In this document: piece after piece, positions 1-35,787 of the stretch | How the letters are laid out: every line of letters starts with the position of its first letter | How positions within the stretch are numbered: position 1 is the first letter of the stretch | Origin: Thermoanaerobaculia bacterium | GTDB lineage: Bacteria > Acidobacteriota > Thermoanaerobaculia > Gp7-AA8 | Assembly: GCA_035526885.1 (NCBI GenBank) | Contig: DATLBM010000269.1 | Span: forward strand, 1 to 35,787 | Direction of reading: 5' to 3' | Length of the DNA: 35,787 nt | The notes under the pieces: generated by a model | The model's database searches: none | What the model saw: only the letters and a program-made list of their open reading frames with translations | Told to the model about the DNA's origin: nothing | Program-made: the position numbers and the translations under genes

Positions 1-2
1 CG

Positions 3-1049
3 CTGCTGCGCACGAAGCTCGGCGACGTCCTCTACTTTTTCCTCTGGATCGCGCTGATGGGCAGCATCACGTCGATGATGGAGAAGGGCATCGGCGCGAC
101 GTGGGCGCCGTTCTTCGACGTGTCCGGCTTCGGAATCCTGCTGCAGCAGATGCGGACGTTCTACGCGACGAATTCGCTCTCCATCGGCGCGTCGTCGTTC
201 GACGCCAGCAAAGGAACGATGCCGTTCGCGGGACTGCACATGACGCCGTACTACGCGCTGACGCGCATCACGGCGTCGCTGTGGCCCGTGGCGTTGCTGT
301 CGCTGGCGCGCGTCTTCTTCCATCGATTCGATCCCGCGCGCATCCGCGCGGTGCCGAACGAGAAGGCGCGGCGCAGCTGGATCGGACGCCTGAACTTCAT
401 CGCCAAACCGATCGCACGCTTGTTCGTGTGGGCGGCGCGGCCGTTGTCGCGCACGCCGGCGATGATCGACGCGCTGACGACGCTGGCCGGATTCCCGATC
501 GCACTCATCGCCATCGTCATCTTCGCCATCGTGGCGATGTCCGCGGGCAACGCGCAGTCGCTCTTCACCGGCGTGCTGCCCATCGCGTGGGCGGGATGCG
601 CGATCACGATCGCGGACATCGCCTCGCGCGAGAAGCGCTCGGGCACCACCGCGCTGACGTTCGCCGCGCCGCACCTGCGCGAGCGCTACGTCCTCTGGAA
701 GTTCGGATCGTCACTCATCGTCGCTCTCGTGTTCCTCGGCGTGCCGCTCGCGTGCGCGATCCGCACACGCCCGGACCTCGCCCTCGCTTTGCTCGCAGGC
801 GTGGTCTTCACGGTCGCCGCCGCCACCGCCCTGGGCATCCTCAGCTCGAACCCGAAGACGTTCATCGTGGGCTTCCTCACGTTCTGGTACGTGGCATCAC
901 AGGACAAAGGCGCGTCGCCGGCCCTCGACTTCGCGGGCTGGTTCGGCACGGCTACGCCCGCGGTTGTCGCGTCGTACGCGCTCGCTGCGCTCGCGCTACT
1001 CGCGGTCGCGCAGCTCTTTCACGCGCGGGAGTTGCGCGTGAAGTGGTAG
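3..1049 (+). CDS. multi-pass integral membrane protein, 5' end cut by the window edge; family not recognised
   Basis: The frame of ORF 57..1049 stays open back to nt 3 (LLRTKLGDVLYFFLWIALMGS...). GC3 is high. Several long hydrophobic segments are present (FPIALIAIVIFAIVAMSAG, LIVALVFLGVPLACAI, VVFTVAAATALGIL, VVASYALAALALLAVAQLF). Confidence 0.6.
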   Translation: MLRTKLGDVLYFFLWIALMGSITSMMEKGIGATWAPFFDVSGFGILLQQMRTFYATNSLSIGASSFDASKGTMPFAGLHMTPYYALTRITASLWPVALLSLARVFFHRFDPARIRAVPNEKARRSWIGRLNFIAKPIARLFVWAARPLSRTPAMIDALTTLAGFPIALIAIVIFAIVAMSAGNAQSLFTGVLPIAWAGCAITIADIASREKRSGTTALTFAAPHLRERYVLWKFGSSLIVALVFLGVPLACAIRTRPDLALALLAGVVFTVAAATALGILSSNPKTFIVGFLTFWYVASQDKGASPALDFAGWFGTATPAVVASYALAALALLAVAQLFHARELRVKW

Positions 1050-1219
1050 GTCGCGCCCGCACCTCGCGCGCTCGAATCGGTCGCCTGTCCTTCGTGTCGT
1101 AGATACGTGCCGCACCTCGAACGTCCCAGGCATCTCGTTTCTCTCAGACCCTGCTTACGGATAGCTTCCAACGCCGGTAGATGTTGCGTCGATGACGGGT
1201 TCCGAGGGAGGCTGGGACC

Positions 1220-1903
1220 GTGCGTTCGAATCGCGTCAGCATCGCCGACATGCCCATAGACGAACGGCCGCGCGAGCGGATGGCTCGCGGTGGAGCGGTG
1301 GCGCTCTCGGACGCGGAGTTGATCGCACTGCTGATCGCGCCGGGATGGACAGGGAGAAGCTCCATCGATATGGCGCGCGAGCTGGTAGCTGATGGGCTGC
1401 TCGCCGTCGCGCGCCGCGAGTGGATTCCGCGGAAACCTGCCGGCAGTCTCGGGCCGACTCGTGTGGCGCGCATTGGTGCGGCGCTGGAGCTCGGGCGCCG
1501 GATCGCGGCGTCGACTGCGATTTCTTCGGATCCGGTGCACGACCCGGCATCGGTCGCGCAGCGGCTCATCGCCGCTTATGGTCATCGCGTTCAGGAGACG
1601 TTCGGGGCGATCTATCTGGATTCTCGCGATCGTATTGTCAGCGAGCGAGAAATCTATGTCGGTACGTTGACTTCGGCGGCCGTTTCGGCGCGCGATGTGT
1701 TCCGGTTGGCGCTGCACGACCATGCTGCATCCGTGATCGTTTTTCACAATCACCCGTCCGGAGATCCGTCGCCGTCGGCGCAGGACGTGGCCTTCACCTC
1801 AGAGCTCAGCAGCGTCGGTATGGCCTTGGACGTCGACGTGCTCGATCATCTGATCGTGGCCCGGAGCGGTTTCATCTCCTTCCGGCAACGCGGCTTGATG
1901 TGA
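1220..1903 (+). CDS. radC: RadC-family JAMM/MPN+ protein
   Basis: N-terminus SIADMPIDERPRERM...LSDAELIALLI matches the RadC helix-hairpin-helix region. The C-terminal JAMM motif HNHPSGDPSPSAQD is present. GTG start follows GAGGGAGG. Confidence 0.9.
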   Translation: MRSNRVSIADMPIDERPRERMARGGAVALSDAELIALLIAPGWTGRSSIDMARELVADGLLAVARREWIPRKPAGSLGPTRVARIGAALELGRRIAASTAISSDPVHDPASVAQRLIAAYGHRVQETFGAIYLDSRDRIVSEREIYVGTLTSAAVSARDVFRLALHDHAASVIVFHNHPSGDPSPSAQDVAFTSELSSVGMALDVDVLDHLIVARSGFISFRQRGLM

Positions 1904-1913
1904 CGCGCTCGGG

Positions 1914-2597
1914 CTACCTCGTTCGGCCTGACCTGCCGATGATGACGCCAAGGATTTCGACCGGCAAATTCTGATCGTCCAGAGCGATCGGTTGGTAGCG
2001 AGGGTGCGCGCTCAACAGGTAACGCCCGTTGCTCTGGACGACGAGGCGTTTCACGAAAACGCCCTCTCCGATGCGACATACGATGAGTTTGCCGACCGGA
2101 GGGGCCTCCGAAGCGCTGACCGTGACCGCGTAAAGCATGTCGTCCGGCAGGATGCCTTCGCCGATCATGGATTCGCCGATTGCGTGAAGCAGCAGATCAG
2201 TGGCGTCTCCGAACGGCGTCTTGACCGGCCGGTCGGCGACCCGCTTATCACGCGTTGCGGCCAGCGCCGGGCGGGGAAGGATCCTCGCGTTCGGTTCAGA
2301 GAGAGCGTCCATCGTGGCAAGTTTGCGGTCAATCCAGCCACGGAATCGCGCGAGCTCGTCCGCGTCTTCCGGTGCGATCGCGAACGAAATGCCCAGGAGC
2401 GCGGCGATCGTCGTGCCGGTCACGCGCGCGATGCCCCGCAGGAGCTGCAGCTTCGGATTGTCCTCTTTGCCGGTGCGCAACCGGCTGATGGTGTTCTTGT
2501 TGACAGACAGAGTTTTCGCAATCTCCTGAGCCGTCTTCCCGCTTGCGCGGATGGCCGCGTCGATGCGTTCCCCGAGAGTCAACATCCCCGGTATCAT
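1914..2597 (-). CDS. XRE-family HTH transcriptional repressor with C-terminal S24 (LexA/CI-like) peptidase domain
   Basis: N-terminal HTH (GKTAQEIAKTLSVNKNTISRLRTGKEDNPKL). C-terminal beta-rich part is typical of the S24 fold (GDATDLLLHAIGESMIGEG...VKRLVVQSNGRYLLSAHP). AAGGAG lies upstream of the start; an alternative ATG is at 2585. Confidence 0.8.
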   Translation of the reverse strand: MIPGMLTLGERIDAAIRASGKTAQEIAKTLSVNKNTISRLRTGKEDNPKLQLLRGIARVTGTTIAALLGISFAIAPEDADELARFRGWIDRKLATMDALSEPNARILPRPALAATRDKRVADRPVKTPFGDATDLLLHAIGESMIGEGILPDDMLYAVTVSASEAPPVGKLIVCRIGEGVFVKRLVVQSNGRYLLSAHPRYQPIALDDQNLPVEILGVIIGRSGRTR

Positions 2598-2705
2598 GAC
2601 TCCTTTAGTTGTCTTTATTGGCCGGGAGATGCAGGACGTCTACACTGGCTGTGACAACTGCTTGAACATCGCCATTAGGGTAGATTGGCTGGCGGAGAGA
2701 CTGAG
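2598..2705. promoter_or_regulatory. divergent intergenic region between the repressor and ATPase genes, with a possible operator inverted repeat
   Basis: 108-bp gap, relatively AT-rich for this window. 7-bp inverted repeat AGTTGTC (2607-2613) / GACAACT (2653-2659). I could not place a convincing -35/-10 pair. Confidence 0.3.
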
Positions 2706-3968
2706 ATGCTGAAATCGCTGATGGTCCGGGCGGTGGGACCTGCGCCGGAGATGACGATCGATTTCGCGGAACGCATCAACGTCATCACAGGCGATAACGG
2801 CCTCGGCAAGAGTTTCCTGCTCGACGTGGCCTGGTGGGCGTTGACCCGGACATGGGCGGGGACGCCGGCTCTTCCGACCGACCCGTCCGAAGCGATGATC
2901 CGCTACGTCATCAAGGGGCGCAAAGGCTCCGCGGAACCGGTGACCTCGCGTTATCGGGCGGAAGAACAGGAGTGGCCGGGCGAGCCGAAACGCCCGGCGA
3001 TGCCGGGCGTCGTCGTCTACATGCGTGTCGACGGCGGATTTTCCGTCTGGGATCCGGCGCGCAACTACTGGCGGAAAGATCGATCCGACCGGCCGCCGGC
3101 GTATCACTTCGACCATCAGGAAGTCTGGGATGGACTCCGCATCAACGGCGTGAGTGTCTCGGAGGGACTGGAACGCGACTGGGTGAGCTGGCAGAAAGGG
3201 CGCGAGCCTCAGTTCCTCCTCCTCGAGCGCGTTCTGCAAAAGCTATCGCCGCCCGACGTGGCACTGACGCCCGGTCCACCGAAACGCGTATTTCTCGGCG
3301 AGGGCTTCGACCGGCCAACACTCCTGATCGGTGACGCGGTCGTCCCGGTCGCCATTGCGTCGGCAGGCATTCGGCGGATTCTCGCGCTCGCGTACCTGCT
3401 CGTGTGGGCGTGGCACGAACACCGTGTCGCGGCGGCCTTGCTCGGGACCGAGCCCGACACACGCATGGCACTGCTCATCGACGAACCGGAAACCCATCTT
3501 CACCCGGCATGGCAGCGGCGCGTCATCCCCGCGGTCGTGGAGGCCGTCCGCGTTCTGCATGAGGAGCACAAGTCGGCCACGCAGATCCTGATTGCGACGC
3601 ATTCGCCGCTCGTGCTCGCATCGCTGGAGCCGTTTTTCGACATCGACCGCGATGCGCTGTTCCACCTTCGCTTCGAAGCGGGCTACGCCGTCCTCGAGCC
3701 CGAGCCCTGGGCGAAGCAAGGCGACGCCAGTCAATGGCTGGTCTCGGACGTGTTCAATATGCGGCAAGCCCGCTCGGCGGAAGCGGAGCAAGCCATCGAG
3801 GCCGCGGAAGCCTTCATGCGGGAAGATCTGCACATGCTTCCCGAAGGATTGCGCACGCGCGAGCAGATCAATGCGAGGTTGAGGACTCTCCTCGCGCCCC
3901 ACGATCCGTTCTGGGCTCGATGGCTGACACGAACCGAGCCCGCGCTGCGCGTCTCGGCGCGAGCGTAG
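2706..3968 (+). CDS. ABC/SMC-like AAA ATPase (AAA_21-type), Septu PtuA-like
   Basis: Walker A GDNGLGKS, Walker B/D-loop LLIDEPETHLHP, H-loop IATHSPLV. ATG at 2706 is preceded by GGAGAG; the ORF track begins at TTG 2685. Confidence 0.8.
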   Translation: MLKSLMVRAVGPAPEMTIDFAERINVITGDNGLGKSFLLDVAWWALTRTWAGTPALPTDPSEAMIRYVIKGRKGSAEPVTSRYRAEEQEWPGEPKRPAMPGVVVYMRVDGGFSVWDPARNYWRKDRSDRPPAYHFDHQEVWDGLRINGVSVSEGLERDWVSWQKGREPQFLLLERVLQKLSPPDVALTPGPPKRVFLGEGFDRPTLLIGDAVVPVAIASAGIRRILALAYLLVWAWHEHRVAAALLGTEPDTRMALLIDEPETHLHPAWQRRVIPAVVEAVRVLHEEHKSATQILIATHSPLVLASLEPFFDIDRDALFHLRFEAGYAVLEPEPWAKQGDASQWLVSDVFNMRQARSAEAEQAIEAAEAFMREDLHMLPEGLRTREQINARLRTLLAPHDPFWARWLTRTEPALRVSARA

Positions 3969-3970
3969 TC

Positions 3971-4549
3971 GTGATTCGCGTTCAGCCGGTTCCGGAGCCG
4001 GCGCAGTTCGACACCGAAGTGCGGCAGCGTGGACGAGCGTGGCTCGCCGCCAACCCGTCAGCCAGGCGGCCGAAGGACTTCTGGAGCCCGTTCAGGAATG
4101 TTTTGAGCGATGGATTTGGATCGTTGTGCGGCTATGCCGCCATGTTCGATCCCACCGGCGGCACGGTCGATCACTACCTCAGCTATCGCAATCACCCGCA
4201 CCTCGCCTACGAGTGGTCGAATTACCGGTTCGCGTCGAGCACCATGAATTCGATCAAGCGGAATGCGGACGACGCGGTGCTCGATCCTTACGGCATCGGC
4301 GATGGATGGTTCGAGATCATCCTGCCGTCGCTGCAGATGCGCATCACGCCGAGGGTGCCGCCCGAGCATCGCTCGCGCGCGGAAACGACATTGTCCCGCC
4401 TCAAACTGCGCGATGACGAACGTCTGATTCGGTGGCGCCAGAGCTGGTACGAGATGTACAGCGCCGGCGAGTTGACGCTCGATGGTCTCGAGCGCGTTGC
4501 GCCGCTCATCGCGGCCGCTGTTCGAAAGCAGGCAGCGGAATACGGCTGA
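3971..4549 (+). CDS. HNH-like nuclease-fold protein resembling TIGR02646 / Septu PtuB, with degenerate zinc ligands
   Basis: GTG lies 2 nt after the ATPase stop; an alternative ATG is at 3920. LCGYAAMFDPTGGTVDHYLSYRNHPHLAYEWSNYRFASSTMNSIKRN parallels the layout CxYCE...(I/V)(E/D)H..P....W.N...C..CN..K. The DH and N..K positions are kept but most Cys are lost. Confidence 0.6.
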   Translation: MIRVQPVPEPAQFDTEVRQRGRAWLAANPSARRPKDFWSPFRNVLSDGFGSLCGYAAMFDPTGGTVDHYLSYRNHPHLAYEWSNYRFASSTMNSIKRNADDAVLDPYGIGDGWFEIILPSLQMRITPRVPPEHRSRAETTLSRLKLRDDERLIRWRQSWYEMYSAGELTLDGLERVAPLIAAAVRKQAAEYG

Positions 4550-4560
4550 CGCTCCACCCC

Positions 4561-5253
4561 TCACCTCCGCCCCCGCCCCCACACGGCCCTGCGCGTTCCG
4601 CCCACCGCGTCCGTGCGGAAGGGCGGGTAGTCGATCACTTCGACGGAGTCGAAGTGAGAGGCGAACATCTGCACGAAGACGTCGCGGTGGGGGGCGATGA
4701 GGTTTCCGTGGACGGTGCGGCAGCGTTGGTCCGTCCAGTCCCACACTATCGCGGTGAGCTCCGAGCCGCCGAGCTGGTTGCGGAGGGGGAGCTGCGTGAG
4801 CTCCGCCGGGTCGCACATGGGGACGAAGCACGATCCGCCGGGCTTCGTCCAGGCGGCCACGTTCGCGATCGTTTTGCGGATCGCCGGGACGCTGCCCGCG
4901 TAACAGTACGCCCACCACATCAGCGTCACGAGATCGAAACGCGCTTCCAGTTGCGGTTGCGGCTCGCGGAAGTCGGCTTCGAGGAAGGGGACGTCCGGAT
5001 TGTGTGAGCGGGCCACGTCCAGCATGGCGGGAGAGAGATCGAGGCCGCAGCGATCGACGTCCGGGAACTGGCTGAGGAACCAGCCCGTGCCGCACGCCGC
5101 ATCGAGCCACGAGCCGCCGGGTGGCATGTGCTCGCGCAGCCACGCCAGTTCGAATGCGGTGGCCTCCTCGTAATGCTCGCCGTGCAGGAACGCCTCGTCG
5201 TAGGTCTCCGCGTAGCGCGCGCTGTAAATGGCCAGGACTTCATCGCGCGTCAT
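4561..5253 (-). CDS. class I SAM-dependent methyltransferase
   Basis: Motif I LDAACGTGWF followed by GLDLSPAMLDVAR. Its ATG overlaps the upstream stop (ATGA at 5250-5253). Confidence 0.85.
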   Translation of the reverse strand: MTRDEVLAIYSARYAETYDEAFLHGEHYEEATAFELAWLREHMPPGGSWLDAACGTGWFLSQFPDVDRCGLDLSPAMLDVARSHNPDVPFLEADFREPQPQLEARFDLVTLMWWAYCYAGSVPAIRKTIANVAAWTKPGGSCFVPMCDPAELTQLPLRNQLGGSELTAIVWDWTDQRCRTVHGNLIAPHRDVFVQMFASHFDSVEVIDYPPFRTDAVGGTRRAVWGRGRR

Positions 5254-7775
5254 GCGAGCAGCTCCCGAAGCGATGCGGCCAGCGTTTGGACGGATGGCGG
5301 AGTGAGGAGATTGAAATGCGTCGCCTCGATGCGATGCACGTCCAGGCCCGGCGCGACGCCCGACCAGAGCGACGCGTTGCGCAGGTGATCGCTTTCACGG
5401 TCTTCCACGGTCCGCGTCGCCGCGAAGAGCGTTACGCGCGTGTTCGCGGGAGCGGGAACGTAGTGGCGCATGGTGCGGAAGTTCGCGCGAAGATTGCGGA
5501 GGAAGCGGCGCAGGTCGTGATAGCCGACGTCGTCCGCCGCGGGCATCAGGCGATAGAGGCGACAGAACTCCTGGACCGAGGAGAGACGTCGTTTCTCCTG
5601 CGGAATGTAGCGCCCCGTCAGCTCGATCAGCTCGCGCCACAGCGCGTGCTCGTGGGCCTCCTCGACCTGCGGCGAGTCGAGGTCATGGCGTTCCAGCACC
5701 TCGCCGAGGTCGACCACGGGGTTGCGATCCTCCGGGCCGTATGCGCGCGGGAACCGCGTGTCCAGCAGCGCCACGTGCGATGCCTCGTCGCCGAGCTGCT
5801 GCGCCATCTCGTACGCGATGAGGCCCCCGAACGAATAGCCGGCCAGAAGATACGGGCCGTGTGGATGCGCGGCGCGCAACGCGTCGATGTAGCGCGCGGC
5901 CATCTCCGGCGCGTGCTGCAGCGGCGCGTCGCTGCTGCGCGGGTCGGGACCTTTCAGTCCGACGACGGCGCGATCGGAGCCGAGAAGGCGCGCGAGCTCG
6001 ACGTAGCAGAGGATCGATCCGCCGGACGGATGGATGCAGACCAGCGGACGTCCGTTGCCGCGCTGGATCGTGACCAGCGGCGACGCATCGCGCGTGCGCG
6101 CGTGATGGCGGAGGAGGCGCGCAAGATGCTCGATCGTCGCGTCGGGCAGCAACGCCGAAGGCTCGAGCGCCACGCCGAATTCGGATTGCACGCGCGCGAG
6201 CAGGTCGACGGCCATGATGGAGTCGGCGCCGAGGGCGAAGAAGTCGTCCGTGACGCCGATTCCTTCGCGCTCGAGGAGCGTTTCCCAGATCCGCGCGAGC
6301 TGCAGCTCGACGGGATCGCGCGGTGTGACGAACGAGCGTTCCGGCGCCGGTTTGGCGACGCGAACGCGCGGCTCGCCGTCGATGCCGGTCTCCACGACCA
6401 CCGCCTGGCCGCGCTCGCGCTCGATCGCTTCGAGATCGACGAGCTCTCCGCCGATCCATGCGCGCCGATCCGTGCGGCCGCACAACTCGATGTTGCCGTC
6501 GTCGCGGACTCGGGCCAGGTCGCCCGTCTTCTCGCCGCGAATCACGAGCGCGCCGATCTCGCCCATCGCGCAGTCCTCGCCGTTCGCGGCGACGACGCGA
6601 ACGTCGACGCCGGTGAGCGGCCGTCCGATCGGTTGCGTCCCGGGCAGCGGCGGATCGGCGATGCGATACGCGCACGCGTCGAGGTACGTCGTGAACAGCG
6701 GCGCGTCGGACGGGAAGAAGTTGCGCCAGCGCGCGATGAGGCCGTCGGTGACCGGCTCGCCGGTGAAGACGACGGCGGAAACGCCGCTGAGTGGTTTCGG
6801 CCGCAGGGCGCGCGCGATGCGGCGGCGGGCTTCGTGCGCCGTGAGCGTGAGGCTGTTCGGCGGCGGCGTCATGGGCTCGAGGGCGGCGGACGTGGCGACG
6901 GGCTTCAGCCCGTCGCGATGTGGGTATTGCGACGGGCTGAAGCCCGTCGTCACGCTTGTCCCGATCAGCCGCTGCCATTCGTTGCGCAGCGCGCGGTCGT
7001 ACAGCCAGTTGCCGTCGAAGTGATTGCCCGCGACTTCGATCATCCGCTTCGGCTCGCGCGCGGCGTCGAACACGCGTCGCGCGAGCTGAATGGGCACGAG
7101 CCAGTCCTCGCGCGCGTGCACGACGATGACCGGACACCGCGCGTCCGCGACCGGTTTCGTCGAATCGAGCGGGATCGTGAGACGGCGGATCTTCGTGACC
7201 CACTTCGGCAGGTGGTGATCGCGCAGGTCGGTCATCGAGCTCGCGCATCCGTGAAACACGAGCGCGCGGCAGTCGACCTGCGTGGCCAGTCGCGCGGCGA
7301 TCGCGGCACCGAGCGAGCGGCCGTAGAGAATGATCGCGTCCGGCGCGATGCCTTTCGCGAGCAGCGCATCCCACGCCGCGCGCGCCGCCTCCTCGCATCC
7401 CTGCACCGTCGCCGTTCCCTCCGAAGTCCCGAAGCCGGGATAGTCGAACGCGAAAACGTTCGCGCCGAGGGACGAGACGTAGCGGATCGCTTCCAGCTCC
7501 TGGCTGACGTTCGCGGCACGGCCGGGGAACAGCAGCACCGTAACTTTCGCGTCGTCGTGCGGCACCCACCAGGCGCGGATCGAGTCGCGGCCCGCGCGGA
7601 GGCGGAGCTCGTCGAATGCCAGTCCCACGCGCGAAGGCGTGCCCCAGTCGCGGCGGCTTGGCCGGAGCACGAGGATGCGCTGGTTGAAGAGCGCGAGCGC
7701 GAAGAAGCGCGTGTTGCGGATCCAGGTTCGGTTCGAGCGCAGGAGCCGGCGCAGCGCGCGAAGGATGCGTCTCAC
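5250..7775 (-). CDS. single open frame joining an alpha/beta-hydrolase to a truncated adenylation-like region, a PCP and a thioesterase
   Basis: GTG 7775 overlaps the KS stop (GTGA). Hydrolase: GRSLG nucleophile, REDW, GNHFD. No in-frame stop crosses the palindromic repeat at 6890-6955. After the repeat come degenerate A5-A8-like motifs (TGDLARVRDDGNIELCGRTDRRAWIGGELVDLEAIE), PCP GADSIMAV and TE GYSFGG. An internal ATG at 6872 allows an alternative two-gene model. Confidence 0.7.
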   Translation of the reverse strand: MRRILRALRRLLRSNRTWIRNTRFFALALFNQRILVLRPSRRDWGTPSRVGLAFDELRLRAGRDSIRAWWVPHDDAKVTVLLFPGRAANVSQELEAIRYVSSLGANVFAFDYPGFGTSEGTATVQGCEEAARAAWDALLAKGIAPDAIILYGRSLGAAIAARLATQVDCRALVFHGCASSMTDLRDHHLPKWVTKIRRLTIPLDSTKPVADARCPVIVVHAREDWLVPIQLARRVFDAAREPKRMIEVAGNHFDGNWLYDRALRNEWQRLIGTSVTTGFSPSQYPHRDGLKPVATSAALEPMTPPPNSLTLTAHEARRRIARALRPKPLSGVSAVVFTGEPVTDGLIARWRNFFPSDAPLFTTYLDACAYRIADPPLPGTQPIGRPLTGVDVRVVAANGEDCAMGEIGALVIRGEKTGDLARVRDDGNIELCGRTDRRAWIGGELVDLEAIERERGQAVVVETGIDGEPRVRVAKPAPERSFVTPRDPVELQLARIWETLLEREGIGVTDDFFALGADSIMAVDLLARVQSEFGVALEPSALLPDATIEHLARLLRHHARTRDASPLVTIQRGNGRPLVCIHPSGGSILCYVELARLLGSDRAVVGLKGPDPRSSDAPLQHAPEMAARYIDALRAAHPHGPYLLAGYSFGGLIAYEMAQQLGDEASHVALLDTRFPRAYGPEDRNPVVDLGEVLERHDLDSPQVEEAHEHALWRELIELTGRYIPQEKRRLSSVQEFCRLYRLMPAADDVGYHDLRRFLRNLRANFRTMRHYVPAPANTRVTLFAATRTVEDRESDHLRNASLWSGVAPGLDVHRIEATHFNLLTPPSVQTLAASLRELLA
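6890..6955. repeat. palindromic GGGCTTCAGCCC-core element, copy 1 (REPIN/MITE-like), inside an ORF
   Basis: ACGTGGCGACGGGCTTCAGCCCGTCGC - 11-nt loop - GCGACGGGCTGAAGCCCGTCGTCACGC. Read in frame on the minus strand it gives TTGFSPSQYPHRDGLKPVATS. Confidence 0.85.
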
Positions 7776-10174
7776 GGTGCCGCCAGGACGATGGCGACGT
7801 TGCGCACCCCGCGGTCGCTGCGCCACACCAGCGCGTCGGGAATCTCGCCATCGCGAATGGCCAGCGCCGCGTGTGTGGCCGAGAACATGCCGGAGGCGGC
7901 GCCTGTGAATCCGATGGCATCGCATGCGCCTTCGATGCGGGCGTCATCGCCGACGACTTCGTGCGCGATGGAGGGCTCGGCGGCGTCGAGGAGATCGCCG
8001 AACACGTGACGGGGAGCGCGTCCGCTGGCACGAAGGGCAAGCCTGGCGGCATCGTGCAGCGACGCGAACGATTCGTGCGACGCTGCGATGCGCGCGTAGA
8101 TCCGCGCGCCGCGCTGCCGCGCGCGTTCTTCCGATTCCAGGATCCACACCACGGCGCCTTCGCCCGGCGCGACGGTCATGCCGTCGAGCACTTCCGCGGC
8201 GAGATGCTCAGGACCGAGGACCGAGTCGTATGCGCCGGCCATCACCACGTCCGTCTCACCGCGCTCGATCGCCCGCGCCGCGCGGACCAGTGCCTGCGCG
8301 CCGCCGCACGAGCCGCTGCTGATGTTGAGGTTGGGCCCGAGGACGCCGTGCTCGATGGCGATGCCGCACAGGCCGGCGTTCGGAAGACTCTTCACGATGA
8401 GCAGCGGATCGATGCGCGGGATGCCGCGCGTGGCGAACTTCGTCGGATCCCACTGGCCCGCGGCGTCGATCGACACTTCGAGCGCCGGCGCGAAGTTCGA
8501 CTGCGGCGAATCGAAGCTCACCGACGCGATGTAGAGGCCCATCCGCGCGAGCGTGTCCGCGTCGCCGTCGAGCCCCGCGTCACGCGTCGCTTCCCCTGCC
8601 GCGACGACGGCCATCGTGGCGGTCTTCTGCAGGAGTTTGCGAAGCATGCGATTGCGCACGGTCTGCGGCATCGACTCGTCGTACGCGGGCGCGCCGAACG
8701 GCGCGATGGTGCTGTTCGCGTCGCGGATCGTGATGCCGGACGCGCCTTCGCGATAGCGCGTCCAATGCTCGCGCGCGTTCGATGCGAGCGGGGAGACGAC
8801 GCCGATACCGGTGAGGACGGCTTTGTGAAACGTGGCGACGGGCTTCAGCCCGTCGCGATGTTGGATATCGCGACGGGCTGATGCCCGTGGCCACGTTTCT
8901 CCTTCGAATTTGCGGATGGCGATGGAGCCGTTCTGGCCGCCGAAGCCGAACGAGTTCGAGAGCGCCGTGCGGACGCGCATGCGCCGCGCTTCGACGGGCA
9001 CGAAATCGAGATCGCATTCGGGATCGCGTTTGCGCAGGTTGATCGTCGCGGGGACGACGTCGTCGCGCACGGTGAGGCACGTCAGCACCGTTTCCACGGC
9101 GCCCGCGGCGCAGATGAGATGTCCGAGGTGCGACTTGGTGGAGCTGATGGCGACGCGTTCGGCATGCGCGCCGAATGCGGACTTGATGGCGATCGTCTCG
9201 ATGCGATCGTTCTGCGGCGTGGCCGTACCGTGCGCGTTGATGGCGTCGACGTCGTGCGGCGCGATGCCCGCATCCTCGAGGCAGTTGCGCATCGCCGCCG
9301 CCGCCCCCCGCCCCTCGGGATGCACGTCCGTGAAGCGGTAGCCGTCGGACGACGATCCGTACCCGATCACTTCCGCGTAAATGCGCGCACCGCGTGCCAG
9401 CGCGTGCGGCAGCGATTCCAACACGACCATGCCCGCGCCTTCGCCGATGACGAAGCCGTTGCGGGTGAGATCGAACGGGCGCGAGCTCGTTTCCGGATCC
9501 GCGTGCGTGGAGAGCGCGCCGAGGAGCCAGAAGCCGGCCAGGCAGAACGCGGAGACCATGCTGTCCGCGGCGCCGGCGAGCATGACGTCGGCCAGGCCGG
9601 AGCGGATCATGTGAAAGGCCTCGCCGGTGGCCTGCGTGCCCGAGGTGCATGCGCCCTGGATCGTGAGACTGGGGCCGTCGAGCTGGAAGCGCTGGGAGAG
9701 AAAGGCGGAGATGGAGCTCAGGCGGTACTGCGTCGTGAGCTCGCGATGTTCGCGCAGCAGTTCGTAGAGACTCTCGACGCTCCAGCGCGCGGCGGGAGCG
9801 GCGACGTCCAGCGCGCGCCCGCGGATCTGCGTCTCGATGGCGGGAAAGCCTCCCGCGCCGACGCAGACGCCGATGCGTGCGCGATCCGCGCTGCCGTTCA
9901 TGCCGGAGTCGCTCCACGCTTTCGATGCCGCCCAGTTCGCGAAGGCCAGTGCGCGGTTCGCGCGCACGAGTCCGCGATCGTGATCGCTCGCGACGATGCG
10001 TTCGACGTCCACTTCGCTGGCGATGTTCACCGGGAAGGCGTGGCTGTCGTACTGCCGCAGGTGTCCGATGCCGCAACGTCCGTCGAGGATGGCGTTCCAG
10101 ACCGGCTCGACGTCGACACCGAGCGACGTTGCCAGGCCCAGACCCGTCACCACGACGCGCGCGCGGTCAGTCAT
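7772..10174 (-). CDS. fused beta-ketoacyl synthase (KS-alpha, FabF-like) and chain-length-factor-like KS-beta
   Basis: N-terminal domain has the full catalytic set: GACTSG, HGTATP, KSHLGH, NSFGFGGQNGS. C-terminal domain (KAVLTGIGVVSPLA...) keeps the KS fold signature but lacks the HGT and K..GH motifs. The two are joined in frame through the repeat at 8828-8898. Confidence 0.85.
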   Translation of the reverse strand: MTDRARVVVTGLGLATSLGVDVEPVWNAILDGRCGIGHLRQYDSHAFPVNIASEVDVERIVASDHDRGLVRANRALAFANWAASKAWSDSGMNGSADRARIGVCVGAGGFPAIETQIRGRALDVAAPAARWSVESLYELLREHRELTTQYRLSSISAFLSQRFQLDGPSLTIQGACTSGTQATGEAFHMIRSGLADVMLAGAADSMVSAFCLAGFWLLGALSTHADPETSSRPFDLTRNGFVIGEGAGMVVLESLPHALARGARIYAEVIGYGSSSDGYRFTDVHPEGRGAAAAMRNCLEDAGIAPHDVDAINAHGTATPQNDRIETIAIKSAFGAHAERVAISSTKSHLGHLICAAGAVETVLTCLTVRDDVVPATINLRKRDPECDLDFVPVEARRMRVRTALSNSFGFGGQNGSIAIRKFEGETWPRASARRDIQHRDGLKPVATFHKAVLTGIGVVSPLASNAREHWTRYREGASGITIRDANSTIAPFGAPAYDESMPQTVRNRMLRKLLQKTATMAVVAAGEATRDAGLDGDADTLARMGLYIASVSFDSPQSNFAPALEVSIDAAGQWDPTKFATRGIPRIDPLLIVKSLPNAGLCGIAIEHGVLGPNLNISSGSCGGAQALVRAARAIERGETDVVMAGAYDSVLGPEHLAAEVLDGMTVAPGEGAVVWILESEERARQRGARIYARIAASHESFASLHDAARLALRASGRAPRHVFGDLLDAAEPSIAHEVVGDDARIEGACDAIGFTGAASGMFSATHAALAIRDGEIPDALVWRSDRGVRNVAIVLAAP
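8828..8898. repeat. palindromic GGGCTTCAGCCC-core element, copy 2, inside an ORF
   Basis: AAACGTGGCGACGGGCTTCAGCCCGTCGC - loop - GCGACGGGCTGATGCCCGTGGCCACGTTT, 71 nt. Translated on the minus strand as ETWPRASARRDIQHRDGLKPVATF. Confidence 0.9.
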
Positions 10175-10754
10175 CGATCTTCAGCGCCTCGATGTCGTGA
10201 ATGAGCACGTCGTCTCCGGACGGAGTGGGATAGACCGCACCGCACGCGTTGCAGAGAAACTCGGGTGCGGCCAGCGACTCGCCGATGTCGTGCGAGCCGC
10301 ACGTCGTACAGCCGCTCGCGCGCAATGCCTCGAGCGCTTCCGCTTTGCCTTCGACCATGCGCAGGGCCAGGCGGACGAACGTTTGCGTGGTGACCAGGCG
10401 CGCCACCTCGTGCACGCGCAGGCCGGGCGTGAACAGCGCGGGATCGATCTCCGGACGCAGCTCGCGGAGCACGCGCAGTGCGAAGTCGGTGAGCTGGCCC
10501 TGGTGCAGGAACTTCTCTTCGCCGAAGCGCTCCTGCACGTGCTGCATGAGGTTGGTCTTGGGCATGCGGATGCGGAACGCGGTCTCCAGAGCGAACACGA
10601 TCTCGAGGATGTCCAGCGACTCCGCTCCGTAATCTTCCTGCAGGCTGGCGCCGAGCTCGATCTGCTCCGGCGGGAGGTCGAGCGCTCGCGCAACCGCGGC
10701 GACGACCTTGGTCTCGACGTCCTGCTCGATCGTGCTCTGCTGGTCGACTGTCAT
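10167..10754 (-). CDS. acyl carrier protein domain with a long C-terminal extension ending in a CxxC...CxxC zinc-ribbon-like motif
   Basis: ACP helix II region LQEDYGAESLDILEIVFALETAF, with Ser in a DSL-like motif. 195 aa, against about 80 for a plain ACP. C-terminus reads CTTCGSHDIGESLAAPEFLCNACG. 8-bp overlap (ATGACTGA) with the KS start. Confidence 0.7.
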   Translation of the reverse strand: MTVDQQSTIEQDVETKVVAAVARALDLPPEQIELGASLQEDYGAESLDILEIVFALETAFRIRMPKTNLMQHVQERFGEEKFLHQGQLTDFALRVLRELRPEIDPALFTPGLRVHEVARLVTTQTFVRLALRMVEGKAEALEALRASGCTTCGSHDIGESLAAPEFLCNACGAVYPTPSGDDVLIHDIEALKIDD

Positions 10755-10769
10755 GATGTCCCTCTCTGT

Positions 10770-11522
10770 TCAGACTCCGAGTCCGCCGTCGACGGCGAGG
10801 ATTTGTCCGGTGATGTAGGAGGCGTCGTCGGACGCCAGGAATCGCACCGCGGCCGCCACCTCCTCGGCGCGTCCCATGCGCACCATGGGGATGTGATCGG
10901 CGTGGCGCTTGCCGCCGCGCTGCGGGAGATCGGCGAGGAGCTCGGTCTCGATGAGCCCCGGCGCGACGGCGTTCACGCGAATGCCTTTCGCTCCCAGTTC
11001 CACGGCCAGCGAGCGCACCAGCGCGTTGACCGCGCCTTTCGCCGCGGAGTAGCTGGACAGGCCGGGCGATCCGCGATCGGCCGCGAGCGACGACACGCAC
11101 ACGATGCTGCCTCGGCGCGACGTGAGCATCGACGGCAGCGCCGCGCGGATGCACGAGACGGCGCCGAGGAGATTGATGTCGAGCATGCGCTGCCAGTCGG
11201 CGTTCGTCTGCAGCGCGGCGAGATTGGTGAGCACCATGCCCGCATTGCACACGAGGACGTCCAGCGCGCCGAAGCGGCGTTGCGCGAGCTCGACCAGCCG
11301 CGCGGCCTGACCATCGTCGCTGACGTCGGCTGCGAGAATGTCGCACTGCGCTCCGAGGGCCACGGCTTCGGCGGCAGTGTTCTCGGCCGAGGCGCGATCG
11401 CGGCGATAGTTGACGACGACGTTCGCGCCGTGCGCGGCCAGCTCCAGCGTGATGGCGCGGCCGATGCCGCGGCTGCCGCCGGTCACCAGTGCCGTTCGTC
11501 CTTCCAGTCGCCGATCCGCCAA
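10770..11522 (-). CDS. fabG: 3-oxoacyl-ACP reductase (SDR)
   Basis: TGGSRGIG cofactor motif, NAG, S...YSAAK catalytic motif, 250 aa, with FabG-like layout throughout. Confidence 0.9.
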   Translation of the reverse strand: MADRRLEGRTALVTGGSRGIGRAITLELAAHGANVVVNYRRDRASAENTAAEAVALGAQCDILAADVSDDGQAARLVELAQRRFGALDVLVCNAGMVLTNLAALQTNADWQRMLDINLLGAVSCIRAALPSMLTSRRGSIVCVSSLAADRGSPGLSSYSAAKGAVNALVRSLAVELGAKGIRVNAVAPGLIETELLADLPQRGGKRHADHIPMVRMGRAEEVAAAVRFLASDDASYITGQILAVDGGLGV

Positions 11523-11534
11523 CGCGTGTCCTCC

Positions 11535-12287
11535 TCAGGTGGTCAGACTGAAGCCGCCGTCGGCGACGATGGTCTGACCGCGAATCCATGCCGCGGCGGG
11601 ACTGCAGAGAAATGCGACCACGGACGCCAGATCATCAGGCTGTCCGACGCGGCCCGCCGGCGTCCGCGCGACGACCTGCTCGCGCAGGCGCTCGTACTCG
11701 GGATGCATTTTCACCGTGCCGGTCTCGACGAGGCCTCCGCACACGGCGTTGACGTTGATGTTCCGCGGCGCCAGCTCGACGGCGAGGTAGCGCACCATCG
11801 ATTCGATGGCGGCTTTGGCGGCGCCGAGGGCGAGATAGCCGGGAGTGAAGCCGCGGGAGCCGAGACTGCTCAGCGCGACGATGTGGCCGCCGTCCGTCAT
11901 GAGCTGCGCGGCCCGTTGTGCGCCCGCGAGAAACGCGCGCGCGTTGAGATCGATGACGCGCGACCACGTGCGCGGCGTGAGCTCCATGGCCGCGCGAAAC
12001 GACGCGCGCGCGGCGTTGCTGATGAACACGTCGAGGCGCCCGAACCGATCGCCGATCGTGTCGAAGAGCGCGTCCAGCGAATCGAGCTGGCCGACGTCGG
12101 TGACGACGGCACTCGCCTTCACGCCGCGCGACTCGAGCTCCGCGACGGCGTTGCGCGCGGCGTCGTGATCGAGCGAGTAGGCGATGACCACGTGCTCGGG
12201 CCGCTCGTCCGCGAGGCGCATCGCGATGGCGCGTCCGATCCCGCGGGAGCCGCCCGTGACGAGCACGATGCCGCCGTTGACGCTCAT
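11535..12287 (-). CDS. SDR-family enoyl-ACP reductase, FabL-like
   Basis: By my recollection it is collinear with B. subtilis FabL: [77 protein letters not shown]. The start overlaps the dehydratase stop (ATGA). The upstream 411-aa extension of the ORF is a shadow. Confidence 0.8.
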
Positions 12288-12775
12288 GCGCGGGCGGGGG
12301 GCTGCCATGGAGAGGTGAGACGGCGGTACTCCTCGCGGCAGAAGCTCTCCATGACGTTCCGGTCGCCGCCGCCCACCGCGCCGTTCGGATCGAAGAGGAG
12401 CATGAGGGTCATGTCCGCGGACTTGCGCCCGCCATTCGTGACCGTGGCCTTGCACAGCGCGGCTTCGTCGCGGAGTGAATCGATCCGCGTGCGGATCTCC
12501 AGGCGGCTCTTCGGAGCGACGAATTCGCGGAACTTGGCGCCCTCGATCTGTCCGAGAAAGGGAAAGACCCACAGGTCGCGATTGGCCACGAGCGTGGCCT
12601 GCACGAGAAGGCCGGAGAGCTGCGCGCCCATCTCGGTCAGCAGCACGCCGGGCGTGATGGGAAAGGTCGGGAAGTGATCGGCAAACAGCTCCTCGGAGAA
12701 GTCCGTGGACGCGTCCGCGGACGCAGACTCTCCGGGCACGAGCTCGCGAACTCTCTCCAGAAGGCGCCATCGCAT
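12284..12775 (-). CDS. FabZ/FabA-like hotdog-fold 3-hydroxyacyl-ACP dehydratase
   Basis: [22 protein letters not shown] matches the FabZ active-site region (DHFP..P.mPGVL). 163 aa; first gene of the operon. Confidence 0.8.
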
Positions 12776-12812
12776 GAGTAGGATTGGAAGACGCTCTTAC
12801 GATACATCAAGA

Positions 12813-14150
12813 ATGCCTTCCTTCGACACGATCATCGCCGGCGGCGGACTGGCCGGAATCACGACTGCGGTCGCGCTCGCGGACGCGGGGCAGCGCGTGG
12901 CTCTGCTCGAAGCCTCGCCGATTCTCGGTGGCCGCGCCTCGAGCACGATCGACGCGACGACGGGCGATGCGATCGCCATCGGCCCGCACGTGCTTTTTTC
13001 CGAATACGTGAACATGCTGAAGCTCCTGCGGCTCCTCGGCACGGACTCGAAGATCGTCTGGGACGACGAGCGCTTCACGACCGAGGTGAAGGGCACGCAC
13101 GAGATCGTGATGCGGATCTCTTCATGGCTGCCGGCGCCTTTTCACTTCGTGCCCAGTCTCTTTCGGGACAGGACGCTGCGCGCCGCGGACTGGCTGTCCA
13201 ACGCGGGCATCACGCTGTACGCGCTGTCGCTGCGCGAGGCGGATCTGCTGCGGCTCGATGGCATGCGCGGCATCGACCTCGTGCGCCGCTTTCGCGTGCG
13301 GGAGGCCTACGTCGAACGCTTCTGGCGCTACCTCGCGCTGGCGATCGTGAACGTGCCGCTCGAGGAGTGCTCGGCGGCCGCGCTGCTGCGCGCGTACCGG
13401 CGGCTGATCGGCAAACGCGGGTATCGCATCGGCTATCCCGGCGGAGGCCTCGGCGATCTCTTCGCGCCGGCGGCGGAGCGGTTTCTGCGCGAGCGCGGCT
13501 CGGTCGTGCTGACGAACGCACGCGTCGTATCTCTGGATGGGCCATTTCGATTGCAGACCGGCGAGACGTTCGAAGGAAAGTCGTACGTCATCGCGCTGCC
13601 TCCGCCGAAGCTGGAGGCCGTGCCGTACGCGAGCGTGTATCTCTGGTTCGACCGGAAGCTCACACAACGGCGTTTCTGGTCGCGCGTGTATGCGGAGGGC
13701 GATCTCAATCTCGACTTCTACGACTTTTCGAACATCGGAAGCCGCGGCGGCACGTCGCTGATCGGGAGCAACGTCATCGGCGCGGAGCGCATCGGATCGC
13801 TTTCCGATGAGGAGATCGTGAAGCGCACGCTGGAGGAGATCGCGGAGTATCTCCCGCACGCGCGCGATGCGCGCGTCGTGCACTCGGTGGTGCATCGCAT
13901 TCCGATGGCCATTCACGCGGCGGTGCCGGGATCGGAGTCGCGTCGTGCCCGCGAGCTCGAGCCGCGTCCCGGCGTCGTGCTGGCCGGCGACTGGACGCAG
14001 ACGGGACTGCCGCCATCGATGGAGAGCGCGTGCTTTTCCGGATTTCGCGCGGCGGAGATCGTCCTCGGCCGCGACGGCCTGGCGGTGCGGCATCGGGAGC
14101 TGGATTGGGTCGCTTCGCTCCTCGGCGCGCTGACGCGCCGGACGGGCTGA
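12813..14150 (+). CDS. FAD-dependent oxidoreductase of the phytoene-desaturase / amine-oxidase (HpnE-like) family
   Basis: N-terminal dinucleotide fold DTIIAGGGLAGITTAVALADAGQRVALLEASPILGGRA; C-terminal LAGDWT motif. The last codons and the TGA stop lie inside the repeat at 14141-14203. Confidence 0.8.
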   Translation: MPSFDTIIAGGGLAGITTAVALADAGQRVALLEASPILGGRASSTIDATTGDAIAIGPHVLFSEYVNMLKLLRLLGTDSKIVWDDERFTTEVKGTHEIVMRISSWLPAPFHFVPSLFRDRTLRAADWLSNAGITLYALSLREADLLRLDGMRGIDLVRRFRVREAYVERFWRYLALAIVNVPLEECSAAALLRAYRRLIGKRGYRIGYPGGGLGDLFAPAAERFLRERGSVVLTNARVVSLDGPFRLQTGETFEGKSYVIALPPPKLEAVPYASVYLWFDRKLTQRRFWSRVYAEGDLNLDFYDFSNIGSRGGTSLIGSNVIGAERIGSLSDEEIVKRTLEEIAEYLPHARDARVVHSVVHRIPMAIHAAVPGSESRRARELEPRPGVVLAGDWTQTGLPPSMESACFSGFRAAEIVLGRDGLAVRHRELDWVASLLGALTRRTG

Positions 14151-14203
14151 AGCCCATCCTACGTTCGGCACGGTGCTCAACGTAGGATGGGCTTCAGCCC
14201 GTC
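14141..14203. repeat. palindromic GGGCTGAAGCCC-core element, copy 3 (variant with arms in inverted order)
   Basis: GACGGGCTGAAGCCCATCCTACGTT - 13-nt loop - AACGTAGGATGGGCTTCAGCCCGTC. It overlaps the stop codon of the upstream gene (14148-14150). Confidence 0.85.
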
Positions 14204-14227
14204 CCGCCGCTGCGCTAAGCTGCGCGC

Positions 14228-15205
14228 GTGATCGAGGCGCCGCGGGTCCAGTCGGTGCGATTCATCGGATCCGCGCATGCCGGGAGCGGCGCGGGATGGA
14301 CGCTGCACGGGCAGGACGGCGGACAGTCCATCGCCCTCGGCGGCGAAACGTTGTTCGTCTTCTCCGATACGCTGCTGTCGCGCAGTGGTCAGCAGCTCTT
14401 CCTTGCGAACTGCGCGGCGTTGTCGGGCGAACCGACGCTGGACGGCGCAATGTCCAACCTTCGCTACCTCGAAGACGAGCACGGACTGCCGCGCGAGATC
14501 CTCGGCGCGAACCCGCTCGAGCGCATGGCCGGGTTTCGTTTCTGGCCGCAGCACGGAATCGCCGAGGGTGATGACGTCCTGCTCTTCTACCTCGGCATTC
14601 ACCAATACGATCAGCGCAGCGCGTGGGGCTTTCGGATGTCCGGCTCCGGGATGGCGCGCCTCGATCCGCGCACAGGCGCGAGCGAGCGCATCACGCGGGC
14701 GGGCGTGTGGTGCCTGTGGCCCGGCGACGGCGACGTGCGCATCGGGACGCAGGTGCTCCGCGCGGATGCTTTCGTGTACGTCTTCGGCAGCCGCGCGTCG
14801 CACGCGATCGTCGCGCGCGTGCCGTCATCATCGGTCGGCGATCCCGATGCGTACCGGTTTCTCGCGGCGGATGAACGGTGGTCGGAAAGCGTGAGCGATG
14901 CGGTCTCGATCGCCAAAGCGGCGCCGGAGTTCTCCGTGTCGTTCAACGAACATCTCGGCGCGTACCTGATGGTCTACGCGGACGGATTCGCGCGCGAGCT
15001 CTACGTGCGCACGGCGCCCGCTGTTTGCGGTCCGTACGGACCGGCGGTGGCGGTGGGACGTCTGCCGCATCGCGACTCGGCGGAGATGGTGGCGCTGGCG
15101 TTCGAGCATCCGCGGTTCGCGAAGAACGGCGGCAAGACGGTGGTCGTCTCCTACTGCCAGCCGCACTTTACGCAGAACTCTCTCGTGGCAGTCACGTTCG
15201 CGTGA
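14228..15205 (+). CDS. hypothetical protein, possibly DUF4185-like (beta-propeller, glycoside-hydrolase-like)
   Basis: High GC3 and GTG start. LGGETLFVFSDTLL resembles the conserved FGDT-type motif of DUF4185. This assignment is tentative. Confidence 0.55.
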   Translation: MIEAPRVQSVRFIGSAHAGSGAGWTLHGQDGGQSIALGGETLFVFSDTLLSRSGQQLFLANCAALSGEPTLDGAMSNLRYLEDEHGLPREILGANPLERMAGFRFWPQHGIAEGDDVLLFYLGIHQYDQRSAWGFRMSGSGMARLDPRTGASERITRAGVWCLWPGDGDVRIGTQVLRADAFVYVFGSRASHAIVARVPSSSVGDPDAYRFLAADERWSESVSDAVSIAKAAPEFSVSFNEHLGAYLMVYADGFARELYVRTAPAVCGPYGPAVAVGRLPHRDSAEMVALAFEHPRFAKNGGKTVVVSYCQPHFTQNSLVAVTFA

Positions 15206-15283
15206 AGGCAAACGTGGCGACGGGCTTCAGCCCGTCGCAATATCGATATCGCGACGGGCTGAAGCCCGTCTCCACGTTTCTTC
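15206..15283. mobile_element. palindromic GGGCTTCAGCCC-core element, copy 4, flanked by a 14-bp direct duplication
   Basis: AAACGTGGCGACGGGCTTCAGCCCGTCGC-AATATCGATAT-GCGACGGGCTGAAGCCCGTCTCCACGTTT. It is flanked by identical TCACGTTCGCGTGA at 15192-15205 and 15284-15297. Confidence 0.6.
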
Positions 15284-16291
15284 TCACGTTCGCGTGATCT
15301 CGCGAATGAGCTCGTCCCATCGCGCGGCGATGTTGGACCAGGCATACCGCGGATCGGTCGCGCGCGCAAACGCGGCGTCGGCCAGACGGCCACGTTCGTC
15401 GCGATCGCGGTAGAGGCGCTCCAGCGCCGCGGCGATGCCTTCCACGGTGACCGTGCGTCCCGCCTTCGTGTAGCGCTCCATCGTGCTCTGCGTTGCGGGA
15501 TCGAGCAGCAACGCCGCGCCTTCCCAGAGCTCGGCGCACGCAGTGTGGTTCGGCACGATCTGCGCGGCACGCGTGGCGCCGTGCTCGAAGGCGATCAGGC
15601 CCCAGCCTTCCTTCTCCGACGTGTTGATGCCCACGTGGCAGGAGTTGTAGATCGCGTTCAGGCGCTCGTCGGAAACGAACGGATGCCGCTCGCCCTTTTC
15701 CGTGAAGACGATGCGGTCGCGGATGCCGAAGCGATCCGCCAGCGGGACCTCGCCCGGATGCGGCGTGCGCGTGCCCATGTGCAGCACGAGCTTCACGTTC
15801 TCCGGCTTGCCGCGCGCGAACAGGGCGAAGCCTTCGACGGTGAGGTCGATGCGTTTGAACGGCTGATTGCGATTGGCGTTGAGGACGAAAAAGGCGTCGT
15901 CGTCGCGCGTGCCGGCGGGGTGGAAGGCATTCGTGTCGACGCCGTGCGGAATGACAGCGTGTGCGTTGGCGATCGCGCGGCCGAAATCCGTGAATGCCAC
16001 CACGCGGTCCGCCTTGGCCAGCTCCGCCGCGATCTCCGGCGTCACCGACTCTTCGCCGTCGGCGGCAGCGTAGAAGATGGTCGGGTACGTGCCGCACAAC
16101 CGCGGTGCGAGTTGCGCGCAGCGCCACGGCTCGTCCAGTACGAGCACGAGCTCCGGCGCGATGGCGGCGATGTCCGCGTCCGATGCATCGATGGGGAGGC
16201 GCGCCACGCGGCGGGGAAGATGCGGGGCGATGCTGTCGAGCACGCGGGCGAATCCCGTGGGAATGCCCGCGTGCCCGAGGAAGAGGATCAC
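15284..16291 (-). CDS. GT-B fold glycosyltransferase (GT4-like)
   Basis: EKEGWGLIAFEHGATRAAQIV (E-x7-E region) and VILFLGHAGIPTGFARVL at the N-terminus. GTG 16291 overlaps the stop of the 304-aa gene (GTGA). The upstream part of the 481-aa ORF is a shadow. Confidence 0.8.
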   Translation of the reverse strand: MILFLGHAGIPTGFARVLDSIAPHLPRRVARLPIDASDADIAAIAPELVLVLDEPWRCAQLAPRLCGTYPTIFYAAADGEESVTPEIAAELAKADRVVAFTDFGRAIANAHAVIPHGVDTNAFHPAGTRDDDAFFVLNANRNQPFKRIDLTVEGFALFARGKPENVKLVLHMGTRTPHPGEVPLADRFGIRDRIVFTEKGERHPFVSDERLNAIYNSCHVGINTSEKEGWGLIAFEHGATRAAQIVPNHTACAELWEGAALLLDPATQSTMERYTKAGRTVTVEGIAAALERLYRDRDERGRLADAAFARATDPRYAWSNIAARWDELIREITRT

Positions 16292-17202
16292 GCGATGGCG
16301 AAGGTGGCCTGATCGAACGGGTACATCCGATTGGCCTTGAGGTATCCGTCGATGACGTTCGTGAGCAGGTTGCTGATCATCTGCAGGTTGCCGGGCGCAT
16401 TCAGCGTGGCATTGATCGAGTTGATGACCGATGACCGCGCCTGCGCGCTGTTGAACGCCTTCATGGCCATGTTGCTGTACGACTGCGGGTTCGCGCCTTT
16501 GGGAATGCTGGTGATGTTGATATTCACCTGCATGCCCGGTGAGCCGTCCTTGTACGCGGCCGGGAAGAAATTCACGGCCGTGACGGCGAGAGTGAGCACT
16601 CCCGGCGCGAGGTTGGTGATGGTGAAGTCGAGATTGCAGTAGCCGCTCTGCACCGCGCCCAGGGCCGGGTCGGGCATCGTGGCCGTGAAGTTGCCGTTGC
16701 CGGTCTCCGGCGTGGCCGGTTTCGAGCACGTCTTCTGGTCATTGCTGCAGCAGCAGTAGTTGACGAACGTCCAGTCGCCCTTGATGGTGATGGGTTTGGG
16801 GAAGGTGTTCAGCGTGCCGAAGTCCGCGCGCGTCTTGACCTTCATTCCATCGGGCGGCTGGGCGATGGGACGCGCCAGCACCGCGTTGGCCAGTCCGCCG
16901 ATCAGCCCGCCGACGATGTTCAGCGTCGGGTAGTACGGCGGGATGGTGGCGGTGATGTAGCTGGCCACGTCGCCGCACGGCGAGTCCACGACGTCGATGC
17001 TGGCGCAGATCGGCGCCGCCGCTTCCAGCATCCCCGGATCCGTGAGCTGGCCCAGATCCCAGCCGAACGGACCGTACGGGTCGTACTTGTTCTTCAGAAT
17101 GAAGTTCGGGAGGTACCAGTCGCCGGAATTGGGGTCGTTCAGTTTCGGGTACAGACCATCCATGATCTGCTGGATGTACTCCTGCATCGTGATGCCGGCC
17201 AT
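16288..17202 (-). CDS. hypothetical protein, 304 aa, no recognised family; layout reminiscent of a BPI/TULIP-type domain
   Basis: AGGAGG lies 5 nt upstream of the ATG. GC3 is high. Arg-poor and Asn/Ser/Thr-rich. Cys cluster NYCCCSNDQKTCSKP. No N-terminal signal peptide or TM segment is visible. Confidence 0.7.
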   Translation of the reverse strand: MAGITMQEYIQQIMDGLYPKLNDPNSGDWYLPNFILKNKYDPYGPFGWDLGQLTDPGMLEAAAPICASIDVVDSPCGDVASYITATIPPYYPTLNIVGGLIGGLANAVLARPIAQPPDGMKVKTRADFGTLNTFPKPITIKGDWTFVNYCCCSNDQKTCSKPATPETGNGNFTATMPDPALGAVQSGYCNLDFTITNLAPGVLTLAVTAVNFFPAAYKDGSPGMQVNINITSIPKGANPQSYSNMAMKAFNSAQARSSVINSINATLNAPGNLQMISNLLTNVIDGYLKANRMYPFDQATFAIA

Positions 17203-17211
17203 GAAACCCTC

Positions 17212-19854
17212 CTACGCGTTCAGTGCGGTCAGGAACTCGGAATAGCTCAGGTTGCGATACTGCTCGAGCTTCGGCAGGAGCTCGGCCGCCGAGGCTTGCA
17301 GGGTGGGACTTCCTTGCGCGGATGCGTTCTGCAGCAGCGCCATGAACGACGGGACGAACTCCTGGCTGCCCCCGCCGCTGACGCTCTCGTTCATGGAGTG
17401 CCGTTGGGCGCGCATGGCCGGCTCGATCTCGTCGCGGTTGAGATAGTAGTGGTAGAGCACTTCCTGTCCCTTCGGCGTGTCGAGCAGGTCGGCCATGAAG
17501 GCGGGATGCGTGCGCGCCGAGGCCGAGGTGAACGACGGGCTGAGCGCGGAGTTGCCGCTCTCGACGCCGCACACCGCCAGCAGCGCGTCGATGACGCTGG
17601 TGGCGAGATTCCACGCGTCCTGGAGCAGCATGCCGAAGAACGCGGCCACTTTCTCCGCGATCTCGGCGATGGCCAGCCCGATCTGATAGAGCAGCTTGAT
17701 GAGCGCTTCGGCCGCCTGCAGGAAGATCTCCAGAATGGCCTTGGCGTTGTTGAGGATGAGGTTCTTGAGGAACGCCCCGAAATCGGAGAACGCGTTGGTG
17801 ATGTCCGAGAGCTGCAGATTGAGCGACAGATTGAAGCTGAGTGAGCCCCACGAGAAGGAGAGCTTGGCCGACACGTACGGCGCCGAGGTGGGCATGAAGC
17901 CGCCGCAGAGCGGCTGGCTCGGAACGATGGTCCCGAAGGCGAAGCAGACGGCGACCTTCGGCGTGGGAATCGTGAACTGCGGAATGGGGCCCCACGGTCC
18001 GAGAGTGATGTCGGGCGGCGAGAAGGAGCAATCCACGGACGCCGCGAAGTCGCCTTTGTCCGGGATGAACTCGCAATGCATCTTGTCGCTGAAGATGTTG
18101 CCCGCGCCGAGGGTCACGTCGAACTCGAAGGAGTCGCTCGAGGCCACGACGTACACCGAGGAGCTGAGGAACCCGAGCAGCGAGATGGCCGCGTTCATGA
18201 CGAAGTACGCGTTCGACACTCCCGGCGCCTGGCAGTAGCCGCCCGATCCGGTGGTGTCGATGCAGGCCGAGGGTCCCTTCGTGCCGGTGACGTCGGAGAG
18301 CTTGAGGAGCTGCACGCCTCCGGCGCTGACGACGATCGGACCGCCGTTCTGGCTGATCGATCCCTTGGCCTGCACGGCCGTCTGCGGCGAGGTGATGAGC
18401 GAGAACGCGAAGTCGAGGTCGTAGCCGAAGAAGTTGATGTCGCCTGTCGCGCCGACGCCGGGCTGGTAGGTCTTGCCCTGGTAGAGGATCGGCGCGGCCA
18501 CCGCGAAGAACTCGAGATCGGTGAAGGAGATGTCGTTCAGCAGCGGGAAGTTGTTCAGGTTCAGCGAGGGGATGAAGTCGGTGATGAGGTTGGCCAGCGT
18601 GACGGACTTGCCGGCGTCCGACGGAGCGAGCTTGGCGTAGACGAAGCTGGGCGCCTCGAAGTCGAGGATGGCCGTGGCCACCGAGAGGTTGACGGGATTG
18701 GGCTGGCCGGTGCCGATCTGGATCGTGCCGCCCAGTCCGATGGCGATGCCCTCGGCGCTCAACCCAAGGCTGATGGACACGCTGAGGATGGTCAGGTTCT
18801 GGATGCCGAAGGGATGGGTCCACGAGCCGGTGCCGCTGATCGTGAGCTCGACGTTCAGGCTGGGCGTGCTGCCGTACGTGAAGCTGCCCTCTCCGCCGAG
18901 CGTCAGCGTCTCGCTCGCCGAGATGTTGAACAGGGCGTTGATGGTGATGTCGATCTCGCCGGAGCTCGCGGAGGTGGATTTCCACGCCAGCGAGAACTCC
19001 TGGAAGTTGAACGCGTTCGTGGACTTCGGCTCGGTGAGCGTGGCCACCACGCTCGCGCCGGCGATGCTGCCGCCGAGAGGGAGGTTCGCGAGGAGGCTGA
19101 GGGTCGTGCCCGCGGGGAAGAAGTCCTCCAGCGGTGCGAGCGTTCCGCCCTTCAACTGAATGGCGGCCAGGAACGTCAGTCCGCTGCTGATCTTCTTCGG
19201 CAGGTACGGAAGGTTCAGGCTCTTGAACGCGCTGAGATCGGTGAGGTCGATCGTCGAAACGAACACGCCCGTCTCGCCCACGATGGTGAGCGTGCCCACC
19301 ACCGGCCACTTCGAGCCCGGTGACCAGCTTCCCGTGAGAATGAACCCGCCGCCGATGCCGAGCTTCGAGGACGCGTACTTGACGACCAGGAGGCCGGTGC
19401 CGATGGGCGTGTTGTCGAGGCTCGTGGTGGCGTTGAGATCGAGCTCGTACGACTGGTCGCCGGGGTTGACGGCCAGCGCCGCGCTGCCGCTGGAGACGGT
19501 CAGGCTCGTGAATGGGTAGGTGTTCAGCACCGACGGCCACGCGTTCGACACGGGCCATGCGGAGGTGAAGCTCGCGTTGAAGTTCATCGTGACGTTGTCG
19601 TTCGTCGCGGTGAAGAGCGCGGTCGCGTCCCACTGGCTGAGCAGCGGCGCGGCGTTGCCGCTGCCCGTGATCTTGGCCGTGGCGCTGTCGCCGGTGAGCG
19701 CGAACGTCACGCCGTTCAGCTGCATGCTGCCGGTGAACAGATTCTCGATGGCGCCGCCGATCGCGGAGCCGAAGGAGTTGCCGATCGTCGACGGGATGTT
19801 GATGGACTTGCCGTCGCCGCTGACGTATCCCTGGAGTGTGCCTTTGACGTCCAT
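17212..19854 (-). CDS. hypothetical protein, 880 aa, beta-rich body with a helical C-terminal region; no recognised family
   Basis: AAGGAG lies 6 nt upstream of the ATG. Third positions are nearly all G/C, yet very few Arg occur. The protein is rich in Gly/Ser/Thr/Asn/Leu with a strand-like alternating pattern. C-terminal amphipathic helices: LKNLILNNAKAILEIFLQAAEALIKLLYQIGLAIAEIAEKVAAFF. Confidence 0.75.
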   Translation of the reverse strand: MDVKGTLQGYVSGDGKSINIPSTIGNSFGSAIGGAIENLFTGSMQLNGVTFALTGDSATAKITGSGNAAPLLSQWDATALFTATNDNVTMNFNASFTSAWPVSNAWPSVLNTYPFTSLTVSSGSAALAVNPGDQSYELDLNATTSLDNTPIGTGLLVVKYASSKLGIGGGFILTGSWSPGSKWPVVGTLTIVGETGVFVSTIDLTDLSAFKSLNLPYLPKKISSGLTFLAAIQLKGGTLAPLEDFFPAGTTLSLLANLPLGGSIAGASVVATLTEPKSTNAFNFQEFSLAWKSTSASSGEIDITINALFNISASETLTLGGEGSFTYGSTPSLNVELTISGTGSWTHPFGIQNLTILSVSISLGLSAEGIAIGLGGTIQIGTGQPNPVNLSVATAILDFEAPSFVYAKLAPSDAGKSVTLANLITDFIPSLNLNNFPLLNDISFTDLEFFAVAAPILYQGKTYQPGVGATGDINFFGYDLDFAFSLITSPQTAVQAKGSISQNGGPIVVSAGGVQLLKLSDVTGTKGPSACIDTTGSGGYCQAPGVSNAYFVMNAAISLLGFLSSSVYVVASSDSFEFDVTLGAGNIFSDKMHCEFIPDKGDFAASVDCSFSPPDITLGPWGPIPQFTIPTPKVAVCFAFGTIVPSQPLCGGFMPTSAPYVSAKLSFSWGSLSFNLSLNLQLSDITNAFSDFGAFLKNLILNNAKAILEIFLQAAEALIKLLYQIGLAIAEIAEKVAAFFGMLLQDAWNLATSVIDALLAVCGVESGNSALSPSFTSASARTHPAFMADLLDTPKGQEVLYHYYLNRDEIEPAMRAQRHSMNESVSGGGSQEFVPSFMALLQNASAQGSPTLQASAAELLPKLEQYRNLSYSEFLTALNA

Positions 19855-19869
19855 GTTGGTCTCCTTGCG

Positions 19870-21168
19870 TCAGGCGTTCGACTTGATCGCGGCGGTGAGC
19901 AGGGCCCCGAGGTAGGCGAGGAAGCTCGACTCGTTGAGGGCGGCCAGGACGCGCTGCCCGAGCACGCCCTTCAGGAAATTCGCGCGCTCGAGAGCGTTGT
20001 CGACTTCCGCATGCAGGTTCCCCGGGAACGCTCCCAGCTTCACCCGCACCTCGGGCGGCGCACCGCTGACGCTCGCCAGCGTCACCTTCGGCCCGCCGGC
20101 GTCCTGGGTGATCGTGCCGCTGACGGTGAGCGGCTGCGTGCCGAAGTACGAGAGGAACTCGCCGTCGATGGGACGGCCCGTGTTCTCGCGCAGGAGCACG
20201 CCGGCGCGCACGTCTTCCTCTTCCTTCTCGATCTCGGCGATGGCGATGGCCAGGTCATCACGCATCTGCGTGTCGAGGTACGGGGAGATGATCAGGTCCG
20301 CGGGCGGCACGGCCCCTTTTCTCAGCAGCACGGTCGAGGGAGGCTGCGAGGTATTGACCTTGTTCATCACGCCGTTCACGTTCGGCGTGGCCGAGACGGT
20401 GGGGCCCGAGTTGGACTGGAACTCCGAGGCCGCGTTGGCGGCGTCGGCGTTCTGCTGCGCGTTGCACGTGGCCACCACGAGCGTGTTCATGAAGAACGCG
20501 TGCGGGTTGTAGTCCGGATCGCCGTTGACCGGGGGACCGCCCGGATTGTTCGCGGCCCCGGCCGTCTGCTTGGCGAAAACGGCGGTGGTCTTGCCGTTGG
20601 TCTGGTAGTTCTGCCACCGCGCCACGTACTTGGAGTTCTGGTAGCACTGCGAGTAGGCGTCGTTGTACTGGTAGTACGTCGAGAGCATGAACCGGCCGCT
20701 GTCGGAGGTGGTGAGCTGGTTCTGGTACGCCTTCGCCGCGGCGATGTTGGAGTCATCGCCGGGCTCTCCCGACGCGCCGGCGTCGCTTCGCAGCGACTCG
20801 AACGCGGTGCGCATCGCCGAGGCGCTGGCGCGCCCGCGCCGCAGCGTGTACTTGCCGGAGTACTTCAGCTCAGGGAAGCGGATCGTGCCGGTGAAGGCCC
20901 CCGTCGCCTCGTCGAAGGTGAAGTCGTCACCCGTGATGGTGTCGAGGTTCTGGACCTCGTTCTCGTAGAGGTTCACGTCGACGCTGCCCCACGGCTCGTG
21001 ATTGAGAAGCACGACGGGGCCGGTGGGCTTGAAGGTCAGGACGGGCATGCGCCGGTGACGGTGGCGCGCGGACGGAGAGCCCGCCACCTTTGCGGAGAGG
21101 AACGGATTCGTGTCTTGCCAGAGGGAACGCCATGCGGCGGCTACTCGTGAGCCGAGGGGAGAAGCCAT
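19870..21168 (-). CDS. hypothetical protein, 432 aa, no recognised family
   Basis: AAGGAG lies 6 nt upstream of ATG 21168; the track start at 21228 has no RBS. Gln/Asn/Ala/Thr-rich central region. 15-bp gap to the next gene. Confidence 0.7.
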   Translation of the reverse strand: MASPLGSRVAAAWRSLWQDTNPFLSAKVAGSPSARHRHRRMPVLTFKPTGPVVLLNHEPWGSVDVNLYENEVQNLDTITGDDFTFDEATGAFTGTIRFPELKYSGKYTLRRGRASASAMRTAFESLRSDAGASGEPGDDSNIAAAKAYQNQLTTSDSGRFMLSTYYQYNDAYSQCYQNSKYVARWQNYQTNGKTTAVFAKQTAGAANNPGGPPVNGDPDYNPHAFFMNTLVVATCNAQQNADAANAASEFQSNSGPTVSATPNVNGVMNKVNTSQPPSTVLLRKGAVPPADLIISPYLDTQMRDDLAIAIAEIEKEEEDVRAGVLLRENTGRPIDGEFLSYFGTQPLTVSGTITQDAGGPKVTLASVSGAPPEVRVKLGAFPGNLHAEVDNALERANFLKGVLGQRVLAALNESSFLAYLGALLTAAIKSNA

Positions 21169-21296
21169 CGATTTCTCCTTGCGACGTGATTTGGGCTGAG
21201 TGCGGGGGGAACGGCAGGTATGGTACACAGCCCGCGGCAGGTCCGCAGTAATTAATTTACGTTTCTACGCAAATCCGAAAGGATTGACTACCGCAC
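21169..21296. promoter_or_regulatory. divergent promoter region between the unknown operon and the polyprenyl synthase gene
   Basis: 128-bp gap containing the most AT-rich stretch of the window (CAGTAATTAATTTACGTTTCTACGCAAATCC). Genes diverge on both sides. No promoter hexamers were assigned. Confidence 0.4.
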
Positions 21297-22313
21297 GTGT
21301 CCGATCCAGTCCATGAAGCACGCGCCCTCGTCGCCGGAGATCTGGCGCGTTTCGAGTCCACTCTCACCGCGGCGCTCGTGCCGCAGGCGCCGTACCTTTC
21401 CGAGACGGAGTACGAGACCTACCGGCGCGGAAAAAAACTGCGCCCGCTGATCCTGCTGCTCTCCAGCCGCCTCTGCGCCGGGGCCGAGGGCGAGCTGCCG
21501 CAGAAGGCGATCAACGCGTCGGTGTCGCTGGAGATGCTGCACGTGGCCACGCTGATCCACGACGACATCGTGGACGTCGCGCCGATGCGCCGCGGCCTGC
21601 GCACGGTGTACTCGGAGCGCGGCACGGAGATGGCGGTGCTGATCGGCGACCTGCAGTTCATCCAGGCGGTGCGCTGCTTCGCCGAGGGGATCGAGACGAA
21701 GGACGACATGCGCCTGGTGAACGAGGTGCTCAACGTCGGCTTCCAGATCTGCTGCGGAGAGCTGGACGAGATCATGACCGACCCCACGCTCGATGCGGAG
21801 GCGCTGGAGAAGCGCTACATGCAGACGGTGAATCGCAAGACCGCGGCGCTGTTCGCGCTGGCGTGCGAGTCGGGCGCGCTGCTCGCGGGCGGATCGAAGT
21901 CGCAGGCCTTTCACCTCAGCCAGTTCGGGCGCCGCTTCGGCGTGGCGTTCCAGATCATGGACGACGTCTTCGACTTCGTGCGTCCTGAGGCGTTGTCGGG
22001 CAAGGCGCCGGGCAAGGACCTGGAGCAGGGGCGCGTGACGCTGCCGCTGATCTACGCGCTGCCGGAGCTCGGCGCGGAGCATCCGGCGCAGCGCATGATG
22101 CGCCGCGAGACGTTCACGCACGCGGAGCTCGATCGCACGGTGCACGACGTCACGCAGTCGGACGGCATGCTGCGCGCGTACTCGAAGGCCCGGAAGATCA
22201 CGCTGGAGGCGGTGGACTTCCTGTCGTGGTTCCCGCAGTCCCCGTACCGCGACGCGCTGCTGGCGATGTCGCACTACATCATCGACCGCGGGTTTCTGTC
22301 GCCGGAGGCGTGA
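21297..22313 (+). CDS. trans-polyprenyl diphosphate synthase (class I isoprenoid synthase)
   Basis: GKKLRPLILL, first aspartate-rich motif LIHDDIVD, second motif FQIMDDVFD, and GKAPGKDLEQGRVTLP. Confidence 0.9.
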   Translation: MSDPVHEARALVAGDLARFESTLTAALVPQAPYLSETEYETYRRGKKLRPLILLLSSRLCAGAEGELPQKAINASVSLEMLHVATLIHDDIVDVAPMRRGLRTVYSERGTEMAVLIGDLQFIQAVRCFAEGIETKDDMRLVNEVLNVGFQICCGELDEIMTDPTLDAEALEKRYMQTVNRKTAALFALACESGALLAGGSKSQAFHLSQFGRRFGVAFQIMDDVFDFVRPEALSGKAPGKDLEQGRVTLPLIYALPELGAEHPAQRMMRRETFTHAELDRTVHDVTQSDGMLRAYSKARKITLEAVDFLSWFPQSPYRDALLAMSHYIIDRGFLSPEA

Positions 22314-23278
22314 GGCCGCGCGTCATCGTCGCTCAGAATTTCGAATGCTGCGCGATGGCGTGTGACCAGCGTTCGCGCCGGTTCGCCTTTGCGAACGATC
22401 GAAAATTGTGCGCTGGCGAGCTTCGTGTTCAGACAGATTTTTTCGCCGCCCGGCGGATTTTGATACCGCAGTCCGACGAACGCGCTCATCGGCGCCTCGA
22501 TCCGGCCCGATACGCGGACGTCCCGCGTTCGCGCTTCGATCGTCCAGGCGAAGGAGCGAACCTCGGCCGCCGTGCGCAGCGCCCGAAACAGTCCGTTGAG
22601 CGCGATCTCACGGCCCTGATCGCGCAACACCAGAAAGGTCAGCCGCGGGCTCCACACCGGACCGATCCTGATCTGTGCGGTCGCACATTCGAGAAACGAC
22701 TCGGGAGCGTTGTCAAAGCCGGCCACCTGCCCCCACGCGTATCGATCGGTGTGCTGGGTGCCCCAGTTGTGATTCTGGCTGCCTCTCCACTCCTGCACCG
22801 GCACGCTCACTCCGTCGATCACGAGGCTGCCCGTGTATCGAGCGTCTGGTGCGCCAACCAAAACCTTCGCCTTGGGAAAGCGTTTCGAATAGAGCTCCGC
22901 CGGCAGCAGGAGCAAGGGAGGCTCGGCGCTTTCATAGCGCAAGGCCCACTCGAACGTGTGCGACGGCGATGCAGCGCGACCGTGAAGCTCGCCGTCCCGC
23001 AGAACGGCGTCCCGGATGCGAACATCGAGCCGCAACGGCGAGAAATGACATTCGGCGATCGGCAGCGCTTCCTGGACAGCCACGATCTCGCCGCGCTCAC
23101 CATCGAAATAGATCGCCCAGAGCTCGCCGCGGGCCAGGTCCGGACGTTGCCGTGGCGAGAAGACCGTGTAGCGAATCCAGAATGCCAGGGGACGCGAAGG
23201 ATGGTTGGCGCGCTGGAAGTAGCTCTCGTAAAAGCCGGCAGCATCTTCGGGTCGAAACCTCGACGCATTCCAGTCCAC
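22274..23278 (-). CDS. hypothetical protein, tocopherol-cyclase-like / CrtC-like fold suspected
   Basis: Only the C-terminal 334 aa of the 1176-aa ORF look coding; GTG at 23278. FYESYFQRANHP..RPLAFWIRYTVF and WRGSQNHNWG...RYAWGQV resemble the FEGWYFR and EKNWG motifs of tocopherol cyclases. It overlaps the 3' end of the convergent synthase gene by 40 bp. Confidence 0.5.
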   Translation of the reverse strand: MDWNASRFRPEDAAGFYESYFQRANHPSRPLAFWIRYTVFSPRQRPDLARGELWAIYFDGERGEIVAVQEALPIAECHFSPLRLDVRIRDAVLRDGELHGRAASPSHTFEWALRYESAEPPLLLLPAELYSKRFPKAKVLVGAPDARYTGSLVIDGVSVPVQEWRGSQNHNWGTQHTDRYAWGQVAGFDNAPESFLECATAQIRIGPVWSPRLTFLVLRDQGREIALNGLFRALRTAAEVRSFAWTIEARTRDVRVSGRIEAPMSAFVGLRYQNPPGGEKICLNTKLASAQFSIVRKGEPARTLVTRHRAAFEILSDDDARPHASGDRNPRSMM

Positions 23279-23289
23279 GTTGGGTTGAC

Positions 23290-25014
23290 CTACGTCAGGC
23301 GCGCGAGCATCGCCAGCTCGCCGGACTCGTCGCCGCCCAGCGATCGGAAAAGCGTCGTCCACTTCTGGCGCAGCGCGCCCTGCAGCGGCGGCATGCGCAT
23401 GCGCGCGGGATTCGGGAATCCCGCCTCGCGCAGCGCGCGCGTGAGCGAGCGCTCGTTGAAGAACTGGTAATGCGCGACGGGATTCACCGCGTCCCACTCC
23501 TTGCCGAAGATCCGGAACTGCCACGACTCGCTGTCCGGCACGGCCAGGTACAGAACGCCGCCGGGGTTGAGCGCCTGCGCGATCTGGCGCAGCGCGGCGT
23601 TCGGATCGCCGAGGTGCTCGAGGACGTGCGTCATGACGATGGCGTCGAACGAGCCCCAGGGCAGGAGGTCGCTGCCGAGATGCGCCACGGCCAGATGCGA
23701 GCCGAACATCGCGTCCAGCTCCGCCGTGCGCGCGCGCGAGGTCTCCACGCCGTACACCTGGAAGCCGTGCGCGCGCGCGGTGCGCAGCAGGTACCCGGAG
23801 CCGTAGCCGATGTCGAGCAGCCGCGGTCCGGGCGCGTGCTTGCGCAGCAGGCGGCACAGATAGTCCGCATAGATTTTCTGCGTCTGCAGAAATCCATCCT
23901 CGGACGCATCGAGCTCCTCGCCGAGGCGCTTCTGCACTTCCGGCTTCACGCGCGGGCTCACGTAGATGTGCGCGCACGTCGCGCAGCGGTGGTAGTCGAA
24001 GCGGTGCTTGCGGAAGATGGTGGCGTCGTTGCGCGCGCCGCATACGGGGCAGTCGACGGTCTCGAATGCGTCGTCGCCGAGGCGATCGCGAAAGTCGTTC
24101 GAGTTGGAGTGCCAGAAGAGATGCAGCGCCTCGGCCGGATCGGGAAGCGGTGCGGGAGTGAAGAGGCTTTCGATCTCCGCCTTCGTTTCGTCGAGCTTGG
24201 CCAGCGCGATGGCGCGGGCGGAGTCGTCGAGCGCGTCCGCCATCTCCTGCAGCGCGGCGACGTCTTTGCCGATGACGGAGCGGACGTCGTCGCCGAAGAT
24301 CGCGGCGATGTTCGGCCGCGACTGCTCGGCATCGCGCTCGCGGTCCTGCAGGTCGTTCACCTTCTGCGCGAGCGCGTAGTAGCGGCGCAGGAACGGATAG
24401 AGCGGCGACTGCAATTCGGGATCGAGAGCGGCGTAGAGGATGCGCCAGTACTCGACGTTCTTCAGCTCCACGAGCCGCTCGTAAAACTCGGGCGACCAGT
24501 CCTCGCGCGGGCTGCGCTCCATGAGGATGCCGGCCAGGAGAGCGCGTGCGGCATCGATGATCGCGGCCGTCTGCGCGCCGGCGCGCGCGTGCTGCAAGCC
24601 CTCGAAGCAGAGCAGGAGGGCCATCACGACGGTGAGCGATTCCGCCTCCGGCCCGCCGCCCTCGCGCGCCAGCGTGGCCAGCAGCGTCTCGCGGCGGCCG
24701 CGGTAGAGGAAGTGGCGATCGAGGTAATCGTCGAGCAGGCGGCCGGCGAAGTAGATCAACACGCTGGCCGAGAGATCGGCGCGAAAGCGCTCCTCGTCGG
24801 GCTGGATGACGACGGCGAGCTGCGGCAGGTCCCAGGTAGTCCAGCTCAGCCAGTGCAGGTAGTCCGCGGTCTTGTCCGCGAGGGCTCGCGTGGAAGGGTT
24901 GCCGCCGGACACGAGGTCGATGTTGCGGCGCATGCGCTCGATGGCGTCGACGACCGCGCCCGTAACGATGGCGCGATAGCGCTCCTCGATGGTCTCGGCG
25001 GCGGTGACGGTCAT
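23290..25014 (-). CDS. two-domain protein: N-terminal all-helical isoprenoid-synthase-like domain fused to a zinc-ribbon plus class I SAM methyltransferase
   Basis: ATG 25014 overlaps the upstream stop (ATGA). N-terminal RLLDDYLD (DDxxD) and VNDLQDRERD (NSE/DTE-like). Then CPVCG...CATC, LLDIGYGSGYL (motif I) and LNPGGVLYLAVPD. Confidence 0.7.
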   Translation of the reverse strand: MTVTAAETIEERYRAIVTGAVVDAIERMRRNIDLVSGGNPSTRALADKTADYLHWLSWTTWDLPQLAVVIQPDEERFRADLSASVLIYFAGRLLDDYLDRHFLYRGRRETLLATLAREGGGPEAESLTVVMALLLCFEGLQHARAGAQTAAIIDAARALLAGILMERSPREDWSPEFYERLVELKNVEYWRILYAALDPELQSPLYPFLRRYYALAQKVNDLQDRERDAEQSRPNIAAIFGDDVRSVIGKDVAALQEMADALDDSARAIALAKLDETKAEIESLFTPAPLPDPAEALHLFWHSNSNDFRDRLGDDAFETVDCPVCGARNDATIFRKHRFDYHRCATCAHIYVSPRVKPEVQKRLGEELDASEDGFLQTQKIYADYLCRLLRKHAPGPRLLDIGYGSGYLLRTARAHGFQVYGVETSRARTAELDAMFGSHLAVAHLGSDLLPWGSFDAIVMTHVLEHLGDPNAALRQIAQALNPGGVLYLAVPDSESWQFRIFGKEWDAVNPVAHYQFFNERSLTRALREAGFPNPARMRMPPLQGALRQKWTTLFRSLGGDESGELAMLARLT

Positions 25015-25817
25015 GCGGCGTCTTCTCCGTACGGCAGCGCGGCCATGCGCGCGACGTTGCCGATGCGGATCGCCAGCGCCGCGGCAGGCGAGGCGATGCG
25101 GTGATTCGCGTAGGGATCGGACGGGGGCGCCGGATCGTTGATGAGGTCCAGACGCGGTTCCTCGATGGAGCAGTCGAGCAGCGCCGCCGTGCGCAGCGCA
25201 TCGGCGAGCGTGTTCTTCGGCGCCTCCGGGATATCCGCGATGCCGACGAGGCCCGTCGAGGCGATGGCGTGTGCCTCTTCGATCGACAACGCGCCTTGGA
25301 GTTGATCGAGGAACGGCGCCGCATCCGCGCCGATGAGCGTGCAGTAGCGCGCCGCGTGCGCGGCCTCGAGCTTCGTCGTGACGCGCAGCCGTTGCAGCGC
25401 CGCCAGTGGACGCCGGTCCGCGCGCGGGCGCCGCCACTTCGTGTTGGGTAGCATGGCGATGGCGGCGCAGGCCGTGGTGGCGGCGTCGGCGCCGCGCGTG
25501 CCGAGGCGGCCGTGGAGCTGCCAGGTGCCATCGGCGGATTGCTCGGAGGCGAGGTAGAGCCGCAGTCCCCATCGCAGCGACACGACGTCGACGAAAAACG
25601 ATTGCGGGACGAGATCGCGCACGCGTCCCACGAACCGCGGCGAGCGCGGATCGACGAACGCCAGCGCGTCGTACGCGAGCGCGGAGAGCAGCGGCGCCGG
25701 CGCGTAATACGTCTCGCCGTCGTCGCCGCAGCGCACGGACGACAGCTCGCCCATGGGCAGCTGCATCGTGCGCAGCGAGCGCGCCGCGGCCGCGAGATAC
25801 GCACCGGCGCGCGTCAC
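25011..25817 (-). CDS. hypothetical protein; one terpenoid-cyclase/prenyltransferase-like repeat motif
   Basis: GTG 25817 overlaps the upstream stop (GTGA). GC3 is high. SADGTWQL resembles the Q..DG.W repeat of alpha/alpha-toroid cyclases. Function is uncertain. Confidence 0.5.
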   Translation of the reverse strand: MTRAGAYLAAAARSLRTMQLPMGELSSVRCGDDGETYYAPAPLLSALAYDALAFVDPRSPRFVGRVRDLVPQSFFVDVVSLRWGLRLYLASEQSADGTWQLHGRLGTRGADAATTACAAIAMLPNTKWRRPRADRRPLAALQRLRVTTKLEAAHAARYCTLIGADAAPFLDQLQGALSIEEAHAIASTGLVGIADIPEAPKNTLADALRTAALLDCSIEEPRLDLINDPAPPSDPYANHRIASPAAALAIRIGNVARMAALPYGEDAA

Positions 25818-27340
25818 ACGGCCTCCCGCGCGAGCTTCCAGAGATTGGAGCGCGCGCAGTCGGCGAAGCGCTGGCGCAGATGCGCGCGCAGCTCGTCCTC
25901 GCCGGCGACGCCGGGCCGCGGCGCGCGCGGCATCAGTCGCCCGTAGCGTTCGTCGCGCGCGAGCGTGGCGAAGGCGCGCGGCCACTCCGGCAGCGCGGCC
26001 ACCACCGCGTTGTGCGCGTCGACGCAGCGCTGCCACCGCTCGAGCAACTCATCGAGGGACGCGTCGAAGTCGATCGCCCCCGCCGCCTCGGCCAGCGCCT
26101 TCGCCTCCGGCGTTCGCTGCGGCCCGCGAATGACCAGCCGCATGGCCGCGCCGATCTCGCGCGGATCGTCTTCCGAACGAAAGTAGAAGCTCGCCGGCGA
26201 GGGCACGCGCCAGGTCTCCAGCCCCTCGCGCGCAACGACGAGCGTGGTCGTGCCGAAGCGCGGGGCCGCATGCGCGAGGTAGGAGTCGGCGGTGACCGCG
26301 ACGTCCGCATCCGCGACGATGTCCAGCATCTCGCCGACCGTCGCCGCGCGTCCGTTCGCGGCGAGCTGCGCGCGCAGTCCCGCGTTCCGCAGCGCATCGC
26401 GAAGCGAGATCGCGAATCCGCGCGTAGACGCGTTCGGTCCCGTGTCGAGCACGATGCGCTCGCGGGTGAGCATCGACGTCAGGATGTTGCGCCACAGCTT
26501 CTCGGAAGGCTCTTCCTTCGAAGTGAACGGGCTGACCACTACCGTCGCGTCTTCGTTTCGTCGTGCACGCTTCTCGAATCGCGGCACGTCCGCGCCGAGC
26601 CAGCGGCACATGGCCGCCACGACGTCGTAAAAGTTCTCGGCGCTCTGCGGCATCTGGTGAAAACGCCGCGCGACGTTGTCGAGAATGGACAGCGACCGCG
26701 TTCCCACGGAGATCTCGAAGAAGCGCTTCACCTCGGGCTCGTGCGCGATGGCCGCGACCAGTCCGGGCGGCTCGAAGTCGACGTAGACGATGGCGTCGTC
26801 GGCGCCGGAGCGCATGCGCGTCAGCAGCTCGGCCATGTCGCGGTATCGCGTGACGCGCTGGTCGTGCTCGGATGCGATGCGGCTCCACAGTCCGTCGTAC
26901 GCCGTCAGCACGTCGACCGTCGCATGCGGCGCGAGCGACTGCAGCGCGCGCGGAATGGGCGAGGCCAGGATCTCGTCGCCGATGCCGATCGCGGGTCCGT
27001 AGATCACGGCGATGTTCTGCATCGACTGCCAGTCGTCCGGCGCGCGCGACGTCATCACGAGATCGCGAGGCATGCGATAGGCGAGGCGCGGCTGCAGCGT
27101 CGTCTGCAGCGCGGGCGCGACGCGGAAGAGATTCGAAGGAGTCAATGCGCGCAACGGCTCGCGGATGGCGTCGTCCTCGAAGAGCGGCGCCAGCGACTGC
27201 AGCGCGCCGATGCGGCTGCCGCGGTAATGCGTGTTCGCCGCGCTCACGGGCCGGCGCCCGAGGAAAAAGAGATACCGCGAGAGCAGCGTGGCGGGCAGCA
27301 CCAGCTCCGGATCGAACGGCGCGGGCGTGCGCGGCGTCAT
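25814..27340 (-). CDS. GT-B fold protein resembling glycosyltransferase family 9 (heptosyltransferase-like)
   Basis: IAVIYGPAIGIGDEILASPIPRAL near the N-terminus, VVVSPFTSKEEPSEKLW, and DADVAVTADSYLAHAAPRFGTTTLVV (DS..H.A motif). The ATG overlaps the upstream stop (ATGA). Confidence 0.6.
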   Translation of the reverse strand: MTPRTPAPFDPELVLPATLLSRYLFFLGRRPVSAANTHYRGSRIGALQSLAPLFEDDAIREPLRALTPSNLFRVAPALQTTLQPRLAYRMPRDLVMTSRAPDDWQSMQNIAVIYGPAIGIGDEILASPIPRALQSLAPHATVDVLTAYDGLWSRIASEHDQRVTRYRDMAELLTRMRSGADDAIVYVDFEPPGLVAAIAHEPEVKRFFEISVGTRSLSILDNVARRFHQMPQSAENFYDVVAAMCRWLGADVPRFEKRARRNEDATVVVSPFTSKEEPSEKLWRNILTSMLTRERIVLDTGPNASTRGFAISLRDALRNAGLRAQLAANGRAATVGEMLDIVADADVAVTADSYLAHAAPRFGTTTLVVAREGLETWRVPSPASFYFRSEDDPREIGAAMRLVIRGPQRTPEAKALAEAAGAIDFDASLDELLERWQRCVDAHNAVVAALPEWPRAFATLARDERYGRLMPRAPRPGVAGEDELRAHLRQRFADCARSNLWKLAREAV

Positions 27341-27960
27341 GCGTGGATCCCGGTCATGCCGCCGAGGAGCCAGCGGCCGTCGTGCTGCTGCCGGAACCAG
27401 AGCATGCGGCCGAACAGCTCGGTGAGCGTGCGCATGTGCGGCTTGCTGAAGAAGTCGACCTGCACGGTGACGCGAATCAACACGCCCATCGGATGGAAAA
27501 CGACGTCGGGAATCTCGGTGAGTGAGACGCGGAACTGCTCGCCGCGCCAGCCGTCGATGGAGCCTTCCAGCGCGCTGCGAAGGCGGTCGCGATCGACCTC
27601 GACGTCATCCTCGAACGCGTGATAGTCCGGCGCGATGCACTCCATCACCTCGGCGATGTCGCCGCGCTCGATGGCCTGGATGAACCGATAGAGGCAGTCC
27701 ACCACTTCCTCGGCGGTCTCCGCATCCCACGGCTCGGGTGCGGCTGACGTAGGACGGGCTTCAGCCCGTCCAGCGGGTGGACCGGCTGAAGCCTGTCCTA
27801 CGTCGAAGTAGCGATCCCAGGCCTGGCGCGCGACGTCCGGCGTGGCCTGCATCTCCTCGCCCGGCGCCCACGACACGAGCAGGTCGGTCGCGCTGAGCAG
27901 CCACGGGTGCAGATCGAATTCGTCCGCGGCGGGAGCCTGCCACTCGAAGTCGTCGGTCAT
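27337..27960 (-). CDS. NTF2/SnoaL-like small protein with an N-terminal extension and an in-frame repeat insertion
   Basis: C-terminal VVDCLYRFIQAIERGDIAEVMECIAPDYH... is typical of the SnoaL/NTF2 fold. N-terminal MTDDFEW... has high GC3. The repeat at 27746-27804 is read as VGQASAGPPAGRAEARPTS. Confidence 0.55.
   Translation of the reverse strand: MTDDFEWQAPAADEFDLHPWLLSATDLLVSWAPGEEMQATPDVARQAWDRYFDVGQASAGPPAGRAEARPTSAAPEPWDAETAEEVVDCLYRFIQAIERGDIAEVMECIAPDYHAFEDDVEVDRDRLRSALEGSIDGWRGEQFRVSLTEIPDVVFHPMGVLIRVTVQVDFFSKPHMRTLTELFGRMLWFRQQHDGRWLLGGMTGIHA
27746..27804. repeat. palindromic GGGCTTCAGCCC-core element, copy 5 (ACGTAGG subfamily), inside an ORF
   Basis: GACGTAGGACGGGCTTCAGCCCGTCC-AGCGGGT-GGACCGGCTGAAGCCTGTCCTACGTC. 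Confidence 0.85.
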
Positions 27961-28948
27961 GGGAGGAGGACGCGGCGAGTGTAGCATCACGGACCTGCGC
28001 ATCCTCGTGCTCACCGCCGACTTTCCTCCCGCGCACTGGTCGGGGATCGGCATCGCCGTCTTTCATCAGACCAACGCCCTGCGCGAGCGGGGCGTGGAGG
28101 TGGAAGTGCTGACGCGCGAGCGCCTCGAAGGCGTGCATTTTCCGCTCGAGGTCCGCCGTGGCGACATCGTGCATCTCCACTCCCTCGCGCTGGCCGAGCT
28201 GGCGCTCGAGCTCACGCGCCGCTTCGAGCTGCCGCTCGTCTACACCGCGCATTCGCTGATCGAGCGCGAGCTCGGCGAGCGTGCGGCGTCATGGGCTGCG
28301 TTGCAGCAACGCGTGTTCGAGGCGGCGGACGCGGTGATCTTCGTCAGTCGCGCGGAGCGCGAGGCCGCGCCGAACGTCCAGCGCGCGCACGTGGTGCACA
28401 ACGGTGTCAAACGTAGGGCGGACTTCAGCCCGCCCAGCGACGGGCTGAAGCCCGCCCTGCGTTTTTGTCCGGCCGGCCCGATCGTCTTCGCCGGCCGCTT
28501 CACGCGCAACAAAGGACTGGACATCGTTCTCGATCTGGCCGAATCCATCCCTCGCGAATTCGTGCTCGCGGGCGGGCACGGCGATCCCGATCTCGAGCGC
28601 CGCGCCGCATCGCGCTCGATGGGATGGCTGCCGCACGACGAGCTGCACGCGCTCTTCGCGCGCGCCGCGCTCGTGCTCATGCCCAGCCGCTACGAGCCGT
28701 TCGGGATGGTCGCGCTGGAAGCGATGCGCGCGGGCGCGCCGCTCCTGGCCTCGGAGGCGCTGCGCGAAGTGGCCATGCCCGAGTCGATCGTGCGCGGCGA
28801 CTGGCGCGATGCGGTGACGCAATTGCTCGCGCAACCGGAAACGCTGCGCGAGTTGCACGAACGCGGTCCGCGGCACGTGGCCGAGCATTTCGACGCGAGC
28901 GTGCTGGCGGAAAAGCTGTTGGCGATTCTGGAGAGCGTCGCGCGATGA
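27959..28948 (+). CDS. GT4-family glycosyltransferase with a repeat-encoded interdomain linker
   Basis: LRILVLTADFPPAHWSGIGIAVFHQTNALRERGVEVEVLT at the N-terminus; VVHNGV...FAGRFTRNKG; PSRYEPFGMVALEAMRAGAPLL (E-x7-E). Confidence 0.8.
   Translation: MGGGRGECSITDLRILVLTADFPPAHWSGIGIAVFHQTNALRERGVEVEVLTRERLEGVHFPLEVRRGDIVHLHSLALAELALELTRRFELPLVYTAHSLIERELGERAASWAALQQRVFEAADAVIFVSRAEREAAPNVQRAHVVHNGVKRRADFSPPSDGLKPALRFCPAGPIVFAGRFTRNKGLDIVLDLAESIPREFVLAGGHGDPDLERRAASRSMGWLPHDELHALFARAALVLMPSRYEPFGMVALEAMRAGAPLLASEALREVAMPESIVRGDWRDAVTQLLAQPETLRELHERGPRHVAEHFDASVLAEKLLAILESVAR
28409..28464. repeat. palindromic GGCTTCAGCC-core element, copy 6 (ACGTAGG subfamily), inside an ORF
   Basis: AAACGTAGGGCGGACTTCAGCCCGCC-CAGC-GACGGGCTGAAGCCCGCCCTGCGTTT. 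Read on the plus strand as KRRADFSPPSDGLKPALRF. Confidence 0.85.
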
Positions 28949-31290
28949 AGACGCTCCTCGATCTCATCGACGCCCTTCCGCGCCTCGGCAACCGCCGCGC
29001 CGCCGGCTTCGCGGGCGAGCACGGCGTTCGCTGGTGGACGTACCGCGAGCTGCATGAGATGGCCCATCGCGCGGCGCGCATCCTCGCGTCGCGCGGCATC
29101 GAGCGCGGCCAGCGCATCCTGCTGCACGGTCCCAACTCGCCGGAGTGGGTAGCGTTCTTTCTCGGCGCCGTGCTGCGCGGCATCGTGGTCGTGCCCGTCG
29201 ATGCGAACGAGACGACCGCGCGTCTGCTGAAGATCGCGCGACTGACGGGCGCCGTGTTTCTGATCGACGTCGAGGCCAATCCGCGCATCGGCATCCCTCG
29301 CCACGATCTGCACAACCTGAGTGGTGGAGGAGAGGCAATCCTGACTGTCGGGACAGACAATCTTGCCTGTCCTCCACAGGACCCGGCGGCGATTCTCTTC
29401 ACCTCCGGCAGCACGGGCGCGCCGCGCGGCGTCGTGCTCACGCACGCGAACCTCATGCATCAGGCCGCGCCGTTTCTCCGATTCCGCGCGCCGCTGCGCT
29501 TGCTGCGCTTCCGCCTCCTCGCGCTCTCGCCGCTCTCGCACGTGCAGGGACTGGTGGTCGGACTGCTCATCCCGTACGCGATCGGCCTGATCGTGCTCTA
29601 CACGCACAGCGCCGAGCCGCGCCATCTCATTCGAACGATCCGCACGTCGCGCATCCGCTTTCTCAACGCCGTGCCGCGCGTGCTGGACCTGCTCGAGCGC
29701 GAGCTGCGCATCGAAATCGGCGACGGCGGCTTTCGCGCGATGGCGCGCGTCATGGGCCGGCGCTTTCGCGTGATCCTCGCCGGCGGCGCGGCGCTGCCGG
29801 CCGCGCGCGAGGCGTTCTGGCGGAAGTCGCTCGTGGCGGTGGTGCAGGGTTACGGCCTGACCGAGACCAGCGCGCTGGCCACCATCAATCTCCCGTTCCT
29901 CGGCCGCGCCGGCTCGATCGGTTTCGCCATGCACCGCCACTCCATCCGCATCGCGGACGACGGCGAGATCCTCGTGCGCGGGCCGCACGTCGCGTCGCAG
30001 TTCATCGGCGACGCGGCGGATGCGTTCACGGAAAACGGCGAGCTGCGCACGGGCGATCTCGCGACCCGCGACGGCCGCAACCGCCTCTTCTTCATCGGGA
30101 GAAAGAAGGACGCCATCGTGACGGCGGAAGGTCACACCGTGCATCCGGCCGCGATCGAGTCGCGACTCGTCGCGCACGTTCGCGACGCGGTCGTGCTCTC
30201 GCTGCAACGCGATGGACTGGAAGAGCTCCACGCCGTGCTGCTTCTCGACCGCGAGTCGAGCGCCGCGGACGCCGTGCAGCGCACCAACCTCGAGCTCGCG
30301 CCGCACGAGCGCATCCGCGGCTGGACCGCCTGGCCCGACGACGATTTTCCGCGCACTCTCCTCGGCAAGCCCGATCGCGCGGAGATCGCACGGCGCATCC
30401 GCGTCGTGCCCGCGCCGCGTCCGGCCGCACCACCGCCGAATCTCCTCATCGCGTCACGCGAGCCCGATCCGCAACGCCGCGTCGCTGCGCTGGTGCAGTG
30501 GTTCGCAGCGCATCGCGACGCCAACGTCTCGGAGACGCTGCGCGATCAAGGCGTCGATTCGATCGAAGTCCTGCAGATCCTGACGCGCCTCGAGCACGTG
30601 GAAGCGGCCGAGCCGGTCGAGGCAGACGTGGACGTGCGGGAGTGGTCCGTCGTGGAGGGATTGCAGCCCCTGCGCTGGCTCGTCCGGCGCGCGCTCGTCG
30701 ATCCCGTGCTCGCCGTGACTACGCCCGTCCGCGTCGAAGGCGCGCAACATCTCGCAGGGCTCGATGCGCGCACGTTCTTCGCGATCGACGGCGACTCGCG
30801 CATGGACCGCGCGGACTTTCTCCGCGTCTATCGCGCCGTGCCGCGGCGTCTGCGCGGCGATCTCATGTTCCTGCTGGCCAGCCACAATCTCCGCGGCGAC
30901 GGCCAGCCGCGCTGGTTCCGCGCGTACATGAAGACGGTGCTCCACTTCGCGATGCCCGTGTTCATCCCGTTCACGCTGTTCCCGAAGCGCACGGAAACCG
31001 GCACGGCGGAGGCGCTGCGCCGCGCGTGCGCGTGCATCGATCGCGGCTTCGCGCCGCTGACGACCTGGGGCCGCGGCACCGCGGTGATGGCCACGGAATG
31101 CCGCCTCACGGTGGTGCCCGTGCAGTTGCTCGACGAGGGCAAGGGACGCGCAACGGTGCGTTTCTTCGCGCCGATCGCCCCGCATCCGACGCGCGGGAGC
31201 GATGAGTTGTACGAGTTGGTGCGGCGTGCGTTCGGCAGGGACGACGAGAGCGCCTCCGGCGGGCCGGCACGGCCGGCAGCGCTCACGTAA
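28945..31290 (+). CDS. tri-domain acyl-AMP ligase (ANL superfamily) - carrier-protein-like segment - PlsC/LPLAT-like acyltransferase
   Basis: ATGA overlap with the GT4 stop. AMP-binding motifs FTSGSTGAPRGV, QGYGLTETS, TGDLATRD, GRKKD. Then LRDQGVDSIEVLQIL (carrier Ser). The C-terminal acyltransferase-like domain has FAIDGDSRMD where the HxxxxD motif is expected. Confidence 0.75.
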   Translation: MKTLLDLIDALPRLGNRRAAGFAGEHGVRWWTYRELHEMAHRAARILASRGIERGQRILLHGPNSPEWVAFFLGAVLRGIVVVPVDANETTARLLKIARLTGAVFLIDVEANPRIGIPRHDLHNLSGGGEAILTVGTDNLACPPQDPAAILFTSGSTGAPRGVVLTHANLMHQAAPFLRFRAPLRLLRFRLLALSPLSHVQGLVVGLLIPYAIGLIVLYTHSAEPRHLIRTIRTSRIRFLNAVPRVLDLLERELRIEIGDGGFRAMARVMGRRFRVILAGGAALPAAREAFWRKSLVAVVQGYGLTETSALATINLPFLGRAGSIGFAMHRHSIRIADDGEILVRGPHVASQFIGDAADAFTENGELRTGDLATRDGRNRLFFIGRKKDAIVTAEGHTVHPAAIESRLVAHVRDAVVLSLQRDGLEELHAVLLLDRESSAADAVQRTNLELAPHERIRGWTAWPDDDFPRTLLGKPDRAEIARRIRVVPAPRPAAPPPNLLIASREPDPQRRVAALVQWFAAHRDANVSETLRDQGVDSIEVLQILTRLEHVEAAEPVEADVDVREWSVVEGLQPLRWLVRRALVDPVLAVTTPVRVEGAQHLAGLDARTFFAIDGDSRMDRADFLRVYRAVPRRLRGDLMFLLASHNLRGDGQPRWFRAYMKTVLHFAMPVFIPFTLFPKRTETGTAEALRRACACIDRGFAPLTTWGRGTAVMATECRLTVVPVQLLDEGKGRATVRFFAPIAPHPTRGSDELYELVRRAFGRDDESASGGPARPAALT

Positions 31291-31397
31291 ACACGTGCGG
31301 CTGCCGAAAGCCGCGTTCAGTGCGACAGGCGTGCGTCCGGGCTGGGCCAACCAGCGCTGCCGGCCGTGCCGGCCCGCCGGAGGCGCTCCCCGTCGTC
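31240..31397. repeat. large near-perfect inverted repeat (about 44-bp arms, 69-nt spacer) between convergent genes
   Basis: Left arm 31240-31283 is GACGACGAGAGCGCCTCCGGCGGGCCGGCACGGCCGGCAGCGCT. Right arm 31353-31397 is its reverse complement: 36 contiguous identical nt, then one indel. The spacer holds a small GCGGCT/AGCCGC hairpin. Confidence 0.8.
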
Positions 31398-31399
31398 TC

Positions 31400-32089
31400 T
31401 CAAACCCACTCCCACGCCAGGTGCCGCAGCTCGCGCTCCCACCTCGCGTACGACGCCTTGTTCGCCAGCCGCCATCCCAGCGGCTGTGCCTTCACCGGCT
31501 TGACTTCGCGGTGGCGCCACGTCAGCAGATCGCGCCGCACGAGGTACGCGTTCGGAGGCGTGGCGAACACCAGCGCGTAGCCTTTGGCGATGCTGACTTT
31601 GTGGAGGGCGCCGAGGGACTGGCCGCAGTTCATCTGGCCGGCCCAGCGGAAGGTGGCGTCGTACGGCATCACCACGGCCAGGTCCGCGGGCACGCCGCCG
31701 TTGTATTCGGCGATCACGATGCGCGGCCGGTATCGCGGCGCGAGCGCCTTCCAGACCCAGTAGTCGTTGCCGTCGATGTCGATCGAGAGCAGGTCGAATT
31801 CCTCGGGCACTCCGTACTTCGCGAAGATCTCGTTCACGTTCTCCGCGGTGATCAGCTCGCGGTGAAGGTTGAGCTCCGCGTTTTCGTGATCGCAGTCGAG
31901 CATCAGTCCCGACCAGCCGCGCTCGCGGAGCAGGCGCGTGTTGCACTCCTCGCCTGACTCCGTGCCCATCTCCACGAACACGCGATTGGTGACGCCGAAA
32001 ATCTCGAAGAGGCGCTCGATGATGCCGTCCTCGCCGTTCTGCGAGTAGACCTTCCGCTCGTGTTTGTGCAGATCGCGAACGAGATTCAT
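31400..32089 (-). CDS. FkbM-family (Methyltransf_21-like) methyltransferase
   Basis: VYSQNGEDGIIERLFEIFGVTNRVFVEMGTESGEECNTRLLRERGWSGLMLD is the typical N-terminal signature. Only the last 229 aa of the 878-aa ORF look coding. Confidence 0.7.
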   Translation of the reverse strand: MNLVRDLHKHERKVYSQNGEDGIIERLFEIFGVTNRVFVEMGTESGEECNTRLLRERGWSGLMLDCDHENAELNLHRELITAENVNEIFAKYGVPEEFDLLSIDIDGNDYWVWKALAPRYRPRIVIAEYNGGVPADLAVVMPYDATFRWAGQMNCGQSLGALHKVSIAKGYALVFATPPNAYLVRRDLLTWRHREVKPVKAQPLGWRLANKASYARWERELRHLAWEWV

Positions 32090-32122
32090 GCGGTGCGCCG
32101 ATCGTAGCAGACGTGCGTTACG

Positions 32123-34006
32123 ATGCCGCGCATGCACGACCATCGGGGACGGCGGCAGCTGCGACGGCTGCACGCGCCGCGTTTCGTGACCGGACTGCGC
32201 AACGGCTTCCGCCCGCCGCGCCGTTTCCGCAACGTCCTCGGCATCGCCTGCACCGGCCACGGCGCCAGTCTCGCGCTGGTGACCGAGGAGGGGACCGTGC
32301 GCGCGTCGGTGCTCGATCGCTGGTCGGGCAAGAAACACGCGCTGCTCCTCGCGCGGCAGGAAGCGCAGGACATCCTCCACCCGCGCTCGAAGATCGACAA
32401 GGCCATTCACTTCCTGCTCACCTGCGGGCGCGAGATGCCGCCCGTGCTCATCTTCGAAGACGTGATCAGCGACTGGACGACGTGGCTCCTGCGCGGCACC
32501 GGCCTGGCGCTGGAAGACATCGACCTGATCGTGAACAGCGAGAGCTACTTCGCGACCTGCCGCCGCCGCCTCGGCGGGAAACTGCACCGCTGGTTTCCGA
32601 ACGCGTGGGTCGCGGCCGGCATCGAGCATCACGAGGTGCATCAGCGTCAGGCGTTCTGGCAGAGCGGATTCGACGAGGCCGCGGTCCTGACCCTCGATGC
32701 CTGCGGCGAGCCGCTGGACCGCCTCGGCAAGCGCTCGCTGGCCGGCACGATCACGCGGATGGATGCCACCGGCCGCGCGGAGACGATGGCGCAGTTGTTC
32801 TTTCCCGAATCGAGTCCGGGGCTGATCTACGACGTCGTCAACCGCCACGCCGGATTTCAGCTCGGCGACGAGGGCAAGACCATGGGCCTCGCGCCGTACG
32901 GCAGACGCGACGCGCTCCTCGATTCGCTGCAGCCGCAACTGCGTCTTCATCCCGACGGACACTTCGACTTCATCCCGCACCGGCAGCTCGAGGAGCGTTT
33001 GCGCGAGTACGTGCCGCAGCGCGGACGCGGCGATGCGATGACGCCGCGCCACGAGAACGTCGCGTACGCGGGCCAGGCGCTGCTCGAGCAGATCGTGGAG
33101 AACGCGTTCGCGGCGGCGTTGCGCGTCACGGGCCAGCGCAAGCTCGCCTACGCCGGCGGCGTGGCGCTGAACAGCGTGGCCAACGAGCTGGCGTTTCGCG
33201 CGACGCGCCCCGACGCGCTCTACATCGCCCCGAACGGCGGCGACACCGGCCACGCCCTCGGCGCCGCACTGTTCGGCGCGTACGAGATCGCGGGCTTCGC
33301 TCCGCCGTTGCGGGAAGTGCCGGACGCGCTCGGCCCCGAGTATTCGCTGCACGAATTGCGTGAGGCGGCGCAGGCGTCGGGCGCGTTCGTGAGCGAGCCG
33401 GCGGACGCGGCGGAGGAACTGGCGCGTGCGATCGCGGCGGGCTGCATCACCGCGCGGTTCGACGGACGCGCGGAGTACGGCCCGCGCGCTCTCGGCAATC
33501 GCAGCATCCTCTGCGATCCGCGCGCCGCGGAGATGAAGGATCACCTCAACGCCCGCGTGAAGTTCCGCGAGGGATTCCGTCCGTTCGCGCCGGCGGTGCT
33601 CGAAGAAAACGCGTCCGAGTACTTCGACATCGAGGGACGCAGCGCGTACATGCTGCGCGTCGTGCCGGCGCGCGCGTCGCGCCAGGACCGCATCGCCGCG
33701 ACGGTGCACGTCGACGGCTCGTGCCGCGTGCAGACGGTGTCGCGCGACGACAACGCCGGCTTCTACGACGTCATCCGCGCGTTCGAGAGGATCACGGACG
33801 TGCCGGTCGTGCTCAACACGTCGTTCAACATCGCCGGCAAGCCGATCGTGGAGACGCCGCTCGATGCCGTGCGCTGCTTCAACGAAACGGCGATCGACGT
33901 CCTGGCCCTCGGCCCGTTCATGCTGACGAAGACGCCGGCCGCAGCGTGGCGCGACGCCACACCCTCCGCGCGATCCGGCGCGCCGTCGCCCGTCCCGAGT
34001 CGTTGA
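32123..34006 (+). CDS. NodU/CmcH-family carbamoyltransferase
   Basis: LGIACTGHGASLALV, YAGGVALNSVANE, KFREGFRPFAPAVLEE, HVDGSCRVQTV, NTSFNIAGKPIVETP. An alternative ATG is at 32132. Confidence 0.9.
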   Translation: MPRMHDHRGRRQLRRLHAPRFVTGLRNGFRPPRRFRNVLGIACTGHGASLALVTEEGTVRASVLDRWSGKKHALLLARQEAQDILHPRSKIDKAIHFLLTCGREMPPVLIFEDVISDWTTWLLRGTGLALEDIDLIVNSESYFATCRRRLGGKLHRWFPNAWVAAGIEHHEVHQRQAFWQSGFDEAAVLTLDACGEPLDRLGKRSLAGTITRMDATGRAETMAQLFFPESSPGLIYDVVNRHAGFQLGDEGKTMGLAPYGRRDALLDSLQPQLRLHPDGHFDFIPHRQLEERLREYVPQRGRGDAMTPRHENVAYAGQALLEQIVENAFAAALRVTGQRKLAYAGGVALNSVANELAFRATRPDALYIAPNGGDTGHALGAALFGAYEIAGFAPPLREVPDALGPEYSLHELREAAQASGAFVSEPADAAEELARAIAAGCITARFDGRAEYGPRALGNRSILCDPRAAEMKDHLNARVKFREGFRPFAPAVLEENASEYFDIEGRSAYMLRVVPARASRQDRIAATVHVDGSCRVQTVSRDDNAGFYDVIRAFERITDVPVVLNTSFNIAGKPIVETPLDAVRCFNETAIDVLALGPFMLTKTPAAAWRDATPSARSGAPSPVPSR

Positions 34007-34643
34007 AGTCGAGGATGCAGTTCGCCGCCACGACACGGCTGAACGCGCGCATCGTCAGGGCCGGCACGAGCGATGTCGTGAAGGCATGCGGGAAACGCAC
34101 GAGATGCACATCGTCCGCGTGCGTTTCGAGAATGCCGGCCAGCATGGCCGGACCGGTGCGCTCGGTGACGAAGCAGTTCGCATGAGCCTCGTCTTCGAGC
34201 CGCGCCAGCACGTCGTCCCACAACGGATGCGCGGGCACGCTGGCCAGAAACGAGTTCGTGGCATCGGCGAAACGCGTGGCCGCGGGCCGCGGATGCGTGT
34301 AGTTCGTGACGCACAAGCGCGCATCGCCGAGTAGTGAATCGACGGGACGGCGGCATTCGACGTCGACGTCCGCGTACACGCCTCCGAATCGCTGCAGCAG
34401 CGCGTAACGTGCGACGTCCGCGCGCGCGGTGAGCTCGGGCTGTTTCTCGTAGACGCGCCACCACGCCGTGCCGTTCAGCACTGCGCGCAGCGACGACTCA
34501 TCCCACAGGCGGTGCGTCCATCCGGGATGGCGCAGCGTCCACGTGGCGGTGAGCTCGCGATAGCGAGCGGGCAGTGCGGCGGCGCCCTGAATCCAGATCT
34601 GATGGATGATGCGCGGAATGCCGCTCGCGTTCTCGGAGCTCAT
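33918..34643 (-). CDS. glycosyltransferase with DXD sugar-binding region (OCH1/GT32-like)
   Basis: IPRIIHQIWIQG...LPARY...W...HPGWTHRLWDE and RADVARYALLQRFGGVYADVDVE. It overlaps the convergent carbamoyltransferase 3' end by 89 bp. Confidence 0.75.
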   Translation of the reverse strand: MSSENASGIPRIIHQIWIQGAAALPARYRELTATWTLRHPGWTHRLWDESSLRAVLNGTAWWRVYEKQPELTARADVARYALLQRFGGVYADVDVECRRPVDSLLGDARLCVTNYTHPRPAATRFADATNSFLASVPAHPLWDDVLARLEDEAHANCFVTERTGPAMLAGILETHADDVHLVRFPHAFTTSLVPALTMRAFSRVVAANCILDFNDSGRATARRIARRVWRRATLRPASSSA

Positions 34644-35169
34644 GCTCTACTCACGCGCCAACGTGGCCGCGCCCACGCAGCTGATGGTCGTCGCGCACCC
34701 CGATGACGAGACCATCTTCGGCGGCGAGGCGCTGCTCGCGAGCCGCGACTGGACGGTGGTCTCCGTCACGAACGCGCGCAATCCGCCGCGGCGCGCGGAG
34801 TTCATGGCCGCGATGTCCGCGGCCGGCGCGAACTGGTTCATCCTGGATCACGCCGATCATCTCACGGACGGCGATTTCGATCCCCGCCTCCGCGAACAGC
34901 TGGCGTGGATTCTCGGCGACGCGCATTACGAGCACGTCGTGACGCACGGCGCGCGCGGCGAGTACGGCCACCCGCAGCATCGCGCGCTGCACACGATCGT
35001 CGATGCGATGGTGCCCGGTGCGCTCTCGGTCTTCGGTCATCACTGGGGTCTGCGCCCGACGATCACGAGCGCGAAACGCGCGCTGCTCGCGCACTACCCC
35101 AGCCAGCGCGCGAGCATCACGCGTACGTGGCTGTGGGCATCGCGGGAGCGGCTGCGCCGCATCCGGTAG
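34642..35169 (+). CDS. PIG-L / LmbE-family N-acetylglucosaminyl deacetylase
   Basis: MVVAHPDDETIFGG and HGARGEYGHPQH motifs. The start is uncertain: in-frame ATGs at 34606, 34609, 34618 and 34642. 34642 gives the usual short N-terminus. Confidence 0.75.
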   Translation: MLYSRANVAAPTQLMVVAHPDDETIFGGEALLASRDWTVVSVTNARNPPRRAEFMAAMSAAGANWFILDHADHLTDGDFDPRLREQLAWILGDAHYEHVVTHGARGEYGHPQHRALHTIVDAMVPGALSVFGHHWGLRPTITSAKRALLAHYPSQRASITRTWLWASRERLRRIR

Positions 35170-35174
35170 TCAAC

Positions 35175-35585
35175 TCATTCCGCGCCCTCTCCCGCGGCGT
35201 ACTCTTCGTCGGTGACGTGCTGCAGCCACTCGACCGCTTTGCCGTCGAGGCTTTCGATCAACGCGATGTGGGTCATCGCCGTGGTCGACGTACCGCCGTG
35301 CCAGTGCTTTTCGTTGGGCGGGCACCAGACGATGTCGCCGGGACGGATCTTGATCACCGGTCCGCCTTCGCTCTGCACGAGGCCGCAGCCGGCGGTGACG
35401 ATCAGCATCTGACCGAGCGGATGCTTGTGCCACGCGGTGCGCGCACCGGGCTCGAACGTGACGATCGCGCCGCCGAGGCGCGCCGGCGCCGTGGTCGGGA
35501 TCAACGGGTCGATGCGCACGTTGCCCGTAAAGGTCGCCGCGGGACCTTTCGCCGAGGGTTGAGAGCCGCTGCGTTGAATGTTCAT
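35175..35585 (-). CDS. cupin-domain protein
   Basis: [21 protein letters not shown]...[18 protein letters not shown] (cupin motifs 1 and 2). ATG 35585 is preceded by AAGGATGG. Confidence 0.85.
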
Positions 35586-35712
35586 CGATCCACCATCCTT
35601 TGCGAGCCTGTAGTAGAGTCTAGCGTTTGCGAGTAACTTACAGAATCTACAGGGCCCGTAGAAAGACGAATCCCGTCGCTCGCTCCAGTGTTGATTGCGC
35701 GGTGATGCCAGC
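35586..35712. promoter_or_regulatory. intergenic region upstream of the cupin gene with nested short palindromes (possible operator)
   Basis: CCTGTAG (35607-35613) / CTACAGG (35647-35653), with inner palindromes TAGAGTCTA (35614-35622) and GTAACTTAC (35633-35641). Confidence 0.3.
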
Positions 35713-35787
35713 ATGCTCGGTCGCATCCTTTACGTCGCGTCGTCTTTGCTCGTTGCGTGTTGCACGCTCGCGGATGGGCGCTTCGTC
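35713..35787 (+). CDS. possible start of a lipoprotein gene, truncated by the window end
   Basis: The ATG at 35713 gives [25 protein letters not shown], a signal-peptide-like h-region followed by a lipobox-like LVAC. Only 25 codons are visible. Confidence 0.25.

Follow-up and report, generated by a model that had tools for sequence, protein, structure and literature searches.

The BIMEs of E. coli, which are intergenic and contain IHF and gyrase motifs, consist of inverted REP pairs like the elements studied here, and TnpA-REP (4er8), a transposase of the Y1/HUH type, recognises the REP hairpin together with its GTAG head. The RPEs of Rickettsia are some 100-150 bp long and A+T-rich, and we know of no link between them and a RAYT. 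GTAG-tagged REPs have a GTAG or GTGG terminal tetranucleotide beside a 5-13 bp stem and occur mainly as heads-out ‘HH’ dimers, with some ‘TT’ dimers; RAYT genes are flanked by the repeats, REP termini supply stop codons, and intragenic dimers encode 20-30 aa which were argued to lie in flexible linkers (Di Nocera, De Gregorio & Rocco 2013, PMC3733652). According to the same study, the head of Opitutus terrae GTAG-20 is mostly GTGG, Acidobacteria are named only for TIR-flanked transposases (TIRYTs), and the intragenic RPE-4 and RPE-6 of R. conorii belong to a CGTC-tagged, not a GTAG-tagged, class (PMC3733652). As relayed there, Ogata et al. 2000 described RPEs as palindromic selfish DNA placed in frame in genes whose products remain functional, the inserts adding surface or linker peptides. 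In the REPIN-RAYT system, what replicates is a pair of inverted REPs folding into one long hairpin, a single RAYT gene occupies a syntenic chromosomal position with its own REPs beside it, and the described REPINs are overwhelmingly extragenic (Bertels & Rainey 2011, PMC3116915).

The window analysed here is an entire contig of 35.8 kb from a Thermoanaerobaculia MAG, and holds a densely packed biosynthetic gene cluster. An inverted-repeat scan found again all six palindromic copies (c1 to c6) reported at these positions in the initial annotation (Table 1). Motif GGGCTTCAGCCC, with at most one mismatch, is matched 11 times in the window, whereas shuffles give an expectation of 0.17 and never reached 11; in total, 11-12 REP units are present. 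The doublets are G+C-rich and measure 56-78 nt overall. They had been described as two inverted arms each, and the arms are indeed 24-35 nt long and 91-94% complementary. Along an arm, AAAC is followed by a GTAG or GTGG head, then by a hairpin of its own of 8-9 bp, GACGGGCT-TC-AGCCCGTC, so ordered in a unit of about 28 nt with a G+C-rich stem and a 2-nt loop. Ten units of the window have GTAG or GTGG after (A)AC. The two proposed arm subfamilies were recovered as AAACGTGGCGAC... (c1, c2, c4) and ACGTAGG... (c3, c5, c6), and c3, noted earlier as reversed, is the only window copy with inward heads. Over all loci examined, the head is GTAG in 49 units and GTGG in 44, and doublets are heads-out (25), heads-in (2) or tandem (2); units are also found singly and as mixed-subfamily doublets. 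When folded as DNA, 6/6 doublets form one long hairpin (-27 to -43 kcal/mol, z -8.5 to -14), as in the REPIN replicative unit (PMC3116915).

Table 1. Positions of the REP doublets, their peptides and the surrounding genes in the window.
Feature	Position	Strand or reading	Description	Evidence or remark
c1	6888-6957 (inverted-repeat scan 6891-6954)		heads-out doublet, GTGG subfamily	hairpin -38.8 kcal/mol, z -12
c1 peptide SVTTGFSPSQYPHRDGLKPVATS	aa 324-346 of ORF 5250-7925	minus-strand reading		
c1 host ORF	5250-7925	-	alpha/beta-hydrolase + A-domain remnant + PCP + thioesterase fusion	Pfam
c2	8828-8898 (inverted-repeat scan 8827-8899)		heads-out doublet, GTGG subfamily	hairpin z -14
c2 peptide ETWPRASARRDIQHRDGLKPVATF	aa 426-449 of 800-aa KS/KS-like fusion protein	minus-strand reading		
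c2 host gene	7772-10174	-	ketosynthase fused to second KS-like half	
c3	14139-14205 (inverted-repeat scan 14137-14207)		heads-in (tail-tail) doublet, GTAGG subfamily	inverted-repeat scan, fold
amine-oxidase/FAD oxidoreductase gene	12705-14150	+		3' end within c3
DUF4185 gene	14228-15205	+		ends directly before c4 block
left 14-nt direct repeat TCACGTTCGCGTGA	15192-15205			holds DUF4185 gene stop codon
c4	REP core 15210-15279; inserted block 15206-15283		heads-out doublet, GTGG subfamily	between convergent genes
right 14-nt direct repeat TCACGTTCGCGTGA	15284-15297			holds glycosyltransferase-like gene stop (TCA on plus strand)
c5	27746-27804	minus-strand reading	heads-out doublet, GTAGG subfamily	peptide DVGQASAGPPAGRAEARPTS
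c5 host gene	27337-27960	-	207-aa protein, function unknown	
c6	28409-28464	plus-strand reading	heads-out doublet, GTAGG(G) subfamily	peptide KRRADFSPPSDGLKPALRF
c6 host gene	28007-28948	+	313-aa family-4 glycosyltransferase, GT-B fold	

The element is a REP/REPIN family native to the Thermoanaerobaculia (Acidobacteriota). REP doublets of the same type were found in at least five other Thermoanaerobaculia MAGs, related MAGs have the unit on multiple contigs each (7 loci in SMAG_U12094, for example), and the GTGG subtype is present on 16 JGI metagenome contigs. We estimate at about 85% the probability that the window copies are native REP/REPIN copies, mobilised by a RAYT and tolerated in coding sequence at linkers, tails and junctions. 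Head, stem, HH and TT dimers, supply of stop codons, intragenic copies and RAYT flanks are all as in the GTAG-tagged REPs of PMC3733652, from which this case differs by its host lineage, its specific stem, an unusually high local density of insertions in coding sequence, and one copy with a 14-nt target duplication.

A RAYT was looked for in the 35.8-kb window and none was found. In a related MAG, ORF L109:263-706 scores 89.4 bits against the NCBIfam equivalog NF047646 ‘REP-associated tyrosine transposase’ (cut-off, 80 bits); its best PDB match, a weak one (E = 4e-4), is E. coli TnpA-REP, 4er8. Homologues in three further related MAGs (L126, L127, L128) were found by similarity to this ORF, and all four RAYTs have ACGTAGGGCGGGCTTCAGCCCGCCC-type REP units on both sides, in the form of doublets except for a lone upstream unit in L128. 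The neighbourhoods are MsrAB-RAYT-cyclase in L127 and L128, and RAYT-AcrB in L109 and L126. A single RAYT gene, at a syntenic position and with its own REPs beside it, is the arrangement of PMC3116915, and the genome to which the window belongs presumably has one too. The REP/REPIN-RAYT association is hereby extended to an uncultured class of Acidobacteriota, for which our literature search returned no described REP family.

We compared the window with orthologous loci of about 80-88% identity. In L001, L002, L124 and L125, the elements are missing at every comparable site, so that those of the window are insertions. This agrees with the earlier proposal of inserted rather than evolved sequence: c1, c3, c4, c5 and c6 are absent from orthologues, and, among the orthologues examined, a remnant of c2 is found in one relative only. 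In the orthologues, each of the six sites lies in coding or overlapping-coding sequence. The insertions are not clean, the element having replaced a linker (c2, c5, c6) or being accompanied by a deletion (c1). The four copies said to be read through (c1, c2, c5, c6) are free of stops and in frame with the high-GC3 signal on both sides. Their third positions had been called A/T-rich, which holds for c2 (third-position GC 0.62) and c5 (0.37), compared to 0.85-0.88, but not for c1 (0.86) or c6 (0.83). On both sides of these four copies, dN/dS is 0.04-0.30, indicating purifying selection, and the flanking coding sequence looks intact. Moreover, 19 of 36 element-frames are open, so the palindrome permits translation fairly readily. 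From their sequence, the inserts would be translated into short linker peptides (…TGFSPS…, …RASAR…, …DGLKPV…, …RAEARP…).

Copy c1 marks the junction of a hydrolase gene and an A-like/PCP/TE gene, which are separate in L123 and L124. At this site the window is short by roughly 130-285 codons relative to orthologues, and the two ORFs are joined in frame (dN/dS 0.19 upstream, 0.24 downstream); the true start of the joint ORF is probably near 7730, past the KS stop. Copy c2 replaces a variable inter-domain linker, in frame and with a net gain of about 36 nt (flanking dN/dS 0.12 and 0.16). Its 800-aa host protein has an identical counterpart at NCBI, REP peptide included, which was annotated from a Thermoanaerobaculia MAG; orthologues are 788-791 aa long and lack the element, L123 alone holding a truncated remnant, AACGTGGCGACGGGCTTCAGCC, at the same site. 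This shared remnant, at dS ~0.4, suggests that the c2 insertion is old, and c2 is still near consensus (2 changes in 64 nt). Copy c5, missing in orthologues at 82-83% identity, stands in place of a variable linker of 13-14 aa, in frame, with a net addition of 8 aa (24 nt) and dN/dS of 0.04 and 0.30 on its flanks. Similarly, c6 replaces a variable inter-domain linker in frame (net +33 nt; flanking dN/dS 0.19 and 0.18), and is missing from 17/17 aligned homologues as well as from the L001 and L002 DNA. In AlphaFold models, residues 427-448 of the c2 protein have a pLDDT below 50 and lie between two thiolase-fold halves, and in the GT-B model, which is otherwise confident, the sole internal stretch of low confidence coincides with c6; given this low model confidence, the inserts are probably disordered linkers. 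Intragenic doublets occur in other genomes as well: a hybrid kinase of L097 has a REP doublet precisely at the boundary of its HATPase_c and receiver domains, and L054 has doublets within YfhO-family membrane proteins.

The remaining two copies affect gene ends. The initial annotation had c3 ending the FAD oxidoreductase gene, and this copy does provide the codons R-T-G and the TGA. Amine-oxidase orthologues have longer and variable C-terminal tails, which c3 truncates in the window, and the ancestral TAA persists at 14216-14218, directly 5' of the GTG at which the next gene starts. Copy c4, 86% identical to c1 over 73 nt, was delimited by the inverted-repeat scan at 15192-15297, direct repeats included. 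In L124 and L125, TCACGTTCGCGTGA is present once and is the 14-nt stretch by which the two convergent genes overlap. This overlap is divided by c4, so that the 14 nt are now on both sides and both gene ends are restored; a flanking repeat of 14 nt was obtained in 1 of 2000 random controls.

The favoured account, RAYT mobilisation followed by tolerance, would run as follows. Heads-out doublets can extrude as a single long hairpin, and REPs would be mobilised in trans, as ssDNA, by a single-copy RAYT, an IS200-like HUH/Y1 transposase. With genes that abut or overlap, the cluster leaves hardly any intergenic DNA, so that insertions could land in coding sequence only. Selection would then filter the copies, and the tolerated ones would persist: c2, c5 and c6, which are in frame and occupy variable linkers between domains; c1, at a gene junction and now fusing two ORFs; c3, in a C-terminal tail that can be dispensed with, one REP reading frame supplying the TGA; and c4, in the overlap of two convergent genes, both ends of which are rebuilt by the duplication. 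Surviving copies would thus show which linkers, tails and junctions the encoded proteins can do without, and the cluster offers a compact, well-controlled case of selection filtering selfish palindromes where there is no spare DNA. Two details strain this explanation and are not accounted for by it, the c4 duplication and the near-consensus state of c2 despite its apparent age.

Could the hairpins be kept for a function, such as translation pausing between domains, RNase processing or attenuation across the operon, or gyrase/IHF DNA sites? We consider this unlikely. The elements do lie exactly at domain boundaries, and c2 and the L123 remnant are nearer consensus than neutral decay at dS ~0.4 predicts; c4, between convergent genes, is moreover at a classical REP location (PMC3733652). 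However, orthologues at 76-88% identity work without the elements, a simple terminator scan for a G+C-rich hairpin with a T-run flagged 0/6 copies, and an Rfam search of the elements gave no match. As for the boundary bias, survivorship alone suffices to produce it, since the positions where inserts are seen are the least harmful ones.

It is equally doubtful that the family acts as a recurrent maker of protein linkers and gene fusions, with a palindrome selected to be open in most frames, a non-canonical integration duplicating 12-14 nt (c4, L062), and copies kept near consensus by homogenisation or selection (c2, L123). Multidomain enzymes would then be under active remodelling by a RAYT-REPIN system, the joining of a hydrolase to PCP-TE at c1 being one example.

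The direct repeats at c4 (14 nt) and around a doublet of L062 (12 nt), together with the 56-78 nt size and inverted ends, could also evoke MITEs derived from an IS, with terminal inverted repeats, a DDE transposase and target-site duplication. Such an origin is very improbable: each arm is a hairpin with a GTAG/GTGG head, the REP signature; units also occur singly, heads-in and in mixed-subfamily doublets; flanking repeats do not exceed background at 19 of 21 doublets, duplication being limited to 2/21; the elements flank RAYT genes and no DDE transposase; and no parent IS was found for the REP arms. From the initial description of REPIN/BIME- or MITE-like elements, we therefore keep the REP/REPIN part, on the basis of the head, the hairpin and the inverted doublets, and drop the IS-derived MITE. 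To our knowledge, IS200/IS605-type ssDNA transposition produces no target duplication like the 14 nt of c4, which provides a small but concrete clue to REPIN integration.

Both intragenic GTAG-REPs and the RPEs of Rickettsia have been described before, and the translated palindromes described here are a known kind of event; the initial annotation had implied that intragenic copies are exceptional, which they are less than assumed (PMC3733652). With RPEs, as far as these are relayed in PMC3733652, our elements have only their behaviour, in-frame insertion, in common, the sequences being apparently unrelated. Compared to the REPINs of PMC3116915, those of the window are largely read through, and their mobility is read from presence or absence at orthologous sites.

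For annotation purposes, REP elements matter in that they break metagenome assemblies, give fused or truncated gene calls, and encode peptides that could pass for novel domains or motifs. The window being a MAG contig, and many JGI metagenome contigs breaking at the REP repeat, false fused ORFs might have resulted here from collapsed or mis-joined repeats in assembly or binning, but this is most improbable of all, as sequence and loop vary among the six copies, three independent assemblies show a collinear gene order across all six elements, frame and homology carry on both sides, the separately assembled L123 holds its remnant at the c2 site, and a Logan assembly of SRR8554898, made independently, yields the GT4 protein with the c6 peptide as well.

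The six dispersed palindromic copies of the initial annotation (c1 to c6, see table) were all recovered by an inverted-repeat scan, where they rank among the 8 longest palindromes of the window. With at most one mismatch, the core GGGCTTCAGCCC has 11 matches in 35.8 kb, against 0.17 expected from dinucleotide-preserving shuffles, none of which reached 11. No second repeat family of similar strength was found within the window. Each arm forms a ~28-nt unit made of (A)AAC, a GTGG or GTAG head, and a hairpin with a stem of 8-9 bp and a TC loop, as in GTGG-CGACGGGCT-TC-AGCCCGTCG or GTAG-GACGGGCT-TC-AGCCCGTC-C. The two arm subfamilies of that annotation correspond to a GTGG-CGAC subtype (c1, c2, c4) and a GTAGG subtype (c3, c5, c6). 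Heads point outward in 5 of the 6 doublets and inward in c3, the copy noted for its opposite arm order. Folded as single-stranded DNA, every doublet forms one long hairpin (-27 to -43 kcal/mol, z of -8.5 to -14 relative to shuffles).

Coordinates of the features discussed (window, or other locus where named)
Feature	Coordinates	Strand	Host or size
c1	6888-6957		hydrolase/PCP/TE ORF
c2	8828-8898		ketosynthase (KS)
c3	14139-14205		amine oxidase
c4	15210-15279		DUF4185/glycosyltransferase-like boundary
c5	27746-27804		207-aa protein
c6	28409-28464		GT4
KS gene	7772-10174	-	800 aa
Ancestral TAA downstream of c3	14216-14218
ORF without Pfam match	22331-23284	-	318 aa
Inverted repeat	31248-31388		36-nt arms, 69-nt spacer
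RAYT ORF	L109:263-706
RAYT position	L127:4815-5580
RAYT position	L128:4890-5535
Composite REP doublet	L062:1349-1472
Mixed doublet	L137:848-895
Mixed doublet	L144:6584-6636
Hairpin at c3 position	L124:~5975-6010

The window elements match the definition of GTAG-tagged REPs, including their heads-out (HH) and heads-in (TT) dimers, and the doublets also fit that of REPINs (PMC3116915). Both dimer types, REP termini serving as stop codons, and dimers that encode 20-30 aa within ORFs, found in greatest number in Opitutus terrae and Rickettsia conorii, were already described by Di Nocera et al. (PMC3733652). None of the papers searched links REPs with Thermoanaerobaculia. The window elements thus extend a known kind of element by one new family member, in a new lineage; the local density of translated copies in the window is unusually high. 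A CRISPR or tandem array was ruled out by the irregular spacing (1.1-12.5 kb) and inverted units. The elements matched no Rfam family, terminator and promoter scans flagged none of the six copies, and 11 kb of the window, compared with PLSDB by megablast, gave only trivial 36-49-nt matches.

As judged from third-position GC and Pfam, the window carries a tightly packed biosynthetic cluster, comprising hydrolase/A-remnant/PCP/TE, KS fused to a KS-like half, ACP, two KRs, amine oxidase, DUF4185, glycosyltransferases, polyprenyl synthase, methyltransferase, AMP-ligase and carbamoyltransferase genes. It was compared with collinear loci from other assemblies: L001/L125, L002/L124 and L003, at about 80% nucleotide identity, and L123, whose KS is 88% identical in amino acids. 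The REP core is absent from these orthologous loci, bar a remnant in L123, which bears out the proposal that the copies are inserted rather than evolved coding sequence. In c6, the segment KRRADFSPPSDGLKPALRF is missing from all 17 aligned GT4 homologues, which carry a short proline-rich linker in its place; in the DNA, the element has replaced this linker with a net gain of 33 nt. Likewise, c5 encodes 21 aa where orthologues (82-83% identity) have a variable 13-14-aa linker (net +24 nt). The c2 host is longer than its orthologues (788-791 aa), and the insert lies past the last strand of the KS domain, at the position where many stand-alone KS homologues end. At the same codon, L123 reads AACGTGGCGACGGGCTTCAGCC|ACG: the left arm runs directly into the final three bases of the right arm, and compared with the window 42 nt are deleted internally and in frame.

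The other three copies lie at gene ends or junctions. Separate, overlapping genes encode the hydrolase (258 aa) and the A-like/PCP/TE protein (837 and 683 aa) in L123 and L124; L125 has a natural fusion of the two. The window lacks the hydrolase stop codon together with the initial ~130-285 codons of the gene that follows, and c1 occupies the junction, keeping a single frame open. The C-terminal tail of the amine oxidase is variable among orthologues; c3, read in the third REP frame, truncates it with R-T-G-TGA, so that this copy does provide the last codons and the stop, and the ancestral TAA still lies downstream. At the c3 position, the coding tail of the L124 orthologue holds a perfect hairpin, CCTCTCCCCGC-TTCG-CGGGGAGAGG, and L123 has G+C-rich hairpins there too; hairpins appear to be attracted to, or required at, this site. 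At the c4 site, convergent genes overlap by 14 nt in L124 and L125 (TCACGTTCGCATGA and TCACGTTTGCATGA, respectively), each 1-2 bases off the window 14-mer. In the window, a REPIN-bearing block of 78 nt stands between two perfect copies of TCACGTTCGCGTGA, so both convergent genes retain their native ends.

The host coding sequence around the inserts looks intact. The high-GC3 frame is identical on either side of c1, c2, c5 and c6, in agreement with the four copies initially described as read through, and dN/dS is 0.04-0.30 both upstream and downstream of the inserts (Nei-Gojobori, against orthologues). The AlphaFold model of GT4 is confident (mean pLDDT 90), and its sole internal low-confidence stretch, ~140-149, lies within the part encoded by the REP (residues 135-153), between the two Rossmann-like domains. 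In the KS model (mean pLDDT 71.8), residues 427-448, between two thiolase-fold halves, are below 50; the support is weaker than for GT4 because this model has other low-confidence stretches. The identical GT4, REP peptide included, is encoded in an independent Logan assembly of SRR8554898, and a protein identical to the 800-aa KS is annotated at NCBI from a Thermoanaerobaculia bacterium MAG. Of the 36 element-frames in the window, 19 are open. The recurrent peptide strings (RASAR, DGLKPV, RAEARPT, TGFSPS) arise because three frames of one palindrome are read, and they recur in other loci. Predicted insert-spanning peptides are HRDGLKPVATF, RRADFSPPSDGLKPALRF and the hydrolase-REP-PCP junction.

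A tblastn search with an approximate E. coli RayT sequence as query retrieved one ORF, in L109, between two REP doublets. It scores 89.4 bits on the NCBIfam equivalog NF047646 'REP-associated tyrosine transposase' (RAYT; cut-off 80), matches Pfam Y1_Tnp, has TnpA-REP (4er8) as best solved relative, and displays an HVH (HUH) motif and the tyrosine motif YVRQNPV. Homologues are present in several Thermoanaerobaculia MAGs. In all four loci examined (L109, L126, L127 and L128), REP units of the window's family flank the RAYT on both sides, as doublets except for a lone upstream unit in L128, and in L109 and L126 the GTAG head supplies the RAYT stop codon TAG. The gene lies between msrAB and a cyclase gene in L127 and L128, and beside an AcrB-type transporter gene in L109 and L126. 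Such syntenic positions in different MAGs are consistent with a vertically inherited single-copy RAYT. On the GTGG-subtype metagenome contigs, which are short, no RAYT was found.

The window elements were inserted and belong to a RAYT-linked REP family; the copies that survive lie at positions where extra residues do no harm. What is established for IS200/IS605 and TnpA-REP suggests that they would be mobilised in trans, as single-stranded hairpin DNA. Because the cluster lacks intergenic DNA, insertions would have had to strike coding sequence, and selection would have kept just the in-frame linker, tail and junction events. Some details fit less simply. Flanking duplications were seen at 2 of 21 doublets, c4 and the composite doublet of L062 (a Thermoanaerobaculia MAG locus), which has a perfect 12-nt direct repeat, GGACCGAGGTTC, on either side; the other 19 have none, and a general target-site duplication model is therefore rejected. 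Target duplication is not known to result from Y1 transposition. Copy c2 is near consensus (2 changes in 64 nt) although its site is also occupied in L123 and the KS genes of the window and L123 differ by a dS of ~0.4. This could reflect homogenisation, selection, or more than one insertion at an AAACG site. Finally, a large deletion accompanies c1, and c2, c5 and c6 substitute for ancestral sequence rather than being pure additions, so that either the events were imprecise or in-frame trimming followed.

Outside the window, a genome collection (one genome per species) was scanned with a 17-mer core, ACGGGCTTCAGCCCGTC. This is the reverse complement of GAC GGG CTG AAG CCC GT(C), codons for DGLKPV in the conserved GyrA/ParC motif RDGLKPVHRR, which accounts for the recurrent DGLKPV peptide and for the predominance of gyrA/parC, from many phyla, among the matches listed (L004-L122). 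It follows that gyrA/parC of high-GC organisms hold a perfect 8-bp hairpin. True REPs make up about 20 of the 119 loci listed; among these matches, doublets (AACGTAGGACGGGCTTCAGCCCGTCC) come mainly from Thermoanaerobaculia MAGs SMAG_U12094, U1735, U5216, U4539 and La1_metabat2.060, with further ones in Ca. Gilichinskyi gelida and two Planctomycetota MAGs. Sixteen JGI metagenome contigs carry the GTGG-CGAC subtype, frequently at their ends. Doublets pairing one GTGG-CGAC with one GTAGG unit (L137, L144) indicate that both subtypes share genomes and can combine into hybrid REPIN-like pairs. Of 27 REP sites in other loci, 7 passed an intragenic filter (read-through plus coding signal), one of which, L107, was discarded on composition as a wrong-frame ORF. 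In the hybrid kinase of L097, the doublet falls exactly between HATPase_c (343-452) and the receiver domain (485-593), and L054 has REP units inside two YfhO-family membrane proteins (Pfam).

The REP hairpin is also the basis of another dispersed repeat, found in Acidobacteriaceae (Terriglobia) MAGs: TTGAAGGGGACGGGCTTCAGCCCGTCCGT, ~20 nt, GGCTTTAGCC, then GAGGGA, with no GTAG head (L010, L014, L027, L029, L047, L050, L053, L055, L069, L105, L110, L112, L113). Within the window, the 318-aa ORF between the polyprenyl synthase and methyltransferase genes has a protein-like composition, and ~980 bp at this place are missing from L001, L002 and L003. A perfect inverted repeat, GAGCGCCTCCGGCGGGCCGGCACGGCCGGCAGCGCT, lies between convergent genes; no second copy was found among 144 loci. 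As window positions 31216-31407 correspond to just ~42 nt in L002, it appears to be another inserted palindromic element, unrelated to the REPs.

Follow-up and report, generated by a model that had tools for sequence, protein, structure and literature searches.

REP sequences, and the REPINs that they form as pairs, are recognized by a GC-rich hairpin following a GTAG-type tetranucleotide, by inverted doublets that fold to one long hairpin, by high local density, and by copies that lie near or over stop codons with some being inside ORFs (PMC3116915, PMC2817692, PMC8266576, PMC3733652). Heads of the form GTrG are listed (PMC3686654), and GTGG variants work as guides in vitro (PMC8266576). How REPs are disseminated is still unresolved (PMC8266576, PMC3116915), and the IS200/IS605-type Y1 transposases, to which RAYTs are related, do not generate long target duplications (PMC2817692), in agreement with what an earlier note on this DNA had expected of mobilization by RAYTs. 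A different type of element is the bacterial MITE, e.g. Chunjie with its 9-bp direct repeats, where a short non-coding palindromic insert with a very stable RNA fold is accompanied by a direct repeat of the target (PMC3184786). In mycobacterial MIRUs, an occupied site has the element and a short direct repeat over and above what the empty site has, and as the termini of a MIRU overlap the genes on either side, insertion at a gene boundary disrupts neither ORF (PMC3184786).

The element dealt with here, a 78-nt doublet in a Thermoanaerobaculia metagenome-assembled genome (MAG), belongs to the REP/REPIN kind, and its site is an unusually informative, though single, case. (The window is the whole stretch of DNA analyzed, 35,787 nucleotides in length.) In hairpin, GTAG-type head and doublet organization the units are those of REPs and REPINs, and the local density, the proximity of copies to stop codons and the presence of some within ORFs are likewise shared. 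What differs is a 14-bp target duplication not expected from the single-strand model of IS200/IS605-like elements, the absence of a RAYT from the window, the in-frame position of three of the six copies inside ORFs, and the host, a member of the Acidobacteriota. For insertion at a gene boundary with both neighboring genes left whole, MIRUs are the nearest precedent, but their direct repeats are of 4 nt rather than 14, and the genes that they separate are in the same operon whereas those here converge. The resemblance to MITEs such as Chunjie extends to the short palindromic insert, the target repeat and the RNA fold; here, however, the duplication is present at only one of six copies, the heads are REP-like instead of being the terminal repeats of an IS, and there is no known partner IS. 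Rickettsia palindromic elements and intragenic REPs (PMC3733652) are comparable to the in-frame linker copies of the window, but not to the intergenic copy at 15206-15283. Clean filled and empty REP pairs are rare, and the locus provides an unambiguous insertion at base-pair resolution whose footprint is outside the predictions of the current single-strand RAYT model. In the open-access papers searched, no REPIN was found described as having inserted with a long duplication of its target.

The REP family of the window

The 18-nt hairpin GACGGGC-TTCA-GCCCGTC has 22 matches in the window where 0.14 would be expected, and the family there comprises six doublets (12 units) in 35.8 kb, all six being inverted pairs. 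This is a dense occurrence, but three of the doublets are inside ORFs, and REPs that are associated with RAYTs are numerous in a genome and mostly extragenic. Among type B units the head is ACGTAG in five of six and ACGCAG in the other; among those of type A it is CGTGG in five of six and CGTGA in the other. Coordinates are collected in Table 1.

Table 1. Doublets, duplicated 14-mers and genes at and around the insertion, in window positions
Feature	Position	Strand	Remarks
Copy A1	6885..6957		in frame, within an 891-aa fused ORF, at deletion junction; no flanking duplication
Copy A2	8825..8897		in frame, linker of an 800-aa ketoacyl-synthase ORF; no flanking duplication
Copy B1	14137..14207		GTAG heads inward; loop gives TGA stop of amine-oxidase gene; no flanking duplication
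DUF4185 gene, 325 aa	14228..15205	+	PF13810, E = 3.5e-19
Left 14-bp copy	15192..15205	+	last codons and TGA stop of the DUF4185 gene (…V T F A, stop)
78-nt REP doublet (REPIN-like)	15206..15283		two inverted units, GTGG-type heads outward, 11-12 nt spacer
Left REP unit	15210..15241	+	AAACGTGG-CGACGGGC-TTCA-GCCCGTCG-CAAT
Right REP unit, inverted	15248..15279	-	one stem-flank mismatch relative to left unit
Right 14-bp copy	15284..15297	+	on minus strand, last codons and stop of the GT-like gene (…I T R T, stop)
GT-like gene, 335 aa	15284..16291	-	start set by orthology, GTGA overlap with the gene upstream
Copy B2	27737..27806		GTAG heads outward; no flanking duplication
Copy B3	28401..28463		inside GT4 ORF 27842-28948, between two Pfam domains; no flanking duplication

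The arms of the other five doublets are conserved at 91-97%, as well as those of the copy at 15206-15283, and the best repeats between their flanks score 3-6, against a null median of 4-5 and the 14 of that site. The 14-bp duplication looks specific to this site and not a signature of the family, a verdict that rests on six copies, all within the window; in a minority of its insertions the family may nevertheless produce duplications. The earlier note had taken the repeat for a target-site duplication and hence for direct evidence that the family is or was mobile, and had named the lack of duplications at the other copies as what would speak against this. With all five others at chance level, the part of its reading that concerns a family-wide transposition signature finds no support, and the part that concerns a genuine insertion of this particular element stands. 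A further point against such a signature is that an unrelated cassette at the orthologous junction of L019, described below, has a duplication too, of another length (29 nt). A fixed-length duplication at most copies, as would characterize a MITE, is likewise absent, one copy of six having it.

In comparison with orthologous sequence, one other doublet stands in place of a variable linker, another sits at a deletion of ~400 nt that fuses two genes, and another has taken over the 3′ end of a gene and provides its stop codon; none of these has the look of a clean insertion with a repeat. A RAYT-associated family would be expected to have a cognate single-copy RAYT gene with the same REPs on either side of it. 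No RAYT or Y1_Tnp domain protein, nor any transposase, is encoded among the 24 window ORFs scanned. The REP hairpin had no match in a viral collection, and a search with the REPIN-encoded peptide for more copies of the family gave no candidate.

Two gene ends on either side of the doublet

The exact 14-mer TCACGTTCGCGTGA is present at the two places listed and nowhere else in a pattern search of the whole window, the runner-up having 2 mismatches. Both copies directly abut the 78-nt doublet, whose length is divisible by 3, and so the perfect duplication claimed in the earlier note is there to the base, as is the assignment of one gene end to each copy. The doublet consists of inverted REP units, each with the head ACGTGG followed by the hairpin GACGGGCTTCAGCCCGTC; in greater resolution, the head AAACGTGG precedes the hairpin CGACGGGC-TTCA-GCCCGTCG. 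The 14-mer is itself a perfect mini-palindrome, TCACG-TTCG-CGTGA, with a 5-bp stem and a 4-nt loop, because of which its copies lengthen the stem of the element. Since TTCG is central in both, the repeat is direct and not an inverted extension of the element's palindrome. (Growth of the hairpin by strand switching predicts an inverted copy, TCACGCGAACGTGA, and was rejected on the same ground.) Doublet and flanks together fold into one long hairpin, with a folding energy of -87 kcal/mol (z = -11.6) for RNA and of -53 kcal/mol for DNA. A simple terminator scan did not call the 15206-15283 element, and Rfam and tRNA scans returned no matches.

A direct repeat of 14 nt from flank to flank is not chance. 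When the geometry of the doublet was placed at random and the longest exact flank-to-flank repeat scored, 14 nt was reached twice in 20,000 placements that were free to fall on the 15192-15297 site itself; with that site excluded the top score in ~5,000 placements was 11.

P0001, a protein of an NCBI MAG named 'Thermoanaerobaculia bacterium', matches the DUF4185 protein of the window at 100% identity, other homologues being at most 83% identical. The window protein ends …AVTFA, and all 12 of its closest homologues terminate in TFA or TFR, with …TFA kept in 11 of the 12. The converging protein, for which the label GT4 reflects sub-threshold Pfam hits only, ends …LIREITRT with its stop codon at 15284-15286, and is 72% identical to a 345-aa orthologue in L016. 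(An ORF reaching to 16729, 481 aa, was judged by orthology to be an over-extension.) Its C-terminus is tolerant, there being 8 additional residues in L002, and selection on it may be weak.

What an insertion would do to these ends was simulated for the 78 nt entering without duplication at all 15 positions of the overlap. At least one protein was altered every time, with the gain of 17-34 REP-encoded residues, the loss of residues, or a 26-aa in-frame insert beside the C-terminus. Without duplication at the overlap, therefore, at least one protein is extended, truncated or interrupted.

The orthologous junction in related genomes

The DNA around eleven homologues was compared, and the REP family was sought in 22 related loci. 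Six related lineages of Acidobacteriota (L013, L014/L015, L016/L017, L018, L021 and L022; eight loci in all) have an empty site with a single 14-mer, identical to that of the window at up to 13 of 14 positions. That 14-mer is exactly the stretch in which their two genes overlap tail to tail, an overlap of 14 bp; in L016, L017, L018 and L022 it reads TCACGTTCGCATGA, identical to the window at 13 of 14. A change of TCA to TGA in L002, L020 and the P0003 contig gives an overlap of 38 bp at a site otherwise unchanged. BLAST alignments of the window with its relatives end at 15205 and 15284, and on the subject side they overlap by 14 nt. The ancestral overlap and single-copy empty site that the earlier note had reconstructed on paper thus exist in living relatives, and the window records a true insertion that duplicated 14 bp of its target.

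The REP hairpin was found in none of the 22 related loci, and the orthologous junctions lack the 78-nt doublet; the family has therefore expanded, and the element inserted, in the lineage of the window. Loss of the element from all the other lineages is far less parsimonious than one insertion. A tandem 14-bp duplication devoid of the element was seen in none of 10 lineages. A metagenome scan yielded only relatives that are 46-51% identical, which is too distant for use as empty sites.

Attention is drawn to an independent parallel case. In L019 (GCA_035705715.1), whose DUF4185 protein is 69% identical, a PIN and MazE toxin-antitoxin cassette occupies the orthologous junction. The insert measures ~726 nt and is bounded precisely by two imperfect direct repeats of 29 nt, CTCGCTCGTGGCGATCACGTTTGCGTGAA and CTCGCTCGTCGCGATCACCGTCGCCTGAA, which agree at 24 of 29 positions and rank first among the repeats detected in that region; no terminal inverted repeats were found at its ends. 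The right repeat includes 14 nt of DUF4185 3′ coding sequence, at 13/14 relative to the left copy and in fixed register, and since that stretch is non-coding at the GT end it is a relic of duplication and not something kept by selection. As a free local alignment the repeat scores 16.5, less than the 19 at which the null has its 99th percentile, and the argument for duplication in L019 rests on fixed position and on contiguity with the empty-site alignment. This duplication reaches 14 nt beyond the overlap and is asymmetric about the palindrome. For a second L019 cassette (HTH/MqsA-like, between the amine oxidase and DUF4185 genes) there is a chance-level 18-nt match only. An extra gene of the window at 22326-23290, also at a converging junction, for which relatives have a spacer and no overlap, is without duplication.

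How the duplication may have arisen

In the reading that we favor, and hold to be probable, there was a single insertion event with a duplication specific to that event, which has survived as the sole geometry that keeps both C-termini. The ancestor had, as most living relatives do, DUF4185 and GT-like genes overlapping by 14 bp tail to tail (TCA…TGA). A REP family with GTAG and GTGG heads spread in the lineage of this MAG, and one 78-nt doublet entered the overlap with duplication of exactly its 14 bases; so far the history is shown. The duplication might have come from the filling-in of a double-strand break with staggered ends, or from a template switch in replication by which the 14 nt were copied again. 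We infer that it is a by-product of how the insertion was resolved and not a regular footprint of the mobilizing enzyme. That a duplication is what is seen at the overlap would follow from selection, because only duplication of the whole overlap spares both native C-termini. The duplication coincides exactly with the overlap and exactly with the TCACG-N4-CGTGA palindrome, and under a process of variable length that agreement is a coincidence.

The palindrome invites an enzymatic alternative, which we consider unlikely: an enzyme of the family, either a RAYT-type HUH dimer or some other integrase, would cut symmetrically 5′ of TCACG on both strands, the doublet would be joined, and the 14-nt 5′ overhangs filled. 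The duplication does match a perfect hairpin (5-bp stem, 4-nt loop) that is unique in the window (0.11 expected); element and target are both two-fold symmetric; and the stem is perfect, 5/5, in the window and in the left copy of L019, as against 2-4/5 in all eight empty sites. Two converging TGA stops alone, however, supply three of the five stem pairs, and the other five copies have neither such a palindrome nor a duplication, while the 29-nt duplication of L019 is not centered on the palindrome. Some REP dimers of other bacteria are reported within short palindromic targets (PMC3733652), but known RAYTs cut single-stranded DNA at CT, CA and CC (PMC8266576), from which the junction dinucleotides here differ, and the window has no RAYT. 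The general form of the proposal, that the family enters double-stranded DNA through a symmetric pair of cuts, one at each border of a small palindrome, so that the duplication has the palindrome's length (14 bp), is quite unlikely. If it were true, a REPIN/RAYT-type system or a partner integrase would perform staggered integration in the manner of a DDE transposase or casposase, and not only 'peel and paste'. Long duplications are a feature of IS1202-group elements and of casposases (14-15 bp), and one might accordingly regard the doublet as a classical MITE, i.e. non-autonomous and moved by a transposase with a stagger of ~14 bp, the repeats of other copies having been lost. The insert is indeed clean: its borders are sharp, the 14-bp direct repeat is exact, and the entire element is an inverted repeat. 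This reading is nonetheless highly improbable, given that five of the six copies have no vestige of a repeat though their arms are so well conserved that one of 14 bp should be recognizable; nor are a GTAG/GTGG head and a hairpin of REP type the terminal repeats of an IS, and a transposase was sought without success in the 24 ORFs.

Two further explanations were weighed. In one, a 14-bp tandem duplication uncoupled the genes and a doublet later entered at the joint, the only neutral position. No unusual insertion chemistry is then required, the TC that follows the 14-mer equals its first two bases and offers 2 nt of microhomology for slippage, and selection can account for the exact placement at the joint. 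Against this, two rare events are needed and the intermediate is unrepresented in the 10 lineages; besides, the L019 cassette is also at the joint despite 14 nt of neutral spacer, an outcome of about 1 in 15 on a two-step model, which favors a single event. Such a two-step history is distinctly unlikely. The other explanation, which we regard as scarcely credible, makes the filled state ancestral, with precise losses by slippage in the relatives, or else an artefact of assembly. Direct repeats around a hairpin are liable to be deleted precisely, and exactly the observed empty site would result; the window is a metagenome-assembled contig. But ancestry of the filled state would involve many independent losses as well as loss of the whole REP family in every relative, and an artefact would not be expected to have flanks that run into conserved syntenic genes with both copies in the correct frames.

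Whatever its chemistry, the single insertion favored here has a bearing beyond REPs. Taken with L019 it points to a general rule, here put forward as a proposal, that inserts in tail-to-tail overlaps are seen only when the overlap has been duplicated, and a flanking duplication at a gene overlap would then be weak evidence for any given transposition chemistry. In the window the two genes are now uncoupled, being split by a very stable bidirectional hairpin in whose base both stop codons lie, and the insertion is potentially reversible by slippage between the 14-bp repeats that flank the hairpin.

Type A and type B doublets in coding sequence

Several of the REP doublets (pairs of inverted REP units) in the window lie in or at the end of genes. 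In the ketoacyl-synthase ORF, A2 replaces a variable linker, which is about 26 nt shorter in the homologous loci L014 and L016, and the peptide that it encodes includes …ETWPRASARRDIQHRDGLKPVATFH…. With A1, an alpha/beta-hydrolase gene is fused in frame, via the doublet, to a truncated AMP-binding/PP-binding/thioesterase gene, the product being the 891-aa ORF; the L016 counterpart is two separate genes with a 7-bp overlap, and some 400 nt found in L016 at the A1 junction are absent from the window. The GT4 glycosyltransferase ORF that contains B3 is well supported, one reading frame across the doublet is open, and the doublet's position, about aa 186-207, is between the Glyco_transf_4 and Glycos_transf_1 domains. 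The REP hairpin loop of B1 (GC-TGAA-GC) supplies the TGA stop of the amine-oxidase gene, whose C-terminus in relatives differs from that in the window; at the B1 position L016 has a hairpin, but not the same one.

Doublets, an extra gene and cassettes, with their settings
Feature	Position	Setting	Detail
REP doublet A1	6885-6957	within 891-aa ORF 5250-7925, minus strand	in frame
REP doublet A2	8825-8897	inside 800-aa ketoacyl-synthase ORF 7772-10174, minus strand	in frame
REP doublet B1	14137-14207	overlaps 3′ end of amine-oxidase gene 12705-14150	GTAG heads inward
Extra gene	22326-23290	minus strand, between polyprenyl synthase and methyltransferase genes	about 1 kb, 338-aa ORF
REP doublet B3	28401-28463	inside GT4 glycosyltransferase ORF 27842-28948, plus strand	
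HTH/MqsA-like pair	L019 6570-7195	between amine oxidase and DUF4185	
PIN + MazE cassette	L019 8343-9068	between DUF4185 and GT-like gene	with 29-nt duplication

Gene ends and junctions in relatives

Where the 14-mer duplicated around the doublet at 15206-15283 is concerned, its anti-stop TCA is changed to TGA in three lineages (L002 97-134; L020 10977-11014; the contig of P0003), with the result that the GT-like gene has 8 extra codons and the overlap with its convergent neighbor is 38 bp, a read-on which shows that the GT-like C-terminus accepts extension. Two toxin-antitoxin-type cassettes occur in L019, the MAG of a Thermoanaerobaculia relative, one at each of the two junctions beside DUF4185, both of which hold a REP doublet in the window; no significant duplication was found at the HTH/MqsA-like pair. 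The extra gene is missing from L016 and L002, its ORF has no Pfam match, and no duplication flanks it.

Other features of the window

A perfect inverted repeat, its 36-nt arms (31248-31283 / 31353-31388) 100% complementary and separated by a 69-nt spacer, has no sequence kinship to the REP family; the first arm is in the final codons of an AMP-binding gene ending at 31290. The G+C content of 1914-3968 is reduced, to about 0.64, and this segment, with a minus-strand HTH + S24 peptidase (LexA/CI-like) gene and a divergent AAA_21/AAA_15 ATPase gene, may be the remnant of a defence system or mobile element.

Follow-up and report, generated by a model that had tools for sequence, protein, structure and literature searches.

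Three contiguous genes on the minus strand of the window (the whole stretch of 35,787 nucleotides analyzed here) encode proteins that resemble no familiar family, and the question is what these proteins are and what they do in their gene cluster. The ORF listing of the window assigns 432, 880, and 304 residues to the products of genes A (19870–21168, counted from ATG), B (17212–19854), and C (16288–17202), respectively. Each start codon is preceded by a Shine-Dalgarno sequence: AAGGAG at 21180–21175 for A (6-nt spacer, ATG at 21168), AAGGAG at 19866–19861 for B (6-nt spacer, ATG at 19854), and AGGAGG at 17213–17208 for C (5-nt spacer, ATG at 17202). The stop codon of A (TGA) ends at 19870, 15 bp from B; that of B (TAG, 17214–17212) lies 9 bp from C; and that of C (TGA, 16290–16288) overlaps the GTG (16291–16289) of a downstream glycosyltransferase-like gene. 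No terminator-like sites were found on the minus strand in the operon interior. The initial annotation had described this three-gene coupling, and its gaps, Shine-Dalgarno sites, and stop/start overlap all proved exact. The NCBI annotation of A comprises 392 residues, 40 codons fewer than the 432-residue ORF. Because the first 40 residues are conserved among homologues (M1, W13, and W17 are invariant), we consider the longer start to be right.

All three genes are real and conserved. Measured against a homologue that is 82–87% identical, A and B have dN/dS values of 0.23 and 0.16, respectively, as expected for expressed genes under constraint. The third-position GC content of the trio (0.89–0.93) matches that of the neighbors (0.81–0.93), whereas the amino acid composition deviates strongly. 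Arg accounts for 0.6% of B, 1.3% of C, and 5.1% of A, compared with 7.7 to 13.3% in the neighbors, and Asn for 5.3 to 8.6%, compared with 1.2 to 3.3%; overall, the three proteins are low in Arg and Glu and high in Asn, Ser, Thr, and Gly. The remaining conserved proteins of the cluster show no such bias. Sequence checks of A, B, and C revealed no signal peptide, hydrophobic N terminus, or TM-grade segment, and searches with the three proteins against Pfam, NCBIfam, PHROGs, and PDB sequences returned no family match, no Pfam threshold being reached. On composition, codon-position GC, absence of export or membrane signals, and lack of a recognizable family, the initial annotation was thus confirmed.

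The clearest relationship emerged for C, which consists of one putative JHBP/Takeout-like (TULIP) domain with insertions and Cys-rich loops. C has 17 close homologues, and its family comprises 151 representative clusters at 50% identity. Relatives of about 550 residues (540–580) contain two C domains in tandem (first versus second domain, E = 1.3e-25) and are referred to here as double-C proteins. Window C itself has no Pfam JHBP match. Of 67 double-C proteins, 17 match Pfam JHBP with their second domain; the top score is 35.2 bits, above the cut-off of 29.2 (E = 9.4e-9; profile positions 43–232 of 239), and residues 13 to 291 of window C align to such a JHBP-positive domain with an hhalign probability of 99.5% (E = 2.5e-22). 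When compared with all PDB sequences, the double-C profile retrieved only 9ink (Takeout, E = 0.025) and 1bp1 (BPI, E = 0.59). These profile comparisons place C in the TULIP/JHBP superfamily, and the TULIP reading that had been made by eye is upheld through the link to a domain with scores above the JHBP threshold. The domain carries a conserved Cys cluster, CCCSxDxxxC (residues 150–159; 16726–16755, minus strand). The invariant Cys of C are C66, C76, C150, and C152; conservation is at least 90% at C151 and C159. The double-C consensus retains two Cys of this cluster; the Saccharothrix homologue of C lacks the cluster and has one Cys.

Gene A is predicted to encode a related fold that is split by an insertion. 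Its 21 homologues show a mean column identity of 62%, and its AF2 model has a pLDDT of 73, with block values of 77 to 91 for residues 41 to 110. In the model, residues 44 to 112 (20833–21039, minus strand) form the N-terminal half of a TULIP sheet with six strands, and residues 334 to 430 (19879–20169, minus strand) supply the C-terminal half, with three strands and C-terminal helices. Between them lies an all-helical insert of 215 residues (116–330; 20179–20823, minus strand), in which numerous polar positions are invariant (Y148, Q149, Y165, Y166, N169, Y172, N178, H223, and C235) and for which no similarity to the C family was found. Residues 62 to 109 weakly match positions 74 to 121 of the Pfam JHBP profile (13.5 bits, below threshold), a match that recurs in six of the 21 A members and in a distant homologue (L019); it coincides with the motif TGTIRFPELKYSGKYTL, which the initial annotation had likened by eye to JHBP/Takeout. 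The C-terminal half aligns with the C family (hhalign, E = 6e-4), and A from which the insert has been deleted aligns across the junction with a C-type domain (probability 88%, E = 2.8e-6). Foldseek searches with the model yielded TULIP proteins for 26 of the 35 best hits, headed by the locust β-carotene-binding protein (probability 0.98) and including Bombyx and Galleria JHBP, Takeout 1, BPIFA1, Der f 7, BPI, LBP, and CETP, at E values of at least 0.011 and target-normalized TM scores of 0.35 to 0.45. This retrieval supports the earlier TULIP reading of A, whose modeled fold is JHBP/Takeout/BPI-like. By profile comparison and model, A and C are two very divergent TULIP paralogues with insect JHBP/Takeout as nearest kin, i.e., remote relatives of the insect juvenile-hormone and carotenoid carrier proteins.

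Gene B, with 40 homologues, is of a different kind. Its AF2 model (pLDDT 77, pTM 0.50) shows an amphipathic β meander followed by a helical bundle. Residues 43 to 681 (17812–19728, minus strand) form about 40 antiparallel strands, of which 32 have at least six residues, typically 8 to 14, according to DSSP of the model. Over these 32 strands, one face consists of 72% Leu, Ala, Phe, Val, and Ile, and the other of 52% Ser, Thr, Gly, and Asn with few charges. We looked for internal sequence repeats in B and found none. The C-terminal part (residues 682–880; 17215–17811, minus strand) is a predicted bundle of amphipathic helices that contains a LYHYYL motif and the invariant C762; its sequence matches only designed helical bundles (E of at least 0.03). 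Two further Cys, C531 and C541, are almost invariant among B homologues. A conserved Cys pair sits in the short loop CIDTTGSGGYC, and the Cys motifs pointed out earlier proved genuine and conserved in both B and C. None of the best 50 PDB and BFVD hits of B had a query-normalized TM score above 0.14. The best local Foldseek similarities, which are weak, were to LptD and to the ApoB-100 belt (9ea7, E = 8.5e-5; 9e9r, E = 8.4e-4), with TM scores of about 0.12, indicating a generic β-meander likeness only. The 37 B members scanned gave no Pfam hit, AsmA/TamB/Chorein included. B is recognizable neither as the AsmA/TamB-like or VPS13-like protein that had been suggested for comparison nor as a TULIP protein.

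Conservation of the three genes as a unit, for which the initial annotation had suggested a test, was borne out: outside the window, 16 separate places contain all of A, B, and C (L001–L003, L005–L012, L014, L016, L017, L020, and L023; L004 duplicates L003, and L015 duplicates L002). In four more contigs (L013, which is cut, L018, L019, and L022), the set is incomplete or its support weak. The loci span 36 to 73% GC and include Acidobacteriota, Enhygromyxa, and Saccharothrix texasensis, with diverged forms in Saccharothrix and in lineages of 36 to 44% GC. FAS and PKS genes, originally suggested as neighbors to test for, vary across loci; the constant partner is a trans-polyprenyl diphosphate synthase. 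In the window, the synthase gene (21297–22313, plus strand; Pfam polyprenyl_synt, E = 6.6e-56) is divergent from A at a distance of 128 bp. Its best NCBIfam matches, all below cut-off, are to HepT, solanesyl-PP synthase, and encapsulin-cargo polyprenyl transferase. FPP synthase and CrtE-type GGPP synthase are less similar to it than medium- and long-chain enzymes such as HepT and solanesyl-PP synthase. In the genome scan, a synthase adjoins the trio in every one of the 11 species-level loci for which the contig extends to the synthase side (L007–L010, L012, L014–L017, L023, and the window), four other contigs ending too early. Of the seven metagenome places, six likewise have it next to the trio (L001, L003/L004, L005, L006, L019, and L022), the exception being L020. 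The synthase gene overlaps or abuts C in L006, L019, L022, and L023, and in one protein (P0226) a synthase (residues 44–283) is fused to a C domain (residues 347–603).

The fourth gene of the operon (15284–16291, minus strand) is GT-B-type glycosyltransferase-like and comes after C in every Acidobacteriota and Enhygromyxa locus. Its overlap with C stands as first described, whereas the label GT4 is weak, all GT1/GT4 matches being below the Pfam cut-offs (Glycos_transf_1, 22.9 bits versus 26.4). The tailoring enzymes of the cluster comprise two glycosyltransferases, a methyltransferase whose N-terminal domain is unassigned, a carbamoyltransferase, and an acyl-AMP ligase. Nine proteins of the 12-gene conserved core (all but those of C, GT4, and the AMP-ligase) were checked for TM segments, and none was found. 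An ABC-2 permease-like gene is located at 57–1049.

We propose that the trio is a soluble isoprenoid-binding and hand-over module partnered with the adjacent synthase, a reading to which we assign a probability of roughly 0.55. The lipid held would probably be an isoprenoid made by the surrounding gene cluster, and the pathway served is best read as one for a terpenoid glycolipid. A lipid pathway made up of soluble proteins only needs a hydrophobic sink. We expect A and C each to accommodate a long hydrophobic chain in a tube-shaped pocket, by analogy with Takeout, which holds ubiquinone-8, and the locust protein, which holds β-carotene. With its very large one-sided hydrophobic sheet surface and its helical bundle, B may serve as a scaffold, reservoir, or conduit. 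In this scheme, A, B, and C would together receive from the synthase its water-insoluble prenyl product, or else a subsequent terpenoid glycolipid, maintain it in solution, and offer it to the tailoring enzymes of the cluster, which are soluble; storage or delivery of the product is also conceivable. The idea of a carrier for the product of the cluster, raised at the outset, fits the conserved synteny. We infer the identity of the ligand, the cytoplasmic location, and the role of B, the latter being a guess because B has no informative relative; a physical A–B–C complex is suggested by the operon structure only. What the locus adds is bacterial counterparts, in C and A, of a known lipid-carrier fold, along with a protein, B, that has no close structural neighbor among its best 50 PDB and BFVD hits.

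A different possibility, which we regard as unlikely, is that A, B, and C act outside the cell as a lipid-binding or toxin-helper complex in the style of clostridial OrfX/P47. Having no Sec signal, they would be exported or released through lysis, in vesicles, or by an unlinked exporter, and would bind or deliver the glycolipid of the cluster or lipids of a host or prey. To our knowledge, OrfX/P47 proteins have no signal peptides either. The composition of the trio is typical of extracellular proteins, the conserved Cys pairs in short loops (CIDTTGSGGYC in B, CCCSxDxxxC in C) look like disulfides, and the permease-like gene could be invoked as well. An Arg- and Glu-poor composition rich in Asn, Ser, Thr, and Gly is an extracellular sign by rule of thumb. 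Such a composition and short Cys–Cys loops, both commoner in extracellular than in cytoplasmic proteins, also speak against the hand-over module. OrfX/P47 are likewise multi-gene TULIP sets (PMC6791001; PMC7020563). However, PF06597 was found neither in single-protein scans of A, B, and C nor among the 25 families matched most often by the members of each protein family, and the best 50 Foldseek hits of A and B include no P47 or OrfX2 structure; membership in OrfX/P47 is not supported, and the check proposed earlier uncovered no specific resemblance in sequence or structure. The toxin-like complex of the initial annotation did not hold up: nothing toxin-like lies beside the trio in any locus, and the conserved core contains no toxin, secretion-system, or lysis gene. 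The constant neighbors are cytoplasmic biosynthetic enzymes, one relative is fused to a polyprenyl synthase, and the putative disulfide cluster is missing from the Saccharothrix homologue of C.

Two readings stay closer to the synthase. In one, which strikes us as rather improbable, the trio would be the coat of a storage particle, B wrapping a droplet of polyisoprenoid or terpenoid glycolipid much as the ApoB/lipophorin belt or rubber-particle proteins might, while A and C load and unload it. The hydrophobic strand face of B opposite an uncharged polar one, the ApoB-100 belt among its best local similarities, and the absence of membrane proteins among the pathway members checked are consistent with this idea, as is the presence of B in the same cluster as the synthase in every case, although directly adjacent only in L006. 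The TM score of about 0.12 and the pTM of 0.50 argue against it, as does the gene ratio of one copy each, which is unexpected for an abundant coat protein, and we know of no inclusion bodies in these taxa. The other reading, that the trio is catalytic or regulatory, seems to us very unlikely; for example, the insert of A might be a new terpenoid-modifying active site, or the TULIP parts might be accessory subunits that set chain length, in the role of HepS toward HepT. The window synthase scores best against heptaprenyl diphosphate synthase component II, which works only with a non-catalytic partner, and both the invariant polar residues of the A insert and the synthase–C fusion could be taken in this sense. 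Yet the trio has no enzyme-family match, the 640-residue sheet of B has no obvious catalytic rationale, and every TULIP domain characterized binds ligands rather than catalyzing reactions (PMC6791001).

Compared with known systems, A and C are most like insect JHBP/Takeout (PF06585; 9ink, Epiphyas Takeout 1), with which they appear to share a single TULIP domain that comprises a helix at the N terminus, a curved antiparallel sheet, and one or more long C-terminal helices. The insect ligands (juvenile hormone, ubiquinone-8, and β-carotene) are isoprenoid, relatives of C pass the PF06585 threshold, and the A model retrieves JHBP/Takeout structures first. Unlike the secreted insect proteins, window A and C are bacterial and have no signal peptide; A scores 13.5 bits against JHBP and C has no match; A has the helical insert and C is about 70 residues longer, with the CCC motif; and for both, the operon also encodes a synthase and the giant partner B. 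The tandem TULIP-type domains of the 540- to 580-residue C relatives recall the double TULIP of BPI/LBP/CETP, BPI being one of the two PDB hits, but the suggested check against PF01273 and PF02886 gave no sequence match, and the TULIP units are split here into genes A and C. Bdellovibrio TipA and its adaptor TipB are a bacterial TULIP protein and an operon-encoded partner that opens it, TipA being an invasion-associated protein of a periplasmic predator (bioRxiv 10.1101/2025.09.09.675085); TipB is a small β sandwich, whereas B has 880 residues, and no TipA-like invasion role is indicated for the trio. The clostridial OrfX1–3/P47 operons are likewise multi-gene TULIP operons, matching no further than the superfamily level, but accompany neurotoxin or insecticidal toxin genes (PMC7020563) rather than a polyprenyl synthase and tailoring enzymes. 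YceB/DUF1439, DUF4403, DUF2140, and DUF2993 are also bacterial TULIP families detected by remote homology only; YceB and DUF4403 are extracytoplasmic in diderms, on short linkers from membrane anchors, and DUF2140 is extracytoplasmic in monoderms (PMC6791001). The trio has no Pfam match to these four, which are not reported beside isoprenoid synthases. B shares long antiparallel runs with one hydrophobic face with the ApoB-100 belt, the LptD/Lpt bridge, and AsmA/TamB-type sheets, but lacks a signal peptide, TM anchor, outer-membrane β signal, and sequence repeats, and ends, unlike these, in a helical bundle of about 190 residues. In HepS/HepT, in the hexaprenyl-PP synthase subunits, and with the “polyprenyl carrier protein” that aids solanesyl-PP synthase, a catalytic polyprenyl_synt subunit requires or benefits from a non-catalytic protein that makes room for the hydrophobic product. 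The accessory proteins described here are unrelated to HepS, much larger, and three in number, and stand beside a synthase that is nearest HepT.

The three genes A, B, and C lie on the minus strand at 19870..21168, 17212..19854, and 16288..17202, and encode ORFs of 432, 880, and 304 residues, respectively. ORF calling returned the positions proposed in the initial annotation, and the tight coupling claimed there is visible at every junction: the genes are separated by 15 bp (A–B) and 9 bp (B–C), Shine-Dalgarno sequences precede A and B (AAGGAG, 6 nt, ATG) and C (AGGAGG, 5 nt, ATG), and the stop codon of C shares bases with the start of the next gene in a GTGA overlap. The Shine-Dalgarno of C itself overlaps the TAG stop of B, and the coding strand of the operon contains no terminator-like site. 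The product of the downstream gene, previously called a GT4, does match GT-B families, but all matches are below the Pfam cut-offs. All three genes are in the same frame, parted by single stops and 9 to 15 nt, both in the window (16288..21168) and in L001, the locus of the closest homologue (8681..13348). Fusion by stop-codon read-through was considered and rejected; the shared frame is missing in two other homologous loci, L002 and L003, and is therefore probably a coincidence rather than a sign of programmed read-through.

In GenBank, where the contig is a Thermoanaerobaculia MAG, the three products are all annotated as “hypothetical,” and that of A has 392 residues. A homologues of 429 to 456 residues span the full 432-residue reading, and the N-terminus is conserved in the homologue alignment, with W13 and W17 invariant. 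Judged from these sequences, the GenBank start, which lies 40 codons downstream of the conserved one, is too late.

The third codon positions are as native-like as had been claimed (GC3 of 0.89, 0.93, and 0.90 for A, B, and C versus 0.81–0.93 for the neighbors), and the odd amino acid composition was confirmed, with Arg contents of 5.1%, 0.6%, and 1.3% versus 7.7 to 13.3% in neighboring proteins. Asn is high (6.9%, 5.3%, and 8.6% versus 1.2–3.3%). The remaining conserved cluster proteins, with or without a Pfam match, are ordinary in composition. Relative to an 82 to 87% identical homologue, dN/dS was 0.23 for A, 0.16 for B, and 0.15 for the neighboring GT. Hydropathy analysis revealed neither a signal peptide nor a TM segment in the three proteins, as expected from the first reading; the highest 19-residue Kyte–Doolittle windows are internal (1.37 in A and 1.58 in C), the N-termini are not hydrophobic, and the aligned N-termini of A and C homologues contain no signal peptide. 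The statement that no family is recognizable also stands, as neither single sequences nor profiles gave a significant match to Pfam, NCBIfam, PHROGs, or PDB sequences. The sole lead from direct searches was a match of A residues 62 to 109 to Pfam JHBP (PF06585) with 13.5 bits (E = 0.041), below the gathering score of 29.2 bits.

PF06585 had no match in window C in Pfam scans; the only proteins to reach its threshold are remote relatives of C, for example P0183 (35.2 bits, E = 9.4e-9, profile positions 43–232 of 239). The intermediate step is provided by relatives of 540 to 580 residues (double-C proteins), which are tandem duplications of the C domain (first domain, d1, versus second domain, d2: E = 1.3e-25). 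Of 67 members, 17 have a Pfam JHBP match in d2 (E ≤ 0.1), and no other family recurs. In profile–profile comparisons, the C family aligned with JHBP-positive d2 over C residues 13 to 291 (probability 99.5%, E = 2.5e-22). A double-C profile searched against 177,635 distinct PDB sequences retrieved only two matches, both TULIP proteins, namely the locust Takeout-family carotene-binding protein (E = 0.025) and BPI (E = 0.59). Because of the profile link to JHBP-positive d2 and the TULIP-only PDB matches, we place C in the JHBP/Takeout branch of the TULIP superfamily, of which it is, by these comparisons, a remote member that itself falls below the Pfam threshold. Some Terriglobia-type loci carry three tandem paralogous C genes (L005, 11379..16980; L009, 8255..11183; L012, 9980..15591).

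The weak JHBP match of A recurs at identical profile positions in 6 of 21 A-family members and in one very distant homologue. The AF2 model of A (pLDDT 73, pTM 0.54) comprises an N-terminal helix, six strands (residues 44–112), an all-helical insert (116–330), three strands (334–368), and C-terminal helices (385–430). A Foldseek search of the PDB with this model gave no match below E = 1e-3 (E ≥ 0.011, target-normalized TM 0.35–0.45), and TULIP proteins made up 26 of the top 35 matches. These included 9ink, the structure of the locust Takeout-family protein (probability 0.98), Bombyx and Galleria JHBP (target-normalized TM up to 0.45), Takeout 1, BPIFA1, Der f 7, LBP (E = 0.84), and CETP (E = 1.3). 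With the insert deleted, A aligned with d1 of the double-C proteins, a C-type domain, across the junction (probability 88%, E = 2.8e-6) and with JHBP-positive d2 (64%, E = 6.4e-5). Hence, based on the model matches, the recurrent JHBP match, and the insert-deleted alignment, A is read as a predicted TULIP domain into which a helical segment is inserted, and as a distant paralogue of C.

B has no detectable homology to A or C, no internal sequence repeats, and no Pfam signal among 37 members of its family. Its AF2 model (pLDDT 77, pTM 0.50) begins with a short helical segment, continues with about 40 antiparallel strands (residues 43–681), and ends in a bundle of helices (190 residues). In strands of six residues or more (32 in all), one face is 72% L/A/F/V/I and the opposite face is 52% S/T/G/N, with few charges. 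Foldseek searches against the PDB and BFVD found at most a generic beta meander, with LptD and the ApoB-100 belt on top (TM ∼0.12) and porins and phage tail fibers as other weak matches (TM ∼0.1); AsmA/TamB/VPS13-type structures were absent from these lists. B may be a new fold. An outer-membrane barrel, an RHS or Tc cocoon, a tail fiber, and an AsmA/TamB protein were each considered and rejected, given the helical C-terminus and the lack of a signal peptide, anchor, or repeats. An LptD-like barrel in particular would not end in a helical bundle or lack a signal peptide, as B does. The 37-member Pfam scan gave no Chorein-N, AsmA, or DUF490 signature, and no TM or signal segment that would form an N-terminal membrane anchor was seen. 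A double-glycine leader was discarded as well, the GG not being conserved. In L005 and L012, B is split into genes of 685 and 213 codons.

Word-indexed searches recovered 22 relatives for A, 40 for B, and 18 for C, and no Pfam domain was present in any of them. A pattern scan for B in one genome per species (185,579 species) located at least 11 loci, a lower bound since the scan depends on three peptide patterns. Ten of these are from Acidobacteriota (Terriglobia MAGs, a Granulicella sapmiensis MAG, Terracidiphilus, Bryobacteraceae, and the cultured Acidobacteriaceae bacterium KBS 96), and the remaining one is from an Enhygromyxa MAG. Where the contig is long enough, a GT4 gene comes first, followed by three genes without a Pfam match, the methyltransferase gene (N-terminal domain unassigned), and that for the polyprenyl synthase; then come A, B, one to three copies of C, a GT-like gene, and DUF4185. 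On the upstream side of the Enhygromyxa locus, the three no-Pfam genes are missing, and a methyltransferase, GT4, reductase, AMP-ligase, and carbamoyltransferase precede the synthase. Variable additions to the clusters are KS-CLF, ACP, KR, and FabA (FAS-like), an HpnE-like oxidase, the AMP-ligase, and the carbamoyltransferase.

A HMMER search with the C profile extended the family to 151 representative clusters at 50% identity. Distant contexts with an A-like gene, polyprenyl synthase, C or tandem-C, and a B-like gene (1167–1360 aa) were found in the actinomycete Saccharothrix texasensis, one of two cultured carriers of the module (the other is strain KBS 96), and on contigs with GC contents of 44% and 71%. 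The diverged S. texasensis module (L023; RJKM01000001.1, 55396..77066) contains genes for proteins of 322 and 124 residues, an A-like protein (419), the synthase (350), a double-C protein (556), a B-like protein (1167), and a 422-residue protein. A P450 and a gene with faint squalene-hopene-cyclase-like matches lie ∼4 kb upstream of this module, with one GH97 gene in between. The nonenzymatic module proteins are Arg-poor (0–4.7%) except the A-like one (7.6%), and the synthase has 12.6% Arg. In locus L020 (66% GC), A-like, tandem-C, and B-like genes are present and a synthase was not detected. In L018 (36% GC), the synthase is fused to C, a 1329-residue protein matches the B-like proteins, and an A-like gene was not found. 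The one fusion recorded, P0226, unites the synthase and a C domain in one polypeptide. Stand-alone small Peptidase_C39_2/C70-like proteins occur 4 to 7 kb from module genes in distant, mutually unrelated loci (L019, 430..1017; L022, 14302..14877), and L022 also carries a DsbA/Rv2466c-like gene.

The recurrence of the synthase across loci and its fusion to C identify it, therefore, as the constant partner of the trio, rather than the FAS/PKS genes that had been expected in this role. A link to aryl-polyene or FAS genes as the core partner was rejected, as KS-CLF, ACP, KR, and FabA are missing from several loci. A carotenoid pathway was also dismissed; no phytoene/squalene synthase family was found, and the HpnE-like oxidase scores below its cut-off and is not universal.

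In the window, the synthase gene (21297..22313, plus strand) is divergent from A and matches PF00348 with 189.7 bits (cut-off 27). The IHDDIVD in its translation is presumably the first Asp-rich motif. All NCBIfam equivalogs score below cut-off, with heptaprenyl (HepT) and solanesyl-PP synthase best, ahead of FPP synthase and CrtE-type GGPP synthase. The third-best NCBIfam match, with a score far below cut-off, is [quoted passage not shown]; among the window genes scanned for families and those listed for related loci, none was assigned to an encapsulin-like family. No TM segments were found in the nine proteins checked of the 12 conserved core genes (all except C, GT4, and the AMP-ligase). 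The 574-residue methyltransferase (23290..25014, minus strand) has an N-terminal domain of ∼350 residues without a Pfam match, in which LLDDYLDR and NDLQDRERDAE resemble both metal-binding motifs of class I terpene synthases. The protein is kept in all Acidobacteriota and Enhygromyxa loci and, going by its sequence, may be a terpene synthase–methyltransferase fusion. Two no-family genes of ∼238 and ∼508 codons (27337..28053 and 25814..27340, minus strand) gave phmmer matches in the Acidobacteriota loci that reach that side and not in Enhygromyxa; a third of ∼281 codons (within 25011..26036, minus strand) is placed there only because genes were called at the corresponding position in L001, L003, and L005. 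These three have no Pfam or NCBIfam family, an ordinary composition, and no TM segments. Between the synthase and the methyltransferase lies a no-family ORF of 332 residues (22274..23272, minus strand) without a counterpart in the other loci examined. An 891-residue protein (5250..7925, minus strand) combining an alpha/beta hydrolase, a partial AMP-binding domain, a PCP, and a thioesterase, and the adjoining 800-residue fused KS-CLF-like protein (7772..10174, minus strand) are part of the cluster's FAS/PKS-like arm, which is variable. A LexA-like repressor (HTH and Peptidase_S24; 1914..2597, minus strand) is encoded outside the cluster, near the left end of the window.

Juvenile hormone is the isoprenoid cargo of characterized JHBP proteins, and beta-carotene is the ligand of 9ink. 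For Takeout 1, ubiquinone-8 is the cargo according to what PMC6791001 relates from its reference 43. Isoprenoid-binding relatives, the link to the synthase, and the absence of TM segments from the checked core proteins make a carrier function the most economical reading, to which we assign a probability of roughly 0.55: the trio would be an isoprenoid-binding and hand-over module that, with the synthase, keeps an intermediate soluble. A and C would take up a hydrophobic prenyl chain or a later glycosylated terpenoid, and B could supply a large hydrophobic surface as a scaffold, reservoir, or conduit, presumably within a cytoplasmic complex, so that the intermediate would stay accessible to the GTs, the methyltransferase, and other tailoring enzymes. 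Of the elements of this reading, gene structure, synteny, the synthase fusion, TULIP homology, and amphipathic architecture count as shown, and the ligand, complex, location, and role of B are inferred.

A bolder version of this carrier function, which we regard as doubtful, would make the trio a cytoplasmic lipoprotein-like machine of a kind unknown in bacteria, in which the B sheet (640 residues, hydrophobic on one side) is a new fold that wraps or channels a long-chain polyprenyl lipid, and two Takeout-like TULIP proteins load this lipid directly off a dedicated polyprenyl synthase. It would imply an ancient, multiphylum system in which a very hydrophobic isoprenoid is both made and handled wholly off the membrane and, possibly, a bacterial root of arthropod JHBP/Takeout. 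From the amphipathicity of B and its weak similarity to ApoB alone, one could also propose the coat of a storage particle, a stronger form of the main idea that seems improbable. A released complex of the OrfX/P47 type, to which the extracellular-type composition and short Cys–Cys loops would be suited, is likewise unlikely. The P47 family suggested for checking (PF06597) appeared neither in the single-protein scans of A, B, and C nor, when family members were scanned, among the 25 families matched most often in each case; no P47/OrfX2 structure is among the top 50 PDB Foldseek matches of the A or B model, and no export genes were found. Contrary to the proposed toxin-like context, the neighborhoods contain no toxin genes but polyprenyl synthase, GT, methyltransferase, DUF4185, and FAS-like genes, and the fusion with the synthase also speaks against release. 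A catalytic or chain-length-setting role, for which the insert of A with its many invariant polar residues is a candidate, is very unlikely.

What is new here is a Takeout-like bacterial family that lacks export signals, has a genetic link (in one case also a physical one) to a polyprenyl diphosphate synthase, and is joined to a protein of 880 to 1360 residues without recognizable relatives. If the carrier function is correct, it would explain how an insoluble product can be handled by a lipid pathway composed of soluble enzymes only, at least 150 uncharacterized protein clusters would gain a function, and B would become a candidate for a new lipid-handling fold. The module may also help to solubilize long isoprenoids in engineered strains.

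The TULIP reading of the initial annotation holds for A and C, by profile and model, but not in its OrfX, toxin, and FAS-neighbor elements, and the BPI/LBP/CETP families suggested for comparison (PF01273/PF02886) had no sequence match in the scans. TULIP carriers of the JHBP/Takeout type count as arthropod proteins; they are secreted with a signal peptide, which window A and C lack. Known bacterial TULIP families are P47, OrfX2, YceB, DUF4403, DUF2140, and DUF2993 (PMC6791001), of which the last four are envelope-located and P47/OrfX2 are toxin-linked (Levine 2019, PMC6791001). A more recent bacterial TULIP protein is Bdellovibrio TipA, with its adaptor TipB (bioRxiv 10.1101/2025.09.09.675085). 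Our literature search found nothing relevant on this cluster or on bacterial Takeout-like proteins beside prenyl synthases. Unlike A and C, none of the listed bacterial families, TipA included, is Takeout-like, signal-less, and synthase-linked; we regard A and C as new families that belong to a known superfamily but have diverged strongly.
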